A stretch of 63,452 bases of DNA, the filler included. It is 3 parts of 3 records of this genome, joined end to end, with 100 filler letters (N's around TTAATTAATTAA, not from the genome) between each part and the next. Parts side by side here need not be neighbours in the genome. Positions count along the whole stretch, not along the records: positions 1 to 22,313 come from SRR31156797_23904; 2 more parts are not named here. One strand, 5' to 3'. The position numbers were made by a program, and so were the translations under genes. Numbering within the stretch: the first letter of the stretch is position 1; each line of letters starts with the position of its first letter. Under the pieces are notes generated by a model. It saw nothing but the letters and a program-made list of their open reading frames with translations, was not told the origin of the DNA and searched no databases. Positions 1-63,452 of the stretch are shown in pieces.

Positions 1-154
1 GGCGTATCCATGCAAATTTCAGCGTCACCACGCCAAGAACAAGTTGCAATGATATCGCTGAAATGATCAGCCTGGCAGAGATCTTTTTTTTATTTTCGCT
101 TAATAGAACAGCAATACCTAAAAACACAAACAGCCCCAGAATACTTTGAAACAT
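1..154 (-). CDS. CNT/NupC-family Na+/H+:nucleoside symporter, N-terminal part (runs off window start)
   Basis: Not in the ORF track. Manual minus-strand translation from ATG at 154 (AAGGAG RBS upstream) gives MFQSILGLFVFLGIAVLLSENKKKISARLIISAISLQLVLG, the typical CNT N-terminus (LG...IA.LLS.N.K.I......LQ). Confidence 0.8.
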   Translation of the reverse strand, partial: MFQSILGLFVFLGIAVLLSENKKKISARLIISAISLQLVLGVVTLKFAWIR

Positions 155-516
155 ATTAACTCCTTGGCAGTAGATATAAAAAACTTGTTCCGATATGGTA
201 TCAGCCATTGCCTAAGATGTTACAAGTTTTTCTTTATCTGTAGCATTTATTTTTCACAGATAGCACTGCAATTACATAAATCCAATTCTTTCCTGACTGC
301 ATAGCAAGTCGGCCTTATAAAAAAAATCCTTCCTCTAATCTCAATATTATTGTAGTTGTAGTGGCTTATAGATTACAAATGGCTATTGAATACTGATTGA
401 GGATTTTAGTCTATCGTATTGCTTTGGCCGGCCTGCTCGGCCAAGGAGAAATCGCAAAAAGAAATGATATTCATGATAGAGCTCACAGACCGGATATATG
501 CGTTAGGGAGACAGGG

Positions 517-2205
517 ATGAACCTGCTTAGGCTCCTGAACGCTTCCGGAGAAAAACCGCTGCGCAGACTCATGTGCTATGCCGCCGTCTCCGCCTTAGGC
601 ACCACTGTTGTCCTGGCGGTGATTACCTATGCGGCAAAATCCATCCACGATGCCAAAGAGGCGTTTGTAGATCTTCGTCTTGCCATGATCTTTGTCGCCA
701 GTACACTAATATACTTCACGGCAGAAAGCGCCATGATCGCCCGTCTGGCCGCCGACCTGGAAAAAGCCGTAAACCGTGTCAGAATGGCATTGATCCACCA
801 ACTGCGCCATGCAGATCTCTGGAATCTGGAACATTTCGGCGAAAGCCGGCTGTTCGAAAGCATCACACAGAATTGCAAGGCCATCTCCGCCAATTCCCAA
901 TACATTTCCCAGGCCCTGAGATCCGTGATCCTGATCCTGATGATCCTGGTCTATATTGCCACCATTTCAATGGTAACCTTTCTGCTTTTGTCCGGAATGA
1001 TAACGGCGGCATCCTTGATTTATTACCGCCTGGGCAAAACCCTGGAACAGGCCCGAAACGCCATGGGGGATCATGAAACCCGGTTGTTCGACTACGTCTC
1101 AGACCTTTTTGACGGGTTCAAGGAACAGCGGCTGTGCAGCGTTCGCAGCCAGGCCATCAGCCAAGGGTTCGCGGCCCAGTCCCTTGAGACGGCCAAGGCC
1201 TTCAGCAGGGTGCACAAGCACACCTGGCAGCAATTCGTTTTCGGAGAAACCACTTTTAACGCCATGCTTGGGGTGGTACTCTTTATCGTCCCCCTCTATG
1301 CGCCCACGGTCAGCAGCAATCTGGTTAAAATTTCAGCGTCAATTCTCTTTTTGGCATCGCCGATCTTCGGCCTGATGCAGTCCCTGGCCGTGTTGCGTGC
1401 CACTGAAGCTGCCGCAGGACGCATGCTGGTGTTGGAAGAGGAACTGACCGCACTGGAGGAAAAAGGCAGCGTTGATCCCTTTGAACCCCTGTCCGCCAAT
1501 TTCTCAGAGATCCGGATGGAAGGCCTTGAATTTACCTTTCCAGCCCCGCCAAAAGACACCTCCTTTACCATCGGTCCCATGGATGTTTGTATCAAAAGGG
1601 GAGAAACGGTGTTCATCAGCGGAGGCAACGGGGCCGGAAAATCCACCTTTATCAATTTGTTGACAGGCCTCTATCACCCCGGACGGGGTAAATTATCCAT
1701 GGACGGCCTTCCCATCACACCAGCCCGCCTGGCAGGCTTTCGCAATTTAATTGCACCGGTTTTCTCGGACTTTTACCTTTTCTCCCGACTCTACGGCCTC
1801 ACAGATGATGATCTGACAGAATCAGACCGCCTGATGGCGTGGATGGAGATGGCAAATATTTCGGATATCCGGGAGCAGGCCTTCACCCGCACCGACCTGT
1901 CGACCGGACAAAGAAAACGCCTCGCCCTGGTGGCGGCCCTGCTTGAAAACAAACCCATCCTGATACTGGATGAATGGGCAGCAGACCAGGACGCCTCGTT
2001 CAGAAAAAAATTCTATAGGCAAATCCTGCCGGACCTTTCGGAAAAGGGGTTTACCGTCATTGCCGTAACCCACGACGATCGATACTATGATGTGGCGGAC
2101 CGCAGGTTTCATCTTGACGAAGGCAAATTAACACAAATCACCTGCCCTAGTGAGGAAAAGGAAAATTTTGTAATTGAGCCGGGGAGGAACGATGAAACTT
2201 TTTAG
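517..2205 (+). CDS. Cyclic-peptide export ABC transporter, fused TMD+NBD (SyrD/PvdE/YojI type)
   Basis: N-terminal TM helices, Walker A GGNGAGKST, signature LSTGQRKRLAL and family-typical ILDEWAADQD. Start moved to ATG 517, which follows a GGGAG RBS. Confidence 0.9.
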   Translation: MNLLRLLNASGEKPLRRLMCYAAVSALGTTVVLAVITYAAKSIHDAKEAFVDLRLAMIFVASTLIYFTAESAMIARLAADLEKAVNRVRMALIHQLRHADLWNLEHFGESRLFESITQNCKAISANSQYISQALRSVILILMILVYIATISMVTFLLLSGMITAASLIYYRLGKTLEQARNAMGDHETRLFDYVSDLFDGFKEQRLCSVRSQAISQGFAAQSLETAKAFSRVHKHTWQQFVFGETTFNAMLGVVLFIVPLYAPTVSSNLVKISASILFLASPIFGLMQSLAVLRATEAAAGRMLVLEEELTALEEKGSVDPFEPLSANFSEIRMEGLEFTFPAPPKDTSFTIGPMDVCIKRGETVFISGGNGAGKSTFINLLTGLYHPGRGKLSMDGLPITPARLAGFRNLIAPVFSDFYLFSRLYGLTDDDLTESDRLMAWMEMANISDIREQAFTRTDLSTGQRKRLALVAALLENKPILILDEWAADQDASFRKKFYRQILPDLSEKGFTVIAVTHDDRYYDVADRRFHLDEGKLTQITCPSEEKENFVIEPGRNDETF

Positions 2206-3820
2206 GCTGCTGATCCGTGAGATTCCGGGTAATTTTAACGCCACCCTGGCCATGAACGCTCTAATTCCGGTTTCCACCCTCGTGTTCGTGGCCCTTATTT
2301 CCATGGTGTCCCAGAGCACTGCCACCCAAGGAGTCAACCCGCGGCTGATGTTCATGTTCCTCATTAGCATCATCGTCTTCCATATCGCCCATACGCACAC
2401 ACTGGTGACAGCCTCCCGGGATGCCGAGCAGCTGATTCACCGGATTCGCACCCGCCTGTTTGACCTTGTCCGGCAGACTGACCTGATCACCATTGAAAAA
2501 ATCGGCCACGCCAGACTACAGGGGGTCATGACCCAGGATACCCAGGTGCTTTCCCAGGTGCTCCCCATACTGGTCATCGGCCTGCAACAGTTGCTGATGC
2601 TGGTCTTTCTTGCAGCGTACCTGGCCTGGCTCTCCCCCCTGGCCTGTGTTCTGGCCTTCGGCCTTGCCGGTGTTGCCGTGGCCCTGCATTTTGCCAGGGT
2701 AAAAGCCATGCGTTTTTTGATGCGGCGGGCGGACACAGCAGAACACACCGTATTTAAAGGGCTTTCAGAACTTATAAAAGGCTTTAAAGAAATCCGGATG
2801 AACGGTTCTAAAGCAAAAGGCGTGGTTGGGAACCTGGCCGACGCCTCTAAGGATGCCAGTAACAGCAACGTGCAGCTTAAACTGAAATGGGGACGCAACT
2901 ATGCAGCCACCGAGGCCCTGCTCTATTCCCTGGCCGGACTGATCGTTTTTGTCGTACCGCTCTTTGCCCCGGATTTTCACAAGGTAGTGATGCCTGCCAC
3001 CATTGTGGTGCTTTTCATTGCAGGCCCCGTGTGCACGGTTGCCTTTGCCACCCCCATGGTGACACAGGCGGAGCTGGCCCTGGAACATATAGCATCCATG
3101 GAAAACCGCCTGGCAGCGGCAGCCGCTGACACCGCCACAGAAACCCGGGAAACGCTGGAAGGAAAACTTGAGTCCATCGGCCTGGCCCGGGTAACCCATG
3201 CCTATCTTGATGATCAAAAAAATCCTTGGTTCACAGCCGGCCCCTTGGATGCGGCATTCAAGGCAGGACGAATCACCTTTATCACCGGGGGCAATGGATC
3301 GGGAAAATCCACCCTGCTACGCCTGCTGACAGGCCTTATCCCAGCTGATTCAGGACAAATTCTTGTCAACGGCTCCCCCCTTGGCATTGAACAGCTTCAA
3401 AGCTACCGGGACAAAATATCTGCTGTTTTCAGTGACTTTCATCTCTCGAACCGGATTTACTGCATCAACGACCATACTCCGGGAAGGATTGATGAACTGC
3501 TTAACCGGCTGGACATCTCCACCAAGGTGAAGGTAGAAAACAACACCTTCAGTACCACGGATCTGTCCACAGGACAGCGCAAAAGGCTGGCGCTCATGGT
3601 GGCGGAACTTGAAGACAAACCCGTGATCGTACTGGACGAGTGGGCCGCCGATCAAGACCCCCACTTCCGACGTATCTTTTATGAAAAACTGTTGCCGGAC
3701 CTCAAGGAGCGCGGAAAAATCATCATCTGCGTCACCCATGATGACAGATGGTTTCACACGGCAGACCGGATATACCACATGGAAGAAGGCAGGATAAAGA
3801 TAACCGGATCCCAGTCCTAG
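2192..3820 (+). CDS. Second cyclic-peptide export ABC transporter (SyrD/PvdE/YojI type)
   Basis: GGNGSGKST, LSTGQRKRLAL, VLDEWAADQDP. ATG 2192 follows GGAGG and overlaps the previous gene's end (translational coupling). Confidence 0.9.
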   Translation: MKLFRLLIREIPGNFNATLAMNALIPVSTLVFVALISMVSQSTATQGVNPRLMFMFLISIIVFHIAHTHTLVTASRDAEQLIHRIRTRLFDLVRQTDLITIEKIGHARLQGVMTQDTQVLSQVLPILVIGLQQLLMLVFLAAYLAWLSPLACVLAFGLAGVAVALHFARVKAMRFLMRRADTAEHTVFKGLSELIKGFKEIRMNGSKAKGVVGNLADASKDASNSNVQLKLKWGRNYAATEALLYSLAGLIVFVVPLFAPDFHKVVMPATIVVLFIAGPVCTVAFATPMVTQAELALEHIASMENRLAAAAADTATETRETLEGKLESIGLARVTHAYLDDQKNPWFTAGPLDAAFKAGRITFITGGNGSGKSTLLRLLTGLIPADSGQILVNGSPLGIEQLQSYRDKISAVFSDFHLSNRIYCINDHTPGRIDELLNRLDISTKVKVENNTFSTTDLSTGQRKRLALMVAELEDKPVIVLDEWAADQDPHFRRIFYEKLLPDLKERGKIIICVTHDDRWFHTADRIYHMEEGRIKITGSQS

Positions 3821-3865
3821 GACACGGAACACAACCCCTTATCAGAACTTAATCGGGAATATCAG

Positions 3866-4714
3866 ATGGCTTTGCAAACACTCAAAAAAAAATTCACCAC
3901 CCTGTGGGATAAGCATACCATAGGCATTACTCTATTTTTGCTGATCCTTGCGTTTCTGATTGCATTTTTCTGGAACAGTATTGTGATTTCAATCTATCCC
4001 GGGCAGCAGGGGGTCCGGTGGTCAAGGTTCAACGGCACCCAGCTCAACGAGATAAACAGTGAGGGGCTGCATATCATCTGGCCCTGGGATATCATGTACA
4101 AATATAATACCCGGTTTCAAACAATAAACAGCACCCTGGAGATTCTAACCACCGAGGGGCTGACCATCACTGTGGATTACGCCTTCAGATTCTATCCCAC
4201 GAAGAAGGGGCTCCCCTATATTCACCAAAACCTGGGGGAAAACTATGCCCAAACCTTTTTGGAACCTGAAGTCAAGGCAGCCTCCATGTCAGTGATCGGA
4301 AATTACCCCCCCGAGCAACTCTACAGAATTTCCACCCTGGTGATCCAGGCATCCATCAAATATTATCTGAACAAACAATTCCTGGCCCGTAATATTGTTC
4401 TGGACGACTATCTGATTAAACGCATCATTCTTCCGGAACCGGTTGCCGACTCCATCGAACAGAAAATGGTTGCCGACCAGCTCAGCCAGGAATACGATTA
4501 TAAACTGTCCATTGAAACCAAGGAAAAGGAACGCAAGTCCATAGAAGCCGAAGGGATCAATTCCTTTGAAAAAATTTCAGGCATCCCCATACTCAAGTGG
4601 AAGGGCCTTGAGGTCACCCAGGAACTGGCCAAATCCCCCAACTCGAAAATTATAATCATGGGCAACGGGGACAAGGGGCTGCCCCTGCTGCTCAATACCG
4701 GCGGGAAACCATGA
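3866..4714 (+). CDS. SPFH/Band-7 (prohibitin-like) membrane protein
   Basis: One N-terminal TM, GQQGVRWSRF, EGLHIIWPW, C-terminal coiled-coil KEKERKSIEAEGI and LAKSPNSKIIIMG...GLPLLL. Confidence 0.85.
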   Translation: MALQTLKKKFTTLWDKHTIGITLFLLILAFLIAFFWNSIVISIYPGQQGVRWSRFNGTQLNEINSEGLHIIWPWDIMYKYNTRFQTINSTLEILTTEGLTITVDYAFRFYPTKKGLPYIHQNLGENYAQTFLEPEVKAASMSVIGNYPPEQLYRISTLVIQASIKYYLNKQFLARNIVLDDYLIKRIILPEPVADSIEQKMVADQLSQEYDYKLSIETKEKERKSIEAEGINSFEKISGIPILKWKGLEVTQELAKSPNSKIIIMGNGDKGLPLLLNTGGKP

Positions 4715-4715
4715 T

Positions 4716-5708
4716 ATGAAGATAAATTTTGAAAAAAACCAATGTTTCACCTTGGTTATCGTCTTTGTGGCCTGTATGATGCTCCTGGAATTTCCCCGTT
4801 TACACGCCGGTGAACTAAAAAAAATCAACTTCATGCCCATGTGGCTTCCCCAACCCCAGTTCGCAGGTTTTTACATGGCCAGGGAAAAAGGGATTTATGA
4901 GAAGTACGGGCTTGATGTCAGGATAGTGAACCGGGGCTACAATGCGGATGTACTCATTGATCTGGGGCAGGGGAAAATCGATTTTGGCATCATGAATCTA
5001 TTGACGGCCCTTGAAAAAAGGGCATCGGGGAACGATATCGTGAATGTCGGCCAGATATTCCAAAAAAGTGCCATCGAATTCGTGGCCCGTAAAAGTTCAG
5101 GAATCAACAGTCCCCAGGACTTTAACGGCAAAAAAATCGCTGTGTGGAGAACCGTGCTCCGGGCCCAGACCCTGGGGTTTATAAAAGCCCGGAATATCAC
5201 AGCCAAGATCTACTCGGTGGATGAGGGGATAAGTTTCTTTCTAAAAAAGGCTGTGGATATCATTCCTGTCATGCACTATAATGAGTACAACACCCTGATC
5301 AACCGCGGTATTAATCCTGATGAACTCACCTTGTTCCCGCTAAAGGATTTTGATATGGATTTCCCCGAAGATGGAATTTACTGCCTTGCCCGGACCTATC
5401 AGGCAGATCCGAAGCTTGTCCGAAGCTTTGTCAAGGCCTCCATGGAAGGCTGGGAATACGCAGTGGCCCATCCCGGTGAAGCCATTGGCATCATCCAAAA
5501 AATTCGCCTGAAGGAGAATCTGAGTACCAATCCAGTCCACCTGCAATGGATGATGGATGCCATGCCGGAGATGATACGTCCAAAGGAGCCGGACAGTCCC
5601 GGCGGACATTTGGTCAAATCCGATTTTGACAAGGCCCTGGATTTTCTTCTAAAGACCCAAAAGATTTCCCGGAAGGTAAGTTACGATGCATTCTATGTCA
5701 ACCGCTGA
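4716..5708 (+). CDS. NMT1/THI5-like periplasmic substrate-binding protein
   Basis: Signal peptide, W.PQ.QFAGFY.A.EKG.Y...GLDV motif, SP.DF.GKKIAVW, FVKASMEGW.YA..HP.EA. Confidence 0.85.
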   Translation: MKINFEKNQCFTLVIVFVACMMLLEFPRLHAGELKKINFMPMWLPQPQFAGFYMAREKGIYEKYGLDVRIVNRGYNADVLIDLGQGKIDFGIMNLLTALEKRASGNDIVNVGQIFQKSAIEFVARKSSGINSPQDFNGKKIAVWRTVLRAQTLGFIKARNITAKIYSVDEGISFFLKKAVDIIPVMHYNEYNTLINRGINPDELTLFPLKDFDMDFPEDGIYCLARTYQADPKLVRSFVKASMEGWEYAVAHPGEAIGIIQKIRLKENLSTNPVHLQWMMDAMPEMIRPKEPDSPGGHLVKSDFDKALDFLLKTQKISRKVSYDAFYVNR

Positions 5709-6687
5709 TAACAGCCCGGAAAAATCGCAACCCAACCTGGTAAAACGTTTTCTCACAAGGGTTGACGCAATTCTTGCAATTGGTATTTTCGTCATCGTCG
5801 TGGTATTTACCGCCACCAACATGATGAAAAAAACCGGCGATCCGGACCCCACTAACATGTCCCACAGGCAGATCCGGCAGATGTTGAAAAACGATACGGA
5901 ACAGGTCAATCTTTTTGTAAAATCCATGGAAAAAATTCCTAAGGAGATTGCGACAATCCTTGAGTTACAGCAACTCCGGACAGAAGAGATTAAAATCGTT
6001 CAGGACGCCATCATGCTCAACAGTTCCGAAATTTTCGGCACCGCCGTGGCATTTGCCCCCGGCTCATCGGGTGAAAAAAGTCCACCCAAGCCATTGTATG
6101 CCTACAGAAAGGACGGCAAAGTTAAGTACACCGTCCTGGATCATCCCGGATATGACTATGTCAATAAAGACTGGTATTTATTGCCGAAAATACTTAATCG
6201 GCCGGTCTGGGTAGATCCCTATTTTGATGAAGGCGGCGGCGGGGTATTTATGACCACCTATGCGGTCCCCTTCTCCTTTTTTGACGGTATTACAAGTACC
6301 TTTACCGGGGTGGTGACCGTGGATGTATCCATTGCCTGGTTGACCCGCTTTTGCAATACAAGGAAAAAATTACCCAACAACGGATTTATCATGCTGCTTT
6401 CAGAAGACGGCGTTGTGATCAGCGCCCCCCAAAAAGAGTGGGAGGTCAACCACACCGTGTTTTCACTTGCGGTCTCTTTGAAACTTCCTGAATTACGAAG
6501 GGTCGGACGTGATCTGCAGAAAGGTAAGTCCGGTACGGCCGTAGTGACGTCACCGGCCACCGGGAAAGCCGTAAAAATATTTTATGCGGCAGTTCCTGCC
6601 AACCACTGGGGTATCCTATATGTTATTCCTGAAAAAAAACAAGACACCTCCCAAGAAATAAGGGCGGGTGACCAGCTGTTAATCTAA
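5686..6687 (+). CDS. Membrane-anchored dCache sensor-domain protein without an output domain
   Basis: Single TM, then Cache motifs DWY..PK....P.W.DPYFDEGGG...M.TY.VP and GVVTVDV. The protein ends about 20 aa after the last Cache strand (WGILYVIP), with no second TM, HAMP or catalytic domain. Confidence 0.75.
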   Translation: MHSMSTADNSPEKSQPNLVKRFLTRVDAILAIGIFVIVVVFTATNMMKKTGDPDPTNMSHRQIRQMLKNDTEQVNLFVKSMEKIPKEIATILELQQLRTEEIKIVQDAIMLNSSEIFGTAVAFAPGSSGEKSPPKPLYAYRKDGKVKYTVLDHPGYDYVNKDWYLLPKILNRPVWVDPYFDEGGGGVFMTTYAVPFSFFDGITSTFTGVVTVDVSIAWLTRFCNTRKKLPNNGFIMLLSEDGVVISAPQKEWEVNHTVFSLAVSLKLPELRRVGRDLQKGKSGTAVVTSPATGKAVKIFYAAVPANHWGILYVIPEKKQDTSQEIRAGDQLLI

Positions 6688-6701
6688 AGGGAGATTGGCT
6701 T

Positions 6702-6884
6702 ATGCCGGCTATTGTTATTGTATGTTTGGTGCTTTCTTTAATCGTGGGTCTTCTAGGCCGAAATACCTTTATCGGTTTCTGGGGCAGTTTTATGTTCTCA
6801 CTATTTTTTACTCCTATCCCGCCAATGATCTATATTCTCGTGACCCGGGCCTATAAAGTTTTTTTTACAAAGGAAACCGTTTAG
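6702..6884 (+). CDS. Small (60 aa) two-TM membrane protein, last gene of the export operon
   Basis: GGGAG RBS, 14 bp after the previous stop, hydrophobic with a GR....GFWG.F..S...TP motif. Confidence 0.7.
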   Translation: MPAIVIVCLVLSLIVGLLGRNTFIGFWGSFMFSLFFTPIPPMIYILVTRAYKVFFTKETV

Positions 6885-6949
6885 GGCGGCAAATAAAATA
6901 AAATGGACAAAATTGCACCGAGCTTTGGCTCAGACAAGGCAGATCCAAT

Positions 6950-8236
6950 TTATAAAATTTGCGGTCCTTGCCTCCCACGCGTTGAGTCTGAGCAGGGCAT
7001 TGAGGGGCTGCCTGGGATGAGGGGGTCGGTTTGCAAGGGACTGTCAAACAGCTTGCGCTGATACCCCAGACACTGGTACCCATTTTCATTGATAATGGGA
7101 ATCATATCGGTGTCAATGTCAAGTTCCTTGCGTACCCAGTAGCAGATGGACATGGAAATGCCGTAGCTGCCTCCTGTCTGCTGGAATCGCTTGAACTGAT
7201 CTTGGCAGAAGTCGCGTTCCGGTGCCGTGCGCTGCCGTTGTTTTCGATGGTCCCGGTTTTCCGGTGCCAGATAGAGATTATATAGACGCCGGGTCTGATC
7301 CGGATCAAAATGTTCCAGCAGCTGCCCGATCCAGGCCAGGTTGGCCGGGGATACGGTCAGGAATTCGGGCTTGAAATTGACGATGCCGTTTCGGTGGAGC
7401 CTGTCAAAAAATGCAGTCATCACTTCGTCGGTCAGATATGAGGGGAAAATAGGCTGAACCAGGGCGGATTCGGACAGGATGCCAAGCTCCTGGCAAGCCC
7501 GTACCGCAGCCATCCGTTCTGATACCGGCGCCCCGAAAGGTTCAAGCAAAAGACGCAGGGAATCGGGCATGATGGAGATGCTGGTGTTGAACTGCATTTT
7601 TCCTTTGAGCTGTTCAAAAAGATCGATAATACGTACGCCGTCCCGGGCATACATCAGGTGTTTGATCCCGGCTTTGGAAGCGATGAAAAGCCTTGCTTTG
7701 GAGTCCGGATACCTTTCATAGTGGCGGATAAAGGTGTTCAGTATCCTGTGGGCAATGCCGGTCTGGAGGGTGGCCTCCTGAAGCGCCTCGGTCTTTGCCG
7801 AATAATAATAGTAGTGTTCCTCGTGCCGATGTTTTTCCAGAATAGGCGCCAGAAGCCGGTCGTAATTTTCATAGGCATTAAGGGGATGTTCATGGACCCC
7901 GTCGGTGACAAGACAGTAGAGACAACCCACATGACAGCCCTGCACCGGGCTGACTTCATAGGTAAGAGTGGGACAATGTGAGGTGTAGTTATGGATTTCC
8001 AGGTTAGAGCCAAGATCAATCATCCCCAGGTCCACCCGGGACCTGGGGATGGCGGTACGCGCCTTCCAGCGGTCCACGAATGAGCGGCATCCCGAGGTGA
8101 ACAGATCCATAGTTGCCTCATCCGGTGTAACACTTACCCCGAGGGCTTTAAGGTCTTTTCTTCCTATCATCCTGGGTGCAAACCCTTTTAAGTTGTAAAT
8201 ATCCGGCTGGTTATCGTAAATTGGTGTCAATTTCAT
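6950..8236 (-). CDS. Radical SAM enzyme, spore-photoproduct-lyase-like family
   Basis: The ORF track gives +, but the protein reads from the minus strand (CAT at 8234-8236 = ATG AAA TTG ACA; TTA at 6950-6952 = TAA). CxxxCxxC motif in SPVQGCHVGCLYC, LEP.GAP..ER.AA motif, extra Cys in SHCPT, SICYW and YQCLG. Co-oriented with the NRPS genes. Confidence 0.85.
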   Translation of the reverse strand: MKLTPIYDNQPDIYNLKGFAPRMIGRKDLKALGVSVTPDEATMDLFTSGCRSFVDRWKARTAIPRSRVDLGMIDLGSNLEIHNYTSHCPTLTYEVSPVQGCHVGCLYCLVTDGVHEHPLNAYENYDRLLAPILEKHRHEEHYYYYSAKTEALQEATLQTGIAHRILNTFIRHYERYPDSKARLFIASKAGIKHLMYARDGVRIIDLFEQLKGKMQFNTSISIMPDSLRLLLEPFGAPVSERMAAVRACQELGILSESALVQPIFPSYLTDEVMTAFFDRLHRNGIVNFKPEFLTVSPANLAWIGQLLEHFDPDQTRRLYNLYLAPENRDHRKQRQRTAPERDFCQDQFKRFQQTGGSYGISMSICYWVRKELDIDTDMIPIINENGYQCLGYQRKLFDSPLQTDPLIPGSPSMPCSDSTRGRQGPQIL

Positions 8237-8327
8237 CTATTTTCCTTTATTGGTGTTCTCTGACCGTTCAGGCCAAAGCAATGTCTTCCAGAATCTGTCA
8301 TATTGGGTTCTACCCATCTTTCCCAGA

Positions 8328-9881
8328 TTAGAGCCTCCTCAAGGTTACAGGGTCAGCCAAAGCTGCCCCATCCACCTTGCCGTTAGCGTTCAAAGGGAGG
8401 CTATCCAGCTCTTCCACACGGCCAGGGACCATTTGAACCGGCAGCGTATCCTGCAAATAATCCTTAATATTGTGAAAAAATGCATCGGTGTTTGCCTGTC
8501 CGCTGGACCTGACCACATAAGCGGCCAGGCCTGTTTCACCGTTCTCACGGATAAAGGGCCGGACATAGGCGTGCCGGACTTCCGGGTGGCTCAAAAGGGC
8601 TGTCTCTACCTCCACGGTTTCGATACGGCAACCCCTGATCTTGATCTGATGATCCTTCCTGCCCCTGAAATAGATCTGCCCGTTTTCGCCCAGTCTGCCC
8701 AGATCTCCGGTCCGGTACATACGGCTAAAGTCAGGGTCCTGTCTTTCCGGGTCGTACAAAGGATTGGCCGTAAAACCCTGGGCCGTCTTAAGGGACTGGT
8801 TCAGGTACCCGGCACAGACCTGGTCTCCGGAAATGCAAATTTCACCGGGCCTGCCCGGCGCACAAAGGGAAAGGTTTTCATCCAGTATCATCACTTTCAT
8901 GCCGGGCAGGGCCTGTCCCAGGGGATAGTCGGATAGTGGACGGGTAATCGGAAAGGCCGTGACATAGGCAGTGGTTTCGGTAGGGCCGTAAAGATTAAAT
9001 ACCTGATAACTTCTGGGGACAAATTCACGCAGTACCTCTCCGCCGGTGAGCAAGCGGCGTAAATTTGGATTGTCAAAGGTTTGCATATACGCCTCCCCCA
9101 CCCGGGTGGTCAAAAATGAGATTTCGATCTTATGGCGCATATAGTACCGGTGAAGGGCCACAAGAGAGATGCGCTCCGCCTCTCCCAGCAGGTAAACCCG
9201 GGCCCCTGCGACCAAAGGTGCATAAAGGTCCATCACAAAGGCGTCAAATGAAACTGTTGCAAAGGCTGCCACCCGGCTATCCACCGTGATATCGTGAAAT
9301 GCGTTATGCCGCTTGGCAAAACCCAGGACATTGGCATGGGTGAAAATCACCCCCTTAGGGTTGCCCGTGGTGCCGGAGGTATAGTAGACCAGCATGGGAC
9401 TGTCCCCGGACAACAGATTTTCCCGTTCCGCCTGGGTCTGCTGCAGGCATTCGGACTGCCGTGCGTCAATTTGCCACGTTTCCGATTGCCATAAATCAGG
9501 GGTCACCGCCTGGCAGGAGCAACCCGGGAACCGATCCGCCAGGTCCTGGTGGGTCAGAATGAAAGGAGCACCAGTATCTTTGAAAATATATCGAGCACGA
9601 TTCAGGGGGACGTCCGCGGCCAGTTGCGCGGCAGCGGCCCCGGCTTTTATCACCCCCAAGGTCCAGACAACGCAATCCAGCCCCCGGTTCATGATAACCG
9701 GGATGGCCATCCCCTTCCTGCAGCCGGCTTTGATAAGTTTTTCTGCCGCCAGGCTGCTGAAGATATCCAGCTCCCGGTAGGTCAATCTGTGTGCGGCCTC
9801 TGCCTTGTAGCAAAGCGCCGGAGTGTCGGGATATTGCCCGGCCAGGTAACCCAGAACTCGAGAATAGGTCGTTTGTTTCAT
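8328..9881 (-). CDS. Stand-alone NRPS adenylation domain
   Basis: LTYREL, YYTSGTTGNPKG, FDAF, NLYGPTE, GEICISG, YRTGDL, GRKDHQIKIRG.RIE, NGKVD. No T or C domain. Confidence 0.92.
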   Translation of the reverse strand: MKQTTYSRVLGYLAGQYPDTPALCYKAEAAHRLTYRELDIFSSLAAEKLIKAGCRKGMAIPVIMNRGLDCVVWTLGVIKAGAAAAQLAADVPLNRARYIFKDTGAPFILTHQDLADRFPGCSCQAVTPDLWQSETWQIDARQSECLQQTQAERENLLSGDSPMLVYYTSGTTGNPKGVIFTHANVLGFAKRHNAFHDITVDSRVAAFATVSFDAFVMDLYAPLVAGARVYLLGEAERISLVALHRYYMRHKIEISFLTTRVGEAYMQTFDNPNLRRLLTGGEVLREFVPRSYQVFNLYGPTETTAYVTAFPITRPLSDYPLGQALPGMKVMILDENLSLCAPGRPGEICISGDQVCAGYLNQSLKTAQGFTANPLYDPERQDPDFSRMYRTGDLGRLGENGQIYFRGRKDHQIKIRGCRIETVEVETALLSHPEVRHAYVRPFIRENGETGLAAYVVRSSGQANTDAFFHNIKDYLQDTLPVQMVPGRVEELDSLPLNANGKVDGAALADPVTLRRL

Positions 9882-9918
9882 ATGTTGTCACCCTGTCCTT
9901 TCACCGGTATGATTTGTT

Positions 9919-12900
9919 TCAACCCCCCTCATCCAGGGTCAGTGCCCGGTCCAAAACAGCCCCAGCCAATTCCCGGGTCATTTTGGGCCAGACAAATCCC
10001 AAATTCGCCAGCAAGGCGATAGTCCAGTCCATTTTTGCCTCACCACTAAAAATTTCACCCTCTGCCCTTTCCCTTTCCTGTTGCCCTATCCATGCCAGAA
10101 ATTGCCGGGCAGCTTCTGCCCGATCTTCCGGCTCGGCCTGGCCCATGGTGCTCAGTTGCGCTTTCAGGGCTGTAACCGGAAGTCGGCGAATGGCCTTTTC
10201 CTTGGGCAAAGCCATGGAAAGGATCTGGGACAGGGCAATCTGGTGGGGATTGTCGATGTGAAAGATCCCTGAGCCAAGGTCTGTCCGGCGGGCAAGCAGG
10301 CGGATGGCTCTGGCAGCCTGGTCCACAAAGGTCGGCCCCATCTTGCCGGTTCCATCCAATGCCATGCCCGTCTTTGCGATCATCCGGGCCAGACGCAGAA
10401 ACATGTTGCTTGGGGCAGCCTGGGGAAACCGATGATTTGCCGTATCAAGAATAAGGTTTCCCGTACGAAAAATCTGGCAATCCAGACCCCGGTCTCTGGC
10501 ACTAAGGACCCGTTTTTCAGCAGCCTGTTTTGTTCGGGAGTAGTGGTTCCGGGCAGGTGGGCCAACATCTTCGGTAAGTTCGGAAAAATCCGGCAGGTTA
10601 ACCGCACTCAGGGTGGAAATATGGACAAACCGGCAGTGTTCGTGCCGGGCGGCCAGTTCCAACAAATGTTCTGTGGCCGTCACATTGGCTGCGGCCAACA
10701 GTTTCGGGCTGCCGTAGTGGTTAACGGCGGCCGCCGAGTGAAGGATCATATCCAGGTGGGGAAGACATGTTTCCAAAAAGTGCACATCCCGGGAATGGCT
10801 CAGGTCCGCGGAAACAGGGAGAATCCGCTTTCGGTCCAGCATACGGTTAGCATCAGTCCTGCCGAAATAAAAGCAAAGGCTTGCATGCAGCCGATCCCAT
10901 GGATCTTTGGCTCCCCGCACCGGCACCAGGATTGTAGCCGCTGTCCGATCCCGATACTCTTTTAAGAGAAATGCACCGAGATAACCTGTAGCCCCGGTGA
11001 TCATAATTTTGTGCAGAGCAAGGGGACGCGCCTTTGGAAGACGGGGCGCAGTAGCCACAAGGTTCTGATAATACGGGTCCTCCCCGGTGCTTTGATAAGT
11101 TCCTGTATGCTTGCGTTCGCCTGTCTTTCCGCCGACGTAATCGGTACATTCCTTTTTTTGTGTACGGGCAGAGCCCTTGGCTACCGGTCTCATGCAGACT
11201 GCCAGGTCAGAAAGCTTTGGGGCTTTGAAAAAATCCTGAAGTTCAATAGAATGGGTGTCGGCCATGTGCCCCATGACATTGAGCAACTGGAGGGAATGCC
11301 CCCCAAGGTCGAAAAAATTATCTTCCCGGCAGATATCTGAAATGCCCAGAACCGCCTCCCAGGAACGGGCCAGGACCTTTTCCGTATCAGTCCGGGGCCG
11401 GGAGCCTGACGCGGTTTCAATAAGCGGTGGCGGCAATTGATCTGTGTCCAGCTTGCCGTGGGCGTTCAACGGCCACTGCCGTACCACTGTAAATGAAGAC
11501 GGCATCATATAAGCCGGCAAACGAGACGCCGCAAAAGCCTGAATCTGATCCTGGGTACAAGGGCTGTCCTGGAGCGTATAATAGGCATCCAGACGGCTGG
11601 GTTGACCGGTTCGATCATTTTGGACCATCACATGGGCACCCCGGACACCAGGCGCGGCCAGCAGCACCCGGCGGACCTCTTCAATTTCAATCCGATACCC
11701 CCGAATCTTGATCTGACCGTCGGCGCGTCCCAAAAACTCCAAATTTCCGTCCGGCAGCCAGCGAACCCGGTCACCGGTTCTGTAAATCCGCTCAAATCCA
11801 GGCCGGTCAGAAAAAGGATTATTCAGAAAAACCCGGTCTGTTTCCACGGGCATTCCCAGGTATCCTTCGGCTAGCTGGGGGCCCGAAAGACACAGTTCCC
11901 CCGCCACACCCACCGGACAAAGTTCCAAACCGGCGTTGACCACATAAACCTGAACATTGGCCAAAGGACGCCCGATGATACGGCTGGCACCAAAAAGCGT
12001 TGAGACGGGGCAGGTGGTAACCTGAATACAGGCCTCGGTAGGGCCGTAGGCGTTAATTACTTCAAAATCCACCGGCATAAGCCTTTGGGGTGATTCACCG
12101 CCCACAGCCATGGTGACCAGGGAGCGGGGAAATCCGCCGCGTCCACCGGCCTGACCAGTCGGCACTTTTCGGGCATGGTCAAAAAGCAGATCACCCACCC
12201 GGGTCGGCAGAGCTAAACGAGTGATGCCAAGGCGGTGGAGGGCCGCCATAAGGGCAGCACTGTCCACGAGCAGTTCTCCGGGCGCCATGTGTACGCAGGC
12301 ACCGCCGGCCCATGAGGGGAAGAGCAGCCACAAAGAAGGATCAAAGGAAAAAGCAATGGTATGAAGGACCTGGTCGTAGGGGCACAGCCCGAACCTGTCC
12401 AGGGTCCACGCGACCTGGTTGGCCAGCGCCCGGTGGGGTACAGCCGTTGCCTTGGGACGACCGGTAGTACCCGAGGTACAGATGACATAAGCCAGATCTC
12501 CGGGGGACGGCTCCGGTAGAAGCCCGGCGTCGCCGTCGGCTTCCAGGTTCCCAAAATTCTCTGTCAGGATAAGAGTCTGAAGGCAAATATCAGCGGGTGC
12601 CAGGCAGTCCGTAACCAAAGCGCAGGCATTGGTGAGTGCCAGCATGTCGTTGATCCGGGAAACAGGCCAGTCCGGTGCCAGGGGCAGATAGGCTGCCCCG
12701 GCCTTCATGATCCCTAAGGGTACGGCCGCCCCGGCAATGCTCCGGGACATGACAGCCCCGATCACGCAGCCCCTGCCCGCTCCCATGGCTATCAACCGAC
12801 GGGCCAGCTCATCGGTCCGGGTATCAAGCTGTCCGTAAGTCAGGCAGGTCGTCCCATGTACCAAAGCCGGCAGGTCTGTATATCGTCCGGCAGCTGCACA

Positions 12901-15900
12901 AAAGGCATGAACGGCAGTGGGAAAATCAATGGTCAGATCCCTGCCCCGGCCGAATTGTTCTGTAAGCTGCCGGACATCTTCAGCCGGGAGACGGGAAATT
13001 ATTCGGGCAGGCAGGTCCGGGCGGTTCAGCACCCGTTTGATTCTGGCCCGGAACTGTGTCCTGAGCCTGTCTGCCAGTGCCGGCGGTACAGCCCGGGGAT
13101 GGAATCGGAATTCGGCGGCAGAATCTACCCCGCCGTCCCGGAACAGAATCACCAGGTCGTATCCGTCACTGCCGTGGGTGGATAAGGGGCTGGGAAAATT
13201 TGCGTTATCCTCTCCGACGCGTTCAAAGGAAAAAAGGTGACGGGGCAAACGGCCGGCCATGGTGTCAGGCACGTCATACCTGGATTGAATCAAATCCATT
13301 TCATCCTGGACAGCCGAGGCAAAGCCTGTAAAAGATTGATCGCCGACCAGAGGACGGATCAACGGCAGGGTCCTGGCGCACATACCCACGAGGGATTCAA
13401 TCCCGGACAGAGGCGGCCTGCCTGCGGAAACAAACCCCAGCATCATTGACCCCTGTTCCGGACAGTCGGCATAGTGCTCCAGAACCAGCACCCAAATCGC
13501 CATGAAAAATGCCGCAGGCGTGATCCCTTCCTTTTGGGCTGCAGCCTTGCTGGCCATAAATTCATCAGAGGAAAGCAGCGCAAGGCTCCGGATCAGGTCT
13601 GAATCGGCAGCGTCTTCCTTGACAGTCTCCTGGGTAAGCAAGACGGGCAAATTCGCCGGCATGGCATGGGCGGGAAATTTTTCCTCCCAAAAATCCCCGG
13701 AGGCGTGATGGTCAAATATCGCGTCTTCGGATCTTTCATGACGGGGAATTCGGGCATGAATCCATTGGAGATATTCCCCAAAGGAGAGAACCGGCGCAGA
13801 CGACGCGGGTACGCTGCCGAAGAGTTCATCAAACAGGATACCCAGACTCCATCCGTCCAGGATCAGGTGGTGGTAATGAAACAGCATCTCCAGGTGCCCC
13901 TCCGCCATCCTGAAAAATTCCAGGCGGATCAGGGGGGGCTTAAATGGATCCAGCCCCGCTTTCATATCTGCCATCCGACCGATAAGTTGCGATCTGATAT
14001 CCTGGGGGCTCTCATCATGATAAACAAAAGGGATTTCCATCCGGGGGGGTACGACCACCCAGGATGCCCCATCCCCATCCAGGGCAAAACAGGACCGCAG
14101 GAGGTCGTGACGTTCCATGGCAGAGGCCAGGCGGCTACGGATCTCTTCCGGAGACGGCGTGGTGTTCGCAAGCTTGTAATGTCCGGTCACGGCATAGGCG
14201 TTTGGCCCGTATATTGCGGCCTGGGTGAGCAACATTCTCTGGGTAGGCGTGGGGGGAAGAACGATTGTCCCCTTACCCCAGACAGCTTCCATTGATCTGC
14301 AAAATCCGGCATCGGGAAGAGGCAAGGGCACTGATTTGTATTCAACCCCTTCGGCATCCGGAGGGGTTTTCGTATTCGGGGCCACCATCTTTGCCGCCAG
14401 CACCCTGAGGGTGGAACTGGTCATGATATCCCTGAGGGAAACCTGCCACCCCAGACTTTCCAGTCGGGCGGCCAGACGGATGGCGTTGATGGAGTCCCCG
14501 CCCGCTGCCAGAAAACTTTGCAGCACATTGGCATCTATTCCAGGCAGCAAGTCTGCCAGGACGGTCAAGAGAACATTTTCGGCCGGTGTATCAGGGGAAG
14601 CGACCGGAAAGTCCCCGGCCCGGCCTTCCGGTTCCGGGAGTGCGCGAAGATCTATCTTGCCTCCGGGAGTCAACGGCAGAGCATCTATCCGAATGATCGC
14701 GGGGAGCATATGGGACGGTAGTTTCTCAGAAAGAAAAGCCATGATCTCCTCTTTCCGGAAACTATGGGAGGAGGAGACCACCCATGCAGCCAGCCGCTTT
14801 TCACCTCCGGCTGTCGGCGCTTGCAAAGCTGCCACAGCCCTGTCGATCCAGGGATGGGACTGGAGCACGCTTTCAATTTCCCCCAGCTCCACCCGGAATC
14901 CCCTTACTTTAACCTGATTGTCCATACGGCCCAGGAAGATCAGGTCACCCCGTTCATCGTCCGGTGCTGTCTGCCAGTAGGCCAGGTCACCGGTGCGGTA
15001 AAGCCGTCTGTGCTCAGACTCGTCACGGTCCGGATTAAAAAAAGGATTATCTATGAATTTTTCAGCGGTCAACGGATCGTCTCCCAGATATCCCCGGGCC
15101 ACCTGAACACCTGAAAAACACAGTTCTCCCGGTACGCCCAAGGGCACGAGCCGACCCATGCTGTCAATAATAAAAGCCCGCATCCCGGGAAGGGGTCTGC
15201 CGATGGGGATGGGCGTCAAGTTCTGTGACAAAGTATATGACGTACAGGTCACCGTGCATTCAGTGGGACCGTACTCGTTGACAACAGTGTAAGGCACCCG
15301 GGTATAACGGCCAATGGCGTCCCCGCCTGTGGCCAAAAAACGCAAGGCAGACGGGGCATTGCTGCCTGGGAACCTGTCCATAAACTCCTCGGCCATGGCA
15401 ACGGGCAGGTCCATGTGGGTGATACGTTCCCTAATCACGTAATCCCTTATCCGATGCAGGGTATGCTGGCTCCCTTCCCCCAGAATATGAACGGTCCCGC
15501 CGCTGAACAGGGCAGAATAGAAACCCCAGATGGCCACGTCATAGGCGAACTCGGTCTGGATAGCGGCGCTCATATCCGGCCCCCAGTGGTACCGGTCCAT
15601 GGCCCAGGTGCAAAACGCCACGGCATTTCGGTGTTCCACCACCACGCCCTTGGGGCGCCCTGAGGTACCGGAGGTCATGATGATATAGGCCGGATCCTCT
15701 GGACAGGCAGATCGGTAGGTCTTGTTTTTTCTCCCGGCAGCCGGTGGATGCCCAAGCCGATCAAAATTTTCTTCATCCAGCACCAGATCCGGATCTGTAT
15801 CTGCCAAGACCTGTCGGACCCGGTCAAACCGCCATTCCGGGGAAAGGGGCAGATAGGCGGCTCCCGCCTGGAGTACGGCCAAGGCCGCAATGGCGATCCG

Positions 15901-17442
15901 GTGGGATCGATTAAGCGTAAAGGCCACCAGATTGCCCGGCCCAACACCCTGGTCGGCCAGAGCATCAGCCAGGGCATCCACACGGCTTGCCAGTTCACCA
16001 TAGGTCATGCGGGTACTTTCCCAAACCAGGGCGTTTTTCTCTGAATGGGCTGCAGCCGCATTCCGCCAGAGCGTTGCCAGGGTGTGACCGGCGGCCCCAG
16101 GCAACGGCGGATCATAGGACAGCAGCAGAGCCGTCTCTTCATCCGGAAGAAAAGCAATATCTTTCAAACCGATATCCGGGTTCCGAACGACAGCGGCCAG
16201 GATGTTGCAAAAATGGACGGCCGCGCGTGTCACGGCCCGGGTCGAGTATTTTCGAGTATCGTAAGAAAAGCAGGCCTGAACCGTTTTTCCCAGTTCGAAA
16301 CCGGCAGTAAAGCCTGCCACAGCCTCCCCGTATCCCCGGACCCACTCGGGACCGTCTGCCGGGGGGGCAGGGTCAGCCACAAAGAGAAGATCAGCATAGC
16401 CGGGTATCATTTTGTTCAACACGGTGGGGGAGGCAAATCCGTGACGCTCATCCGCTGATACCTGGGTGTTCCATTCCCTGATCCAGGCGGAAAAGGCCTT
16501 TTCTTCGGGTAGATCCAACCGGACCGGAATGGTATTGACACACATACCGACCATTCCAATCACCCCGGGCACCGTTCCCATACGGCCGTTGATAACATGA
16601 CCGAACCCAACCCGTCCCCCGTTGTACCGGCAAAGCAGCAGTGCCCACAAAGCCTGAAGCAGGCGTCCGGGTGAGATGCGCAGCTGCCGGGCCAGACCAT
16701 ACAGACGGACGCTTTCCGGCAATGAAAACCGGTGGTGTGCGCAGTCCCAAGCCATATTGTCTGTTTCTTGATCTGAAATTGGGCCTGTCACCTGGCCGGG
16801 GAACCGGCTCGCCTCAACGCCGGCAAGCCGGGCCTGCCAATAGGCAAAATCTGACTGAATGTCCCGCTTTGCCAGAAACCGGAGATACCGGCTAAAGGGC
16901 ACCCCTTTGTCTCCGGTCGCCTCTTGGGCCAGAAGCTGCTTCATCAGAATGGCCAGGCTCCAGCCATCCAGGACGGCGTGGTGGAAGATGATTCCCACAT
17001 CCCGGATGCCTGTACCCGGCCCGAACCTGTCAAACAGGACCAGTCGACACAGGGGACCGGTAAAAGGGTCTATCCCTCTTGTGCGAACCGCTTCAAGATA
17101 GTCGCCGATGGCCAGGTCCTGATCTTCGGTACTGCGACCGGAGAGATTTTGGCAGCTGAATCCGGGAAGATGGCCTTTAGGAAAGGCCTGGGTCAGGTTC
17201 CCGTCATCATCGAGGAAAAGCCGGGTACGCAGGACCGGATGGATCTGGGCAAGCCCATGCCAGCGCCGGCGAAGTTCATCAGGATCACAGAGACGGGGAA
17301 GCCTGAAATGAATCAGTGAGAGGTAGCGGGGAGCAGACTTTTGCCCGGATGCCGAAGACTGTGTCGACGCAATAGAGTCAAAGACCATTCCCTCCTGCAT
17401 GGGGGTCAGGGGAAACCGACCGGGAATATCAGGCAAATTCAT
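9919..17442 (-). CDS. NRPS, C-A-T-C-A-T-R (terminal thioester reductase)
   Basis: C: HHAVLDG and HHLILDG. A: TSGTSGRPKG/NEYGPTE and TSGTTGRPKA/NAYGPTE. T: GGDSI (Ser 14491-14493) and GGHSL (Ser 11293-11295). R: ITGATGYLG, HSAA.VNH, YSRTK. Likely start ATG 17442 overlaps the upstream NRPS stop. Confidence 0.95.
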   Translation of the reverse strand: MNLPDIPGRFPLTPMQEGMVFDSIASTQSSASGQKSAPRYLSLIHFRLPRLCDPDELRRRWHGLAQIHPVLRTRLFLDDDGNLTQAFPKGHLPGFSCQNLSGRSTEDQDLAIGDYLEAVRTRGIDPFTGPLCRLVLFDRFGPGTGIRDVGIIFHHAVLDGWSLAILMKQLLAQEATGDKGVPFSRYLRFLAKRDIQSDFAYWQARLAGVEASRFPGQVTGPISDQETDNMAWDCAHHRFSLPESVRLYGLARQLRISPGRLLQALWALLLCRYNGGRVGFGHVINGRMGTVPGVIGMVGMCVNTIPVRLDLPEEKAFSAWIREWNTQVSADERHGFASPTVLNKMIPGYADLLFVADPAPPADGPEWVRGYGEAVAGFTAGFELGKTVQACFSYDTRKYSTRAVTRAAVHFCNILAAVVRNPDIGLKDIAFLPDEETALLLSYDPPLPGAAGHTLATLWRNAAAAHSEKNALVWESTRMTYGELASRVDALADALADQGVGPGNLVAFTLNRSHRIAIAALAVLQAGAAYLPLSPEWRFDRVRQVLADTDPDLVLDEENFDRLGHPPAAGRKNKTYRSACPEDPAYIIMTSGTSGRPKGVVVEHRNAVAFCTWAMDRYHWGPDMSAAIQTEFAYDVAIWGFYSALFSGGTVHILGEGSQHTLHRIRDYVIRERITHMDLPVAMAEEFMDRFPGSNAPSALRFLATGGDAIGRYTRVPYTVVNEYGPTECTVTCTSYTLSQNLTPIPIGRPLPGMRAFIIDSMGRLVPLGVPGELCFSGVQVARGYLGDDPLTAEKFIDNPFFNPDRDESEHRRLYRTGDLAYWQTAPDDERGDLIFLGRMDNQVKVRGFRVELGEIESVLQSHPWIDRAVAALQAPTAGGEKRLAAWVVSSSHSFRKEEIMAFLSEKLPSHMLPAIIRIDALPLTPGGKIDLRALPEPEGRAGDFPVASPDTPAENVLLTVLADLLPGIDANVLQSFLAAGGDSINAIRLAARLESLGWQVSLRDIMTSSTLRVLAAKMVAPNTKTPPDAEGVEYKSVPLPLPDAGFCRSMEAVWGKGTIVLPPTPTQRMLLTQAAIYGPNAYAVTGHYKLANTTPSPEEIRSRLASAMERHDLLRSCFALDGDGASWVVVPPRMEIPFVYHDESPQDIRSQLIGRMADMKAGLDPFKPPLIRLEFFRMAEGHLEMLFHYHHLILDGWSLGILFDELFGSVPASSAPVLSFGEYLQWIHARIPRHERSEDAIFDHHASGDFWEEKFPAHAMPANLPVLLTQETVKEDAADSDLIRSLALLSSDEFMASKAAAQKEGITPAAFFMAIWVLVLEHYADCPEQGSMMLGFVSAGRPPLSGIESLVGMCARTLPLIRPLVGDQSFTGFASAVQDEMDLIQSRYDVPDTMAGRLPRHLFSFERVGEDNANFPSPLSTHGSDGYDLVILFRDGGVDSAAEFRFHPRAVPPALADRLRTQFRARIKRVLNRPDLPARIISRLPAEDVRQLTEQFGRGRDLTIDFPTAVHAFCAAAGRYTDLPALVHGTTCLTYGQLDTRTDELARRLIAMGAGRGCVIGAVMSRSIAGAAVPLGIMKAGAAYLPLAPDWPVSRINDMLALTNACALVTDCLAPADICLQTLILTENFGNLEADGDAGLLPEPSPGDLAYVICTSGTTGRPKATAVPHRALANQVAWTLDRFGLCPYDQVLHTIAFSFDPSLWLLFPSWAGGACVHMAPGELLVDSAALMAALHRLGITRLALPTRVGDLLFDHARKVPTGQAGGRGGFPRSLVTMAVGGESPQRLMPVDFEVINAYGPTEACIQVTTCPVSTLFGASRIIGRPLANVQVYVVNAGLELCPVGVAGELCLSGPQLAEGYLGMPVETDRVFLNNPFSDRPGFERIYRTGDRVRWLPDGNLEFLGRADGQIKIRGYRIEIEEVRRVLLAAPGVRGAHVMVQNDRTGQPSRLDAYYTLQDSPCTQDQIQAFAASRLPAYMMPSSFTVVRQWPLNAHGKLDTDQLPPPLIETASGSRPRTDTEKVLARSWEAVLGISDICREDNFFDLGGHSLQLLNVMGHMADTHSIELQDFFKAPKLSDLAVCMRPVAKGSARTQKKECTDYVGGKTGERKHTGTYQSTGEDPYYQNLVATAPRLPKARPLALHKIMITGATGYLGAFLLKEYRDRTAATILVPVRGAKDPWDRLHASLCFYFGRTDANRMLDRKRILPVSADLSHSRDVHFLETCLPHLDMILHSAAAVNHYGSPKLLAAANVTATEHLLELAARHEHCRFVHISTLSAVNLPDFSELTEDVGPPARNHYSRTKQAAEKRVLSARDRGLDCQIFRTGNLILDTANHRFPQAAPSNMFLRLARMIAKTGMALDGTGKMGPTFVDQAARAIRLLARRTDLGSGIFHIDNPHQIALSQILSMALPKEKAIRRLPVTALKAQLSTMGQAEPEDRAEAARQFLAWIGQQERERAEGEIFSGEAKMDWTIALLANLGFVWPKMTRELAGAVLDRALTLDEGG

Positions 17443-20400
17443 CGTCCTCGTCGTCAAAAGCGTCTGCAGGTTCTATCATTTGCATCAACTCACCCAGCCG
17501 GGCCTGCTCATAAATCGTGGTGGCCGGCAGGTACCACCCTGTTTTGAAAAGTTCCGCCTCCAGGCGCATGGCGGTAATGGAATCGCCCCCCAGCTCAAAA
17601 AAATCGTCATCCGGCTCAGACGTGGAAACGTTCAGAACCTCCTGCCACGCAAAAATCAAGGCCTGTGCCGCCATATCATTCCCGGTCAAATCCGCATCAG
17701 AGGAACGCTGCGGGATGTGCGCAGTGTCATCCTCCCCTTCCGGTTTTAATTCATGCAGAATTTGGCCTGAAGGCCAGGGTAGCTGGCCCAGAGGCCGGCC
17801 TGGCTCGGCGCAGGCTGTCCGGATAACCGTTGCCATTGCATCTGCCCAGCCCTTCATCAGATCGGGTTGGAACAAGTCCCTGGCATAAATCAATTCCAGA
17901 AAAATCTGATCCCGGCCCTCCCGGATCTCAAGGATCATATCGAACATGGCCGTGGGACGGTTGACCCCTGGAACAATCCTGGCGCAGACCTCTTGGTCCG
18001 CCGATTTTAACACCGGGAAAGACCGGGGCTGGGGAAGCCGGTTGATCATCACGTCGAACAGGGGACTTCGCCCTGGAATCCGGGAGGGCTTGACCAGCTG
18101 AACAATCCGTTCAAGCGAGCAGGTCTGGTGTTCCCAGGCATCCAGAAAGCCTTCCCGGACCTCCCGAAGCCAGTCTGAAAACGGCTGGGCCCCGTCCTGT
18201 ACCGGTCGAAGACGCAAGGGCAGTGTTCTAACAAACATCCCTTTGCAAAACTGGAGTGCCGGATGATCCCTTCCAGCAAAAGGCACGCCCATCACGATGT
18301 CGTCAAACCCTTGGGTAACGGCTGCTTGGCGAGAAACAAATGCGGCCCAAACCGCCAGCATAATTTGAAATACGGAGACCCTGTAAATCTCGGCCAGTTT
18401 TGCCAAAGCGTCCCGGTCCTCTTTTCCCAGGACCACCCGGGCAACGGCACTGCCCCCTGTCAGGGCAGAGGGTCTGGGGGAAACAGCGCCTGAAAGATCC
18501 AAGGGCGGCGGGAGGTCGTTCAACTGTTCCTGCCAGAAGTTTTCAGATATTTTAAGTTCCCGCCTGTCTTGCCGATTACGGTCCCAAAGGACATAATCGG
18601 TCATTAGAACAGTCTGACCGCCTCCTGGATCGTGAATTTCTCCAGCCATGTACAAATCCCACCAGGCATCCATCAAAAGACGGGACGAAGCCGCATCCAC
18701 GAGGATATGATGGGTTGTCAGCCCCAAAAAACTGCAACGGGAATTGATTTCGATACGGACCACGTAAAAGAGAGGCGATCGGGACAGATCAATGGCCGGC
18801 CGGGCAAGACTTAGTTTCTCCCACAGCAGGCGTGCCTGTTCCGGATCCGACGCATGATGACACTCAAAATCATAGGTCACGGTATCGTCGATCACCCAGG
18901 CCGGCTCCCCGTCCGTCTCAATAAACCTGGAGCGCAGGAGAGGCTCCTGCTCAACCAGCCTGGCAAACACTTCTTCCAGCCGATGGCCGTCAACATCCCC
19001 TTCCACCATCATGCAGGTATCTATTTCGTAAGCCCGTGGATCTTTGCCCAGACGCCACACCAGGTACATCTGCCGCATGGGCATGGTCAGGGGATACCGG
19101 TCCCGGGGTGGAGATGCGGGAATGCGTGATACGTCGGCCGCATCCCCGGCCAGATCAATCATTTCAAGAACTGCCGACGGCCAGGGTCTGCGAAAAATTT
19201 CTCCGTATGATAAATCAACTGAAAACTCGCTGCGCAGCATAAGCTGAAGCCCCGCAAGTTTCAAGGAATCCCCCCCCAGGGCAAAAAAATTGTCCAAAGG
19301 GTTGACACTGGAAACCAGTAGTTTCTTTGCAAAAATTTCACACAGGCGGCCCAGGCGTAGATTATGATCGGGCACTGAATCCTTTAGATCAACAATACCC
19401 GCAGACGCCATGTTTTGCGCCGGAAATTGTGGAAGCCGGGAGCGCTCAATCTTACCGTGTACCCCTCTTGGCAAGGCCTGCATTATTTTAATCCGGACAG
19501 GCACCATGTACTCGGGCACAAGGGCGGTTAGCTGGGATTTCAGGACCTGGGAGTCAAGTTTGTCTCCTGCGGCCCAGGCGTAAAGGGCCATCCCGTGATC
19601 GGCCGTTTTTTGAGCAACGACCACACATTCACGTACGCCGTCACAGCTATTCAATTTCACTTCCACATGACCCGGATCCACACGCATCCCGCGAATTTTT
19701 ACGACAAAATCACTGCGCCCGCAATGGACCAGCAGTCCGTTTTCATCCAGGCGAGCCTGGTCCCCGGACAGATAAAGGCGGTTGTAGCCGGAAGCATCCA
19801 TGCCGTCAAATGAACTCGAATCTGTCAGAGGGGGCGTATACACTGAAGGTTGGACATGGGTAAAGGGATTGGTGATGAAACACTCCTGTGTCCTCTCCGG
19901 CATCCCCAGGTACCCCCTGGCCAAGGACGGGGAACTTACCGCCATTGTGCCCATCTCTCCCGGACGGATCATATTATTTTGATCATCCAGGAGATAGATC
20001 CGGGAAGGACCAAATGCCCTGCCCAGGGGAATATTGGATTCATATGCCTTTTGGATGGATAAAAATGTGACGGAACCACCGTTTTCAGCCATGCCCAGGG
20101 AGTACAAAATTTCGTAAGGGGTATGGGAACAAGAGCGCAGGGGACCGCCGGCCACCCGGACATACTTCAGGGACTGTCCGCTGCAGTTGTGGCTGAACAT
20201 CTCAGCCATATCCGGAGAAAGAAAGACGTATCGAATTTCATGCCTCTCAAAATAGGTCTCCAGGGCCAGGGGATCGCGTCGCACCGTTTCACTCAAAATA
20301 TGCAGGGTCATGCCGGAAGCCAGGGGATAAAGCAGTTCCCAGGGCGCAGCAATAAACCCCAAAGGCGCAAAAGCTGCGGTGTGTGATCCGGGGGGGAGAT

Positions 20401-21040
20401 CCATGTATGATTTTTGCCAGGCCAACATGGAAGAGATGGCCCGGTGCTCAAGAACGGCACCCTTAGGCTGCCCGGTGGATCCGGAGGTAAATATGGCGGT
20501 GGCAATATCCCGTGGGTTTGGAATAAACCGATCCGATGCTTCAAAAGACTCTGACACCGCTTTTTTGTGAAGCCCCGGATCGGTCAGGTCGATGCAGGGG
20601 ATGTTCTCCAGGCCTTGATTCCCGGGCTCAGAAGTCAATATCGCCGTCACGAGGGTTGTTTGGGCAATCTGACGAATGTAGGCCTCGGGAGCGTCACCGG
20701 GCACGCAGATATAAGCCCCGCCTGCCCGGAGCACCGAAAGAATGCCCACGGCCGCAGCAACGGTTCTACCTGTCAATACCATAATCCAGGGGGACACATC
20801 TGCCTTTTCCGGATAACCAATGTCGTAATTTTCAGGACAGGAACTTTCACCCAGACCCAAAGCCCTGAGGCGACCGGCGACCAAGCGCGAAAGCCGGTCT
20901 AACTCCTTAAAGGTTAGCTGCTGCCGGTCATCCCTGACCGCAGGCCGATCTGGATAAGTTGCCGCACATTTGTAAAACTGTTCCAGAAATGAAATTCCGG
21001 ACAGAAACTCGAAGCTCACTTCGTCAACACAGGAAGTCAT
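17429..21040 (-). CDS. NRPS, A-T-C-T (atypical starter A domain; second module lacks A)
   Basis: A: LTFKEL, IFTSGSTGQPKG, degenerate FIAAPW / SLGMAE / YLSGDQ, HGKIER. T: GGDSL (19265-19267). C: HHILVDA. T: GGDSI (17579-17581). Acidic C-terminal tail DAFDDEDDEFA. Confidence 0.93.
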   Translation of the reverse strand: MTSCVDEVSFEFLSGISFLEQFYKCAATYPDRPAVRDDRQQLTFKELDRLSRLVAGRLRALGLGESSCPENYDIGYPEKADVSPWIMVLTGRTVAAAVGILSVLRAGGAYICVPGDAPEAYIRQIAQTTLVTAILTSEPGNQGLENIPCIDLTDPGLHKKAVSESFEASDRFIPNPRDIATAIFTSGSTGQPKGAVLEHRAISSMLAWQKSYMDLPPGSHTAAFAPLGFIAAPWELLYPLASGMTLHILSETVRRDPLALETYFERHEIRYVFLSPDMAEMFSHNCSGQSLKYVRVAGGPLRSCSHTPYEILYSLGMAENGGSVTFLSIQKAYESNIPLGRAFGPSRIYLLDDQNNMIRPGEMGTMAVSSPSLARGYLGMPERTQECFITNPFTHVQPSVYTPPLTDSSSFDGMDASGYNRLYLSGDQARLDENGLLVHCGRSDFVVKIRGMRVDPGHVEVKLNSCDGVRECVVVAQKTADHGMALYAWAAGDKLDSQVLKSQLTALVPEYMVPVRIKIMQALPRGVHGKIERSRLPQFPAQNMASAGIVDLKDSVPDHNLRLGRLCEIFAKKLLVSSVNPLDNFFALGGDSLKLAGLQLMLRSEFSVDLSYGEIFRRPWPSAVLEMIDLAGDAADVSRIPASPPRDRYPLTMPMRQMYLVWRLGKDPRAYEIDTCMMVEGDVDGHRLEEVFARLVEQEPLLRSRFIETDGEPAWVIDDTVTYDFECHHASDPEQARLLWEKLSLARPAIDLSRSPLFYVVRIEINSRCSFLGLTTHHILVDAASSRLLMDAWWDLYMAGEIHDPGGGQTVLMTDYVLWDRNRQDRRELKISENFWQEQLNDLPPPLDLSGAVSPRPSALTGGSAVARVVLGKEDRDALAKLAEIYRVSVFQIMLAVWAAFVSRQAAVTQGFDDIVMGVPFAGRDHPALQFCKGMFVRTLPLRLRPVQDGAQPFSDWLREVREGFLDAWEHQTCSLERIVQLVKPSRIPGRSPLFDVMINRLPQPRSFPVLKSADQEVCARIVPGVNRPTAMFDMILEIREGRDQIFLELIYARDLFQPDLMKGWADAMATVIRTACAEPGRPLGQLPWPSGQILHELKPEGEDDTAHIPQRSSDADLTGNDMAAQALIFAWQEVLNVSTSEPDDDFFELGGDSITAMRLEAELFKTGWYLPATTIYEQARLGELMQMIEPADAFDDEDDEFA

Positions 21041-21381
21041 TGGTTAAGTTTATCCAACACTATAATATTGATTATGTTGCCCATTCCTTGGGCTCTGGAT
21101 AGAGCAGGCACGCACAGGGCCACCATTGCCGGTATCCTGTCCCCTGAATCCGGGCAGCGATTTTCCGGACGGATTAAAAACAAGAAATGCAACCAAAGAA
21201 AATTTGAAAAAGCATGCTCTGCGCAGCTATCCCTTGCAAAACAAGCCCAAATTATACAAATAACACCTGCGACCTATGGCGCGATACCATAGGCATACCA
21301 GACGTACATCGTGCCTGGTCAAAATCAGGTATAATTTAAATTTCGGTTCAAATTAAAAACAGCCTGGAATTAAACCCCGGC

Positions 21382-21921
21382 TTAGGCGGCTGCAGTTGCG
21401 CCCCGTTTTCCGGCAATCAAGTCTGCCATTTTTTGTCTGGCAACCTGAACGGCAGACTTAAAGCTGTCCGAGAGCTCACCTGCCGCCGTCCCAACAAGGG
21501 AACCGCCCTGGGCAAAATGTGTGGCAAACACATGCCCCAGTGCGTAGGTACTTACCCCGTTCAACACCGGTCCTGTGGCAATGGCCAGGGGAAGCCCCAC
21601 CAAGGGAATGGCTAAAGCAACGCCCCCGACCGCTGGAGATGCCAGGCTAACCGCTCCACTTGAAAGCAGGCCGGATATGATATTTCGCGCGGCAGTTTCG
21701 CTAAAGGTTTTATCATACTTGGTACAAAGGCTTTTAACAAGCCCGACTTGAATGGCGGTAACTCCGGCAAAATTAATTAAAGGTAATCCCAGAAGGCCGA
21801 CGCCGGCAGCATAGTTGGCACGCCTGCGAATGAGCTTAGTGATTTCCTCCGACGCCGGATCAATCGGCTTGGGGGCTTCGGTAGTCTTGTTTTCTTGTTT
21901 TTCCTGCATTTTTTCGGTCAT
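21382..21921 (-). CDS. DUF697/YcjF-like hydrophobic helical protein
   Basis: Pattern I....YAAG.GL..LP....AGV.AIQ..LV..L...Y...F and STYALG.VF..HF..GG.L. Start ATG 21921 follows GAGGGA. Confidence 0.7.
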   Translation of the reverse strand: MTEKMQEKQENKTTEAPKPIDPASEEITKLIRRRANYAAGVGLLGLPLINFAGVTAIQVGLVKSLCTKYDKTFSETAARNIISGLLSSGAVSLASPAVGGVALAIPLVGLPLAIATGPVLNGVSTYALGHVFATHFAQGGSLVGTAAGELSDSFKSAVQVARQKMADLIAGKRGATAAA

Positions 21922-22313
21922 ATTCCCTCGCATGACAATTGTTTACTGTGAACACCACAGCGTTTGTATTTGTCCCGTTTATCGGAACCGGGCCCTCAGA
22001 AGACCCATAATAGTTTTGGGGATGCATGTTTAAGTTTTGAAACTATAATCAATTCACATTTGTTTCGCAAGAATAAATTCGCAGCTAACGCAACTGGAAA
22101 TTGTTTGGATGCTGAGGGAGAACTATTTTCACCTCAGCCATCCTGGGCTTGTCGGAATGAAAAGGGATATGCCCGGTATATTAAGAACCGTAGATTAAAA
22201 AGTTTTTCGGACCAGGGTCGACGTTAGGCAATTGGCATCATCCTTTTCCGGATACCACAGATTGTAGTGCAGCCCGCGGCTCTCCTTGCGCATTAATGCG
22301 GACTTAATGATCA

Positions 22314-22413
22314 NNNNNNNNNNNNNNNNNNNNNNNNNNNNNNNNNNNNNNNNNNNNTTAATTAATTAANNNNNNNNNNNNNNNNNNNNNNNNNNNNNNN
22401 NNNNNNNNNNNNN
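22314..22413. other. Artificial contig spacer (44 N + TTAATTAATTAA + 44 N)
   Basis: Exactly 100 bp with an all-frame stop linker, identical to the second spacer. Confidence 0.98.
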
Positions 22414-22828
22414 ACGACAGCGCCGCGAGGTCACGGAGATTCGCTTCCGGTGAGGCATACCCGGCGATGATGAAGGCGAGGGGGCCGGCGACGACCAGGC
22501 CGAACTGCGGCACCGCCATTCCGAATCCGTTGCCGCCCTTGATGGTGGCGGCGAAAGCCACCAGTGCGGCCATGATCATCACCGGACCGCGCCACGATGA
22601 GCGGAAGTATTGGGCCGAGGATTCACGCTGGAAGATGCCGGTAACCAAGATGATGACCCCGGCGACGAACAGGATCATCGACAGGCCGCGCGGCAGCATG
22701 CCCGGGCCGAAATACTTGATGGTTCCGATCTCGAGGGGCTCGACCTGGAACCACGCGATCAAGGCGATGAGAATCAAGGAAAGTCCCGAGAGGACGTTGA
22801 TGCGAAGCACCTTCGAAGGCCCGGCCAA
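22414..22828 (-). CDS. tctB: TctB-family tripartite tricarboxylate transporter small subunit, truncated by contig end
   Basis: L.IGT...FGPGMLP motif and several TMs. Probable TTG start at 22828 after GGGAGG. Confidence 0.75.
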
Positions 22829-23026
22829 TTGATCCCTCCCGTCCAAGTGTCCCGACTTGGAAAAACTCGCCGATTTGTGGGGCGATCTTAACCCAGTGCG
22901 CGGATTCCGGATGGCGCGTCTGGCGGTATTTCGGCTGGTGAAACATTGAATGGGATGCCGGATGCCGAACGCAGCAGGCACGGCGCAGCCGACCTTGGCC
23001 GGAAAACGAATACGCCGTTCGGGTCT

Positions 23027-23791
23027 TCAGCCCCTGACGGAATAGCCCCCGTCGACGACGATGGCCTCTCCGTTGATGAAGTCGGAGGCGGCAGATGCCA
23101 GGAATACGGCGATGCCGGCGAAATCCTCGGGGTCGCCCCATCGGTTCGTTGGCGTCCGGACGATTACCGCTTCCTCGAGACCTGGAAAATCGGCGCGTAC
23201 GCCGACCGACAGCGGGGTGTCGATCCATCCCGGCAGGATGGCATTGGCCTGGATGTTGTCCTTGGCCCACGCGCAGGTCAGTGCCCTGGTCAATTGGACG
23301 ATGCCCCCCTTGCTTGACCCGTAGGCGACGGAGACCGGGCTGCCGAGGAACGACATGAGCGAGCCGACATTGATGATCTTGCCTCCGCCCACCTTGAGAA
23401 AGTGCGGATAGACCGCTTGGCTCAGCACGAATGCTGCCGTCAGGTTGGTGTCGATGACGTCGTGCCACTCGGCGAGTGAGAAGTCCTGGGGCGCCTTCCG
23501 GTAGTTGATGCCCGAGTTGTTGACGAGGACGTCGATGCGCCCGAATTGTCGAACCGCGTCGTCGGTCAACGCGGCGCACGCCTCCGGTTTGCGGATGTCC
23601 GTCAGAATGCTGACGGCGTTGATGCCGTCTTTTTCAAGCGCCTCGACGGCGGTTGCGCTTTTTTCGGGATTGCGCGCCGCGATTACGACGGTGGCGCCGG
23701 CCTCGCCGAGACCGCGCGCAATTCCCAAACCGATGCCGCCGTTTCCGCCGGTAACGATGGCGACTTTGCCGTTCAGGTCAAATCTGTTCAT
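23027..23791 (-). CDS. SDR oxidoreductase (KduD/gluconate 5-dehydrogenase-like)
   Basis: VTGGNGGIG, NNSG, YGSSK, NAILPGWI.T. Start ATG 23791. Confidence 0.9.
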   Translation of the reverse strand: MNRFDLNGKVAIVTGGNGGIGLGIARGLGEAGATVVIAARNPEKSATAVEALEKDGINAVSILTDIRKPEACAALTDDAVRQFGRIDVLVNNSGINYRKAPQDFSLAEWHDVIDTNLTAAFVLSQAVYPHFLKVGGGKIINVGSLMSFLGSPVSVAYGSSKGGIVQLTRALTCAWAKDNIQANAILPGWIDTPLSVGVRADFPGLEEAVIVRTPTNRWGDPEDFAGIAVFLASAASDFINGEAIVVDGGYSVRG

Positions 23792-23899
23792 GGTCGTGCC
23801 TTGCCGCTTTGCACGTTCGACATCGGATGCATGGCGTTCCCTCGATCCAGGTTGACTTGTGTAAGAACCATATACCATATGGCCCCGGCTTGGGGCCGT

Positions 23900-24760
23900 T
23901 CAGAATGCGTAGAACCGTGCCGGATTGTCGACCAGAACCCGCTTGCGCAGGTCGGCATCCGGCACGAGTTCCTCGATAAGGTCGACGAGCCGGCCGTCGT
24001 CCGGCATGGCCCCCTTCAGGACGGGATGCGGCCAGTCCGTTCCCCACAGCGTTCTATCCGGCGCCGCCGCCACGAGGGCATGGGCGATCGGCATCATATC
24101 GGCGTAGGGCGGGCCCGTGGCGGAGCCGCGCTCGATCGCGGATATCTTGATCCAGGCGTTGTCGGCTTGGAGCAGGTCCAAAAGCGTCTCGAAATACACG
24201 CTCCCGTAATGCCCGGCCGACAATCGGCCCATGTGGTCGATGGCGTATGGCGCCCGAAGCTTCCGTATCCAGGGTTTCAACTCGGGCAACAGGTGGGCGT
24301 CGACATGAATAAGGATGTGCCACGCGAACGGTGCGATGCGCTCGATAAGCCGGTCGATCGCATTGAAATCCGGCGCCGGTGATGCCCCGTCGACGAAATT
24401 GTACCTGACGCCCCGGACGCCGCCTTCATGAAGAATCTCGATTTGACGGTCTTCGGCATAGGTGGGAACCAAGGCCACCCCTCTGCTGTTTGCAGGATCG
24501 CTGGCGACCGCATCGAGCATGGCGCGGTTGTCGAAGCCGTGGCAGGCCGACTGTACGTAGACGGTGCGCGAGATACCCAGGAGCCTGTGCAAGGCGATCA
24601 GTTTTTCTTTCGGAGCGTCGGCGGGTGTATAGGTCCGGCTCGCACTGAGGGGAAATTTGTATGCAGGGCCGAAGACATGGCAGTGCGCATCGCACGCGCC
24701 CGCGGGCAGAACGAAAGTCGGTTTGCTGGGATTCGGATGCGGGTGCGGATAAGATGTCAT
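23900..24760 (-). CDS. Amidohydrolase-family lactonase (LigI / 2-pyrone-4,6-dicarboxylate lactonase-like)
   Basis: GACDAHCHVFGP, GVRGVRYNF, IDHMGR, LWGTDWPHP, LVDNPARFY. Confidence 0.85.
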   Translation of the reverse strand: MTSYPHPHPNPSKPTFVLPAGACDAHCHVFGPAYKFPLSASRTYTPADAPKEKLIALHRLLGISRTVYVQSACHGFDNRAMLDAVASDPANSRGVALVPTYAEDRQIEILHEGGVRGVRYNFVDGASPAPDFNAIDRLIERIAPFAWHILIHVDAHLLPELKPWIRKLRAPYAIDHMGRLSAGHYGSVYFETLLDLLQADNAWIKISAIERGSATGPPYADMMPIAHALVAAAPDRTLWGTDWPHPVLKGAMPDDGRLVDLIEELVPDADLRKRVLVDNPARFYAF

Positions 24761-25414
24761 CGGCAGACCTACCATTCGTGCCAGTCGTGCCAGTCGTACG
24801 CCGAGGAAATCACTGTTTGGTGGCAATCAACATTGCTCGACAACGGTGTCGATTCCAACCGATTGTGACATTCGGCAGGCGCCTGCGCACATGCGTCCCA
24901 GGCATATTTCATCCAACGAAATTGGGCCCGAATGGATCGGCTGGGTCCATGGACAGAAACGATAGGAAACCGGATTCAAAATCCCAAGGCCGGTTCAACA
25001 CTGCCTTGTCGGCAGCAAACGGTGTCGGGACGGGAAACGATGATTCGAAATATACGCACATTTTCAATTCGCGCAAAATATGAACGAAACAACATAATAT
25101 TGATCAGACAGATCGGCGCGGGAAAATATGTTCGTTCGTTTCCCGCAACCGAATGCGGCGCCAACCCGTTCGGAAATCCCGACACAACACGCGATAAGTA
25201 AAACGTCTTGTCGCAGAAAATAAGGAGAAATAGTTGTTTTTCCGATTTTCGGGCATTGTTGGCAGGTTCAAATTCGTCGTCGGAGATCAACCGCCGACTG
25301 TCGCATCGGGGATTCGAAAAAACGTGATATCGGTTTTTGTTCAAAAATATTACATTGCGTTCAAATATTGTGCTCCGGTAAGGTCGGGGTCAGTTGGCCC
25401 ACGGAGGAAACATT

Positions 25415-26194
25415 GTGTCGATAAGCAGCATCAGCAAAAGCTCAACCGTACTCAGAGCCCTGAAGGTGTTGGAGGTCGTCGGCGAAACCCGCGAGGCGGT
25501 TTCGGCCGCCGACGTGGCCCAGGAGATCGGCGCCGACCGCAGCACCACATACCGCATGCTGGCAACCCTCGAGGATGCAGGCTACGTGGTTAGGGACGAA
25601 TACGGGAAAAAGTTCAAGCTGAGCTACAAGGTGATATCCCTGGGCCGAAATCTCCTGGCCGAGGACGAGCAGCATGAATTGATAAGGACCGCCCTGCGCG
25701 AATTGGCCGCGACAACCAACGAGACGGTCAACTACTCGGTTTTCGAAGGTCGGGAAACGGTCATCATCATGCGGGTTAAGGGATCGCAGTTGGTTTCCGT
25801 CGATTTCCAGGTCGGCGATCGGGCGGCCATTCACTGCACGGCGATCGGAAAGGTGCTTCTCGCCTATCAGGAAAAGGCTGTTATCGAAGAGGTGATTGCT
25901 CAGGGACTGCCCTTGGTGGCAAAGAAAACGATTACCGATCCTGAAGTCTTCCGTGCCGAATTGAAGCGAATCCGGTCGCAGGGGTACGCGATCGACGACG
26001 GTGAATTCGCGGACGAAATGAGATGCATTGCCATTCCGGTATTCGAAAGTGGCGGCAAGGTAAAAGGCGGCATCAATTTCTCTGGGCCCAGTACCCGCTT
26101 CACTTATGAAAAGCTGGATGAACTCAAGGATCTGGCGCTGAATGTCGCACGGCAGCTGTCGGAAAAGCTCGGGGGCGTTGACTGGCCGGCCTAG
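25415..26194 (+). CDS. IclR-family transcriptional regulator
   Basis: N-terminal HTH (RSTTYRMLATL..AGYV), HCTAIGKVLLA, GYAIDDGE, CIAIPV. GTG start follows GGAGG. Confidence 0.92.
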   Translation: MSISSISKSSTVLRALKVLEVVGETREAVSAADVAQEIGADRSTTYRMLATLEDAGYVVRDEYGKKFKLSYKVISLGRNLLAEDEQHELIRTALRELAATTNETVNYSVFEGRETVIIMRVKGSQLVSVDFQVGDRAAIHCTAIGKVLLAYQEKAVIEEVIAQGLPLVAKKTITDPEVFRAELKRIRSQGYAIDDGEFADEMRCIAIPVFESGGKVKGGINFSGPSTRFTYEKLDELKDLALNVARQLSEKLGGVDWPA

Positions 26195-26527
26195 GCGACC
26201 CGCCGGGCTCGATCGAAAAAGCTAGGCCCCGGCTCTTTTGAGGGGGAGATGGCTTCTCTCCGTCGTTCCCGGAATCACATCCGAAAAACAGAGATTTGTG
26301 CCGTGTCGATCGGACCGCGCGCGGTCGTTCGCGTGCGAAGCAAGGGATCAATTTGTGGATATGATGACATTCGTGTTCATTTTTCTATTCAAATAATGAT
26401 CACGATGTGCGATATTTAGTACGTCAGAGAGTTGGAGGATCGGCGTCGTTCGTAACGACGCCCCAGGCGTCGACCAAACTGGCGCCCATAAAATTGGGCG
26501 AATTCACTTTTTAGGGAGACAACACCG

Positions 26528-27565
26528 ATGTTTCACAAAACCAAACCCGCGACGACAGTCGTCGCCGTCGCCCTCGGTATTGGGGTGCTTGGCGTTTCGC
26601 TTGCGCAGGCTGCAGATGTGAAGGTTGCCTTGGTTCCCGGCGGGCCTCATCCATTTTTCGCGCCGTGGGAACAGGCTGCAAAGGATGCGGCGAAAGACTT
26701 CAAACTGGCTGCGGGCGACTACAAGGTTCCGCAGGAGTGGAAGCTGGACCTTCAGAACAAGATGATCGAAAGCCTGACCGCGCAAGGTTATAACGCTTTC
26801 GGCGTGTTCCCGGGTGACGCGACCGGCACCAACGCGACTCTGGAAGAACTGGCCAATTTCGGCGTTCCTTCCGTCGCCATCGGCGGTTGCACGCAAAGCC
26901 CCAGCCCGGCCAAGTTCTGCCTGGCTACCGACGTTTACCGGTCGGCCTATCTCGGCACCAAGGCCCTGATCAAGGAAATGGGCGGCAAGGGTAATATCCT
27001 GCACACTGGCAGCCGTCTGGTCGATCCGAACACGCAACTGCGGATCGCGGCCATCAACAAGGCCGCCGAAGAAGCCGGTCCGAACGTCAAAATCTATCAG
27101 CACCTGACCGACACCGACAGCCAGGAAACCGGCGACCAAAAGATCAACGGTCTGCTTGCCGCCAAGGGCGCCGAAGTCGACGGCATCATCTCCACCGGCT
27201 ATGTGTCCTCCGTCGTTGCCGCGCGTTCGTTGCGCAACATCGGCGACAAGCGCATCAAGATGATCGGCATCGACGACGATCCGATCGTTCTTGACGCGAT
27301 CAAGGACGGATTCCTGCAAGGTACAATGGCCCAAAATCCCTATGGCCAGGGGTATATCGCCGCATTCGCCCTGAAGCGCTTCCTCGAAGGTTGCGACATC
27401 AAGAAGGGCGCGGCTTTCCAGGAAACGCCGCAAAACAAGACGTTCATTGATTCCGGTACCTTGCTTATCCACGCCGGGAACATCGATACCTATAGGGACG
27501 AGCTGAAAAAGATCGCCAACGAGATCATCGGTTCGCTTGAAGAAAAATACCTGACCTGTAAATAG
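26528..27565 (+). CDS. Sugar ABC transporter periplasmic binding protein (RbsB-like)
   Basis: Signal peptide, HPFF, IGIDDD....AIKDG...GTMAQNPYGQGY. Confidence 0.9.
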   Translation: MFHKTKPATTVVAVALGIGVLGVSLAQAADVKVALVPGGPHPFFAPWEQAAKDAAKDFKLAAGDYKVPQEWKLDLQNKMIESLTAQGYNAFGVFPGDATGTNATLEELANFGVPSVAIGGCTQSPSPAKFCLATDVYRSAYLGTKALIKEMGGKGNILHTGSRLVDPNTQLRIAAINKAAEEAGPNVKIYQHLTDTDSQETGDQKINGLLAAKGAEVDGIISTGYVSSVVAARSLRNIGDKRIKMIGIDDDPIVLDAIKDGFLQGTMAQNPYGQGYIAAFALKRFLEGCDIKKGAAFQETPQNKTFIDSGTLLIHAGNIDTYRDELKKIANEIIGSLEEKYLTCK

Positions 27566-27578
27566 TTTCGACTCGATA

Positions 27579-27610
27579 GCCCGCCCGTTTCCGATGGGGA
27601 GCGGGCGGGT
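27579..27610 (+). promoter_or_regulatory. GC-rich stem-loop between the binding-protein and permease genes (probable mRNA stabiliser or partial terminator)
   Basis: CCCGCCCG (27580-27587) pairs with CGGGCGGG (27602-27609), extendable inward with G-U pairs. No U-tract. Confidence 0.55.
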
Positions 27611-27637
27611 TCCCCTTCAAACTCGAAGGTTTGCCTA

Positions 27638-28648
27638 ATGTCCGAGACCGTCTCGTCCTCCCAACACATGGAAAAACGGTTCGAGTTGCTGCCCCTTCTG
27701 GTTCGGGCTGCGAACGTTACCGGATTGGCGATCGTCATCCTCGTTCTGGCGACGATCGTTGCCAGCCTTGCGCCGGGTTTTCTTTCTCCGTTCAACATCT
27801 TCACGCTGACCCGAAACCTTGCCATCGATACCGTCATCGGCTTCGCCATGATGGTCGTGCTGGCGACCGGCGGAATGAACCTCGCCGTCGGTTCCATTGG
27901 CGTCTGCTCGATCATGGCGACCGGATATTTCCTTGAATCGCTTGGACTTCCGATCGTCGTATCGATCGTCGGCGGCCTCGCCGTCGGCGCCATCCTCGGG
28001 TGGATCAACGGAGTCCTGATCGTCAGGACCGGCATCCATAGTTTTGTTATTACCCTGGCTACGGCCAGCCTCTATTTCGGGGCCATGCTTATTCTCACCA
28101 AGGCCGAGGCCTTTCGCGAATTGCCGGTCGCCTTCAATGCCTTGGGCAAGGCACGATACGGCTATTATTCATCCCTGTTGAGCGTCACCTTCGTAGTCGG
28201 CCTGTCGCTCTTCGTTCTGTTCAAATATTCGCTGGTCGGAAGGCAGATACTGGCTGCCGGAGCCAACCCGGTTGCCGCCAAGCTTTCCGGCACTCCGGTT
28301 GAGCGCGTCATCATTATGGCCCATGTACTTTCCGGGCTATGCGCCGGGATCGCCGGGGTCATGGTAACGGCACGCTTGGCCGCGGCTCTCCCCTCCGTCG
28401 GTCAGGATTGGCTGCTGCCGTCGTTCCTGGCGCCGTTGCTGGGGGGGACGTTGTTGTCCGGCGGCGTGGTTTCCGTGGTCGGTACGTTTTTGGGCGCGGT
28501 GCTGGTCACGGTCCTTCAGAACGGCCTCGTCCTTCTCGATGTCGGAAGCTTCTGGGTCCAGTTCTTTCTCGGATTGACGCTACTCGTCGCCGTCGGCCTC
28601 GATAGATGGCGCAGTGTCTACGTGCAGCGCGCGGGGTTAAAACGATGA
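27638..28648 (+). CDS. Sugar ABC transporter permease (RbsC-like)
   Basis: GGMNLAVGS, SFVITLA, GR.I.A.GAN..AAKLSG, GGT.LSGG. Confidence 0.9.
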   Translation: MSETVSSSQHMEKRFELLPLLVRAANVTGLAIVILVLATIVASLAPGFLSPFNIFTLTRNLAIDTVIGFAMMVVLATGGMNLAVGSIGVCSIMATGYFLESLGLPIVVSIVGGLAVGAILGWINGVLIVRTGIHSFVITLATASLYFGAMLILTKAEAFRELPVAFNALGKARYGYYSSLLSVTFVVGLSLFVLFKYSLVGRQILAAGANPVAAKLSGTPVERVIIMAHVLSGLCAGIAGVMVTARLAAALPSVGQDWLLPSFLAPLLGGTLLSGGVVSVVGTFLGAVLVTVLQNGLVLLDVGSFWVQFFLGLTLLVAVGLDRWRSVYVQRAGLKR

Positions 28649-29637
28649 AACGATCCGAATTAATTCGTTACCTGACCCACGCCGAATGGATGCCGCTGTT
28701 AGGCGTTACGACCTTCCTGATCGTTGCCCTTTCGTTGATCGCGCCGGCATTCCTGACCGAATACAACCTGTTCGTCATGTTGAGGATCCTTTCGGTCGCC
28801 GGGATCTTCGCAATGGCCCAGATGGTCGTGATCGCTGTTGGACAGATGAATCTGGCGGTTGGTGCCATCGGCGGTCTGGTCGCCATTCTTTTCGGCGGCA
28901 TGATGGAAGTCTACGGGGTGCCGGTACCGCTGGCGGCTGCCATTGGGCTCGGTGTCGGTATTCTTACCGGCTGGTTGAATGGCGCCATAATCGCCTATTC
29001 AGGCATCAATGGTTTTGTCGTTACCCTGGCCATGCTGTCGGTCTACACCGGACTGAATTACGGCATTACCGAATCGATTCCGTTCTATCACATGCCGCAA
29101 TCGCTGCTGGATTGGTACGACGGCAAGTTCGGCCCGATTCCGAATATCGTTGCCATTCCGATCCTGGCGGCAATTCTGGTCAGTCTGTTTCTGTTCCGCT
29201 CGCGGCCCGGGCGTTACATTCTTGCGACCGGCGGCAACCCGTCGGCTGCCGCGCTGTCCGGCATTTCCACGCACGCCAGCGTTATGTTGGCCCACACCGT
29301 CTCCGGCGGTTTGGCGGCATTTGCCGGAATGGTCGCCGTTGCCCGGCTTGGAACGGCGGAACCGACCATCGGCGTCGATTGGCTGCTTCCATCTTTCGCG
29401 GCACCCGTCATCGGCGGCGCCATTCTCTCCGGCGGGCATGTGTCGGTCATGGGCACCATGATCGCGGTGGTGCTGATCGTGTTGATCGAGAACGGCCTGT
29501 TGTTGGCGCGGACCGATCCGTATTACGTCCAATTTTTCCTGGGCATGCTCATCCTCGCCGCCGTTGTCTTTAACAGATGGCGGGCGGTAAAGGCCGAAAA
29601 GGCCGCAACCACGGTTACCGAGGGGGCCGCATCATGA
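28645..29637 (+). CDS. Sugar ABC transporter permease 2
   Basis: GQMNLAVGA, GRYILATGGN..AA.LSGI. ATGA overlap with the upstream permease. Confidence 0.9.
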   Translation: MKRSELIRYLTHAEWMPLLGVTTFLIVALSLIAPAFLTEYNLFVMLRILSVAGIFAMAQMVVIAVGQMNLAVGAIGGLVAILFGGMMEVYGVPVPLAAAIGLGVGILTGWLNGAIIAYSGINGFVVTLAMLSVYTGLNYGITESIPFYHMPQSLLDWYDGKFGPIPNIVAIPILAAILVSLFLFRSRPGRYILATGGNPSAAALSGISTHASVMLAHTVSGGLAAFAGMVAVARLGTAEPTIGVDWLLPSFAAPVIGGAILSGGHVSVMGTMIAVVLIVLIENGLLLARTDPYYVQFFLGMLILAAVVFNRWRAVKAEKAATTVTEGAAS

Positions 29638-31187
29638 CCGCCGCGGCTCTTTACGTCGAAAAAGCGACCAAAATATTTCCCGGGGTCAAGGCGCTCGACA
29701 GCGTCTCGATGGAACTGTTGCCCGGCGAAATCCACGCGCTTCTCGGCGAGAACGGCGCCGGCAAAAGTACGCTGATCAAGATCGTTACGGGGGTCTATCG
29801 GCCGGAAGAAGGGGATGTCCGGATCTCCGGTGAGTCGGTCAATCTCTCGTCTCCGCGTGATGCATTCGCCGCCGGCATCGGCGTCGTCCACCAGGAGCGA
29901 AATCTGATCCCGCGCTATTCGGTTGCCGAAAACATCATGATCGAACGGCTGCCGACCAAGCGGGGGTTGATCGACCGTAAGGAAATGTTCCGGCAAGCCA
30001 AGCATTGGCTGTCCGTTCTCGACCTCAACATCGATCCGTCGACCACGGTGAACCGGCTTTCGGTCGCTCAGATGCAGTTGGTCGAGATCGCCCGGGCCCT
30101 TTCGCAGGAAAGCCGCATTCTCCTGCTGGATGAACCGACGGCGTCGATTACCGAAAACGAGATCAAGAACCTCTTCAGTCTGCTTCGCCGCCTGAAAGAC
30201 GACGGCGTCGCAATTCTGTTCGTCAGCCACAAGTTGGAAGAGGTTTTCCAACTCTGTGACCGGGTGACGATACTGCGCGACGGCCGAAATGCCTGTTCCG
30301 GAATCCCGATCGCCGATCTCGATAAGCAGCGCATGGTCGCGCACATGGTTGGCCGGGACGATGCACTCGGCGATATCGGAGAACGTAAGGCCGATCTCGG
30401 TGAGGTCAAGCTGGAGCTCAAAGGCGTTTCAACGACGATCGGTCATCGCGATATCGACCTCGAAGTGCGCAAGGGCGAAGTCGTCGGACTTTACGGATTG
30501 GTCGGGGCCGGTCGAAGCGAGTTGGCAAAGGCGGTAATCGGCGCTGAACGGATCACCGGCGGCGAGGTTCGTATCAACGGCAAGCTTGCGAAAATCCGGG
30601 GTGTGCAGGACGCCCTGCAGAAATGGCGCATCGGATACGTTTCCGAAGACCGTAAACAGGAAGGCCTGATCCTTGTCCACTCGGTGGCGAAGAACACCGG
30701 AATCACCATCTGGCATCGGCTTGGCAAGTTTCTGAACCTGTTTACCGACTCACAGGAAAAAGAGGCGATAACCTCTTTCGTGCAGAAGCTCGACGTTCGA
30801 ACGCCGTCGTTGGATCAGGACGTCGGCAATCTGTCGGGTGGCAATCAACAGAAAGTCAGCGTTGCCAAGTGGCTGGCCGCGGAAGCCGAGATCCTGATCG
30901 TCGACGAACCGACTGTCGGCATCGATATTCGGACAAAGGGTTATCTGCATCGCCTCGTATGGGATCTGGCCGAACAGGGCGTCGCGGTTCTGCTGATCAC
31001 CAGCGATCTGCCGGAGATGGTTCTGCTTGCGGATCGCGTTGTCGTCATGAGGGATTTCCGCGCCATCGGGAATTTCCCGAATACATACAATTACGAACAA
31101 ATGAGTCGGCGAATCATGGGGCGCATCCATGAAGCCGAACCCGAAGGAGATCAGGCAGAAGGCGCGCTGGCGCCACAGGGAGCTTAA
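29634..31187 (+). CDS. Sugar ABC transporter ATP-binding protein (RbsA-like, two NBDs)
   Basis: GENGAGKST, LLDEPT, EDRK.EGL, LSGGNQQK. ATGA overlap. Confidence 0.93.
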   Translation: MTAAALYVEKATKIFPGVKALDSVSMELLPGEIHALLGENGAGKSTLIKIVTGVYRPEEGDVRISGESVNLSSPRDAFAAGIGVVHQERNLIPRYSVAENIMIERLPTKRGLIDRKEMFRQAKHWLSVLDLNIDPSTTVNRLSVAQMQLVEIARALSQESRILLLDEPTASITENEIKNLFSLLRRLKDDGVAILFVSHKLEEVFQLCDRVTILRDGRNACSGIPIADLDKQRMVAHMVGRDDALGDIGERKADLGEVKLELKGVSTTIGHRDIDLEVRKGEVVGLYGLVGAGRSELAKAVIGAERITGGEVRINGKLAKIRGVQDALQKWRIGYVSEDRKQEGLILVHSVAKNTGITIWHRLGKFLNLFTDSQEKEAITSFVQKLDVRTPSLDQDVGNLSGGNQQKVSVAKWLAAEAEILIVDEPTVGIDIRTKGYLHRLVWDLAEQGVAVLLITSDLPEMVLLADRVVVMRDFRAIGNFPNTYNYEQMSRRIMGRIHEAEPEGDQAEGALAPQGA

Positions 31188-31190
31188 ATC

Positions 31191-32198
31191 ATGGCAGACC
31201 CAACAGTTCGCGTTCCGCTCGCCAATACCGGATTGAGCGTTACCCGCTTGAGCATCGGTACCGCGCCGATCGGCAACCTTCTGAGCGAGGTTTCGGAAGA
31301 AGACGCGGCGGCGGCGATCGGGGCCGCGTTTGAATCGGGTGTGCGCTACATCGATATGGCGCCTTTTTACGGTTACGGGCTGGCCGAACAGCGTGCCGGC
31401 CGCGGCTTGGCCGGCCAGTCGCGTGACGACTTCGTCGTCTCGACCAAGGTCGGACGGTTGATCCGCCCGGGCAAAAGAACGGGAACGGAGATTTTCGGAG
31501 ACAACGAATCGTTTTATCTGGCCAACGACGAAATGTGCTGCGTGCTCGACTACAGCTATGACGGGGTCATGCGTTCCCTTGAGGACAGCCTGGAGAGGAC
31601 CGGCCTCGACCGGATCGATATCCTGCATATTCACGATCCCGACGATCATTTCGATGAAGCGGTCAGTGGCGCCTACAAGGCGCTCGCCAAACTGCGCAGC
31701 GACGGCACGATCAGTGCGGTATCCGCCGGCATGAACCAGTGGGAAATGCTGTCGCGGTTCATGGACATCGGCGACTTCGACTGTTTCCTGCTGGCCGGCC
31801 GGTACACGCTGCTGGATCAGACGGCGCTGCCCGAGTTCATGCCGAAATGCGTGAAGAAGGGCGTTTCGGTGATCATCGGTGGCGTTTACAACAGCGGCCT
31901 GCTGGCCGATCCGCGCCCCGGCATCACCTTTAACTATGTCGAGGCGCCGAAAGAACTGATTGACCGTGCGCTTCAGATTCAAGCGGTCTGTTTGCGCCAC
32001 GGCGTTCCCCTGAAAGCCGCGGCCATTCAGTTCCCGCTCGGGCATCCGGCGGTTGCCACCATCCTGACGGGTGTCCGATCGAAGGAGGAATATCAAGAAA
32101 ACGAGCGCCTGTTCCGTCATCCGATTCCGGATGACCTTTGGGCGGAACTTAAAGCCGAAGGCCTGCTGGCCGAAGATGCCCCGGTGCCGACCAAATAA
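31191..32198 (+). CDS. Aldo/keto reductase, D-threo-aldose (L-fucose-type) 1-dehydrogenase-like
   Basis: GTAPIGNL, D.APFYG.GLAE, STKVGR, DYSYDGV.RSLEDSL.R, IHDPD, LLAGRYTLL. Confidence 0.85.
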   Translation: MADPTVRVPLANTGLSVTRLSIGTAPIGNLLSEVSEEDAAAAIGAAFESGVRYIDMAPFYGYGLAEQRAGRGLAGQSRDDFVVSTKVGRLIRPGKRTGTEIFGDNESFYLANDEMCCVLDYSYDGVMRSLEDSLERTGLDRIDILHIHDPDDHFDEAVSGAYKALAKLRSDGTISAVSAGMNQWEMLSRFMDIGDFDCFLLAGRYTLLDQTALPEFMPKCVKKGVSVIIGGVYNSGLLADPRPGITFNYVEAPKELIDRALQIQAVCLRHGVPLKAAAIQFPLGHPAVATILTGVRSKEEYQENERLFRHPIPDDLWAELKAEGLLAEDAPVPTK

Positions 32199-32210
32199 GG
32201 AGGGCGCAAC

Positions 32211-33110
32211 ATGACCAGACAACTCGTCGTCGACTCACATCAACATTTTTGGGATCCGACAAAGGCTGACTATCCGTGGATGATGGCCGATGAACTGACG
32301 CCGATCCGGCGGCCCATCGGGCCTGCGGACCTGCGGCCGATTCTCCGGGAGAACGGCGTCGACCGTTCGGTCGTCGTTCAGACCCGCTCGGATATCGGTG
32401 AAACCCATGAATTCCTGGCCATTGCCGCCGAAACGGATTTCGTCGCCGGCGTCGTCGGTTGGGTTGATCTGACCGATCCCGGTATTGCCGATGTGTTGAC
32501 GGAACTTCGCGAAGGGCCGAACGGCGAATGGCTGGTCGCGATCCGCCATCAGGTTCACGACGAAGAGGACCCGAATTGGGTAGCGCGAGACGATGTGGTC
32601 CGCGGCATCGGCGAAATCGGCAAGGCCGGGCTGGCCTATGATTTGTTGCCGCGTGAGCGTGAACTGCCAGCCTGTCTCAAGGCCGTCGACGCCCATCCGG
32701 ATATGCGCTTCGTGATTGATCATATCGCCAAGCCCCGGATGGCCGAGGGCGTGATGGAACCCTGGGCGGCGCGCCTGAAGGAAATCGCCAAGCGGCAGAA
32801 CGTCTGGTGCAAATTGTCGGGCATGGTTACCGAGGCCGATTGGAAATCCTGGACGCCCGAAAACCTGAAGCCCTATGTCGAATTTGTCATGGAATGCTTC
32901 GGCGAGGACCGCGTCATGTTCGGATCCGACTGGCCCGTGTGCCTTTTGGCTGCCGAATACGGGGCCGTAAAGGGAACGCTGGAACGGCTGCTTAATCTGG
33001 ACGGGCAATCGCGGGACAAGGTCTTTGGCGCCAACGCAATGGCCTTTTACGGATTGACCGAGGACAAGCCGGCAGTGTCCGGTCCCAAACAAACAGCCGG
33101 CGTTTCCTAG
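32211..33110 (+). CDS. Amidohydrolase-family sugar lactonase (L-fuconolactonase-like)
   Basis: DSHQHFW, GVVGWVDL, IDHIAKP, CKLSGMVTEA, MFGSDWPVC. Confidence 0.85.
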   Translation: MTRQLVVDSHQHFWDPTKADYPWMMADELTPIRRPIGPADLRPILRENGVDRSVVVQTRSDIGETHEFLAIAAETDFVAGVVGWVDLTDPGIADVLTELREGPNGEWLVAIRHQVHDEEDPNWVARDDVVRGIGEIGKAGLAYDLLPRERELPACLKAVDAHPDMRFVIDHIAKPRMAEGVMEPWAARLKEIAKRQNVWCKLSGMVTEADWKSWTPENLKPYVEFVMECFGEDRVMFGSDWPVCLLAAEYGAVKGTLERLLNLDGQSRDKVFGANAMAFYGLTEDKPAVSGPKQTAGVS

Positions 33111-33307
33111 TCTCCGAGGATTTCGACACGGGTGGCGCCGGATTGCATCGCTTGCTGTGCGCTTTTCGTCCTCGTCTCGGGGGCGGGCCGGAGGACATTT
33201 GGGACGGCTTCGACGCCTGGGGCCAAATGCTCCTCCGGCATCACCCGAGGCAATGACGGGTCGAGCGAAAACAGCAATATCAACCGCTGACGCGAAGGAG
33301 GCTCATC

Positions 33308-34438
33308 ATGCCCATGCTTTTTGGACGGTCGTTTTCGCGCCGGGAACTTGCCAGGCGGGTCGGGGATTTTTCACAGGTTTTCGGCGTCGAACTCCTTTCC
33401 CATGAGGACGGACGGGAACGGGCCTTGCGTGTCCTGCGGTTTCGTACCGGATCCGGACTGGGTTTCGACATTCTCGTCGACCGGGCAATGGATCTTGGCG
33501 GCATGACCTATCGCGGGGTGCCGATCGGCTGGAATTCGCCGGCCGGTTTCCGCCATCCCTGGCTGCACGAAGTCGATGCCGAAGACGGCCTCGGATGGTT
33601 GCGGTCGTTCTCGGGCATGATGAATACCTGCGGGTTGGATCACATCATGGCGGCGACCGAGGATACGGCCGATCACTATTGTTATCCGGACCGCAAACGT
33701 GTTTTCCACGGCCTTCACGGCCGCATCAGCTATCAGCCGGCCCGCCTTACGGGATACGGGGAACGATGGGAGGACGATCGCTGTTTCCTGTATGCCGAAG
33801 GCGAGATCCGGCAGGCGGCGATGTATGCCGAGAACCTTGTTCTGGAACGACGGATCGAGGTCGAAGTGGGAACGGATACGGTTCGCATTCGTGACCGGGT
33901 GCGCAACCTGGGTTTCTATCCGACGCCCCACCTGTTGCTTTACCACGTCAACCTGGGCTGGCCGGTGGTTGACGACGCGACGCGCCTGGTCGCACCGATC
34001 GAGAACACGCCGTTTACCGCCCACGATCCCGATGCCACCGAATTCGGCCCGATCCAGCAGGCCGAGCCGCAATCCCGCTTTTATCAGCAGGTTTACGAGC
34101 ACCAGGTCGCGGCGCAACCGGATGGCACCGCGCACGCCGCTCTTGTCAATGACGGTTTCGAGACGCCGGCGGGAGAGCGCGGCATCGGGCTTGAGATCGC
34201 ATGGGATCCGCAGGCCATGCCGGCCCTATACCAATGGCAGAATCTCCAGGAAGGAAACTACGTCGTCGCGATGGAACCGGCGACGGTTCACGGCGGAAGC
34301 CGCAAAGACTGGAACGACCGCGGCGAAATCCGAACCCTCGAACACGGGGATTGCTGGGACTACCAATTGGATATCACCCCGTACGCCGGTCAAACGGCGA
34401 TCGGCGATCTCGAAAGGCGTCTGGCTGTCGCGGCCTGA
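33308..34438 (+). CDS. DUF4432 / aldose 1-epimerase-like protein
   Basis: G.GL.FDIL.DR.MD, W.RSF.G...TCGL, LHGRIS, LYHVN.GWP, W.....G.YV...EP. Confidence 0.8.
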   Translation: MPMLFGRSFSRRELARRVGDFSQVFGVELLSHEDGRERALRVLRFRTGSGLGFDILVDRAMDLGGMTYRGVPIGWNSPAGFRHPWLHEVDAEDGLGWLRSFSGMMNTCGLDHIMAATEDTADHYCYPDRKRVFHGLHGRISYQPARLTGYGERWEDDRCFLYAEGEIRQAAMYAENLVLERRIEVEVGTDTVRIRDRVRNLGFYPTPHLLLYHVNLGWPVVDDATRLVAPIENTPFTAHDPDATEFGPIQQAEPQSRFYQQVYEHQVAAQPDGTAHAALVNDGFETPAGERGIGLEIAWDPQAMPALYQWQNLQEGNYVVAMEPATVHGGSRKDWNDRGEIRTLEHGDCWDYQLDITPYAGQTAIGDLERRLAVAA

Positions 34439-34845
34439 TCGCGGCTCGATGCGCGCCCGCATCTATCTCTGCCCTTGGGGCCAATGACCCGGCTTTGCTG
34501 CCTTCCTCGAAGACGGCATTGAATTTCGCGGACCGCCTCCGCCGTCGACGGAGCGGTTAAAAAAAAGCGAAACGCCTCGGTCAGAATGGTCCTACCTAAC
34601 CGGAAAATGATCTAGGCGCTTTCGGATGGGGAACCCGGATTTACGGGCTGTTCAGGTGGCCCGCCGCAACCGGCTTCGCTCCGAACTCAAAACAATGACA
34701 AGGGATACGGTAGAATTGGCCGGCCATTGATCAACTGAAAATCCCTATTTATGAATATAAAGGCATCAGGTAAACTATTGAAAAAGAAAAATAATTCAAT
34801 AATTCCATGAGGTCGGCACATTAGGAATTCGGGAGGAAACGAAAA

Positions 34846-37800
34846 ATGCAAAAGATCAACTTGGTTGGATCTGTTTTTTTCTTTTCTTTTTTGATCGGTA
34901 TTCTCGCCGCGCCCCTTGATGCGTCCGCCCAAATCAATAAGGAAAAACTTGAGGCTCTGATGCAGGGCCAAAGCGCGGCGCATCATATTGAGATGGCGCT
35001 CAAGGAACTGACCGGGTGGGACGTCCCCGGGCTGGAAGGCGTAAAGATCAAGGGCGTAAGAACCGGCCATAATTTTTTCTCCGGTGAATTGCCTGCGGTT
35101 GCGGGCGGCAAAATCAAGCCGAAGGTCGTCGGGTTCAAGTCCGGCCAGCAGCATAAATACACTGTCGGAATCGTCGTTGAACGCGTAAATCTCGCCGATT
35201 TTTCAAGCGCGCTCAGAAATACCCCGCTTCATGACCTCACCATTCAAAGCCTGCAGCTCATCTCGGTTCCTCCCGAAAACGCCAATCAATCGACACCGAT
35301 CCCTTCCGAACTCAGGAATGATCTCGGCAGTTCTCCTGTCAGGAAACCAGCCGGCACGTCGTTCACCGCACAGACCAAACTGATCGGACCGGCCGGCGCT
35401 CTGGTGAACATGCTCGGTGTTTCGGCGCGACCGTTCCCCATTGCCGGCAGCATCGATCCGGGATTGTTCGCCGGCAAAATAACCGGCAGCCAGTTGAAGC
35501 AGGAATTCCTGAAACGTCTCGATATCACCCTGCCGTTGCCGTCCTTGAATCCCCGGTGGCGCCCGACATTTATTTCATTCCGGAAATCGGCCCTGCGCAT
35601 AGTCGGCAGCGGCTCGTCGATTGCCATGCGCGTCGATACGGGAATCGACCTGAAACTCGACAAGACACTGCGCTTTTCGCCCGCAACCGTGACCTACGAC
35701 GGGAATAAAAAAGTCCTTTCAATCGAGGCTTCGCTGGCAAAAGGCAGCCCGAACCTTTCTTTGCCCATTCATGGCGCATCGGTTTCCGGGCTTAAATTCT
35801 CGGCAGAGATCGGCGGCGGCCAACCTGAATTTGCTTTGGATGGCCATATCGGCATCAATAAGAAAGACCACACCTTCTCGACGGAAATCACCGGCAGAAC
35901 CAAGGCCGAATATGTTCTGAAATTCGGCGGTGCGTTTACGCTGGCCGATCTCGGCGCCCCCGACGTCCCCGGGCTCGACAAGGTTTCCGTGACCGATCCG
36001 GTCATATCCAACATCGTTTCATCGGGCGACATCCAGATCGGCACGGTCGATGCCAGCGTGTTTGTGTTTAAGCCCGAGGGCCGACACAAACCGGTCGTCG
36101 CCGTGATTCCGAAATCAAATGCGCTGACGGATTTCGTTCCGGCACTAAAACCAACCCCGCTTGCCGATCTTAAATTCAAGCTCTTGGCGTTCTTGATCGC
36201 TCCCGGGGAAAACGCCGGAATCAAGATCCGTCTGCCGGACGATCTATTCCGCAAAACCGGCGTCGGTTCTGTCGTCTTAAAACCGGGCGTCAATCTTCGT
36301 GGATCTACGGAGATTATCGGTAAGTCTGCCCAACTTTTGAAGAGGTTCAACCTCCCGTCCAAGGTCGGAAAGGTTCACGGAACGTTTGATCCCAGTATTT
36401 TCCAGCAGCCGAAAAGCCTGACAAAGGCGTTTGTCGCGCAGCTCGATCTCAAAATCCCGATCCAGGATCTCAAACTGCCGGGCGTAAGGCTTAGCGAACC
36501 GGCTCTGCGTATCAAAGGCTATGACGACGGCATCGGAGCCAAGATGACGGCGACCGTGAAAGCAAGTATCGCCGGCGAATCCCTGGATTTCGAGGATGTT
36601 GAAATCGAAGTCGCCGAACACGGCGGCCAGAAAACCTATCACCTTGCGGGGACATCCCACAAAAATTGGTCGAAGGCGCTTGGTATTTCGTGGCTGAGCA
36701 TTCGAAACCTCGGCCTCGACGCCAAACTGGGTGCCGAAAAAAGCATCTCGATTTCCGGGCTGACCTCGGTCGGCAAGGTCCACGATCTGACGGCAAGCAT
36801 CGATTTGAGCGTCGCCGGGGGCAACGTAGACGATTACGGCATCGCGTTGACCGGGGCCCCCATTCCCTTGGACGCGTTTCCCGGGTTTCACGAATTGCCG
36901 CACACCGACGGGTTCGCGTTGCAGGACGTTGTGATTTCCAGACGTGAAATCGCCGGCACGACATTGACCAAAAAAATCAAGCTCTTGGATGGATTGCGAA
37001 CGGTCGTCTTTAAGGTTGGGGAGAGGTGGAGCTTCGCCATGCTGCGGCCGAACCTGACATTCGCGGACCTCATTCCCCTCAAGGGGCCGGCGGAAAAAGT
37101 CCTCAAGAAAATCAAAATGGATGAAGCGGCGATTGTTGTCAGCACCGCCGGATTGAACAACCCGCTGTCCGATTTGCCGCCGGCGGCCCGGGCGGCGATG
37201 GAAAAAATCTATGGCACCAACGATCGACTCGAGCACCTGCATCTGACCAACGGGCTCAATCTGGTTGCCGCCATCGATCCCAAACATTTCGGCAAGGCCC
37301 TGTCGGATCTTAGCGGCAAGGGTGGGACGCCCTTGGCCTTCAGCGGCGGCATCGGCGGACTGTTCGGCGGGCCGCCGTCAATCGATATCGCGGCCAGCAT
37401 TCCCCGAATTGAAATGCCGAAATCCCTGCATTTCCTCGAACTCCCGACCGAACTGCAGACGTCCTTCTTTGTTCGCATACAAGAGGACCTGACCGATTTC
37501 GGAATTGAGCTTGCGACGCTTCTGGACGTCAAAACCAAACGGCAAAAGGTCAAATTTGACACCACCCTTGATTTTGAAATCGATACGGAAGGCGGCCTGG
37601 CGATCGATGTTCAGGGCAGGACCGACAGCGTCTGGAAAAATGCCCTCGGCATCAAGGGTTTCAACCTGGATCCCGGCACCCGTATGGAAATCAAGGTCGG
37701 GGCCTCGACCCAAGTCGATGTTACGTTTGTTGGCAAATCCCATATCGGACGCAAAGAAGTTGATGTCACCGCCACTGTCGGCGTGATCGGCGGAGAAACG

Positions 37801-39381
37801 ATCGACAAGGGTGGATTCGGAGGCTATGTCAGCGAACTGGGGTTACACGATTTGATCGCCTTGACAAATTCGGTCGCAAAGGCGACCGGCGGCAAGCCTG
37901 CCGACCCGAAGAAAATCGCCGATATCAAATTGACCAAGGTTGATCTTGCCTTCGCGTCACCGGGCGTCGATGTACCTGAGTTGAAACTGGTCGGCGGCGG
38001 CATGCGGCTGGCCGGCGATCTGTGGTTCCTGATCAAAAAAGAACCGCTGGGTCAATTCAAGGCCCAGATCGATGAAACCGGTCTGGTCATGAACGGCAAG
38101 ATGGCGAACTTCAAGGTCGGCCCAATCGGCATGAAAAATACGGCCCTTGATGTTGCGGCCAGCACATCAATCCCGCCAACCCCGCCTCATTTCAAAATAA
38201 AAGGGGAAGTGGACCTCTTTAAGGCGAGCCTTGGCGGCTCTTACAGTGCAGAGCTTAACAAAATCAGTTTTGGCACATTCCTGAATGATCCGCCGCTGAT
38301 CGTCATCGATATCGCCGCGGAAGCCGGAACCGATAAGCTCGAATTTACGCCAGCCGAATTGGCGACGTTTGATATGTCTCTCAAGGCGGAACTGAAATCC
38401 GACCTGCCGAAATGGCTCAGAACCGACGGCAAGAAAGTCGTCAGTGCGACCTTCGATTCCATTTCCGGTACGATCAAAGGCTTGGAGACCGACCTCAAGA
38501 ACGCCAAGGACAAGGTGGCGACGCTCGATACGCAAATTGCGGCGACCCGGGCTGAGGTTAAAAAGGAAAAGCTGGCAACGGACAAAGCGCTGACGGCGGC
38601 AAAAGCCAAAGTCAAATCGGTTCAGGGAACCGTCGATTCGCTCAATAAATCCGTGAAGAACCTGAATAAAGACATCAAAAAATGCAATCAAAAGAGGAAG
38701 GTTTGCGCGTGGTACGACATCATCAAAAAGAAATGGACACACTGCAAAAGAGTTCCTGACCTGGGTGCGATCGCCAAATGTGAGGCGAAAAACGCCAAAT
38801 ACGGAACCGAATTGATCGCCGCTCAGGCTTCGTTGAAAACGGCGCAAGCCGCGTTGGCGGCGGCCCAGCTTACGTTGACCGGCCTTCAAGAGGGCAACAA
38901 GGTCGATACGACCGATCTTGATCCGCGCGTCGCCCCTTTGATCGCCGCCAAGGTAACGGCGGAGAAAACGCTTGAACTCGCCCAGGCTTCCGCCGCCGGC
39001 GCCGCCGACGCGACCGACAAAATGAACAAGGCGTTGACCGCCTTCGGAAAGGCAAACGTCTTTGTGCTAAAGGAAGGGCTGATCCAGGGAAGCCTGACCG
39101 GAATGATAAAAGGCAAACCGGTGGTTCTGGGGATGAGTTTCGAACTCCTTGGCAAATCCTACCACAATGCCTTTGCCTTCAGCGCCACCGATCCGGCCTT
39201 TACGGCCGAGCAACTGGGCACGCTGGCCACGTATATGGCGATCAAGATCGTCGAAGTGGCTCACAAGAACGACCCGGCATCAAAGACATTGTTGGGCTTG
39301 TTGCACGACGCTTACGCCAAAATGCATGATGCGTCGGAAAAGAAGCTGAAAGCGGTGATGAAGGCCAACGGCTTGGAGTAA
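34846..39381 (+). CDS. Large (1511 aa) secreted protein of unknown function, about three ~310-aa repeats plus a C-terminal coiled coil
   Basis: GGAGG RBS, signal peptide ending ASA|Q, uninterrupted 4.5-kb ORF, internal repeats (see findings). Confidence 0.85.
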   Translation: MQKINLVGSVFFFSFLIGILAAPLDASAQINKEKLEALMQGQSAAHHIEMALKELTGWDVPGLEGVKIKGVRTGHNFFSGELPAVAGGKIKPKVVGFKSGQQHKYTVGIVVERVNLADFSSALRNTPLHDLTIQSLQLISVPPENANQSTPIPSELRNDLGSSPVRKPAGTSFTAQTKLIGPAGALVNMLGVSARPFPIAGSIDPGLFAGKITGSQLKQEFLKRLDITLPLPSLNPRWRPTFISFRKSALRIVGSGSSIAMRVDTGIDLKLDKTLRFSPATVTYDGNKKVLSIEASLAKGSPNLSLPIHGASVSGLKFSAEIGGGQPEFALDGHIGINKKDHTFSTEITGRTKAEYVLKFGGAFTLADLGAPDVPGLDKVSVTDPVISNIVSSGDIQIGTVDASVFVFKPEGRHKPVVAVIPKSNALTDFVPALKPTPLADLKFKLLAFLIAPGENAGIKIRLPDDLFRKTGVGSVVLKPGVNLRGSTEIIGKSAQLLKRFNLPSKVGKVHGTFDPSIFQQPKSLTKAFVAQLDLKIPIQDLKLPGVRLSEPALRIKGYDDGIGAKMTATVKASIAGESLDFEDVEIEVAEHGGQKTYHLAGTSHKNWSKALGISWLSIRNLGLDAKLGAEKSISISGLTSVGKVHDLTASIDLSVAGGNVDDYGIALTGAPIPLDAFPGFHELPHTDGFALQDVVISRREIAGTTLTKKIKLLDGLRTVVFKVGERWSFAMLRPNLTFADLIPLKGPAEKVLKKIKMDEAAIVVSTAGLNNPLSDLPPAARAAMEKIYGTNDRLEHLHLTNGLNLVAAIDPKHFGKALSDLSGKGGTPLAFSGGIGGLFGGPPSIDIAASIPRIEMPKSLHFLELPTELQTSFFVRIQEDLTDFGIELATLLDVKTKRQKVKFDTTLDFEIDTEGGLAIDVQGRTDSVWKNALGIKGFNLDPGTRMEIKVGASTQVDVTFVGKSHIGRKEVDVTATVGVIGGETIDKGGFGGYVSELGLHDLIALTNSVAKATGGKPADPKKIADIKLTKVDLAFASPGVDVPELKLVGGGMRLAGDLWFLIKKEPLGQFKAQIDETGLVMNGKMANFKVGPIGMKNTALDVAASTSIPPTPPHFKIKGEVDLFKASLGGSYSAELNKISFGTFLNDPPLIVIDIAAEAGTDKLEFTPAELATFDMSLKAELKSDLPKWLRTDGKKVVSATFDSISGTIKGLETDLKNAKDKVATLDTQIAATRAEVKKEKLATDKALTAAKAKVKSVQGTVDSLNKSVKNLNKDIKKCNQKRKVCAWYDIIKKKWTHCKRVPDLGAIAKCEAKNAKYGTELIAAQASLKTAQAALAAAQLTLTGLQEGNKVDTTDLDPRVAPLIAAKVTAEKTLELAQASAAGAADATDKMNKALTAFGKANVFVLKEGLIQGSLTGMIKGKPVVLGMSFELLGKSYHNAFAFSATDPAFTAEQLGTLATYMAIKIVEVAHKNDPASKTLLGLLHDAYAKMHDASEKKLKAVMKANGLE

Positions 39382-39565
39382 TTCGGGCCGGAGGATTGTC
39401 AGACTGAATCGACCCAGCCTCCAAAAAGCCGGCATCTGGGCGTCACGGACTGGACGATGGGAGGAGGAAAACGGGGACGTCTGCAAAAAAGCAGTTAAAC
39501 CGCCGAAGCGACGGTGTTCGTCCGGCCGAACCGAAGCGCTGGTCTGTCGGTGGCGATCGTTCGAA

Positions 39566-40693
39566 TTAGGCGTCGTTTTCCTGAATGAAATCCATGTCGA
39601 GTTCCAGCCCGAGGCCGGGGAGGTCGGGGATTTCCATAAACCCGGCGACCGGCAGCGGCGCATTTTTGAACACCCGGGCGGTGATCTCTTCGAAAATCTG
39701 CAGGCGTTCGAGGAACAGGGCGTTGGGGGCGGCGCTGACCAGATGGATATGCATGTTTTCCATCGCATGCGGCGCGAATTTGAGGTTCCACGCCTGGGTC
39801 AGGGCGGCGATCTTCAGCATTTCCGTATAGCCGCCGGCGCGCGTTCCGTCGGCCTGGACGATATCGGCCGCCTCGGCGAGGATCAGGTCGCGAATGCCGT
39901 ACTTGGTGTATTCGTGCTCGCCGGTGGCGAGCGGTATGTCGGTGCCGCGCTTGAAACGCGCCAGTCCGGGAATATCGTCGGCAAGCACGGGTTCCTCGAG
40001 CAGGAAAATGTCGCACTCGCGAATTGTGTTGGCGAACTGCACGGCGGTCGCCGCGTCCCAGCAGTTGTTGGCATCCAACAGCAATTTGATGTCGGGCCCA
40101 AGGGCGTCACGCACCTTGCGCACGCGCTCGGCGTCGCGCCGCGGGTTTTTGCCGCCTTCGACGCCGACCTTGAACTTGACCATGCCGTATCCTTGGGCGA
40201 CGAATTGGCGCATCTCTTCGACCAGGGCGTCGTCGCTGAAAGACGTCCAGCCGCCGCTGGCGTAGACCGGAATGGTCGTGCGCGCGCCGCCGAGCAGCTT
40301 ATATAGCGGAAGCCCGACGATCTTGCCCTTGAGGTCCCACAACGCAATGTCGATCGCACTGATCGCGGCGAAGGAAAGGCCCTTGCGTCCGACCCCGCGC
40401 AGATAGTGGAATAGCTCTTCCCAGATGACCTCGGTTTCCAGCGGATCCCGTCCCCGCAGCTTCGGCGCGATGTTGTTGAGGATGAGGCTCTTGGTCGCCT
40501 CGCCGCCGACTTCGTGGTAGGTGAGGCCGATCCCCTCAAGGCCCGCGTCCGTTGTCACCCGGACGATCGTGTATCCGATCGTTTCGACCTTTCGTGTCGC
40601 GTCGGCAAAACCGCCGGCGACCGGAAGGGACACGAGGTGGACGTCGACCCTGGCTATCTTCTGGGACTTGGTGTCGGAGCTTACGGTGTTCAT
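39566..40693 (-). CDS. Mandelate racemase-subgroup enolase-superfamily enzyme (probable sugar-acid dehydratase)
   Basis: SAIDIALWDL.GK, KFK, LLDAN, EEP, TGE, QAD, APH. Start ATG 40693. Confidence 0.88.
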   Translation of the reverse strand: MNTVSSDTKSQKIARVDVHLVSLPVAGGFADATRKVETIGYTIVRVTTDAGLEGIGLTYHEVGGEATKSLILNNIAPKLRGRDPLETEVIWEELFHYLRGVGRKGLSFAAISAIDIALWDLKGKIVGLPLYKLLGGARTTIPVYASGGWTSFSDDALVEEMRQFVAQGYGMVKFKVGVEGGKNPRRDAERVRKVRDALGPDIKLLLDANNCWDAATAVQFANTIRECDIFLLEEPVLADDIPGLARFKRGTDIPLATGEHEYTKYGIRDLILAEAADIVQADGTRAGGYTEMLKIAALTQAWNLKFAPHAMENMHIHLVSAAPNALFLERLQIFEEITARVFKNAPLPVAGFMEIPDLPGLGLELDMDFIQENDA

Positions 40694-41337
40694 GTTGTCA
40701 TCCGGTTGATCGAGAAATCCGTGCGCAGGATCAGGGTAACGCCTGGGCGCCTTTGTTTGTGGAAAAGTTGTTTGTTTTATCCGCCCGTTAAGGGCTTCGG
40801 GGCAACGGTAGTTGGTGTCTCGGTCATCGGCAACCATGCGGGTGAGGTGCCGATGCCCGGAGTCCCGCTTGCGGGGCGCTCAAGACGGCATGCTCCGCCA
40901 TACATCCAAGGCGGCACAACCAGAAAAACAGGATGAAACCGGATTATCCGTATTCGGTTTCCGGATCGGACAACCAAACGCGTAGGTTGGTGACACGTTT
41001 ATGTCGATGCAATCATAAAGAGATTTCAGTCCCTCTGAGCCGGGTGTGCCGGCTCCATTTCGGACAAGACCATTGTCCTTTAAAACCCGTGAATATTAGC
41101 CTTCCGGGCCATGATCGATGGACTTTGGGATAAAAACCCGCCATGATTGTGGTCGAATTCCCGCTGACCTGCCGGCAAGACCGGACTGTAATGAATACAC
41201 AATCCGCCCGATGGATTGCCGCGCATCATGCATGAACGGACGTATTGGCACGGGACCGATTTGGCAGACGGACCGGACCAGGCTCCTTAGGAGCGGGTCT
41301 TCCGTGTCGACTGGAGAAGGAAACGAAGGAGGAACGA

Positions 41338-42492
41338 ATGCTTGAAAAACGGAAGTTTATCATGCCGGCCGTAAGCTTGATCGGGCCCGGCGTCCTGTCG
41401 GATGCCGGGGTCGAAATCAAGGCACTGGGCTTGAAAAAGGCACTGGTTGTCAGCGACGCCGAACTGACCCGTCTGGGCATTGTTAGGAAGATCACGGACG
41501 TTCTGGACCGGAACGACATCGCCTATGCCATCTTCGACAAGGTCATGCCCAATCCGACCTGCGCCTGCATCCATGAGGGAGTTGCCCAATACAACAGCGG
41601 CGGTTGCGACTTTCTCGTCTCGCTGGGTGGCGGCTCGCCCCAGGATGCGGCAAAGGCCATCGGCATTGTCGTGGCAAACGGCGGCGATATCCGCGAATTC
41701 GAAGGCCTTCACAAGTCGGCGCTGAAGGCGCCGCCGATTGTCGCCATCAACACCACCGCCGGGACCGCTTCGGAAGTGACCATCAACTATGTGATCACCG
41801 ACGAGACCCGGCACATCAAAATGGTGATGGTGGACAAGAATTCGCTGGCGACGTTGGCGGTGTCGGATCCCGAACTGATGGTCGACAAGCCGCCGGCACT
41901 GACTGCGGCCACCGGGATGGACGCTCTGACGCATGCGGTCGAAGCGTTTCTGTCGACCGGCGCCTTCGATTTGAGCGATGCCCTGGCCCTTGAATCCATT
42001 CGCCTGATCGCCGGCAACCTGGAAAAAGCGGTTCGCGACGGCAAGGATATGGAAGCACGCAGCGCGATGGCCTGGGCATCCTTCGTCGTCGGCATGTCGT
42101 TCAACAATGCCGGCCTCGGATACGTTCATTCGATGGCGCATCAACTCGGCGGCCTCTACGACCTGCCGCATGGGGTTTGCAACGCCATACTGCTGCCTCA
42201 CGTGGAACGGTTCAACGCCCCGGCCTGTCGGGAAAAGCTGGCGAAAATGGCCGGAGCTTTCGGCGTTGATACCCGGGACATGACCACGGAGAAAGCAAGC
42301 GACGCGGTCCTCGATGCCATTGCCGACCTGAACCGCCGGGTCGGCATCCCCGCCGGCCTCGAGGAACTCGGCGTGCGCAAGGAAGACATCCCGCTGATGG
42401 CGGCCAATGCGATGGAGGATATCTGCAAAGGAACGAACCCGCGTCCGGTCACCTTGGAGGACACCGTCCGGATATACGAGAACGCCCTCTGA
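41338..42492 (+). CDS. Iron-containing alcohol dehydrogenase (YiaY/DhaT/FucO-like)
   Basis: GGGSPQD.AK, NTTAGTASE, GMDALTHAVE, HSMAHQLGG.YDLPHG. GGAGG RBS before ATG 41338. Confidence 0.92.
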   Translation: MLEKRKFIMPAVSLIGPGVLSDAGVEIKALGLKKALVVSDAELTRLGIVRKITDVLDRNDIAYAIFDKVMPNPTCACIHEGVAQYNSGGCDFLVSLGGGSPQDAAKAIGIVVANGGDIREFEGLHKSALKAPPIVAINTTAGTASEVTINYVITDETRHIKMVMVDKNSLATLAVSDPELMVDKPPALTAATGMDALTHAVEAFLSTGAFDLSDALALESIRLIAGNLEKAVRDGKDMEARSAMAWASFVVGMSFNNAGLGYVHSMAHQLGGLYDLPHGVCNAILLPHVERFNAPACREKLAKMAGAFGVDTRDMTTEKASDAVLDAIADLNRRVGIPAGLEELGVRKEDIPLMAANAMEDICKGTNPRPVTLEDTVRIYENAL

Positions 42493-42747
42493 AGAGGCGC
42501 ACCGTCATCGGGTATTGTCACGGAAACCGGTTGCGGAACGGGCGGAGGCTGGATGGTTTCGGCGAAAGCCTCCGGCGCTATCTCGTCTCCCGTCGCTTCG
42601 CCCGATGTCATCGTTTTCCGGCGGCAATCGCCGCCAGGGCAACGCCCGCAGGTCAACGGGACGCGGCAGAACGGCTTTCGGTTGTGGTTGAGTTCGATGC
42701 CGCGATGGAGGCATTCTGCCAAGTGTCGAATGAAGAAGGGCGGGGGG

Positions 42748-44346
42748 ATGAACGGCGTGACGGTCACCTATCTGATTGGACTTGATTACGGTACGCAATC
42801 GGCGCGCGGCGTTCTCATCGACGCCGCCACCGGCGAGCAGGCGGCCAGCCGCGAGCACCGATATCGTCACGGCGTGATGGACCAGTCTTTGCCGGACGGC
42901 ACGCCGTTGCCGCGGGCCTGGGCGCTTCAGAATGCCGCCGACTATACCGAGGCGGCGGAAGACATCCTCGGAACGCTTGGCCGCGGTCGGCATATCGGTT
43001 CGATCGGCATCGATTTTACCGCCAGTTCGCCGATGCCGGCGGCGATGGACGGAACGCCGCTTTCGCAAACTCGTCCGCAGGAGCCTCATGCCTACGTCAA
43101 GCTCTGGAAACACGGTGCCGCCCATGCTTATGCCGAGGCAATAAACGGCGATGGCGGAAGTTTCCTCGATAACTTCGGCGGCAAGGTATCGGGTGAATGG
43201 CTGCTGGCGAAAGCCGCCCAGATCGAACGGGAGGCGCCTTCCGTTTGGGCGGATACCGGCCGGTTTATCGAGGCTGGCGACTGGCTGGTCTGGCAATTGA
43301 CGGGAAACGAGGTCCGAAGCCTGGGATTTGCCGCCTACAAGGCGCAGTACGCCGAAGGAACGGGGTATCCCAGGAACGTCGTTCCCGGCCTTGGCGAGCG
43401 GCTTGCCGAACCGCACCGGATCGGCTCGCCGGCCGGCAGTCTTTCTGGGTCCTGGCGGCAACGCACCGGGATCGACGGCCCGGCGGTCGTTGCCGTCGCC
43501 GCAATCGATTCACATGCGGTTCTGCCGGCGGTCGGCGGCGTCACCAACGGTTGTTTCGTCGGCGCGCTTGGCACATCCGCCGTTTATTTGTTTCTCGCCA
43601 CGGATTTCCGGCCGCTGCCCCGGGGGATCGAAGGGGTCGCCAAGGATGGATCGGTGCGGGAATTCTGGTGCTACGAGGCCGGGCAATCGGGTTTCGGCGA
43701 TACGCTTGCATGGTTTGTCGGGGCCTTTCCACGGGCGAACGATCCGGCCGAAAGCTTCCGCATCTACAACAAAGAGGCGGCCGAACTGAAGCCGGGCGAG
43801 AGCCATCTGCTGGCCCTCGACTGGTGGAACGGCAATCGGGTGCCGCTTGCCGATACCGGCCTCAGCGGATTGCTGCTGGGCCTGACGACACGAACGACCG
43901 CCGCCGAAATCTATCGCTCATTGATCGAATCCCTGTGTTTCGGCGCGCGAACGGTGATCGATCTGTTCGAGGAAGGCGATCTCACCATCGACAGCGTCAT
44001 CCTGACCAGCGGCCTGGCGCTCAACAATCCGCTGCTCGTGCAGATCATGGCCGACGTCTTCGGTCGTTCCGTCGACGTTCCCAAGATCGAAAACGCGACC
44101 GCCGTCGGCGCCGCCATTCACGGGGCGGTCGCCGGGGGCATCGTGCCGGACTATCCGGAAGGCGCCGCGCGTTTCGGCGCCCGCGAATTCAGGGGGTATC
44201 GTCCGAGGCAGGAATACGCCGTCGTCTATGAGGCGCTTTATCGGAACTATCGGGCGTTGTGCGCCGATCCGACGGCACGGTCCGCCATGCACGACCTCAA
44301 CCGGATCGCTTCCGACGGCACGATCGCCGCGGGTACCGAAAATTGA
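42748..44346 (+). CDS. FGGY carbohydrate kinase, ribulokinase-like
   Basis: IGLDYGT.SAR, GIDFTA, HAYVKLWKH, EAGQ..FGD, LALDWWNGNR. Confidence 0.85.
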   Translation: MNGVTVTYLIGLDYGTQSARGVLIDAATGEQAASREHRYRHGVMDQSLPDGTPLPRAWALQNAADYTEAAEDILGTLGRGRHIGSIGIDFTASSPMPAAMDGTPLSQTRPQEPHAYVKLWKHGAAHAYAEAINGDGGSFLDNFGGKVSGEWLLAKAAQIEREAPSVWADTGRFIEAGDWLVWQLTGNEVRSLGFAAYKAQYAEGTGYPRNVVPGLGERLAEPHRIGSPAGSLSGSWRQRTGIDGPAVVAVAAIDSHAVLPAVGGVTNGCFVGALGTSAVYLFLATDFRPLPRGIEGVAKDGSVREFWCYEAGQSGFGDTLAWFVGAFPRANDPAESFRIYNKEAAELKPGESHLLALDWWNGNRVPLADTGLSGLLLGLTTRTTAAEIYRSLIESLCFGARTVIDLFEEGDLTIDSVILTSGLALNNPLLVQIMADVFGRSVDVPKIENATAVGAAIHGAVAGGIVPDYPEGAARFGAREFRGYRPRQEYAVVYEALYRNYRALCADPTARSAMHDLNRIASDGTIAAGTEN

Positions 44347-44440
44347 GAAAACAGGGGATCGATCGGCCGCGGGATACGACCGGACTATGATGCCGTTTTG
44401 GTGTCGGCCTCGGCAGGGAACCAACACCGTCAAATGCCCG

Positions 44441-45109
44441 TCAATACCGTCCGACTTCAATCGGCCGTTCGGTTGCGATCGCGGTCAGGCGCCGTCGCCA
44501 GGTCTCCAGTTCGGCTGCCCGCTCCTCATCGCTTAAGCGGACCGGCCCGTATACGATCTGCGGCGCCAAGACGTCGAATCCGATGAACTGAAGCATCCCG
44601 CGGTGGACCGGCCGCAGGATAGCCTCGATGGCGCCGTTATTGCCGCCGTCGGTGTATGCCGTTGCCGGGCCGCCGGTGGTTAGGGAGAGCAGGGCGCGCT
44701 TTCCTTTTTTTGGCCCGGTCGCATATTTCATGCCGTTGCCGTAGAACCGGCCCTTGGCGTACACCCGGTCGACCCAGCCTTTGAGGATGGCGGGCAACCC
44801 GAACCACCACAGCGGGAATTGCCAGATCATCAGGTCGCAGACTTCCAGCTTCCGCATTTCCGCTTCCAGCTCGTCGCTGAATCCTCCGACTTCGACCGCA
44901 TATCCTTCCTCGATCTGCGGCTTGAAATAGCAGGCGTCCTTGACCGAGGTGAAATTGTCGCGCGTCGAGCGCGGATCGAACCCGATGTCATAGAGATCCG
45001 AAACCATCACCTCGTGCCCGGCCGCGGCCAGCGCCTGTTCGGCGGTCCGCGCCATTGCGCCGTTGAAGCTCTTTGGCTCGGGATGGGCCAGCACCATAAG
45101 TACCTTCAT
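44441..45109 (-). CDS. Flavodoxin-fold NAD(P)H:quinone oxidoreductase
   Basis: AHPEPKSFN, SDLY, QFPLWWFGLPAILKGWVDRV, TTGG. Confidence 0.9.
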   Translation of the reverse strand: MKVLMVLAHPEPKSFNGAMARTAEQALAAAGHEVMVSDLYDIGFDPRSTRDNFTSVKDACYFKPQIEEGYAVEVGGFSDELEAEMRKLEVCDLMIWQFPLWWFGLPAILKGWVDRVYAKGRFYGNGMKYATGPKKGKRALLSLTTGGPATAYTDGGNNGAIEAILRPVHRGMLQFIGFDVLAPQIVYGPVRLSDEERAAELETWRRRLTAIATERPIEVGRY

Positions 45110-45486
45110 CGCCGTCTCCGGGTTTCAATGGCAAATCAATCCATTCCGCCGGCTCCCGGGTCGATGGGGGCATCGTCCAGGCTTTCGCCATGAAGTATAG
45201 GCCGCAACGTTTCCAATTGGGAGCCGTTCTATATTCGTTTTATCGGAGATTCCCGTGTCTATACAACGGGAGAAAAAGAAGTATCCGCAATACGGGAAAT
45301 ACCTATGCGCTGACCATGGCCATACGGGAGACGAAACAGAGTCTTATCGATAGCATTTGCAGATCGTAAAGAAACTTTTTTTGTATTGGACTTAAAAATT
45401 TTACTCGATTTACTGGAAGATGGACTGTTTTCGCACGGCTAGGCGAAAACGGTTTCTTATGGCAGCCCAGTCAATGGAGAAATTTA

Positions 45487-46224
45487 ATGAATAAAACTCA
45501 GCGACATAAAGGGTCCGCGGGGCGGCTATCCGACGACCGGATCGGCTCGGTGCCGAAGCGCGTCGACAAGTCGGTCATCGAGCGTTTCAGGAAGCTCAAC
45601 GATTTGGCGGGAACGGTCTCGGATATCCTTGATGACATGGGTATTCTCGGCAGCTTCGGGTCTTCGGAATTGATCCAAACGATTCCGGACTCGCGAATTG
45701 TCGGGACCGCCATCACCGTTCGCAACGTTCCGCAGCACAAGGACGTATTCGTCAACACGAAGGAACGCAACAATCTGATGACGGAAATCGAGGGCATCCA
45801 CCAGGCCGATCCCGGGGATGTGCTCGTCATCGAAGGGGTTCGCCACATATCCAACATGGGCGGCATCATGGCAACCGTTGCCAAACGGCAGGGAATAGTC
45901 GGCGCCATTGTCGACGGCGGTGTCCGCGACGTTCGCCAGTCCCGGTCGCTCGGCTTTCCCATTTGGTCGCGGGATATCTCGCCCGTCACCGGCAAGTGGC
46001 GGATCGTTACCGAAGAAATTAACGGCAAAGTCACCATCAACGGAATGACGGTTTGCGCCGGTGATCTCGTGATTGCCGACGAAACCGGAATTTGTTTCGT
46101 GCCGCACGATCTCATCGAGGAGGTTCTCGAGAAGTGCGAGGCCACCGACGACAAGGAGGAGAAATGGACGAAGGCCTTGGACGAGGGGCTTAGCATTCCG
46201 GATCTGGTGAAAAAGATCTTCTGA
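45487..46224 (+). CDS. RraA / HMG-CHA aldolase family protein
   Basis: VSD.LD, G.A.TV, PGDVLVI, MGG.MA, IVDGGVRD, GDLVIADETG. Confidence 0.85.
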   Translation: MNKTQRHKGSAGRLSDDRIGSVPKRVDKSVIERFRKLNDLAGTVSDILDDMGILGSFGSSELIQTIPDSRIVGTAITVRNVPQHKDVFVNTKERNNLMTEIEGIHQADPGDVLVIEGVRHISNMGGIMATVAKRQGIVGAIVDGGVRDVRQSRSLGFPIWSRDISPVTGKWRIVTEEINGKVTINGMTVCAGDLVIADETGICFVPHDLIEEVLEKCEATDDKEEKWTKALDEGLSIPDLVKKIF

Positions 46225-46455
46225 GCAGCGCAATTGCCCGGGCGACCGGGATTCGCCGGCGGGTGCCGTTCGCGGCGGTTTCGCCGCTACGAAGGTTTTT
46301 TCGTGCTCGAGCGAGCGGAACGCCGGATTGGTTCGCAGGGTTCAAGACGCGGAAGACGGTTCGAGCCCGTGCCAACACCGCAAGACATTCGAAAAGGAGG
46401 AGATTTCGAGACTGCTTGTTAAACGGTTGTCCATACTGAAAATGGAGGAACTGAA

Positions 46456-47448
46456 ATGAAAATCTTAGGGAAGTGCTTTCACGTTTTCACAACGGTTTTA
46501 TTTCTGGGGCTGACCTTTCTGACGGTTCCACAAGACGCCTACGCGGAGGACAAATATCCGTCGCGTTCGGTACAGCTTATCATCCCATATCCGCCCGGCG
46601 GATCCGATGCCCTGGGCCGGAAAATCGCGGCAACGATGTCCAAAAACATCGGCGCCCGCCTCGTGGTTGCCAACGTTCCCGGCGCGTCGACGCAGGTCGC
46701 CAGCCGAATGGTTTCCGAAGCCAGACCGGACGGCTACACGATCTATGTATCGAGCCCGCCCGAGTTCGTTATGGGACCGGCCTTGTACGAGAGCCTGCCG
46801 TTTGATCCGATGAAGGACTTCACGTTGATTTCGTATCACGCGCAAGTCCCGTATCTGCTGCTGATCAACACCCAAATTCCGGTCAAGACATACGCCGAAC
46901 TCATCACCTATATCAAAAATAACCAGGATACGTTCCGGTGGGGCTCCTACGGCTCTCTGTCGCAATCGGATATTATTGCCCGACGGTTCCGCAAAGCGAT
47001 CGGCATCGACTTCGATATCGTTCCCTACAGCGGCGGCTCGCCTTCGTTCAACGCCCTTCTGGCGGGCGAGATCCACGCACTGTTCGGAACGCCGATTCCG
47101 ACCCGTGGGTTCATCGCGGACGGAAAGATGCTGCCGCTGGCCGTTACCACGAGCGAGCGCCTGGGGCTGTTCCCGGACGCACCGACATTGATGGAAATGG
47201 GTGTCGATATCGATGACGCGGCTTCGTACGGGCTGGTCGGTCCGGCCGGACTGCCGAGGGACATCGTCGATTTCTGGCAACAGGAATGGAAGAAGGCGAT
47301 GAACGAGCCCGAAACGCGCAAGTTCATCGAAGCGATGGGCGTCCAGATCGTTGCAAGCACTCCCGAGTACTATACGGAGTGGCTGCAGAAGAACACCAAG
47401 ATGTGGGCCGATCTTTCCAAATCGCTTGGGCTTGGAAAGAAGAAGTAA
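46456..47448 (+). CDS. tctC: TctC/Bug tripartite tricarboxylate transporter binding protein
   Basis: Signal peptide, YP.R....IIPYPPGG.D, N.PGA, PDGYT, VPY.GG, P..PTL.E.G. Confidence 0.9.
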   Translation: MKILGKCFHVFTTVLFLGLTFLTVPQDAYAEDKYPSRSVQLIIPYPPGGSDALGRKIAATMSKNIGARLVVANVPGASTQVASRMVSEARPDGYTIYVSSPPEFVMGPALYESLPFDPMKDFTLISYHAQVPYLLLINTQIPVKTYAELITYIKNNQDTFRWGSYGSLSQSDIIARRFRKAIGIDFDIVPYSGGSPSFNALLAGEIHALFGTPIPTRGFIADGKMLPLAVTTSERLGLFPDAPTLMEMGVDIDDAASYGLVGPAGLPRDIVDFWQQEWKKAMNEPETRKFIEAMGVQIVASTPEYYTEWLQKNTKMWADLSKSLGLGKKK

Positions 47449-47586
47449 GCAGCAGGAATCTCGAAGCGGGGTGCGCGCCACGGCTTGTGCGCATCCCGTA
47501 TCGGGACATACGGTCATCCCGGTTTTCTCGCGGGAGATCGTGGAATCGGCGCGCCAGATCACGCAGATTCTGGGGGAAACGAAACA

Positions 47587-48033
47587 ATGGTTCGAATCCG
47601 AGACCCAAAAAACTTCATTTCCGGCCTGTTGTTTATAGGCCTTTCCATCCTTCTCGCCGCCGACGCGCTGTCGCTGCCGCTTGGTACGGCAAGCCGCATG
47701 GGCCCGGGATATTTCCCGCTCGTTCTGGCCCTGATCTTGGGCGGTTTGGGATTGATGGTGACCGTAAGCGGCCTTCGCGTCGACGGAGAGCGCATTTCGC
47801 GGTTTGAAATCCGCGGATTCATTCTTGTCGTTTCGGCCATTTTCGCCTTCGGCCTGACCATCAACTGGCTCGGATTCGTCCCCGCGGTGGTGATCTCGGT
47901 CGGAATCTGCATCCTGGCCAGCGACCGCTTCCGGCCGTTATCGGCTATCGCGTTAATCGCGTTTTTGCTCGTTTTCTGCTGGGCGATTTTCATTTGGGGG
48001 CTCGGTTTGCCCGTATCCCTCTTCGGCTGGTGA
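47587..48033 (+). CDS. tctB: TctB small permease
   Basis: GTASRMGPGYFP, four TMs, GLGLP. Confidence 0.85.
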   Translation: MVRIRDPKNFISGLLFIGLSILLAADALSLPLGTASRMGPGYFPLVLALILGGLGLMVTVSGLRVDGERISRFEIRGFILVVSAIFAFGLTINWLGFVPAVVISVGICILASDRFRPLSAIALIAFLLVFCWAIFIWGLGLPVSLFGW

Positions 48034-48061
48034 GCAGAGAGAACAGGTCTGAGGCCGCCCC

Positions 48062-49463
48062 ATGGACGTTTTTGCCAATTTATCTCTGGGCTTTTCCGTT
48101 GCCCTGACGTTGCAGAACATTACCTACTGCTTCACCGGAGTTATGCTCGGTACTTTCATCGGCATGCTTCCGGGACTCGGACCTGCGGCAACGGTCGCGT
48201 TGCTGATTCCGCTGACCTTCACGCTGGAACCGGTTTCGTGTTTCATCATGCTGGCCGGCATCTATTACGGTGCGCAGTACGGCTGCTCGACGACAGCCAT
48301 TCTCCTGAAACTGCCGGGCGAAACCTCTTCCGTCGTGACCGCCATCGACGGCCACGAGATGGCCCGGAAGGGCCTCGCCGGGAAAGCCCTCGCCACCGCC
48401 GCCATCGGGTCGTTCATCGCCGGCACCCTGTCGGTCCTGCTGCTGGTCTTTTTCGCGCCTGCGCTGGCCGAATTCGCCCTGAATTTCGGTGCGCCCGAAT
48501 TTTTCTCGGTCATGGTCCTGGGTCTTATCGCCGCGGTGACGCTGGCGTCGGGATCGATCATCAAGGCGCTGGCCATGGTCGTGCTCGGCCTGGCGCTCGG
48601 TTTGGCCGGGCAGGATATCTTTTACGGCGAATACCGGCTCACCTTCGGGTTTCCCGAACTTGCCGACGGTTTCGATTTCATCGCGGTGACCATGGGCCTG
48701 TTCGGTGTCGCCGAGGTCATTCGCAATCTCGAGGAGAAGACCAGCCGGTCCCTTGTGGTCGAAAAATTGAAAGGGCTCTGGCTGACAAAGGAAGACTTCA
48801 AGCAAATCCTGCCTCCGGTTTTCCGCGGCTTAGGCGTCGGTTGCGTCCTGGGCATCCTTCCGGGAGGCGGGGCGGCGGTATCGTCATTTGCGTCTTATTC
48901 GGTCGAGAAGGGGTGCGCGAAAGACCCCTCGCGTTTCGGCCAGGGCGCCATCGAAGCGGTGGCCGGTCCCGAAAGCGCCAACAACGCCGGGGCACAGACC
49001 TCGTTCATCCCCATGCTGACGCTTGGCATTCCGGCCAATCCGGTGATGGCTCTGATGATCGCGGTGCTGATCATCCAGGGAATCACCCCCGGGCCGCAGG
49101 TGATGATAAAGCAGCCGATTTTGGTTTGGGGCCTGATCACTTCCATGTGGATCGGCAACCTGATGCTGGTGATCCTCAATCTGCCGCTCATCGGGCTGTG
49201 GACGCGGCTGATTACGGTGCCATATCATTTCCTGTTTCCCGCCATCATCATTTTCTGCGGCATCGGCTCGTTCAACGTCGCCAACGATCCCTTCGATGTG
49301 TATTTGCTCGGCATATTCGGTGCCCTCGGTTACATCTTCGTCAAATTGGAATGCGAACCGGCACCCTTCCTGCTGGGGTTCGTTCTGGGGCCGATGATGG
49401 AGGATCATTTCCGTCGTGCCTTGTTGATTTCACGCGGCGATTTCACGATTTTCCTGACCCATC
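48062..49463 (+). CDS. tctA: TctA large permease, truncated by contig end
   Basis: G.LPGLGP, IYYGAQYG, AIDGH.MA, PESANNA, LTLGIP. Confidence 0.92.
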
Positions 49464-49563
49464 NNNNNNNNNNNNNNNNNNNNNNNNNNNNNNNNNNNNN
49501 NNNNNNNTTAATTAATTAANNNNNNNNNNNNNNNNNNNNNNNNNNNNNNNNNNNNNNNNNNNN
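49464..49563. other. Artificial contig spacer (44 N + TTAATTAATTAA + 44 N)
   Basis: Identical to the first spacer. Confidence 0.98.
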
Positions 49564-49648
49564 CGGCAAGGGGTCCCCTGCCGGCCTCGTCAACACCTGC
49601 AACGCGATGGAATCCCGTTTCCTGAGCCTTATGTTCAAAGGTCCACAT
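49564..49648 (-). CDS. rnhB: Ribonuclease HII, N-terminal fragment (truncated by contig end)
   Basis: Not in the ORF track. Manual translation gives MWTFEHKAQETGFHRVAGVDEAGRGPLA, containing the DEAGRG catalytic motif, in its usual position after rplS. Confidence 0.9.
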
Positions 49649-49659
49649 GGAAACAGGAA

Positions 49660-50007
49660 TTATACCATACGCCGTTCTTTGATTCGTGCAGCCTTACCAC
49701 GGAGGTTTCTGAGGTAGTAGATCTTGGACCTGCGTACCCGGCCCCGTGTAACCACTTCGATCTTGTCGATGGCGGGGGAGTTCAAGGGGAAAATTCTCTC
49801 AACACCAACGCCGCCGGAAATCTTTCTTACAGTAAAGCGGGCACTGGCAAGACCCTTGGTCTTCTTGATTACAACACCGGCAAAAACCTGGATTCTCTCT
49901 TTCTCACCCTCGCGGATTTTCACGTGTACCTTGACAGTATCACCGGCCCTGAAATCAGGCATATCGAGTCGAAGCTGCTCACGTTCCAACTGCTCAATTA
50001 CATTCAT
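49660..50007 (-). CDS. rplS: 50S ribosomal protein L19
   Basis: [37 protein letters not shown]. Confidence 0.98.
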
Positions 50008-50072
50008 TATCTTCTTTCCTCTCTTTATTTATACTTTTCTTATACTCGTAATGTTTCCCGGGATAGCGGCTG

Positions 50073-50654
50073 TCAGGCCGTTTCCCGTGCGGAGATCACC
50101 CTATCCAGCATTATTGATACGGCCGATCTCACAGAAAGGTGGTTGTACCCGTTCACCCCGTAGATGGGATCAAGGACAAGACCACAGTTCTTCACAAATT
50201 CCTCTGAAAGGCCCCATGCCGTGCCAAAGGCAATGACGTGGGCGGATTCATCCCCAAGCTCCCTGGCAAAGGTTGCCGGAGAGACAGTGTCTCCATTCTT
50301 TGCTGCACTGGTTGCCGTTGTCACCACCGGCTTGCCGGTCTCCTCTTCGATTTGAGCCACGGCTTCCTCAAAAGAGTCAACCACCCGGATCAACTCCAGG
50401 GCCTGCTTTCGAAACGGATTCAGCTCGCCCCCCACCCCCTTTGTCCAGTGGGCGATGACCTCATGGGCAAGGGTCTGCTGATCCTCAAGGGGCGTGACGA
50501 CAAAAAAGCCCCGTACCCCGAACGTGATCGATGCCCTGGCAATATCATGCAGGTCAATGGTCGTCAGGGCCGACGCAATTGTGTCTCCACGTTTGTTGGA
50601 GACCGGGTGATGGATAAGCGCCAGATAGAGATTACTCGTTGATAAGGGTTTCAA
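50073..50654 (-). CDS. SPOUT-class SAM-dependent RNA methyltransferase (TrmD-associated family)
   Basis: LYLALIHHPV.NK.G, DLHDIAR, FGTAWGL, YNHLSVRSA.SI.LDR. Confidence 0.85.
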   Translation of the reverse strand: MKPLSTSNLYLALIHHPVSNKRGDTIASALTTIDLHDIARASITFGVRGFFVVTPLEDQQTLAHEVIAHWTKGVGGELNPFRKQALELIRVVDSFEEAVAQIEEETGKPVVTTATSAAKNGDTVSPATFARELGDESAHVIAFGTAWGLSEEFVKNCGLVLDPIYGVNGYNHLSVRSAVSIMLDRVISARETA

Positions 50655-51384
50655 GTTCCTGACACCATGTTTTTAATAGTTTTCTCTCTTCCGGATCAAG
50701 GTTCCGCTTCTTGAACAGGTCCGGCCGTTTTAAAAAGGTCCGTTTCAAGGAGGAGGCCCGGCGCCATTTTTCGATGGCCTGGTGATCCCCGGACAACAGC
50801 ACATCCGGAACATCCATCCCCTCAAACCCAGGTGGCCGGGTGTAATGGGCATATTCCAGACGGTCATTTCGAAACGAATCTATTTCAGCGGAGGTCTCTC
50901 CCCCGAGAACCCCGGGCAACAGCCGTGTCACCGCATCGATGATCACCATGGCGGCAAGCTCTCCACCGGTCATCACATAGTCGCCAATGGAGATCTCTTC
51001 GTCCACCAGACTGTGGCAAATCCGCTCGTCAATACCCTCGTACCGGCCACAGATAAAAATCAACCCTTGGCCCTGTTCCGCAAGTTCCAGGGCCAGCCGC
51101 TGATCAAAGGGCCTGCCCTGGGGGCTCATGTGAATAACCCTGGAGCCAGGCGCCTCCGCCTTGGCCGCCCTGATTGCGGCGGCAAGGGGCTCGGGCTTCA
51201 TGACCATTCCGCAACCGCCTCCGTAGGGCCTGTCATCCACCGTGTTGTGGCGGTCACAGGAAAAATCCCGGATGTTTATGGCGCGGCCTGTAATAGCCTG
51301 CTTATCCACAGCCCTGGCAATCATGCCATGGCCGAAGAAAGGATCAACAAGCTCCGGGAAAAGCGTCAGGACCGTAAATTTCAT
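50632..51384 (-). CDS. trmD: tRNA (guanine-N1)-methyltransferase
   Basis: VDDRPYGGG.GMV, CGRYEGIDER, SIGDYV.TGGE, YTRP, LLSGDH. Start ATG 51384. Confidence 0.97.
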   Translation of the reverse strand: MKFTVLTLFPELVDPFFGHGMIARAVDKQAITGRAINIRDFSCDRHNTVDDRPYGGGCGMVMKPEPLAAAIRAAKAEAPGSRVIHMSPQGRPFDQRLALELAEQGQGLIFICGRYEGIDERICHSLVDEEISIGDYVMTGGELAAMVIIDAVTRLLPGVLGGETSAEIDSFRNDRLEYAHYTRPPGFEGMDVPDVLLSGDHQAIEKWRRASSLKRTFLKRPDLFKKRNLDPEERKLLKTWCQELETLINE

Positions 51385-51394
51385 AGATTCCAAA

Positions 51395-51898
51395 CTACAG
51401 CCCCTCCGGAAGGTCGATGACCATCTCACCCGCTTCAAGATCCACCCGGAGAACGACCGAGGCGAGCCCGGGAACAAGAACTTCCCGCTCGCCTCCCTTG
51501 ACCACAAAGACATCGTTGCTTCCGGTCTCCATCACGGAATCAATTTTGCCAAGGAAACCAGCGGTCTGGTCCATGACCTTGAGACCGATGAGATCCTCCC
51601 AGAAGTAGGTACCCTCTTCGGGTTCAGGCAATTCATCCCTGTCAACCAGGAGCTCTGCGCCCACAAGGGTTTCAGCCATGTCCCGGTCCACACCGGAAAG
51701 CAACAGCAACGCGCCCTTCTTATGGGGAGATGCCTTTACAACTTCGAACAATTGATCGGTTTTTCCGTTCCTTCGTACAACCAGGTCGAGTCCTTGTCTG
51801 AATGTTGCCAGAGATCCGGCAAACGACCTGATCTTCAGGAACCCTTTCAACCCGTGCACTCCGGTTACCTGACCAAGGGTAAACAGAGTTTTTTCCAT
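51395..51898 (-). CDS. rimM: Ribosome maturation factor RimM
   Basis: G.V.GVHGLKG, YFW.DLIGL.V, TGSNDV, position in the operon. Confidence 0.95.
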   Translation of the reverse strand: MEKTLFTLGQVTGVHGLKGFLKIRSFAGSLATFRQGLDLVVRRNGKTDQLFEVVKASPHKKGALLLLSGVDRDMAETLVGAELLVDRDELPEPEEGTYFWEDLIGLKVMDQTAGFLGKIDSVMETGSNDVFVVKGGEREVLVPGLASVVLRVDLEAGEMVIDLPEGL

Positions 51899-51905
51899 GC
51901 AGTTG

Positions 51906-52136
51906 TTACTCCACAATCTCGAGCACTGTACGCTTTTTCAGCTTTGCAGATGCTGCGCTCAAAATAGTTCTCATGGCACGGGCAGATCTGCCCTGCTTGC
52001 CGATCACCTTACCCAGATCCTCTTTTGCCACCTTAAGCTCTAGCACAGAGGTCTGGCTACCCTCCACTTCTGAGACTTCAACCTCGTCAGGATTATCAAC
52101 CAGTGCCTGTGCAATGTATTTAACCAGCTCTTTCAT
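51906..52136 (-). CDS. khpA: KH-domain RNA-binding protein
   Basis: [19 protein letters not shown], located between rpsP and rimM. Confidence 0.92.
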
Positions 52137-52188
52137 AACTCCATCTCCTTATAAATGGGGTGTTGAGAATATGGGTCCGATACAATTA

Positions 52189-52443
52189 TCATGCAGGTTT
52201 GGAACTGAATCCCTCTTTTTTCAGGATGCTCTTCACTGTTGTTGTGGGGATTGCACCCTCGCCCATCCAGTACCGGATTCTCTCCTCATCCAGGTTAACT
52301 ACTGCGGGCTCAACCATGGGATCATAGGTACCAAGACTTTCAAGGAATTTTCCATCCCGGGGTGCCTCGATATCCGCTGCAACGATTCTGTAAAATGGCT
52401 TCTTTTTAGCTCCGCGCCTCGCCAATCTGATCTTAACTGACAT
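52189..52443 (-). CDS. rpsP: 30S ribosomal protein S16
   Basis: VKIRLAR.GAKKKPFYRIV.AD...PRDGKF.E.LG.YDP. Confidence 0.98.
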   Translation of the reverse strand: MSVKIRLARRGAKKKPFYRIVAADIEAPRDGKFLESLGTYDPMVEPAVVNLDEERIRYWMGEGAIPTTTVKSILKKEGFSSKPA

Positions 52444-52456
52444 TTACTTTTTCTCC

Positions 52457-53782
52457 TTAGAACGGAAGCATGCCCTTTAGGGAACGCATGCCACCTTTAT
52501 TGATTTTTTTGACCATCTTCATTGTCTGGGTGTAACTCTTGAGAAGCTTGTTCACATCCTGAACAGTCGTACCGCTTCCCTTGGCAATCCTCTTCTTCCT
52601 GCTGCCCTTGATCATGGCGTGGGTTCGCCGTTCTTCAGGGGTCATGGAATTGATGATCGCCTCAATCCTAACAAATTCCCGCTCATCAATATTCATACCC
52701 GAAAGCATTTTCTTATTGACACCGGGAAGTAGCCCGATAAGTTCCTTGATGGATCCCATCTTTCTCACCGAGGCCATCTGATCCCGGAAATCCTCAAGGG
52801 TAAACTGATTCTTCTTGAGCTTTTGCTCAAGTTTTTCTGCCTTTTTCTGGTCAACCGCTTCCTGGGCCCGCTCGATGAACGACAGGGTGTCCCCCATACC
52901 CAGGATCCTCGAGGCCATCCGCTCGGGATGGAAGGGCTCGAGAGCAGTGGTTTTTTCACCGACGCCGATGAACTTGAGGGGTTTCCCGGTAACGGCCTTG
53001 ATCGAAAGTGCCGCGCCGCCCCTTGCGTCGCCGTCCATTTTGGTCAGTATCACACCGCTCAAATCGAGGGCCTTGTCAAATGACCCGGCGATATTGACGG
53101 CATCCTGACCGGTCATGGCATCTGCGACCAGAAGAATTTCTGACGGATTAAGCCCCGTTTTCAGCCCGACCAGCTCTGCCATCAGCTCCTCATCCACATG
53201 GAGACGGCCTGCTGTATCCACCAGCAGGGTATCATACCCCTCCTCCCTGGCCGTTTTCACAGCCGCCTGGCAGATCTCAAGGGGTTTCATCTCCTGGGTT
53301 GACGGAAACACCGGAAGATCCAGCTGCGCACCGAGCTTTTTCAGCTGATCTATAGCCGCCGGCCTGTAAACATCCACAGGAACCAGATAGGGGCGTTTAC
53401 CGTTTTTTTTCAAGTAAAGAGCGAGTTTTCCTGCGGTGGTAGTCTTTCCTGCGCCCTGCAGGCCAACAAGCATCACGGCGTTCGGTACCTTACCGTTCAG
53501 ACTCAATTCTTCGTGGGAAGACCCCATCATGCGAGAGAATTCGTCATAAACGATCTTGATAACCTGTTGTCCCGGTGTCAGGCTCTCCATCACCTCCTGA
53601 CCAAGCGCTCTCTCCTTTATATCTGAAATTACATTTTTTGCAACCCTGTAATTCACATCCGCTTCAAGAAGCGCCATCCGAACCTGTTTAAGGCCCTCGT
53701 CAATGGCCTTTTCTGTAAGGGCTCCACGTCCCCTGAGTTTTTTGAACGCAGAGTTAAGCTTATCACTCAAGTTGTCAAACAT
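52457..53782 (-). CDS. ffh: Signal recognition particle protein
   Basis: ALLEADV, GLQGAGKTT, DTAGR, TKMDGDARGG, RILGMGD, Met-rich M domain. Confidence 0.98.
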   Translation of the reverse strand: MFDNLSDKLNSAFKKLRGRGALTEKAIDEGLKQVRMALLEADVNYRVAKNVISDIKERALGQEVMESLTPGQQVIKIVYDEFSRMMGSSHEELSLNGKVPNAVMLVGLQGAGKTTTAGKLALYLKKNGKRPYLVPVDVYRPAAIDQLKKLGAQLDLPVFPSTQEMKPLEICQAAVKTAREEGYDTLLVDTAGRLHVDEELMAELVGLKTGLNPSEILLVADAMTGQDAVNIAGSFDKALDLSGVILTKMDGDARGGAALSIKAVTGKPLKFIGVGEKTTALEPFHPERMASRILGMGDTLSFIERAQEAVDQKKAEKLEQKLKKNQFTLEDFRDQMASVRKMGSIKELIGLLPGVNKKMLSGMNIDEREFVRIEAIINSMTPEERRTHAMIKGSRKKRIAKGSGTTVQDVNKLLKSYTQTMKMVKKINKGGMRSLKGMLPF

Positions 53783-53899
53783 AATAAATCATCAAACCTT
53801 GATCATGGATTAAAATCTTGAAATTAGTATTTATTTCATGATAAGTCAAGGGAAAAGCGCTGTGAGCGCCAGATACAACTATAAATTTTACGGGGAAAT

Positions 53900-54946
53900 T
53901 TGTTGAAACACAAGAAAGAAATTAAGAATTTTACACGGGAAGAGCTTGTGGAATGGTTCGAACAGATGGGTGAAAGATCCTTTCGGGCGGGCCAGGTTTT
54001 TAAATGGCTCTACCTACGCCAGGCCAACTCCTTTGACGAGATGACCGATATCGGCAAGGGACTGAGGGAAACGCTCAAGGAGAATTTTTCCATATCAAGG
54101 CTGGAACTGGAACGGTCGGAACGCTCCAAGGACGGCACCGAAAAACTGCTGTTCCGCCTCCATGACAACGCTTACATCGAAGCGGTGCTCATACCGGAAA
54201 AGGACCACTACACCCTCTGCATCTCCTCCCAGGTCGGCTGCGCCCAGGCATGTAAATTCTGCCTCACGGCAAAGGGCGGTTTCGAACGAAACCTCACCAC
54301 AGCCGAAATAGTCGACCAGGTGAGGGACGCCCAGGCATTGGTGGCCGCAAGGGACAGTGCCAAACCCATGTCAAACATCGTCTTCATGGGCATGGGAGAA
54401 CCCCTTGCCAACTATGATGCCGTTGTAAAAGCGCTCTCAATCACCACAGACAGCGATTACGGGTTGAAATTTTCATCCCGGAGGGTCACCATATCCACCT
54501 CGGGCCTTGTGCCGGAAATCCTATCCCTCGGCAACGAGACAGAGGCCAACCTGGCTGTTTCCCTCAACGCAACCACGGAAGAGACCCGCTCCATGCTCAT
54601 GCCGGTGAACCGGCGCTATTCCATGGAGGAGCTGCTGAAAGCCTGTAAACGCTTTGAAATGAAGCCGAGAAAGAAGATCACCTTTGAATATATCCTCATC
54701 CAGGGGGTCAACGACAGTGACGAGGATGCAAAACGCCTGGTCAAGCTCCTGCGGCCCATCCGCTCAAAGGTCAACCTCATCCCCTTTAACGAACACGGCA
54801 AAAGCGATTTCAAACGCCCCAAAAAAGAAAGGATCCAGAGATTTCTCCAGATCCTTCTGGACAAAAACGTTACCGCCATGGTCCGAAAAAGCAAAGGCGA
54901 CGACATCTCCGCCGCCTGCGGACAGCTGAGGGCCAAAAACCGCTGA
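53900..54946 (+). CDS. rlmN: 23S rRNA/tRNA m2A methyltransferase (radical SAM)
   Basis: CISSQVGC...C.FC.T, MGMGEP, NLIPFN, DI.AACGQL. Confidence 0.96.
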   Translation: MLKHKKEIKNFTREELVEWFEQMGERSFRAGQVFKWLYLRQANSFDEMTDIGKGLRETLKENFSISRLELERSERSKDGTEKLLFRLHDNAYIEAVLIPEKDHYTLCISSQVGCAQACKFCLTAKGGFERNLTTAEIVDQVRDAQALVAARDSAKPMSNIVFMGMGEPLANYDAVVKALSITTDSDYGLKFSSRRVTISTSGLVPEILSLGNETEANLAVSLNATTEETRSMLMPVNRRYSMEELLKACKRFEMKPRKKITFEYILIQGVNDSDEDAKRLVKLLRPIRSKVNLIPFNEHGKSDFKRPKKERIQRFLQILLDKNVTAMVRKSKGDDISAACGQLRAKNR

Positions 54947-54950
54947 CCTG

Positions 54951-55952
54951 TCAGATAACGAGATCCTGCATGACCGACGTGTCAATGGCCGTAACAACGA
55001 GCCGCTCGATCCCGTCCGGTGATTTGATCTGCACCGCGACCTCCTGGCCCGGCAATGCCTTGGAGTAACCGGCGCAGATTTCTCCGGCCCGCTTCACCAT
55101 CCCGGCAGATGGGGTTGAGGGAATCAGAACAAGGGGCCCGGGCATGTCAGCCATCCGAATCAGCACCCCCCTTTCCGGGAGATAGAGATTCTCGATCCCG
55201 GTGTTGTCATTTTTGGAACGTCCCACAACGATCTTGGTTTCCGGATCAAGCCTGAAATGACGGCCGTAGCGCAGCAGATACAGGTCCTTTTTCACGTAAT
55301 CCTTCTGGACAAAGAGAAGATCCCTCAGGCGCTGGGAAAAGGCCTTGTCGGTCAACAGACACCCGCCGGCCGGCGCCGGATAATCGGTCACGTTTAACCG
55401 CTTGGCCATGGCGATCTGTTCCTTCCTGGACCGGCCCGAGATCGCCCCCAGGCGTTCCCGATCCACAAGCCCCCGGCGTTCCACCTCGGTTTCAGGAAGC
55501 ACCTGGGCACTGAGGGGCCTCAGGATGGCGCCGTCAAACCCGGAACGCTTCTCCACATACCGCATGGAGCGCTTATTCTGGGAAAAAGGCCGCTGGCCTG
55601 CCACCTCTCCGCTGAAAAGGAAATCAAACCCCTCTTTTTTCATGATCTCCCCTGCCCTGGCAAACATCATAGAATGGCAGTCCATGCAGGGGTTCATATT
55701 CTTCCCATATCCGGCCGGAGGATTTTTCAACATCTCCATATAGATATCCGTGATATCCTCAACCAGGATAGGAATATTGTTCCTTTTTGCCGCCTTTATG
55801 GCTGCATCCGGCAGGAAAAACGGGGTCTTAAAACTGACCCAGGTCACATCAATACCCTGCTCCCGCAGGAGCAAGGCACTGAGAATACTGTCAAGCCCTC
55901 CGGAGGTAAGTCCCAGGGCCTTTATTTTTCTTGATACTGTTTTTGTGTTCAT
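54951..55952 (-). CDS. PP-loop tRNA sulfurtransferase-like protein (ThiI/MnmA-related, no THUMP domain visible)
   Basis: SGGLDS, NPCMDCH, GEV.GQRP.SQ, LRPLSA, PAGGCLLT. Confidence 0.8.
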   Translation of the reverse strand: MNTKTVSRKIKALGLTSGGLDSILSALLLREQGIDVTWVSFKTPFFLPDAAIKAAKRNNIPILVEDITDIYMEMLKNPPAGYGKNMNPCMDCHSMMFARAGEIMKKEGFDFLFSGEVAGQRPFSQNKRSMRYVEKRSGFDGAILRPLSAQVLPETEVERRGLVDRERLGAISGRSRKEQIAMAKRLNVTDYPAPAGGCLLTDKAFSQRLRDLLFVQKDYVKKDLYLLRYGRHFRLDPETKIVVGRSKNDNTGIENLYLPERGVLIRMADMPGPLVLIPSTPSAGMVKRAGEICAGYSKALPGQEVAVQIKSPDGIERLVVTAIDTSVMQDLVI

Positions 55953-56522
55953 CTACTCTGTCTTTTTCTTTTCCCAGAACTCCCGGCTCTCCTTGAGGAT
56001 CTCATCGATATCATCGTCCAGGTTTTCAGCGCCACCCTCATCGGCCAGGGCAATATCATCAAGATCGATCTCCGGGTCCTCTGCGGTAAAATCGTCAAGG
56101 CCGAACTCGACCTCGTCCGGGGAAAGGTCATCCCCGTCAAATACCTTGGCTTCCGGTTCCGGTTCCGGTTCCCCGGACGGAGGCGCAGCCTCGGGAGCCG
56201 CATCAGGTGATTCCGCCGGCACTTCGGTTTCATTAGAACCGGATTCGGAAGCTGCCGGCAGTTCCTGTTTTTCTTCCTGTTCCGGGATATGGTTTCCATT
56301 ACGATCAAACATCAGGCTCAGGTCCAGCTTGAGCTCCAGGTCCACCCGGAACGCCACCTGATTATCGTGCACAACGATCTCCCCCCCGGTGGTGCCAACC
56401 GAGGAGATATTAATCCTATCCTTGACAATCTCCCTGACAGCATCCCAGTCAAGATCTTCCTTGACGGCATCAATCAAATCCCGCTCTCCGGTTCTGATAA
56501 TTTCCGGATCCGTTACCTTCAT
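55953..56522 (-). CDS. Hypothetical protein with a highly acidic low-complexity C-terminal half
   Basis: GAGG RBS, stop abuts the next start, Glu/Asp/Pro-rich tail, folded-looking N-terminus. Confidence 0.7.
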   Translation of the reverse strand: MKVTDPEIIRTGERDLIDAVKEDLDWDAVREIVKDRINISSVGTTGGEIVVHDNQVAFRVDLELKLDLSLMFDRNGNHIPEQEEKQELPAASESGSNETEVPAESPDAAPEAAPPSGEPEPEPEAKVFDGDDLSPDEVEFGLDDFTAEDPEIDLDDIALADEGGAENLDDDIDEILKESREFWEKKKTE

Positions 56523-56569
56523 GCATCACCTCATCCCAAAAAAGAAATCCTGATCCAAGGAGACCAGAG

Positions 56570-57943
56570 TTACCGATTACATGCCACATCCGCAAATTGC
56601 AAATCCACAAATTTATCAAGGTCGATGATCTTTCCAATCCCCATGACATCATGCATATACCGCTGGATTTTATCCAGATCCGTCTTCACCGGATAGAGGT
56701 CGTCCATGCGGATGGCCTGGGGCTGGGAAAACACCTTCTGGAGCACGGCGGGATTGAGGCCGAGCTTGCCTTCGGGGTCGAGGAACTTCACAGCGATATT
56801 AGCCGCCCGTGTCTTGTCCGCCTCGACATACTTGCCGGATTCGACAATCATGGAAACAAATTCCTGGGCCGCCTCCGGATATTTTTCAATAAAATCCTGC
56901 TGCATGGCAACGACACAGCAGGGATGATTTTCCCAACGGGTGGAAGAAACAAACTCGAGGTTGCCGATTTCTGTTGCAATGGCCTTGGTTGCGATGGGCT
57001 CGGCAACCATGAATCCGGCGACATCCTCGTTCTCCTTCATGATGCCGGGCATCTTGATGGGAGGTACAACCTCAAACCGCACATTGATCGCCTTTTTGCC
57101 GGGCACACCCGGCTTCAGCCCCAGCTCCTTCAAAAACTGATGGGCCAGCATGTGATGAACGCTCATCTTGTGGGGGATATCAACGACCTTGTACTTGTAA
57201 AAGCTCTGCAGGGAATCAAACCTGTGATCATAGTGGCGGCTCCTCACAAAGGTACTGCCGTTTTTGTGGGCCAGAAGCACGAGGCGGATGGGGGAATCAT
57301 AGGCAAAAAGATCCATGGCAATGGGCGCCAGAACAAAGGCAGCGTCGAGTTCCGCACTTTCAAGCCCCTCCTGGATGGGATTCCACCCGGGCTTGCGGTC
57401 GGTATTGAGAACAAAATGCTTCGGCGTTACCTCACCCAGATCGATTCTGTGCTTCAGGGCGCCCAGGGCAAGATGGTCGGTGATCTGGATGTGGGCGACA
57501 TTGAGTTCCACCTTTCCGTCCACGACCCGCCTATCCTTTTTGACCACAGCCGCTTCAGCCACCGGAGCAAACACCTTTTCAATGGCTTCCTTTATCTGAT
57601 TCGAATCAAAGGGCTTGGGCACATGGCCGTTTCCACCGGCCTCCATGATGGCGATCTGCTGCCCCTTGTCGGCCTGGGCCGTTGCCATAATAAAGGGAAG
57701 CGCCTTGTACGCCTCCTGGCTCCTGAGCCACTGGAGAAACTCGAGCCCGTCCTTCTGGGGCATATTCCAGTCACTGATGACAAGGTCAGGTTCCTCCGCC
57801 TGTACTTTTGCAATCCCGTCGTCTCCGTTCACAGCCATGACAATATTCTCAAACCCCGCCTTATTCAACATCTGCTTGAACATCATGCGCATGGTGCCGG
57901 AATCGTCTGTAACAAGAATTTTTATCTTTGGATCTACTGCCAT
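56570..57943 (-). CDS. CheY-like receiver domain fused to a NrtA/CmpA-type ligand-binding domain
   Basis: REC: ILVTDD, ISDWNMP..DG, MATA, KPF. Then HIQITDHL, AF.LAP.AMD, AEP, HPCCV. AAGGAG RBS before ATG 57943, no signal peptide. Confidence 0.85.
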   Translation of the reverse strand: MAVDPKIKILVTDDSGTMRMMFKQMLNKAGFENIVMAVNGDDGIAKVQAEEPDLVISDWNMPQKDGLEFLQWLRSQEAYKALPFIMATAQADKGQQIAIMEAGGNGHVPKPFDSNQIKEAIEKVFAPVAEAAVVKKDRRVVDGKVELNVAHIQITDHLALGALKHRIDLGEVTPKHFVLNTDRKPGWNPIQEGLESAELDAAFVLAPIAMDLFAYDSPIRLVLLAHKNGSTFVRSRHYDHRFDSLQSFYKYKVVDIPHKMSVHHMLAHQFLKELGLKPGVPGKKAINVRFEVVPPIKMPGIMKENEDVAGFMVAEPIATKAIATEIGNLEFVSSTRWENHPCCVVAMQQDFIEKYPEAAQEFVSMIVESGKYVEADKTRAANIAVKFLDPEGKLGLNPAVLQKVFSQPQAIRMDDLYPVKTDLDKIQRYMHDVMGIGKIIDLDKFVDLQFADVACNR

Positions 57944-58102
57944 AACAAGGCTCCTTATTTGTTTAAAACTTGAGACATGAACCCCTGGAACATGTCGACC
58001 CCGCAACTTTTACAGCTATCGTCCCCAGGGCCTTTTACTATTTTCATCAAAGAGCAGACACAACCACCTGTACCTGCTGTCATCCATCGTCTGTTTTCAC
58101 CA

Positions 58103-58912
58103 CTATTCGACCCAGGACCAGCTGACCACCCGCTGGATCTTCTGCAGCCCCCTGTCAAGGAGGAACCCAAGGATGCCAATGGCGATGATCATGGCCATGA
58201 GCCTGTCATAGGCCATGGTATCCCTGGCATCGTTGATCAGATATCCAAGACCGCTCGAAACCCCCAGAAACTCCGCGGGAACGAGCACGATCCAGGCAAC
58301 GCCCAGTGCCAGGCGAAGACTTGCCATCACATTGGGCAGGGAGGCGGGCACGATGATGGTCCGTATAAGCTGGAGATGGGTGGCCCCCTGGTTCAAGGCC
58401 ATTCGCACCAGCCGTGCATCAACACTCATAACCCCGATGGCCGTATTGAGCATGATCGGCCAGACCGTCGCCATCACGATCAGGAAGTTGATCGCAGATT
58501 CAAAACTTGCAAACACGAGCAAGGCAACCGGCATCCATGACAGGGGGCTGACCATTCTCAGGAACTGAATGGGGGAATAGGAAAGGCGCCTCAGCTTTGG
58601 ATAGAAACCAATGATCATACCGCAGGGGATTCCCATGGCGGCAGCCATGGTGATGCCGACGATCACCCGCTTGAGGCTGGCCCACACCGACAGCCAGAAG
58701 CGACCTTCAGTACCCGCGGCAAAAAGGGCTTTCAAGGTTGGCAACGGCAGGAAGCCTTGAAAAGACTCAAACTTGTGACCGGAAAAAAACAGGGTGCACC
58801 CCACGATCCAGACAAACACAAAGAGCACCATCCCAAGGATCTCATACCGGACCCCGGGCTTTTCACGGTCAAACAGGAGATTGACCCAATTCGCCCTGGA
58901 GACCCTTTCCAT
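58103..58912 (-). CDS. Nitrate/sulfonate/bicarbonate-type ABC permease
   Basis: SL.RV..G, LR.VSPL.W.P, EAA-like loop, AW..LV.AE......GLG..I..AR. Confidence 0.9.
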   Translation of the reverse strand: MERVSRANWVNLLFDREKPGVRYEILGMVLFVFVWIVGCTLFFSGHKFESFQGFLPLPTLKALFAAGTEGRFWLSVWASLKRVIVGITMAAAMGIPCGMIIGFYPKLRRLSYSPIQFLRMVSPLSWMPVALLVFASFESAINFLIVMATVWPIMLNTAIGVMSVDARLVRMALNQGATHLQLIRTIIVPASLPNVMASLRLALGVAWIVLVPAEFLGVSSGLGYLINDARDTMAYDRLMAMIIAIGILGFLLDRGLQKIQRVVSWSWVE

Positions 58913-58919
58913 AAAATTG

Positions 58920-60125
58920 TTAATCGATTTCAATGATCTCTTCCCTTGATAAAGGTTGCGCCACATCCAAAGGAAAAAAACGGCCATACTCCCGGTTGCT
59001 GTCCATGGCCTTTAACACAAAACGATCATCCACCAGCTCACCTGCGGCCCGTGCCGAATCCAGATTTCTCAAAAAACTGCTATCTCCTTCCACAATGGTT
59101 TTTCCCATCTGCTCCAGGACAAACCGGGTGGCCGAGGGGAACGGATAGGGCTGAAACCCGATTCTCTGGATATCCCAGTGGGGATGCATGATCGCCCTTG
59201 GCTGGGGCCCCGTGGTATACTCCTTGAGATTGTACCCGGTGAAAACCCGTTTGAGAACTTTTGCCTCCACGGGGAGGTACCCCTCACCGTCCCGGCTTAA
59301 AATATGGGCCGCCTGTTCCCGGTTCTGTTCGCACCAGAGCTGGGCCCTCACCACGGCATTGACAGCCTTTTGAATAAATGCGGACCGTCTCCGGATCAAC
59401 GCTTCCCGGGTCACCAGGACACAACAGGGATGATTTTTCCAGATATCCCCGGTAAACCGCATGATCCTTGCCCGGAGCTTCATCTCTGCAAGGGCGTTGA
59501 ACGGTTCCGCAACAATAAAACCGTCGATCTTTCGGCCGAGGAGTGCCGGCGGCATCTCCGGCGGCGGAAGAATAAAAAGATTCACTTCATTGGGTTTCAA
59601 AGGGCTGTTCTGGGGCCGGATCACCGGCGTAAGCCCCCGGGCCCTCAATCCTATCTGAACTACGAGGTTGTGGGTGGAATACCAGGACGGAACGGCTATC
59701 TGCTTTCCGCCAAGATCGGCAAACCCCCTGATGCCGGAATCGCCATGCACGGTCATGGCGCTTCCATTGGTGTGATCCCATCCCAGGACCTTGACCGGCA
59801 TCTTCTGCCTGAACCGCATCCATACGGGCATGGGAAAGAGCATATGGGTAAGATCGAACTTACCCGCCATGAACGACTCTGCCAGAACCTTCCATGACCT
59901 TACCATAACAGGTCTTGGCACAACAAGCCCTTCTTCAAGAAAATAGCCGAGACTGTGGGCGATGAGAAGGGGCGCCGCATCGGTGATGGGAAGATACCCG
60001 AGCCGAAGTTCCTCTTTGGCGGCAAACGCCGGCAAACCGGGAACAAACAGGGTGGAGCCAAGGGCTGCGGCAGCCTGGCCGAGGAATCGCCGTCGTCCAA
60101 TGTTATTGGGATCGGATGCTTTCAC
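58920..60125 (-). CDS. NrtA/CmpA-type ABC binding protein with a Tat signal
   Basis: GRRRFL Tat motif, LGYLPITDA.PL, VAEPF, W..HPCCV. Confidence 0.88.
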   Translation of the reverse strand: MKASDPNNIGRRRFLGQAAAALGSTLFVPGLPAFAAKEELRLGYLPITDAAPLLIAHSLGYFLEEGLVVPRPVMVRSWKVLAESFMAGKFDLTHMLFPMPVWMRFRQKMPVKVLGWDHTNGSAMTVHGDSGIRGFADLGGKQIAVPSWYSTHNLVVQIGLRARGLTPVIRPQNSPLKPNEVNLFILPPPEMPPALLGRKIDGFIVAEPFNALAEMKLRARIMRFTGDIWKNHPCCVLVTREALIRRRSAFIQKAVNAVVRAQLWCEQNREQAAHILSRDGEGYLPVEAKVLKRVFTGYNLKEYTTGPQPRAIMHPHWDIQRIGFQPYPFPSATRFVLEQMGKTIVEGDSSFLRNLDSARAAGELVDDRFVLKAMDSNREYGRFFPLDVAQPLSREEIIEID

Positions 60126-60889
60126 AAGAACCTCCTGTTACCCACATAGGAGTGTTTGAACTTTTTCAGGATCTCCTGGCGGAACCCCTTGAACCTGGGA
60201 TCATTCACATCCCTGGGATACTCGAGATCGATATCAAAGGTATCGATGATACCCACGGGATAACCACCCAAAAGCACCACCCGATTGCCCAGCAGGATGG
60301 CCTCTTCGATATCATGGGTCACAAACACCACCGTGAACTGCTCGCTCAGCCAGAGATTCACCATCTCCTCCTGGATATGGGCCTTTGTAAAGGTATCCAG
60401 GGAGGCAAAGGGCTCGTCCATGATCAATATTTCCGGGCGCCCCATGAGGGCCCTGGCAAGGCAGGCCCGCTGGGCCATACCCAGGGAGAGTTCCGCGGGT
60501 TTTGAATCCTCAAAGCCTGACAGCCCCATAATTTCGATGAACTGGGTCACCCTGTAGCTGAGCCGGTCACAATCCCCCCTGAGCCGGCATCCATAGGAGA
60601 CGTTCTCGCGCACGGTGAGCCAGGGAATGAGGGTCGGCTCCTGGAACAGCATGGTTCTCGAGGGATGAATATCCCGCACTTCTTCGCCGTCGACCCGGAT
60701 GGTTCCGGAAGAGGGGAGTTCAAATCCGGCCAGCATGTTCAAGAACGTTGTCTTGCCGCAACCGGATTCCCCAAGAAAGATAACAAAATCTCCCTGGTTG
60801 ATGGAAAGGGAAACATCATTGAACACGGTGTGCCAGGTTCCGTCGGACCGGAGGTAACTCTTAGACACCTTATCAAATTCGATTTTCAA
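60122..60889 (-). CDS. Nitrate/sulfonate-type ABC ATP-binding protein
   Basis: GESGCGKTT, LSLGM.QR, MDEPF.SLD, VTHDIEEA. Confidence 0.92.
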   Translation of the reverse strand: MKIEFDKVSKSYLRSDGTWHTVFNDVSLSINQGDFVIFLGESGCGKTTFLNMLAGFELPSSGTIRVDGEEVRDIHPSRTMLFQEPTLIPWLTVRENVSYGCRLRGDCDRLSYRVTQFIEIMGLSGFEDSKPAELSLGMAQRACLARALMGRPEILIMDEPFASLDTFTKAHIQEEMVNLWLSEQFTVVFVTHDIEEAILLGNRVVLLGGYPVGIIDTFDIDLEYPRDVNDPRFKGFRQEILKKFKHSYVGNRRFL

Positions 60890-60892
60890 AAT

Positions 60893-61816
60893 TTATCTTA
60901 CAACCCCTGCTTTACGCGCGAAACTCAACTCGAGACATCCGGCCACACCCGTTTCACAACCAACACGGCCCAACTCCTCTCTCATGTAATCCTGTATAAT
61001 CTCAAGCGTTTTTATATCGGGAAGGCAACATCCCTCAGCCAGCCCGGTTTCCTGTTTGCCAATCACCTTTTTAACGACTTCCGGGTCCTGGCCCAGAAAC
61101 GAAACCGCCGAAGAAACTAGGTCATTGGGACGATTCCCATGGTCAACAAGGCTCCTCACAAGCTCAAACACCGCATCGGGATGAGCGGAGATCACGGCGT
61201 CACGGAGAACAAACACAGAAGATGGATAGCCCGGCCACAGGGTTTCCGATTTACAAACCATGGTGCCCAGACCGGATTCCACGGCCAGGGTTCCAAAGGG
61301 TTCCGGTGTAATAAACCCGCCGATCCCTGTTTCCCTGTCATATTCCAGGGCCTCGATCATCATCGCCGGCGCCATGGGCTCAAGAACGACATCGGCGGAA
61401 GCCTCTGGCCCGGCCCTCAATCCCGCTGACGCCATGAGCCTGTGAACAAGAAGAGTGTGTATCGACAGCGCGTGGGGCACAAGGATTGTCCGCCCCCTGA
61501 AATCAGCCACCGTCTTTATGTCCGCACCGGGGCGCTTGAGAAGTCCAGCCCCCGCCCCTGGCCCCTGGAACAGAATTTTTATATCCGCTCCGGCCGAGAT
61601 AAGGTCCATGGCCGCGGGAACGGGAAGGAATGCACCGTCGATGATTTTGTCACGCACCCCGTCCAGAACCTGATTCCAGGCATTCATGGAAACAGGCTCG
61701 ATAAACAGATGGGCAAGCTCCCTTCCCCAGGGCTGAGGCCCGGAGGCTGCAAGCCCCAAAGCTAGGTGATCAACCGTTTTTAGGTGACCGATCCTGACAA
61801 CCGGCTTTTCCCCCAT
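60893..61816 (-). CDS. NrtA/CmpA-like binding-fold protein without a signal peptide (probably cytoplasmic)
   Basis: RIGHLK.VDHL, GAFLP.P.AMDL, PH..SIH..L.H, PEPF. No hydrophobic N-terminus. Confidence 0.75.
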   Translation of the reverse strand: MGEKPVVRIGHLKTVDHLALGLAASGPQPWGRELAHLFIEPVSMNAWNQVLDGVRDKIIDGAFLPVPAAMDLISAGADIKILFQGPGAGAGLLKRPGADIKTVADFRGRTILVPHALSIHTLLVHRLMASAGLRAGPEASADVVLEPMAPAMMIEALEYDRETGIGGFITPEPFGTLAVESGLGTMVCKSETLWPGYPSSVFVLRDAVISAHPDAVFELVRSLVDHGNRPNDLVSSAVSFLGQDPEVVKKVIGKQETGLAEGCCLPDIKTLEIIQDYMREELGRVGCETGVAGCLELSFARKAGVVR

Positions 61817-62032
61817 CAACTCTCCTGTCTGTCCATCTCCATAAACACCATTACTAGCCCACTGAGCTGTCCTGAAAACCTTTTTTTAACACAAGAGAGC
61901 TGTACTGTGCAACGTTTATATGGGATTGATCCTTGATCCGGGAGCGAGAATAGGTTACAAAAGTGCAGGGTATTTTTCAGACAGATCCGACAACCATCAT
62001 TAACATCTTACGACCACACCGGGCCATCAGAA

Positions 62033-62545
62033 ATGGAAACAAACGCATCCCCCCCCATTGTAGGCGAGTATCTGCTGAAACCAGGCTATATCTACCTGCC
62101 CCGTCACCCCACGGCCATCTCAGCCGTGCTTGGATCGTCCGTCTCAATCTGCCTTTACGACAAAAAACTTGGGATCGGAGGAATGAATCACTTTCTCTTT
62201 CCCTGTGCCCATCCACCGGAACGACCGACGGCAAGATACGGAAATGTGGCCATACCGGCCCTGGTACGGATGATGCTTAAAAACGGCGCCACCCTTAAAA
62301 CCATGCAGGCCCAGGTGATCGGGGGCGCCTTTCACCCCAGAATCATGTCCCGGAACATCGGCAGGAGCAACCTGGAAACGGCCAGAACCATGCTGAAAAA
62401 GCATAAAATCCGCATCGTTTCCGAAGATGTGGGGGGAGAGCTTGGCAGGAAAATCGTGTTCAACACAACCAATTGCGAAATTGCGGTCTTAAAGGCGGGG
62501 CGGCTGAGGCGCTCCGACTGGTACCCCTACGAACAGGAACGATAA
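62033..62545 (+). CDS. cheD: Chemoreceptor glutamine deamidase CheD-like
   Basis: VLGS.VSICL.D, GGMNHF, RYGN.A...L, IG..N, EDVGG..GRK. The usual catalytic Cys of LGSC reads Ser (LGSS). Confidence 0.85.
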   Translation: METNASPPIVGEYLLKPGYIYLPRHPTAISAVLGSSVSICLYDKKLGIGGMNHFLFPCAHPPERPTARYGNVAIPALVRMMLKNGATLKTMQAQVIGGAFHPRIMSRNIGRSNLETARTMLKKHKIRIVSEDVGGELGRKIVFNTTNCEIAVLKAGRLRRSDWYPYEQER

Positions 62546-62560
62546 CCGACCCGCCATACC

Positions 62561-62702
62561 GGGGTCAGGCTTAGCCGGCAAACCGGGGTCAGACTTAGCT
62601 TATTGACGAGATTGTTCGTACAACGAAGTCAGATGCAATAAGCTAAGCCTGACCCCATCTGATGTTGGGTCGAACAAAGCGAAGCCTGACACAATAAGCT
62701 AA
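62561..62702. repeat. REP-like repeat cluster with a 21-bp inverted repeat
   Basis: GGGGTCAGACTTAGCTTATTG (62585-62605) and CAATAAGCTAAGCCTGACCCC (62636-62656) match 20/21. Partial copies at 62561-62575 and 62692-62702. Confidence 0.75.
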
Positions 62703-62724
62703 CATAATTCGGGGTCTTGCTGGT

Positions 62725-63452
62725 TTATAATCGGCCTTTTTTCAGGATGGCGACCAGCAGCCATATGCCCATGAGAACCGCGGCAATGAACCCGGCGATA
62801 CCGATCAGGGAGACCCCGAAGACAATGGGGGGCACATCGGAATTGATCACCTGGGCCGATCCCATGATCAGGGCGGCGATGATAATGGCAAAGGCGATCC
62901 GGTTGCTGATCTGGTCATAGGTGGCAAGCATCCGGTCAAGCCCCTCGAGCCGGACGTTCACCCCGATCTTCCCAAGCTTGGCAAGGCGAAGGATCTCCAG
63001 AAGATCCGAGGGAAACAGGCGGGCAAACCGCAGGGACTCCCTGACAACGCCCATGACATCCTCGGAGACCCTTTTGGGCGAAAGCCTGGACAGTTTTGCG
63101 GCCCGTACATAGGGGGCGGCCGCGGCAATCATGTCAAAATCGGGGTCAAGACTCTTGGCCACCCCCTCCACCGCGGCAAAGGCCTTCATCATCATGAAAA
63201 GATCCGGCGGGATTCTCAGGCCGTGGTGTGCCGCTGTTTCAAGGACATCGTTGATCACCTGTCCGATCCGGATCTCCTTCAGGGGCTTTTCCAGGTGCAA
63301 CCCGGCGAATTCGGTCATATCCTTTTCAAGGCGCGCAAGATCGGGCTCGGTGTCATATTCGGCAAGCTCAAGGAGAAAACGGGCGCCAAGGCGCATGTTC
63401 TTTGAGTGGACACAATGGATAAGGTCCACAAAAATCTCCCGGGTATGCCTTG
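62725..63452 (-). CDS. ABC1/UbiB-family atypical kinase, C-terminal part (runs off window end)
   Basis: L.IP.DL....KA....EGV...LDP.FD.....PY and two C-terminal TMs. Confidence 0.85.
   Translation of the reverse strand, partial: RHTREIFVDLIHCVHSKNMRLGARFLLELAEYDTEPDLARLEKDMTEFAGLHLEKPLKEIRIGQVINDVLETAAHHGLRIPPDLFMMMKAFAAVEGVAKSLDPDFDMIAAAAPYVRAAKLSRLSPKRVSEDVMGVVRESLRFARLFPSDLLEILRLAKLGKIGVNVRLEGLDRMLATYDQISNRIAFAIIIAALIMGSAQVINSDVPPIVFGVSLIGIAGFIAAVLMGIWLLVAILKKGRL

Follow-up and report, generated by a model that had tools for sequence, protein, structure and literature searches.

A recurrent gene cluster joining a reductase-ended NRPS to a radical SAM enzyme and several membrane proteins as a candidate source of capped tripeptide aldehydes or alcohols

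The gene cluster described here, which lies in a window of 63,452 nucleotides (the whole stretch of DNA analysed, filler included), is a real cluster and is best explained as a member of a rare biosynthetic family that has spread horizontally. In the scheme we propose, to which we give somewhat better than an even chance as a whole, this conserved cluster would produce a capped tripeptide aldehyde or alcohol, the acid cap being supplied by a radical SAM (rSAM) enzyme. The cluster is made up of the following genes:

517..2205, plus strand: ABC1, a half-transporter, first of two exporter subunits (fused six-helix permease and ATPase)
2174..3820, plus strand: ABC2, a half-transporter (fused permease/ATPase, TIGR01194)
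3866..4714, plus strand: SPFH/Band_7 membrane protein (PF01145)
4716..5708, plus strand: N-terminally anchored NMT1/SsuA-like solute-binding protein (PF09084)
5686..6687, plus strand: membrane-anchored dCache protein without output domain (PF22673, PF02743)
6702..6884, plus strand: 60-aa two-helix membrane protein, sTM (conserved motif GFWG..F.SL..TP)
6950..8236, minus strand: rSAM, spore-photoproduct-lyase-like, of an uncharacterised family (CxxxCxxC, fold)
8328..9881, minus strand: stand-alone A domain (TIGR01733)
9919..17457, minus strand: NRPS2, C-A-T-C-A-T-R (Pfam domains and motifs)
17429..21040, minus strand: NRPS1, A-T-C-T (Pfam domains and motifs)
21382..21933, minus strand: DUF697 membrane protein (PF05128)

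The open reading frames and domains agree gene for gene with the content and strands given by the first-pass annotation. The two operons converge as it had claimed, their stop codons being separated by 65 bp (6885-6949), and a profile search of 30 window ORFs likewise found no member of the PPTase and MbtH families.

This gene set is more than a chance neighbourhood because the same set recurs in other genomes. The survey of the rSAM gene covered 80 genome loci, 11 of which are of the NRPS type, defined by an rSAM at least 61% identical to that of the window. All 11 possess a cyclic-peptide-type ABC exporter and an SPFH protein, the gene of the latter lying at most about 4 kb from the rSAM gene. 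The R domain is found in eight and DUF697 also in eight; the loci devoid of one or the other reach a contig end or stand on a contig of about 4-17 kb. The hosts belong to the Desulfobacteraceae, the Sedimenticolaceae, the Planctomycetaceae and the Bacillota; across these four phyla both the genes present and the order of their domains are conserved. In a tree obtained by a quick search with midpoint rooting, the window rSAM and the NRPS-type rSAMs form a single group (12 rows, SH-aLRT 100). The gene order is rSAM-ABC-ABC-SPFH-NMT1-Cache-sTM-PPTase-DUF697-NRPS1, on a single strand, in the Sedimenticolaceae, and NRPS-DUF697-SPFH-sTM-rSAM-ABC in the Bacillota, whose copies contain a C-A-T-C-A-T-R protein. 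The exporter operon and the rSAM gene remain with the NRPS in such rearranged orders in other phyla, which bears out the earlier proposal of a single biosynthetic system.

The cluster is rare. The rSAM gene occurs in four of 151 sampled genomes of the Desulfobacteraceae, and the T-R end of NRPS2 (at least 53% identity) in three of these 151, each time within a few kb of the rSAM gene; the fourth rSAM gene is on a 4-kb contig. Only about 17 close sequence clusters of NRPS1 were present in a collection of 5.8 billion. The rSAM, SPFH and DUF697 genes were all missing from a set of 77 metagenomic loci with more distantly related R-ended NRPSs, two of them on human-gut contigs. PPTases are encoded elsewhere in the genomes of the relatives, and no MbtH above the cut-off was detected in those genomes. 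Desulfobacter vibrioformis DSM 8776, a member of the Desulfobacteraceae, is a cultured carrier (locus L001). The window host has a sulfate-reducer-like genome and is close to the anaerobe Desulfobacter, in keeping with the suggestion that it is probably an anaerobe.

The C, A and T domains of NRPS1 and NRPS2 are co-linear with their core motifs, A3, A5, A7, A8 and A10 included, and four GGxS carrier motifs are distributed over the two proteins. The 1203 residues of NRPS1 are fully taken up by A-T-C-T, the two carrier motifs being located at 589 and 1151 and the HHILVDA motif at 777. Its second carrier lacks a dedicated A domain. NRPS2 displays HHAVLDG at 159, HHLILDG at 1196, carrier serines 986 and 2052, and a terminal SDR-type R domain (PF07993, 98.3 bits, residues 2153-2385) with the motifs GATGYLG at 2155 (GxxGxxG) and YSRTK at 2306 (YxxxK). 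The A domain pockets were read by motif anchoring at what we take to be the positions of Stachelhaus 1999, and an HMMER alignment to LgrA agrees with those of the starter domain. The starter code of NRPS1, IAWFRASGSK, has Ile in place of Asp235 and Arg at pocket position 299. It is identical at 10/10 positions in five relatives and at 9/9 in a sixth, where a contig end cuts it, and these six span four phyla. The NRPS2 codes are DVWDAGEVTK and DPWAAGAIQK, and one of these pockets, at the third position of the line, has two acidic residues. The stand-alone A domain (TIGR01733, 332.9 bits) has the code DAMFLGLAYK. In locus L004 it follows the R domain as part of a single fused ORF of 928 aa, and the free copies of Ruminococcus and Oscillospiraceae are short (421-435 aa), the A10 lysine being missing in the alignment.

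On these grounds the starter A domain of NRPS1 would activate a carboxylic acid other than an α-amino acid and transfer it to carrier 1. The stand-alone A domain would probably load a hydrophobic amino acid in trans onto the A-less carrier 2; NRPS2 would then add a residue through the double-acidic pocket, probably a basic one, followed by a fourth unit selected by the pocket DPW..G..Q/N-K. The terms "hydrophobic" and "basic" are weak substrate calls, since no pocket code matches a confidently assignable one. The R domain would finally free the capped tripeptide, the sequence being compatible with an aldehyde as well as with an alcohol, and the ABC1/ABC2 pair would export it. The four carriers, the starter domain deprived of Asp235, the double-acidic pocket and the R domain are all consistent with the four-unit line that had been predicted.

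ABC1 (PF00005, 92 bits; six hydrophobic segments) scores 281.7 bits with TIGR01194, "cyclic peptide export", just under the cut-off of 286.2, and ABC2, at 329.6 bits, is over it. The L001 copy of ABC1 is 86% identical; for ABC2 the identities are 90% (L001) and 73% (L002). ABC2 is probably the heterodimer partner of ABC1; the Bacillota and Planctomycete copies have one ABC gene, immediately after the rSAM gene. The SPFH protein (PF01145, 77.9 bits) has a single N-terminal helix, and the DUF697 protein scores 28.0 bits with PF05128 (cut-off 27.7), its relatives in L002, L003, L006-L011, L081 and L086 reaching up to 53 bits. The 60-aa protein has no match in Pfam, not even at E 10; its homologues are found in nine of the 11 NRPS-type loci and in none of the 69 other rSAM loci, the gene mostly being located between the SPFH and rSAM genes. 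We regard the SPFH, DUF697 and 60-aa proteins as fixed membrane components of the cluster, and it is our guess that they serve as a scaffold for export or self-protection. The NMT1/SsuA-like protein (PF09084, 143 bits) and the Cache protein (PF22673, 76.5 bits, plus PF02743) are restricted to L001-L003 and L081, the closest proteobacterial copies; the Desulfotignum-type, Bacillota and Planctomycete copies lack both. Given this distribution, and a dCache protein with one helix (residues 21-39) and no output domain, the sensing function that the first-pass annotation had ascribed to the operon is not sustained.

The CxxxCxxC motif of the rSAM enzyme (C101/C105/C108) is invariant in 81/81 sequences, and four additional cysteines are invariant too. 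The protein scores 20.6 bits with PF04055, under the cut-off of 29.5, and its relatives 29.1-36.2, some of them over it. Every fold match of the predicted structure (pLDDT 82) is an rSAM enzyme, the best being spore photoproduct lyase (4k9r/4fhc; E about 1e-8, TM 0.43-0.56, identity 14-16%). The NCBIfam matches do not include the spore photoproduct lyase model and consist solely of weak hits to the PA0069 and Rv2578c rSAM models (33 bits, cut-offs 360 and 430). An identification as spore photoproduct lyase was rejected on the lack of that model, the low identity and the presence of biosynthetic neighbours rather than DNA repair genes. The family, with 599 matches at E ≤ 0.001, is frequent among bacteria of the rumen and the gut, and sources call it only "hypothetical" or "DNA repair photolyase".

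The same rSAM family occurs in two other genomic contexts, where the enzymes are some 50-58% identical to that of the window. In 58 of the 80 loci (identity 49-57%) it belongs to glycan loci with an ATP-grasp-like gene, mostly also with WbqC, and with DegT, flippase and glycosyltransferase genes as partners; unlike the window cluster, these loci are without NRPS, SPFH, DUF697, 60-aa protein and ABC exporter. In 7/80 it accompanies operons composed of a single-module C-A-T-TE protein and a CoA-transferase; the latter matches dicarboxylate and oxalate/formyl-CoA transferases best. When the 81 rSAM sequences of all three contexts are aligned, at least 80 of them share the same residue in 97 columns. 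Because of this near-invariance, we favour an enzyme that would supply or tailor the carboxylic-acid cap, most likely ahead of assembly, rather than act on the finished peptide; the near-identical enzyme also adjoins other acid-activating, amide-forming enzymes in the glycan loci and the C-A-T-TE/CoA-transferase operons.

The modification of the product by the rSAM enzyme, which had been put forward from the gene content, is less likely than precursor supply since nearly the same enzyme serves those other loci, which are incapable of making this peptide. Tailoring of the carrier-bound or released peptide, for instance through methylation, epimerisation or the creation of a C-C or C-S bond, would account for the constant presence of the enzyme within the cluster. 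Peptide-acting rSAM enzymes are well known, and the four extra invariant cysteines could hold an auxiliary cluster as in peptide-modifying members; neither Pfam nor NCBIfam, however, reveals a SPASM or peptide-recognition domain, and the best fold match is the spore photoproduct lyase, so that we judge this explanation rather unlikely. Clearly less probable is a membrane-bound export or self-protection unit, made of the SPFH protein, the 60-aa protein, the rSAM enzyme and the ABC exporter, in which the target of the rSAM would be a component of the membrane or envelope, or the product while it is being exported. In 10/11 NRPS-type loci an ABC gene comes immediately after the rSAM gene, with an overlap of 4-10 nt in three, and in six the rSAM gene is preceded by the SPFH and 60-aa protein genes; the confinement of the 60-aa protein to the NRPS-type cluster points the same way, and this arrangement is as compatible with a role in export or at the membrane as with precursor supply. 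Against such a unit, none of the 69 loci of the other contexts has an ABC, SPFH or 60-aa protein gene near the rSAM gene, and the rSAM itself has no hydrophobic segment.

It is very improbable, finally, that the product is a metal-binding compound, reductively released as in myxochelin and taken up again through the NMT1 and Cache proteins. Two periplasmic binding proteins are indeed encoded beside the exporter, and NCBIfam gives a partial match to MxcG (697.8 bits), but this score is far under the cut-off of 2300, no catechol, hydroxamate or TonB-receptor gene was found among the window ORFs scanned, and the binding proteins are missing from the copies named above. Returning to the supply of an acid cap, a broader version, which we offer tentatively and hold to be doubtful, is that the rSAM family makes one unusual acid, possibly dicarboxylic, attached by three activation chemistries: an NRPS A domain, a CoA-transferase with a starter C domain in small operons for N-acyl amino acids, and, for surface glycans, an ATP-grasp ligase. 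In the NRPS case the outcome would be a capped tripeptide aldehyde made by anaerobes of four phyla and requiring a new NRPS membrane module of SPFH, DUF697 and 60-aa proteins.

Peptide aldehydes of small size inhibit proteases strongly, and few are known from strict anaerobes; the cluster offers a family that is rare, clearly bounded and available in a cultured host. As the starter pocket does not vary, solving one structure would account for the copies of all four phyla. The larger prize is the rSAM enzyme, a common family with no known reaction, whose substrate can be approached independently from each of its three genomic contexts. With its fixed set of SPFH, DUF697 and small membrane protein, the cluster would also add a new type of accessory module to NRPS systems.

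Several known systems share parts of this organisation. SplB has in common with the window rSAM the CxxxCxxC motif and the best fold match. For the A-T-R end, the best-scoring named NCBIfam models are AusA (aureusimine, 728.2 bits) and the above-mentioned MxcG; equivalence to either was rejected, the scores being far under the cut-offs (2500 for AusA) and the domain order and partner genes being different. The spumigin synthetase begins with an A-KR-T loading module and includes an E domain, whereas Pfam finds neither a KR nor an epimerisation family in the two window NRPSs; the second carrier of the window line has no A domain of its own, genes for Choi, homotyrosine and methylproline are absent, and the rSAM, SPFH, DUF697 and 60-aa membrane proteins are additional. 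The spumigins and aeruginosins of Nodularia spumigena are linear capped tripeptide aldehydes that inhibit serine proteases; a reductase-ended NRPS builds them from four units, with a carboxylic acid at the N terminus, two residues in the middle and an aldehyde or alcohol at the C terminus (PMC3765200). The window line resembles them in its predicted four-unit product and its terminal reductase. Guo and colleagues reportedly described, in Cell in 2017, two-module A-T-C-A-T-R or C-A-T-C-A-T-R synthetases producing dipeptide aldehydes, and Schneider and Balskus are said to have described ruminopeptin, of the same gut Clostridia family, in 2018. The R-ended NRPSs of gut Clostridia are anaerobe enzymes that release small peptide aldehydes (PMC12327764); the window line resembles them in its R domain, and the Bacillota copies in their C-A-T-C-A-T-R protein. 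The published gut products are dipeptides, whereas the window line has four carriers on two proteins and a free A domain. Our verdict is that the cluster probably represents an uncharacterised variant among the known peptide-aldehyde NRPSs.

The cluster at 517-21933, as read from the list of open reading frames (ORFs) with Pfam and NCBIfam scans, consists of two converging operons whose stop codons lie 65 bp apart (6885-6949), and its gene list reproduces that of the first-pass annotation:

517-2205, plus strand: ABC1, fused permease/ATPase, 281.7 bits against TIGR01194 ('cyclic peptide export'), just below the cut-off of 286.2
2174-3820, plus strand: ABC2, fused permease/ATPase, 329.6 bits against TIGR01194, above the cut-off of 286.2
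3866-4714, plus strand: SPFH gene
4716-5708, plus strand: NMT1/SsuA-like binding protein
5686-6687, plus strand: dCache protein
6702-6884, plus strand: 60-aa two-helix protein
6950-8236, minus strand: radical SAM (rSAM) gene
8328-9881, minus strand: free A domain
9919-17457, minus strand: NRPS2, C-A-T-C-A-T-R
17429-21040, minus strand: NRPS1, A-T-C-T
21382-21933, minus strand: DUF697 gene

All the NRPS core motifs are present, namely three HHxxxD and four GGxS, with GATGYLG and YSRTK in the terminal reductase (R) domain. Scans for promoters and terminators in the 65-bp gap and upstream of the operons gave no signal above shuffle level. The flanking genes at 22-50 kb were rejected as cluster members: their products belong to sugar-acid catabolism and to tripartite tricarboxylate transport. 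Amid the sugar-acid catabolism genes lies a 1511-aa ORF (34846-39381, plus strand) with no Pfam family at E ≤ 1e-5.

The claim that these genes form one biosynthetic system is upheld by their recurrence in other genomes. A scan of a genome collection centred on the rSAM protein left 80 loci, which were compared with the window proteins by tblastn and Pfam. In all eleven loci whose rSAM is 61-90% identical to ours (L001-L011, the NRPS-type loci), both SPFH and an ABC gene of the cyclic-peptide type lie within a few kb; an R domain is found in 8/11 and DUF697 in 8/11, and the loci missing one or other of these reach a contig end or sit on a contig of only some 4-17 kb. This group comes from Desulfobacter vibrioformis DSM 8776 (L001; its copy is 79-90% identical to ours in protein sequence), two other Desulfobacteraceae, a Sedimenticolaceae genome with two copies, a Planctomycetaceae genome, two Lachnospiraceae, a Defluviitaleaceae, a Ruminococcus sp. 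and an Oscillospiraceae genome. In the Sedimenticolaceae the order, all on one strand, is rSAM-ABC1-ABC2-SPFH-NMT1-Cache-small protein-PPTase-DUF697-NRPS1, and the Bacillota have NRPS-DUF697-SPFH-small protein-rSAM-ABC; this variation between groups argues against synteny by inheritance alone, and a chance neighbourhood is rejected on the strength of the recurrence in other genomes. The 60-aa protein, for which a Pfam search returned no family, has homologues in nine of the 11 NRPS-type loci against none of the 69 others, which makes it a real gene and a member of the cluster. A quick maximum-likelihood tree built from 81 rSAM sequences places the 12 NRPS-linked ones in a single group (SH-aLRT 100).

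The same association is seen within the family of D. vibrioformis, the Desulfobacteraceae, where four of 151 sampled genomes carry the rSAM: three of them also encode, a few kb away from the rSAM gene, a T-R end of NRPS2 that is at least 53% identical, and in the fourth the contig with the rSAM gene is just 4 kb long. Four genomes of this sample with distant R-ended NRPSs only (27-32% identity) have no rSAM. Close homologues of the NRPSs thus co-occur with the rSAM and the exporter, and the opposite case named in the first-pass annotation, homologous NRPSs that never accompany either, does not apply to them. A metagenome scan, whose T-R alignment query consists of generic motifs, listed distant R-ended NRPSs only, whose longer matches have 24-33% identity, and no additional member of the family among them; rSAM, SPFH and DUF697 were absent from all of the at least 77 such loci listed. 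NRPS1 is rare: a collection of 5.8 billion proteins holds 12 sequence clusters at 53-88% identity to it and a further 5, full-length, at 34-36%, followed by generic NRPSs only.

Several side observations concern the setting of the cluster. The G+C content of the exporter operon (read over positions 1-6000) is 0.475-0.52, lower than that of the NRPS genes (0.54-0.585) and of the rest of the window. The flanks of the cluster differ from those in D. vibrioformis, which is consistent with acquisition as an island. The two Sedimenticolaceae copies lie on two contigs of one assembly (L002, 83-7105, and L003), and upstream of the former are DNA methylase, zeta-toxin, ResIII helicase and UmuD/UmuC-like genes, a setting that points to a mobile or defence island.

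The assembly line itself is conserved. The region fetched from one relative (G092) carries DUF697-NRPS1-NRPS2-A-rSAM at 75-86% identity to the window proteins, the planctomycete has an A-T-C-T protein of 1185 aa, and in one Lachnospiraceae genome the NRPS1 starter A domain, at a contig end, comes after a free A domain. Substrate pockets were read by motif anchoring at code positions that we take to be those of Stachelhaus 1999, the starter positions being backed by a HMMER alignment to the solved LgrA structure. The code of the free A domain is DAMFLGLAYK and varies conservatively among relatives; the first A domain of NRPS2 reads DVWDAGEVTK, with Asp278 and Glu322 retained in 6/6 relatives, and the second DPWAAGAIQK, with DPW..G..(Q/N)K retained in 7/7. 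The starter domain (19451-20971) has the code IAWFRASGSK, in which Asp235, the residue that binds the α-amino group, is replaced by Ile and position 299 is Arg, and its A5 motif is degenerate; in five relatives all ten positions of this code are unchanged, as are all nine that are present in a sixth, whose sequence is truncated at a contig end. A catechol siderophore is rejected, as this pocket does not resemble that for dihydroxybenzoate and no catechol genes were seen among the ORFs scanned.

In a Desulfobacteraceae locus (L004, 8-2794, on a contig shared with L087), a single ORF of 928 aa joins the R domain to the A domain that is free elsewhere, placed after it. This fusion links the A domain to the line and favours the loading in trans of the second carrier, which lacks its own A domain. 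The likely product would begin with an acid cap, followed by a hydrophobic residue, one that is probably basic and a fourth that the R domain sets free as an aldehyde or alcohol. Only the number and order of these predicted units follow directly from the sequence, and the residue classes, hydrophobic and basic, are tentative. The relatives' PPTase genes lie elsewhere in their genomes, and within the cluster only in the Sedimenticolaceae; in the Ruminococcus sp. a PPTase gene immediately precedes the NRPS1-like gene. No MbtH was found above the cut-off in five relatives.

The rSAM family counts 599 matches at E ≤ 0.001, whose names, ESM Atlas and cluster members included, are only 'hypothetical protein' or 'DNA repair photolyase'. 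The closest fold to its AlphaFold model (pLDDT 82) is spore photoproduct lyase (SPL; E about 1e-8, TM 0.43-0.56, 14-16% identity), and the enzyme is SPL-like in its predicted fold but outside the SPL family. Besides the 11 NRPS-type loci, the 80 loci comprise 58 of a glycan type, seven three-gene operons and four that are none of these:

58 loci among L012-L079, e.g. L024 9968-15034: glycan cassette, rSAM then an ATP-grasp-like gene of about 400 aa
L016 6162-12361, also L017, L018, L021, L022, L023 and L029: three-gene operon of C-A-T-TE, rSAM and family III CoA-transferase

The glycan loci, most of which include WbqC and many a DegT aminotransferase and a flippase, occur in rumen Bacteroidales, Fibrobacter, Lachnospiraceae and Coriobacteriia. 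The C-A-T-TE operon, found in Clostridia, other Bacillota and one Spirochaetales genome, probably makes an N-acyl amino acid; the best NCBIfam matches of its CoA-transferase, all below cut-off, are succinate-glutarate, succinyl-CoA:mesaconate and oxalate/formyl-CoA transferases. Three of the four unplaced loci are either truncated at contig ends or very short; the fourth, from a Coxiellaceae (L080, 5403-11194), holds the rSAM that diverges most within the family (47% identity), after a 1522-aa AMP-binding/class III aminotransferase fusion gene.

Across all these contexts, 97 alignment columns, seven cysteines included, are identical in at least 80 of the 81 rSAM sequences, a constraint under which the enzyme probably performs the same reaction everywhere, and the partner enzyme shared by all contexts activates a carboxylic acid for the formation of an amide. 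Because of this constraint and this partner, we rank the making or tailoring of the acid cap by the rSAM above the modification of the finished peptide. Counting against this reading, the rSAM gene leads directly into an ABC gene, at times overlapping it, in 10/11 NRPS-type loci, and its role may instead be linked to export or to the membrane. As to the acid cap, the Arg of the starter pocket and the type of the CoA-transferase lead us to speculate that it is anionic, perhaps dicarboxylic.

The export role of the facing operon is supported by its conservation. The 'sensing' role is not supported: the Cache protein carries one helix and a dCache domain with no output domain, and kinase and regulator genes are absent from the cluster. 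The Cache and NMT1 proteins, present in the Desulfobacter and Sedimenticolaceae copies only, may bind the product or its precursor in the periplasm. The original observation stands and its interpretation is largely retained, with the role of the rSAM re-read from product modification to probable precursor supply.

Among known systems, spumigins and aeruginosins are described as capped tripeptide aldehydes from R-ended NRPSs (PMC3765200), and gut Clostridia as makers of di-peptide aldehydes (PMC12327764, a review passage). Known clusters were compared by description only. The present system differs in its second module, which has no A domain and would rely on a free one, in its invariant starter pocket for a non-amino-acid substrate, with no KR domain, and in its fixed set of rSAM, SPFH, DUF697, small membrane protein and ABC exporter. 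We found no description of this set in the literature searched; published maps of the gut peptide-aldehyde clusters may show these genes. The general kind, R-ended NRPSs making peptide aldehydes, is already known; the present version is uncharacterised, and a cultured carrier exists in D. vibrioformis DSM 8776.

Follow-up and report, generated by a model that had tools for sequence, protein, structure and literature searches.

A radical SAM enzyme with the fold of spore photoproduct lyase in an NRPS operon: possible supply of an unusual acid building block

The last gene of a minus-strand NRPS operon in the window, that is, the whole stretch of 63,452 nucleotides (filler included) analysed in this work, encodes a radical SAM enzyme (rSAM) whose nearest solved fold is that of spore photoproduct lyase (SPL). 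The reading that best explains its gene context, to which we give a probability of roughly 40%, is that rSAM is a dedicated biosynthetic enzyme with the SPL fold, and that it provides an unusual acid unit, probably free of an amine, which is afterwards N-linked. This role appears the most likely because the relatives of rSAM adjoin acid-activating, amide-forming enzymes. The features of the cluster are collected in Table 1.

Table 1. Features of the rSAM gene cluster, in positions of the window.
Feature	Position	Strand	Remarks
Two ABC transporter genes	397-2205, 2174-3820 (397..3820)	plus	membrane and ATPase parts fused
SPFH/Band 7 protein	3866..4714	plus	conserved in the NRPS-linked clade
NMT1/THI5-like binding protein	4716-5708	plus	
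dCache/PDC sensor-like protein	5686-6687	plus	
SPL-fold radical SAM (rSAM) gene	6950..8236	minus	ATG start, intact ORF, 428 aa
Intergenic spacer, A gene to rSAM gene	8237..8327	minus	91 bp; ribosome-binding site present
Stand-alone adenylation enzyme (stand-alone A)	8328..9881	minus	517 aa, no carrier domain; code DAMFLGLAYK
NRPS2	9919..17457	minus	2512 aa; C-A-T-C-A-T-R, terminal reductase
NRPS1	17429..21040	minus	1203 aa; A-T-C-T
DUF697 protein	21382..21933	minus	opens the minus-strand operon; retained in the NRPS-linked clade

An earlier, sequence-only reading had put the rSAM gene on the minus strand, at the end of the NRPS operon and 91 bp past the stand-alone A gene, and this placement is borne out by the coordinates (8328 - 8236 - 1 = 91). 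The spacer carries an AAGGA-type ribosome-binding site upstream of the rSAM ATG and no terminator-like site on its minus strand, and the start residue aligns with the starts of the homologues. The translation also contains the cysteine motifs named in that reading, namely CHVGCLYC, the cluster motif (C101-x3-C105-x2-C108), together with SHCPT (C88), SICYW (C365) and YQCLG (C389); a basic motif, H330-x-K332-Q-R334-x-R336-T-A-P, is present as well. The C-terminal ~26 residues are a non-conserved, species-specific read-through tail: the window has CAA at the codon where Desulfobacter vibrioformis (L001) has TAG, and the tail has a pLDDT below 50 in the AF2 model.

The AF2 model of rSAM has a pLDDT of 86.1. 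Its best fold match in the PDB is SPL (4fhc; Z 19.8, rmsd 3.4 Å over 278 residues, 15% identity), in an alignment that takes in the N-terminal part of rSAM, and the next match comes at Z 13.9. The relation to SPLs was also found by Foldseek (E 1.2e-7) and by profile-profile comparison (probability 93.9%, E 1.6e-7). Except for a few (beta/alpha)-barrel enzymes and designed proteins at Z 8.6-9.6, the listed matches to the fold, which span Z 8.6-19.8, all belong to radical SAM enzymes, and rSAM itself has both the CxxxCxxC motif and the partial TIM-barrel core of the radical SAM superfamily. At the level of families the picture is different. The Pfam Radical_SAM profile (PF04055) gives 20.6 bits on rSAM, below the gathering threshold of 29.5, while many of its homologues carry a precomputed PF04055 match. 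The Pfam SPL profile (PF20903; cut-off 27 bits) is absent among the Pfam matches of rSAM at E ≤ 0.01; with the same profile, genuine Lachnospiraceae SPLs reach 201-410 bits. The top NCBIfam matches, the PA0069 family (NF033668; 33.7 bits against a cut-off of 360) and the Rv2578c family (NF038135; 33.3 bits against 430), share with rSAM membership of a broad SPL-like group, and we know of no function for either. Thus, of the earlier description "SPL/Rv2578c-like", the distant similarity and the SPL fold hold, whereas every family threshold (Pfam SPL, PA0069 and Rv2578c) is missed; rSAM is SPL-like by fold only. To our knowledge, a reaction is known within this fold group for SPL alone, namely DNA repair.

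Judged from its sequence, rSAM belongs instead to a compact, highly conserved family without an assigned function. The homologue search returned 599 matches, with identities mostly of 50-90% among the best 120. In an alignment of 62 family sequences 98 positions are invariant, and C101, C105 and C108, together with H82, C88, C365 and C389, are among the invariant residues; the three cluster cysteines are also invariant in the distant alignment, as are C88, C365 and C389 in 14 sequences down to 22% identity, while C248 is invariant in the close family only. The signature of the family can be given as a length of ~400 aa with H82, C88, C101/C105/C108, K188, E232-P233, R241, K332, R336, C365 and C389, all of which are found in the window protein, where the neighbours are NRPS A domains. 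When the profile of the family was run against the PDB sequences, nothing matched at E ≤ 1, and the ESM Atlas returned only radical SAM clusters annotated as "hypothetical protein".

The strongest clue to the role of rSAM comes from the company its relatives keep. A tree and neighbourhood census of the best 80 of 180 genome loci with rSAM family members resolved three clades, each with a distinct set of neighbours. Clade A (11 loci plus the window, from 4 phyla) combines NRPS genes, an SPFH gene and an ABC exporter: the ABC and SPFH genes lie within 5 kb in 11/11 loci each, and an A domain within 10 kb in 10/11. The window protein falls inside this clade with an SH-aLRT of 98, all 12 members being NRPS-linked, so that it groups with NRPS-linked enzymes, as had been suggested, and not with DNA-repair SPLs. 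The ABC gene pair is kept beside rSAM throughout the clade, and the NMT1/THI5-like and dCache/PDC genes are co-linear with the cluster, on one strand, in the Sedimenticolaceae loci L002 and L003. The code of the stand-alone A is likewise conserved across phyla, as DA[ML]FLG[LI][AVI]YK in the window, L001, L004, L010 and L011 and as DSLFLGLVYK in L009.

In clade C, all seven loci have both a CoA-transferase and a C-A-T-TE NRPS within 300 bp. The closest relatives of this CoA-transferase are enzymes of the dicarboxylate type (SUGCT 9br7, E 1e-73), with 327.6 bits for succinate-glutarate CoA-transferase and 260.5 bits for succinyl-CoA:mesaconate CoA-transferase, scores that lie under every NCBIfam equivalog cut-off. 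The C domains of these NRPSs are most like the first C domain of NRPS1 (51-64 bits, with the HHIxxDA motif in both). Their A codes are DVAFTAAVFK, DVATTAAIYK, DVASTAAIYK, DVGCTVAIYK and DMVNIGGVYK; a code common to these domains and the stand-alone A was looked for and not found. Clade B, with 61 loci, brings together a Cp1B-like ATP-grasp enzyme, WbqC, a glycosyltransferase and an aminotransferase. The ATP-grasp gene is within 300 bp in 53/61 loci and within 5 kb in 58/61, the three misses being contig ends, and no NRPS or A-domain gene occurs within 10 kb in any of the 61. This radical SAM/ATP-grasp/WbqC/GT2 cassette has an rSAM of the same family, 50-57% identical but in a clade separate from the window; its acceptor is a surface-glycan amino sugar, whereas the window rSAM sits with NRPS, SPFH, DUF697 and ABC exporter genes. 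Among PDB sequences the clade-B ligase matches Cp1B alone, and modestly (E 4e-13, 52 bits); three of the four residues of the Cp1B acyl-phosphate site (R, D and E) are retained. According to the Cp1B study (PMC12568646), the substrate activated by that enzyme is trans-epoxysuccinate, a non-amino-acid electrophile; the match to Cp1B indicates the ligase family, not the substrate.

Of the 80 loci, 76 have kept a link to NRPS, CoA-transferase or ATP-grasp genes, and this link tracks the protein tree; the constant partner of rSAM is a carboxylate-activating, amide-forming enzyme. In the window this partner would be the starter A domain of NRPS1, which lacks the amine-binding Asp235: with pocket positions assigned by hand from motif rules, Ile takes its place, GFIAAPWE replaces FDxS, the A5 motif is an unusual LGMAEN and, by one alignment, an Arg stands at aligned position 299. 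The same Ile in place of Asp235 was seen in L003 and in 5/5 other clade-A genomes searched. The three partner types, i.e., the Asp-less starter A, the dicarboxylate-type CoA-transferase and the Cp1B-like ligase, seem to point to an acid without an amine. The sequence-only reading had named three possible substrates, namely a free amino acid, an intermediate on a carrier, or the peptide after its release; the contexts would rather favour a small acid that is free, probably lacks an alpha-amine and is acted on before ligation. The degree of conservation bears on the same question, since 98 invariant positions, despite downstream products that are necessarily different, argue for one small shared substrate.

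A putative course of the reaction can be sketched from the conserved residues. The [4Fe-4S] cluster at C101/C105/C108 would cleave SAM, and the 5'-deoxyadenosyl radical would take a hydrogen from the substrate, a small primary metabolite of anionic character bound through invariant basic residues (K148, R182, K188, R241, K332, R334 and R336). The substrate radical would then rearrange or fragment, to be quenched by C88 or to pass an electron to a possible second metal site formed by H82, C88, C365 and C389. An auxiliary cluster of four cysteines, C88/C248/C365/C389, was also considered; the lack of conservation of C248 among distant relatives weakens this idea. The resulting acid would be an unusual one, most likely of the dicarboxylate type and without an alpha-amine, which the Asp-less starter A of NRPS1 would load. 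Three residues would follow: a hydrophobic one supplied through the stand-alone A, a basic one and a fourth. The reductase domain would then free the chain as an aldehyde or alcohol, for export through the ABC transporters. The stand-alone A itself, with a hydrophobic pocket that keeps Asp235, would most likely charge the second carrier domain of NRPS1, which has no A domain of its own; the A codes of NRPS2 are DVWDAGEVTK, with an acidic pocket, and DPWAAGAIQK.

This predicted order of acid, hydrophobic residue and basic residue is that of E-64, and the logic of the proposed pathway parallels that of the E-64 pathway of fungi and cyanobacteria (Cp1A oxygenase, Cp1B ATP-grasp, Cp1D ligase), in which one enzyme makes an amine-free diacid, and a ligase joins it through an amide to a hydrophobic amino acid, after which comes a basic unit (PMC12568646). 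The differences are that the acid would be formed here by rSAM instead of the O2-dependent Fe/2-oxoglutarate oxygenase Cp1A, and that ligation would fall to an NRPS instead of an ATP-grasp enzyme and ligase; the epoxide is a feature of E-64, and the acid of the window is a predicted one.

It is worth pointing out that the co-occurrence of rSAM with amide-forming enzymes fits an action before ligation or after it alike. The leading alternative, possible although on balance unlikely, is that rSAM tailors the amide product or a carrier-bound intermediate, during or after assembly, for instance by radical epimerisation or C-H functionalisation adjacent to the newly made amide, with C88 returning the hydrogen. 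The rSAM gene stands last in the operon, and with an amide-forming enzyme in every context, an amide product would be available as a substrate in each. How well C88 could serve as a hydrogen donor may be judged against SPL, which has the same CxxxCxxC motif with a Tyr preceding the third Cys. In SPL, C141 (Bacillus) or C140 (Geobacillus) is the hydrogen donor and Tyr99 the radical relay (PMC3742179). At the donor site rSAM has no Cys: hhalign places A147-K148-T149 there, and counting +43 from the third cluster Cys leads to A151, again not a Cys. The relay Tyr99 (Bs) is replaced by Leu109, invariant or near-invariant in the motif C105-L-Y107-C108-L109, while the equivalent of Y97 is kept as Y107. 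Beyond SPL, rSAM has the extra invariant residues H82, C365 and C389, a C-terminal region of its own, and a biosynthetic setting in place of spore DNA repair. The Cys of clostridial-type SPLs, 14 residues before the first cluster Cys, aligns to H87, and the invariant C88 is one residue off, where the pLDDT is 63. This Cys we take to be a relocated hydrogen donor (compare the title of PDB 4rh0, C140A/S76C). A hydrogen-donor Cys, which the earlier reading noted for SPL and EpeE, is plausible in rSAM on alignment grounds.

Against tailoring, however, the three contexts must yield very different products (a reductively released tetrapeptide, an N-acyl amino acid and an acylated sugar), although the enzymes themselves share more than 50% identity: relatives at this level work beside the CoA-transferase or the Cp1B-like ATP-grasp enzyme. 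The lack of NRPS and A-domain genes around the clade-B loci argues against a carrier-bound substrate there. A search of limited power among longer proteins (750-2140 aa) gave no fused form of rSAM at E ≤ 1e-10, and hence none with a carrier or recognition domain. The parallel drawn earlier with EpeE has a weak structural basis. EpeE-type peptide epimerases are radical SAM enzymes like rSAM, with a Cys able to return a hydrogen atom, but they sit with RiPP genes, whereas the neighbours of rSAM are ligases and NRPSs, with no evident gene for a precursor peptide, and EpeE/YydG (8ai1) is a weak fold match at Z 8.6 and rank 50.

A second alternative, which we regard as doubtful, has rSAM turn a common amino acid into a non-proteinogenic one, to be loaded by the stand-alone A on the A-less carrier of NRPS1. 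Gene order speaks for it and against a starter acid, as the rSAM gene directly follows the Asp235-bearing stand-alone A gene and does not adjoin the starter A, and the A code in question is the one conserved across phyla. A metagenome scan for distant relatives gave three loci, two of them informative: at ~25% identity, L099 lies beside an ATP-grasp ligase and an MFS exporter, and L100 beside a PPTase and an AMP-binding gene, settings that in themselves speak for the acid reading. The L099 ligase, though, resembles L-amino-acid ligases; an amino-acid product would fit this, which counts against the acid. On the other hand, the clade-C A codes are quite different from that of the stand-alone A, so no A-domain specificity travels with rSAM; the clade-B ligase matches an enzyme whose electrophile is not an amino acid; and the plainly hydrophobic pocket of the stand-alone A fits an ordinary branched-chain residue. 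That rSAM is a housekeeping DNA or RNA repair enzyme of the SPL/PA0069 kind, next to NRPS genes by chance, is very unlikely, since against the SPL fold, the weak PA0069 and Rv2578c matches and the label "DNA repair photolyase" that homologues bear in source databases stand the linkage kept along the protein tree, scores far under every family cut-off, the missing Bacillus-type Cys and Tyr99 equivalent, and a genome (G001) that carries an rSAM and, elsewhere, a true SPL of its own (PF20903, 205.8 bits).

The supply of an unusual acid by rSAM can be carried further into a specific, and improbable, proposal: that the family is an O2-independent route to an electrophilic diacid warhead, installed in three ways by anaerobes. 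Starting from a primary dicarboxylate, for instance malate, aspartate, fumarate or succinate, a rearrangement or a dehydrogenative ring closure by radical chemistry might give a unit that is strained or unsaturated, along the lines of epoxysuccinate or an aziridine dicarboxylate. This would be placed on a warhead-hydrophobic-basic peptide aldehyde like E-64 or leupeptin in the window cluster, on N-acyl aromatic amino acids in the CoA-transferase clade, and on capsule amino sugars of rumen bacteria. If true, the route would be a new type of radical SAM reaction and its products a new class of protease-directed metabolites in sulfate reducers and gut anaerobes.

Our literature searches found no paper on this rSAM family, no functional study of WbqC and nothing relevant on WbqC with radical SAM enzymes. 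There was no match for NRPS with radical SAM, SPFH and ABC, or for "DNA repair photolyase" with radical SAM and NRPS, and, as judged partly from titles and the starts of abstracts, nothing relevant on SPL-like radical SAM enzymes in an NRPS or BGC context. What emerges is a tightly conserved relative of SPL wired into at least three unrelated amide-forming pathways (NRPS; CoA-transferase with NRPS; ATP-grasp with sugar genes) in anaerobes of at least seven phyla. It offers a testable hypothesis, i.e., that one small unusual acid is common to all three contexts, and clade C provides a very simple three-gene system for finding that acid. If the hypothesis is true, it would mean a new reaction for radical SAM chemistry, explain a cassette common in rumen bacteria, and show what class of product is made by an NRPS cluster common to Desulfobacteraceae, Sedimenticolaceae, Planctomycetota and gut Clostridia.

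The rSAM gene was found as an open reading frame of 428 aa with an ATG start, 91 bp past the stop of the stand-alone adenylation (A) gene, and it closes the minus-strand NRPS operon just as the sequence-only reading had placed it. An AAGGA-type ribosome-binding site lies in the spacer, whose minus strand shows nothing resembling a terminator. The motifs quoted in that reading are all in the protein: CHVGCLYC (C101/C105/C108), SHCPT (C88), SICYW (C365) and YQCLG (C389). The last ~26 residues are not conserved, have no counterpart in the relatives and are modelled with pLDDT <50; they are a read-through, since the window has CAA where the gene of Desulfobacter vibrioformis (L001) has a TAG stop. 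An inverted repeat at codons ~62-72 has a perfect 13-bp stem with 9 G-C pairs and a loop of 5, and is probably not a terminator because no T-run follows it.

Features of the window cluster and of related loci (handles beginning with L)
Feature	Position	Strand	Content
DUF697, first operon gene	21933..21382	-	
NRPS1, second operon gene	17429..21040	-	A-T-C-T
NRPS2, third operon gene	9919..17457	-	C-A-T-C-A-T-reductase
Stand-alone A, fourth operon gene	8328..9881	-	
rSAM, fifth operon gene	6950..8236	-	
rSAM C-terminal tail	6950-7030	-	
Inverted repeat in rSAM gene	8021-8051	-	
Binding-protein and dCache/PDC pair	4716-6687	+	
Genes upstream of operon	22358-24826	-	TctB-like, short-chain dehydrogenase, amidohydrolase_2, IclR regulator (with next line)
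Genes upstream of operon	25394-26194	+	
L010, Oscillospiraceae	7414-8679		apparently shortened A domain
L011, Oscillospiraceae	7363-8670		apparently shortened A domain
L091, Lachnospiraceae	1471-2520		first SPL-family gene
L091, Lachnospiraceae	2755-3765		second SPL-family gene
L099	3196-4264		split ATP-grasp

The operon encodes four carrier domains against three in-line A domains, so the stand-alone A most likely loads the A-less second carrier of NRPS1. Plus-strand genes converge on it, for two ABC transporter proteins, an SPFH/Band 7 protein, an NMT1-like binding protein and a dCache-like protein. In two Sedimenticolaceae loci they run co-linearly with the rSAM and NRPS genes, all on a single strand, and the window cluster therefore spans about 397-21933. 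The two loci (L002 and L003) belong to one MAG that carries the whole cluster twice, on two contigs, with every cluster gene on one strand, a PPTase gene between dCache and DUF697, and rSAM proteins 78% and 81% identical to that of the window. In the window, the NMT1/THI5-like gene (signal-like N-terminus) overlaps the dCache/PDC gene, whose product has no output domain, by 23 bp; only Desulfobacter and Sedimenticolaceae retain these two genes with the cluster, where they may serve sensing or uptake. None of the 80 loci analysed has counterparts of the genes upstream of the operon, which thus probably form a separate unit.

Database searching gave 599 relatives of the rSAM protein at E<=1e-3; those ranked among the best 120 are mostly 50-90% identical and ~400 aa long. 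The closest genome, D. vibrioformis DSM 8776, has a 90% identical protein and the same gene order. The family is compact and isolated: of 1.84 billion representatives searched, 169 matched it at E<=0.001, and 35 did so at E<=1e-30. By sequence the protein falls below every family threshold (Pfam Radical_SAM, 20.6 bits vs 29.5), the Pfam SPL family gave no match, and neither did the family profile against PDB sequences. An AlphaFold2 model built from 62 sequences (pLDDT 86.1, pTM 0.86) has as its best structural match the SPL 4fhc (Z 19.8, rmsd 3.4 A over 278 residues, N-terminal part included), with other radical SAM enzymes from Z 13.9 downwards. Foldseek matched the model to SPL at E 1.2e-7, and a profile-profile comparison with six SPL-family proteins from Lachnospiraceae genomes gave a probability of 93.9% (E 1.6e-7, 164 columns). 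The modelled protein is thus clearly SPL-like in fold; the earlier description as SPL/Rv2578c-like holds for a remote resemblance only, with PA0069 scoring 33.7 against a cut-off of 360 and Rv2578c 33.3 against 430.

The SPL catalytic apparatus is kept only in part. Clostridial SPLs may have a relocated donor Cys. A clostridial-type SPL in the comparison has a Cys 14 residues before the first cluster Cys, a position matching the S76 named in the PDB 4rh0 title, and the invariant C88 of the rSAM protein aligns one residue off it. For Bacillus SPL, with the roles of C141, Y97 and Y99 as given in a review (PMC3742179), the C141 position is Ala/Lys/Thr, Y97 is retained as Y107 and Y99 is replaced by Leu109. 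Conservation of H82, C88, the cluster cysteines, K188, E232-P233, R241, K332, R336, C365 and C389 reaches down to relatives of 22% identity; C248 is not conserved that far. Among SPL-family genes proper, the Lachnospiraceae locus L091 has a tandem pair (410 and 235 bits to PF20903). Of the two, the first alone has a Cys placed 14 residues ahead of the cluster motif, and the second falls in a CTAMCLYC subgroup found in four further genomes.

From 180 rSAM relatives given by a genome scan, the 80 best loci were sorted into clades by a maximum-likelihood tree of 81 rows and a tblastn census of neighbours. Clade A (the window and L001-L011; SH-aLRT 98) covers Thermodesulfobacteriota, Pseudomonadota, Planctomycetota and Bacillota; ABC and SPFH genes lie within 5 kb in 11/11 loci each, and an A domain within 10 kb in 10/11, the exception being a 4-kb contig with an NRPS fragment. 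Clade B (61 loci in Bacteroidota, Fibrobacterota, Bacillota and Actinomycetota) has a ~400-aa ATP-grasp-like protein within 300 bp in 53 loci and within 5 kb in 58, the three misses all at contig ends, together with WbqC (50), GT2 (44) and DegT aminotransferase (29). All seven clade C loci, L022 included, have both a family III CoA-transferase and a single-module C-A-T-TE NRPS within 300 bp. Relatives of only ~25% identity come from two informative metagenome loci: in the first, the enzyme adjoins an ATP-grasp of the L-amino-acid-ligase type and an MFS exporter; in the second, its neighbours are a PPTase gene and an AMP-binding gene. Across these contexts, the sole constant is therefore a carboxylate-activating, amide-forming neighbour. 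A divergent Coxiellaceae locus, L080, has none of the clade A, B or C neighbours. At the first metagenome locus (L099), the ATP-grasp gene is divided between two adjoining ORFs (83 + 271 aa), which suggests a frameshift or assembly error, and upstream of it is a transposase of the Mutator family.

The partner enzymes point to the kind of acid involved. No Pfam family matches the clade B ligase, and among PDB sequences Cp1B (9cjn, E 4e-13) alone does; of Cp1B's four acyl-phosphate-site residues, three are retained in the alignment, with an inferred numbering offset of +15: Arg and Asp of WRPD, and Glu. The published substrate of Cp1B is trans-epoxysuccinate, a diacid without an amine, which the enzyme phosphorylates and then joins to hydrophobic L-amino acids by an amide bond (PMC12568646). 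The clade C CoA-transferase is nearest to dicarboxylate enzymes (succinate-hydroxymethylglutarate CoA-transferase 9br7, E 1e-73), with NCBIfam scores all below equivalog cut-offs (succinate-glutarate 327.6 bits, succinyl-CoA:mesaconate 260.5, CoA:oxalate 255.4), and together with the N-terminal C domain of its NRPS it fits acyl-CoA starter delivery. These C domains are closest to the first NRPS1 C domain (51-64 bits vs 0-50 for the other two; HHIxxDA in common), weak evidence for the reading proposed below.

In the starter A domain of NRPS1 (residues ~26-536), GFIAAPWE stands in place of FDxS, so that the amine-binding Asp235 is Ile; pocket positions here and in the codes given below were set by hand from motif rules. 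Aligned position 299 is Arg, the A5 motif is unusual (LGMAEN for NxYGPTE), and an insert of ~17 residues lies past the first helix region. This signature recurs in L003 and in 5/5 other clade A genomes searched, six phylogenetically distant genomes at 32-46% identity. In the two Oscillospiraceae clusters (L010, L011, L084, L085) the stand-alone and starter A proteins (421-435 aa) match only from residue ~160-175 on, as if the N-terminal part were missing or separately encoded.

As the simplest reading we propose, at a probability of roughly 0.4, that the product of the rSAM enzyme is a single small acid of an unusual kind, probably of dicarboxylate type and lacking an alpha-amine, which is later N-linked: by the NRPS1 starter module in the window cluster, by CoA-transferase and starter C domain in clade C, and by the Cp1B-like ligase in clade B. 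A shared small substrate is supported by the 98 invariant positions among the 62 aligned sequences despite very different end products; an anionic substrate would suit the large number of basic residues that are invariant. By analogy with the radical SAM family, SAM cleavage would be followed by hydrogen abstraction and a rearrangement or fragmentation; the substrate radical may then be quenched by C88, or an electron passed to a putative site formed by H82/C88/C365/C389.

A tailoring role, on the amide product or a carrier-bound intermediate and including the epimerase idea of the sequence-only reading, is a less probable alternative. Less probable still is that the enzyme supplies the stand-alone A domain with an unusual amino acid. 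That domain has a hydrophobic code conserved across phyla (DAMFLGLAYK and variants) and the third module an acidic one (DVWDAGEVTK); the clade C codes are quite different, so no amino-acid specificity travels with the rSAM enzyme. DNA repair, with the NRPS adjacency due to chance, is very improbable given the linkage to NRPS, CoA-transferase or ATP-grasp genes in 76/80 loci, the scores below family thresholds, and a separate true SPL in a genome (G001) carrying an rSAM relative.

A literature search, with most subscription journals outside its coverage, found no publication on the rSAM family or the window cluster. New here are the clades linked to NRPS and to CoA-transferase genes, the starter domain without Asp, and a single idea joining the contexts, in which a radical SAM enzyme of SPL fold is predicted to have a biosynthetic role other than repair.

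Follow-up and report, generated by a model that had tools for sequence, protein, structure and literature searches.

Condensation domains of the DCL clade directly behind GGDSI carrier domains, without epimerisation domains, in a synthetase cluster of a sulfate-reducing bacterium

Results

Organisation of the cluster

The window (the whole stretch of DNA analysed, 63,452 nucleotides, filler included) carries an NRPS cluster from a sulfate-reducing bacterium (Table 1). Two synthetase genes, the start of the second overlapping the end of the first, are accompanied by genes for a stand-alone A domain and a radical SAM protein. The second module of P0001 lacks an A domain, and the catalytic motifs of the assembly line are all intact. 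A-domain codes were read out after calibration on CepB and StaC; that of A1 suggests that its substrate is probably an acid without an alpha-amino group. No racemase gene was present among the 20 neighbouring ORFs scanned in and beside the cluster. Among the papers listed by literature searches (2 of 3 and 12 of 29 matches), judged by titles and the starts of abstracts, none was relevant to the cluster or to an NRPS-linked spore-photoproduct-lyase-like enzyme.

Table 1. Genes and domains of the cluster (positions along the window).
Feature	Position	Strand	Characteristics	Basis
NRPS gene 1, P0001 (1203 aa)	17429..21040	-	A1-T1-C1-T2	translation, Pfam
A1	19415..20998	-	code IAWFRASGSK (no Asp235); A5 motif GMAENGG, not YGPTE
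T1	19154..19354	-	LGGDSL motif
C1	17750..19123	-	HHILVDA; L-clade condensation domain	PDB ranking, trees
T2	17471..17671	-	LGGDSI motif, Ser codon 17579-17581; final P0001 domain
NRPS gene 2, P0002 (2512 aa)	9919..17457	-	C2-A2-T3-C3-A3-T4-R	translation, Pfam
C2	16117..17439	-	HHAVLDGWS; C5 motif MVGMCVNTIP; Gly at GrsB1-386 position; E-less subclade of D clade
A2	14623..16092	-	code DVWDAGEVTK
T3	14383..14583	-	AGGDSI motif, Ser codon 14491-14493
C3	12958..14292	-	HHLILDGWS; C5 motif LVGMCARTLP; Gly at GrsB1-386 position; C2 paralogue
A3	11413..12927	-	code DPWAAGAIQK
T4	11188..11385	-	LGGHSL motif
Terminal reductase R	10237..11010	-	NAD_binding_4 / Epimerase-fold SDR; reductive release	Pfam
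Stand-alone A domain, P0004 (517 aa)	8328..9881	-	code DAMFLGLAYK
Radical SAM protein P0003	6950..8236	-	CHVGCLYC cluster motif; spore-photoproduct-lyase-like fold

The synthetase has no epimerisation domain

No E domain was found in the window, either with Pfam or in a six-frame scan with our own C/E, A and T profiles, which returned only the genes listed. The three C-family domains scored as C and not as E (E/C profile bits 108/241, 74/357 and 77/305). A regular expression for E domains, [ED]GHGR[EDQ], missed 64 of 178 and was replaced by the E-versus-C profile score. The T2-C2 junction crosses the protein boundary with no E domain between. An earlier note on this DNA had held that no E domain could be accommodated, and this was borne out: P0001 ends 49 residues after Ser1154 of T2, and about 67-79 residues separate Ser989 of T3 from the start of C3, leaving no room for a domain of about 450 aa. 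In the genome of Desulfobacter vibrioformis (G001), the relative used for whole-genome searches, no E domain that could act in trans was detected, all nine PF00668 matches being of C type. The same layout without E recurs in 11 orthologues, the most distant at 52% identity, as well as in the more distant homologous cluster L014 and in P0248.

GGDSI carriers precede condensation domains of the D clade

As reported in the earlier note, T2 and T3 read GGDSI at the Ser codons given in Table 1, and T4 reads GGHSL. T2 (FFELGGDSITAM, active Ser1154) and T3 (LAAGGDSINAI, active Ser989) are of T(E) type by this core motif, yet neither precedes an E domain. All 11 T3 orthologues, down to 52% identity, have GGDSI, and T2 has it both in the window and in D. 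vibrioformis; the L014 cluster has GGTSL in T2 and GGNSI in T3. The motif pattern is thus conserved and not fortuitous, although in T3 its conservation could also reflect a partner other than C3.

Among the sampled carriers, GGDSI was found in 171 of the 178 that precede an E domain, in 38/44 of those that precede a D-clade C domain without E, and in 8/27 of those that precede an L-clade C domain. The association with the clade of the downstream C domain (Fisher p 2e-6) is indicative only, the sequences being related. Because ranking whole proteins by their summed score favoured giant synthetases, scoring was done on single domains: the 200 scoring best against a C2+C3 profile included 23 that directly follow a T domain, 22 behind GGDSI and one behind GGNSI. 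Covariation of the carrier motif with the downstream C clade has already been published (PMC10212144). GGDSI and a D-clade C domain thus co-vary as one interface, and the two marks are not independent witnesses.

C2 and C3 belong to an E-less subclade of the D clade

The strings that had been cited for a DCL-like character of C2 and C3 (PLTPMQEGM, HHAVLDGWS, HHLILDGWS, FGHVINGR...GMVGMCVNTIPV and VSAGRP..GIESLVG) and for an LCL-like character of C1 (DIVMGVPFAGR, RSPLFDV) were all found, and the assignment itself was upheld by trees and PDB ranking alike. When C2 was compared with PDB sequences by phmmer, BacC E-C, McyB, TycB1 and SrfA-C came first (102-73 bits, versus 31 for Txo1 and 24 for TycC6). 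The same set led with C3 (81-54 bits versus 42-38), while TycC6, Txo2 and Txo1 led with C1 (144-119 bits). C2 and C3 were placed in the clade that holds every post-E C domain (FastTree SH-like 0.96; IQ-TREE UFBoot 95); C1 grouped with C domains found behind GGHSL carriers and never behind E (UFBoot 95). These subtype calls derive from context-labelled trees and PDB ranking, not from curated antiSMASH, NaPDoS or CDD models; the protein sample was drawn by its similarity to C2 and C3, the post-E and after-T labels come from home-made profiles, and 98 N-terminal domains in set 1 and 103 in set 2 had no known upstream partner.

C2 and C3 form sister clades (SH-like 0.98, UFBoot 100), with long branches and only 26% identity between them. 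Their clade also takes in the two C domains of P0248 plus 10 domains from P0250, P0281 and P0337; it has no post-E member (SH-like 0.983 with 34 tips; UFBoot 94 with 18 tips) and is nested (UFBoot 98) next to a group with 10 post-E domains. P0281 and P0337 have a canonical E domain at their C-terminal end only. In other parts of the tree, after-T domains behind GGDSI pair closely, as sisters, with post-E domains. A single old loss of E suffices for C2 and C3, because they are sister paralogues of one E-less clade.

The E-less subclade lacks the gate acid and has a cysteine in motif C5

The gate position, E386 of GrsB1, corresponds to E382 of SrfAC and was mapped through an alignment with 2VSQ. 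It is Glu or Asp in 121 of 136 post-E domains, compared with none of the 34 members of the E-less clade, in which it is Gly or Ser; it is Gly in all 22 C2 and C3 orthologues. The E386L change made GrsB1, TycB1 and SrfAC use L donors in place of D donors (PMC10949931). According to the same source, the gate mutation was tested in these three Firmicute DCL domains only and just 47% of MIBiG DCL domains have Glu or Asp at the gate, so the missing acid does not prove that L donors are used.

In motif C5, 32 of the 34 clade members have Cys, at a position which is Phe, Tyr, Leu or Met in 135/136 post-E domains and is Cys in 0/43 L-type domains. This residue could serve extra chemistry. Dual C/E domains are defined by HH[I/L]xxxxGD, a second His motif close to the N-terminus (PMC1894796), and their upstream carriers have LGGHSI (PMC10212144). 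Neither C2 and C3 nor any other clade member has the His motif; the regular expression matched 0 of 636 domains, a count that comes without a positive control.

The radical SAM protein

The best fold match of P0003 was spore photoproduct lyase (4K9R/4FHF; TM 0.46/0.56, 15-16% identity), with which, as with the PA0069/Rv2578c 'DNA repair photolyase' group, it shares a CxxxCxxC motif near residue 100. It differs from both by this low identity, by gene neighbourhood and by NCBIfam scores far under the cut-offs (33.7 bits versus 360). NCBIfam and Pfam gave only weak PA0069/Rv2578c matches and generic Radical_SAM ones, and within these family libraries, the level at which kinship with peptide epimerases of PoyD/YydG type was assessed, no epimerase family was matched.

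All homologous clusters seen have the P0003 gene beside the synthetase (L001, L012, L014, and P0132 with P0013, the last two on contigs of the same reported length, 34562). No other gene of the cluster is as well conserved (90% versus 79-83%). Among 201 genomes of the order, only the cluster-bearing one was found to have it. Any NRPS was near only 8/80 related loci (6/44 among those with at least 3 kb upstream). Most relatives are in glycan loci, adjoining WbqC-like, DegT, GT2 and sugar-transferase genes. Where another NRPS lies beside a relative, it is a single C-A-T-TE module in which the carrier reads GGDSL and the C domain HHxxxDA, with neither a DCL-like C domain nor GGDSI.

Discussion

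A possible DCL-derived subtype acting without epimerisation

That C2 and C3 represent an E-independent, DCL-derived C subtype that acts on unflipped donors is a reading to which we give an even chance. Most likely, the marks reflect the ancestry of a distinct enzyme sub-lineage and not a hidden flipping chemistry. This sub-lineage would have arisen inside the DCL radiation, would have lost its upstream E domain once, long ago, and would since have acted directly behind a carrier domain. GGDSI would then be a carrier motif co-evolving with D-clade donor sites, and we propose that its presence in T2 and T3 reflects the C domains they serve, C2 and C3, and not epimerisation.

In such an assembly line, T1 would be loaded by A1 with an acid lacking an alpha-amino group, as the A1 code suggests, and T2 in trans by P0004, since there are four A domains for four T domains and synteny is conserved. 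C1 would join the two units, after which T2 would dock on C2 across the protein boundary; C2 and C3 would lengthen the chain by the substrates of A2 and A3, and the reductase would release an aldehyde or an alcohol. No epimerisation step is implied in this scheme. The donors at C2 and C3 most likely keep the configuration in which they were loaded, which is probably L, and P0003 would have some other role, in precursor supply or another modification.

The earlier note had read the marks as pointing either to lost E domains or to D-configuration supplied in another way. The step from the marks to D-configured residues is not supported, because the marks are one co-varying interface, the gate Glu or Asp is missing, and L-donor precedents are in print: glycopeptide synthetases have DCL-clade C domains behind T without E (PMC1894796, Rausch 2007), and ACV synthetase and fungal DCL domains are D-clade C domains without E (PMC10212144, He 2023), in both cases with L donors. 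Like these, the present domains are of DCL type and condense straight after a carrier, with no E domain upstream. They differ from the fungal systems, which have LGGHSL carriers (PMC10212144), by GGDSI, and from the glycopeptide C domains, which occupy another part of the D clade and have no sister relation to C2 and C3. With the canonical T(E)-E-DCL systems (TycA/TycB1, SrfA-B/SrfA-C, BacC E-C) they share the GGDSI carrier, D-clade membership and the best PDB matches; unlike them, they have no E domain, Gly for Glu or Asp at GrsB1-386, Cys for Phe in C5, and an N-terminal motif without the His of LFH.

Alternative explanations

Direct loading is one alternative: P0004 and A2 would be selective for D-isomers from racemases encoded elsewhere in the genome, with C2 and C3 as true DCL domains, as in systems, microcystin among them, that load D-amino acids directly. 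Such loading would yield DCL domains without E, in keeping with the D-clade position of C2 and C3, and an unusual substrate would naturally enter through a stand-alone A domain. The codes DAMFLGLAYK and DVWDAGEVTK appear unlike small-residue pockets, which presumably counts against loading of the D-Ala type. The route is a published one, for example for D-Ala in cyclosporin (SimB) and fusaricidin (PMC3897469, PMC8949500), and the cases in print are said to concern D-Ala only (PMC3897469). Given also the lack of a racemase gene in the neighbourhood and the invariant Gly at the gate of the orthologues, we regard direct loading as unlikely.

It is equally doubtful that the subclade is an unrecognised kind of dual C/E domain, which would flip the carrier-bound residue before condensation, perhaps through the C5 Cys. 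In favour of this, the clade lies among DCL domains but has no E, its members always follow T(E)-type carriers, its specific Cys lies near the active-site strand, and P0281 and P0337 have their E domain at the C-terminal end only. Arthrofactin-type dual C/E domains are likewise of the D clade and work without a separate E domain. However, the absence of HH[I/L]xxxxGD (PMC1894796) and the GGDSI carriers in place of LGGHSI (PMC10212144) count against dual C/E activity, which the earlier note had suggested, and a dual domain must condense a D donor, for which the gate acid is missing. A broader proposal, to which we also give a low probability, is that the 34-member clade is a new functional subtype of DCL descent, defined by GGDSI carriers, a position never behind E, an active-site-proximal Cys and the lack of the gate acid; it would combine condensation with epimerisation or another extra donor step, by a mechanism unlike that of arthrofactin-type domains, and may act with the radical SAM enzyme in Desulfobacter clusters.

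It appears very unlikely that P0003 works in trans on the residues bound to T2 and T3, whether as an epimerase or by other C-H chemistry, with GGDSI as its docking mark. In its favour, spore photoproduct lyase abstracts a hydrogen atom and then returns it; the invariable presence of the gene beside the synthetase, its high conservation and its restriction to the cluster-bearing genome of the order point the same way, and GGDSI carriers have been reported as partners of trans-acting hydroxylases (PMC8161544, PMC11472818). The suggestion of trans epimerisation nevertheless gained no positive support: the enzyme is spore-photoproduct-lyase-like, with modest TM values and no epimerase family match, NRPS genes are rare near its relatives, which are mostly in glycan loci, their other NRPS partners have neither mark, and L014 retains the enzyme with GGTSL and GGNSI carriers.

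Least probable of all is a recent deletion of two E domains that left a relic, possibly impaired line: the close sister pairs of after-T and post-E domains elsewhere in the tree are what recent E loss predicts, but the layout is conserved among homologues, C2 and C3 are highly diverged within the E-less clade and the catalytic motifs are intact. The two losses invoked in the earlier note are not needed.

Significance

Genome-mining tools infer a D residue from 'DCL' and 'GGDSI'. In the present case, and at 44 plus 22 further E-less junctions, both marks travel as one interface; since a whole subclade has them without an E domain and without the D-selectivity residue, predictions of D residues from these marks alone are unsafe. 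A separate lead is the conserved radical SAM enzyme that accompanies an NRPS in strict anaerobes. The marks of the subclade itself, Cys in C5 and Gly or Ser at the gate, offer a simple handle for its recognition and a defined target for work on the control of donor stereochemistry.

Epimerisation-type marks without an E domain

Translation and motif positions confirmed every string and coordinate on which the earlier note had based its proposal that GGDSI carriers and DCL-like condensation (C) domains, here without an epimerisation (E) domain, reflect either E loss or D-configuration acquired by other means. The carrier (T) motifs are GGDSL in T1, GGDSI in T2 and T3, and GGHSL in T4, and there is indeed no space for an E domain at the T2/C2 or T3/C3 junction. 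When the entire 63 kb was scanned in six frames with home-made profiles for C/E, A and T, no further NRPS domain and no E domain came up. The same four genes are present in Desulfobacter vibrioformis DSM 8776 (79-90% identity); this draft genome has no record of a stand-alone E domain, its PF00668 matches being C-type (9/9). The order C-A-T-C-A-T-R is common to nine further P0002 orthologues (52-85% identity), and GGDSI at T3 and GGHSL at T4 were found in 11/11 P0002 orthologues.

In the distant homologous cluster L014 (1867-3069, 4702-5814), the N-terminal lobes of C2 and C3 are both shorter by about 35 residues, the carriers are GGTSL and GGNSI, and the catalytic HHxxxDG is retained.

Gene cluster and adenylation-domain codes

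The four co-directional genes lie on the minus strand within 6950-21040 (see table). The start of P0002 overlaps the stop of P0001 (17429-17457; ATG at 17442, 14 bases ahead of the stop), and the acidic C-terminus of P0001 reads DDEDDEFA. These features hint at translational coupling and at a short docking tail behind T2. T2 has no A domain in cis, and as there are four A domains for four T domains, it is presumably loaded by P0004. The cluster may extend to about position 400, since in the homologous clusters L012, L013, L014 and L015 the radical SAM gene has Band_7 and ABC genes of identical Pfam composition beside it.

Features of the window, with the specificity codes of the adenylation domains
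Feature	Position	Strand	Content	Code
NRPS gene 1 (P0001)	17429-21040	-	A1-T1-C1-T2	
A1	19415-20998	-	Asp235 absent (Ile)	IAWFRASGSK
NRPS gene 2 (P0002)	9919-17457	-	C2-A2-T3-C3-A3-T4-reductase	
A2				DVWDAGEVTK
A3				DPWAAGAIQK
P0004	8328-9881	-	stand-alone adenylation domain	DAMFLGLAYK
P0003	6950-8236	-	radical SAM protein, motif CHVGCLYC	
ABC transporter gene	397-2205	+		
ABC transporter gene	2174-3820	+		
Band_7/SPFH gene	3866-4714	+		
Open reading frame	34846-39381	+	1511 aa, no Pfam match at E<=1e-5	

CepB and StaC served to calibrate the alignment used for reading the codes; the codes that they gave (DIFHLGLLCK, DALHLGLLCK, DAFHLGLLCK and DASTLGAICK) agree with Hpg and Tyr-type codes. 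A1 has GMAENGG where the YGPTE core motif is expected, a feature kept in D. vibrioformis, as is the absence of Asp235; this suggests that its substrate is a starter acid without an alpha-amino group and not an amino acid. No A code in the cluster looks like that for Gly, which makes chirality at T2 and T3 a genuine question.

C2 and C3 belong with DCL domains

The reading of C2 and C3 as DCL-like and of C1 as LCL-like is borne out by two independent lines of evidence, phmmer against PDB and context-labelled trees. C2 matched the BacC E-C didomain (102 bits), McyB (91), TycB1 (79) and SrfA-C (78-73), versus 31 and 24 bits for the L-type domains of Txo1 and TycC6. C3 matched BacC (81), PvdL (65), McyB (58), TycB1 (54) and SrfA-C (54 bits), versus 42-38 bits for Txo1, LgrA and TycC6; C1 had TycC6 (144), Txo2 (127) and Txo1 (119 bits) on top. 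BacC and McyB accept D donors. The same is reported of TycB1 and SrfA-C (PMC10949931).

For the tree, 357 C and 178 E domains from 124 synthetases were used, and each C domain was labelled by the domain that precedes it. A single clade (the D clade; 294 tips, SH-like 0.96) took in all 163 post-E domains together with C2 and C3, and C1 was placed in the other, which has no post-E member. An IQ-TREE analysis of 65 domains (LG+G4, 1000 UFBoot) gave 95 for the D clade and 95 for the L clade with C1.

The GGDSI motif follows the C clade

With orthologues excluded from these 124 proteins, GGDSI was present in 171/178 carriers ahead of E, in 38/44 ahead of an E-less D-clade C domain, and in 8/27 ahead of an L-clade C domain, where GGHSL accounted for 19. 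Junctions of the type T(GGDSI)-C(D-clade) without E are common, with 44 in this first set alone. A second, independent set (146 proteins, 750 C domains) was obtained by searching 1.84 billion representatives with a profile; among the best 200 matches to the C2+C3 profile, 23 follow a T domain, 22 behind GGDSI and one behind GGNSI. He et al. (2023; PMC10212144) associate DCL with LGGDSI, LCL with LGGHSL and dual domains with LGGHSI; their conclusion is that the carrier motif follows the adjacent C subtype. Such coupling would be expected because the carrier of a T-E-C unit has to reach E as well as the DCL donor site. Partnership of GGDSI carriers with trans-acting Asp hydroxylases is also reported (PMC8161544, PMC11472818). 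Since GGDSI co-varies with the C clade and is reported to serve hydroxylase partners, it is no proof of epimerisation.

Five synthetases with Nitrospira or Nitrospirales names (P0103, P0065, P0121, P0115, P0096) combine E-less T(GGDSI)-C(D-clade) junctions with TauD (PF02668), which fits the reported link of GGDSI carriers with beta-hydroxylation.

DCL-type domains behind a T domain are described in known systems. In glycopeptide synthetases every C domain lies in the DCL subtree, L-donor ones included, a "functional shift" in the wording of Rausch et al. (2007; PMC1894796); for ACV synthetase and nearly all DCL domains of fungi, the upstream neighbour is a T and not an E (He et al., 2023; PMC10212144).

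An E-less subclade without the acidic gate residue

Outside their own orthologues, C2 and C3 are mutually closest (26% identity) and form sister clades (SH-like 0.98, UFBoot 100), so a single duplication accounts for the doubled pattern. Under broader sampling C2 and C3 group with both C domains of P0248, from an L014-type cluster, and with 10 domains of P0250 (C-A-T-C-A-T-C-A-T-C), P0281 and P0337 (both C-A-T x4 with a terminal E). This joint clade (34 tips, SH-like 0.983, or 18 tips, UFBoot 94) includes no post-E domain and is nested (UFBoot 98) beside a group with 10 post-E domains. Rather than the loss of two E domains proposed earlier, a single old loss, after which the T-C unit spread, would be the simplest history. 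Elsewhere in the tree, lone after-T GGDSI domains adjoin post-E sisters, which looks like recent, independent E losses.

According to Peng et al. (2024; PMC10949931), donor stereopreference is set by GrsB1 Glu386 (TycB1 Glu385, SrfAC Glu382), and Glu386 to Leu turns D preference to L. SrfAC Glu382 was placed on our alignment via the printed 2VSQ alignment. This gate column is Glu/Asp in 121/136 post-E domains versus 0/34 members of the joint clade; all 22 C2/C3 orthologues have Gly, and the other 12 members have G (4), S (3), A (2), N (2) or V (1). Gly is also the commonest residue of L-type domains in this column (9/43). Among the domains of the first set, a fraction of 0.71 of the post-E and 0.31 of the L-clade ones had an acidic residue there. 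Motif C5 has Cys in 32/34 clade members, versus Phe/Tyr/Leu/Met in 135/136 post-E and Phe/Tyr/Leu in 43/43 L-type domains.

Hidden D chemistry finds no support in the only residue known to gate it, which in C2 and C3 is Gly instead of Glu/Asp. The motif HH[I/L]xxxxGD given for dual domains (PMC1894796) was not found in C2, C3 or the clade members. Another published route is direct loading of D-Ala with a racemase in trans (PMC3897469, PMC8949500).

The radical SAM protein

Epimerisation in trans by P0003, as the earlier note had envisaged, is improbable, and nothing points to such a role. Several findings indicate that P0003 is part of the gene cluster. Of the cluster genes it is the one best conserved in D. 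vibrioformis, with counterparts in loci L001, L012 and L014, and also P0132 with P0013 (contigs equally long, 34562); it occurs in one of 201 genomes of the order, namely the genome with the cluster. Pfam and NCBIfam gave weak Radical_SAM and PA0069/Rv2578c matches only, and the nearest fold to its AlphaFold model (pLDDT 84) is that of spore photoproduct lyase (TM 0.46/0.56). Relatives with 48-77% identity were found at 80 metagenome loci, 8 of them with NRPS domains nearby. NRPS domains accompany 3/3 loci that combine at least 60% identity with a one-sided flank of 3 kb or more, and 6/44 that have 3 kb or more upstream. Five of the 8 are single C-A-T-TE modules or have the ending of one, with GGDSL/GGNSL carriers and HHxxxDA C domains, and a family III CoA-transferase follows them; such a module is a second, simpler NRPS context of this enzyme type. 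Most other loci have WbqC-like (38), GT2 (16), DegT (15) or sugar-transferase (11) genes, and glycan loci are the main setting of the family. As the other NRPS partners are HHxxxDA modules, the NRPS link is independent of DCL-like domains. In our reading, P0003 would make or modify a building block.

At L070 (5752-12358), L075, L086, L091 and L022, the radical SAM homologue directly follows a single-module C-A-T-TE NRPS of about 1300-1400 aa; in L070 and L022 the homologue is itself followed by a family III CoA-transferase. At 57/80 loci (L023-L090), a protein of about 400-500 aa without Pfam match is encoded just downstream on the same strand (e.g. L064:8352-9839), usually alongside WbqC-like, DegT, GT2 and sugar-transferase genes, a conserved pair in glycan loci.

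In conclusion, the E-type marks are real and conserved, but hidden D chemistry is neither required by them nor backed by the gate residue. From sequence comparison, C2 and C3 most likely represent an E-independent, DCL-derived condensation subtype with cognate GGDSI carriers, which would take carrier-bound donors as loaded.
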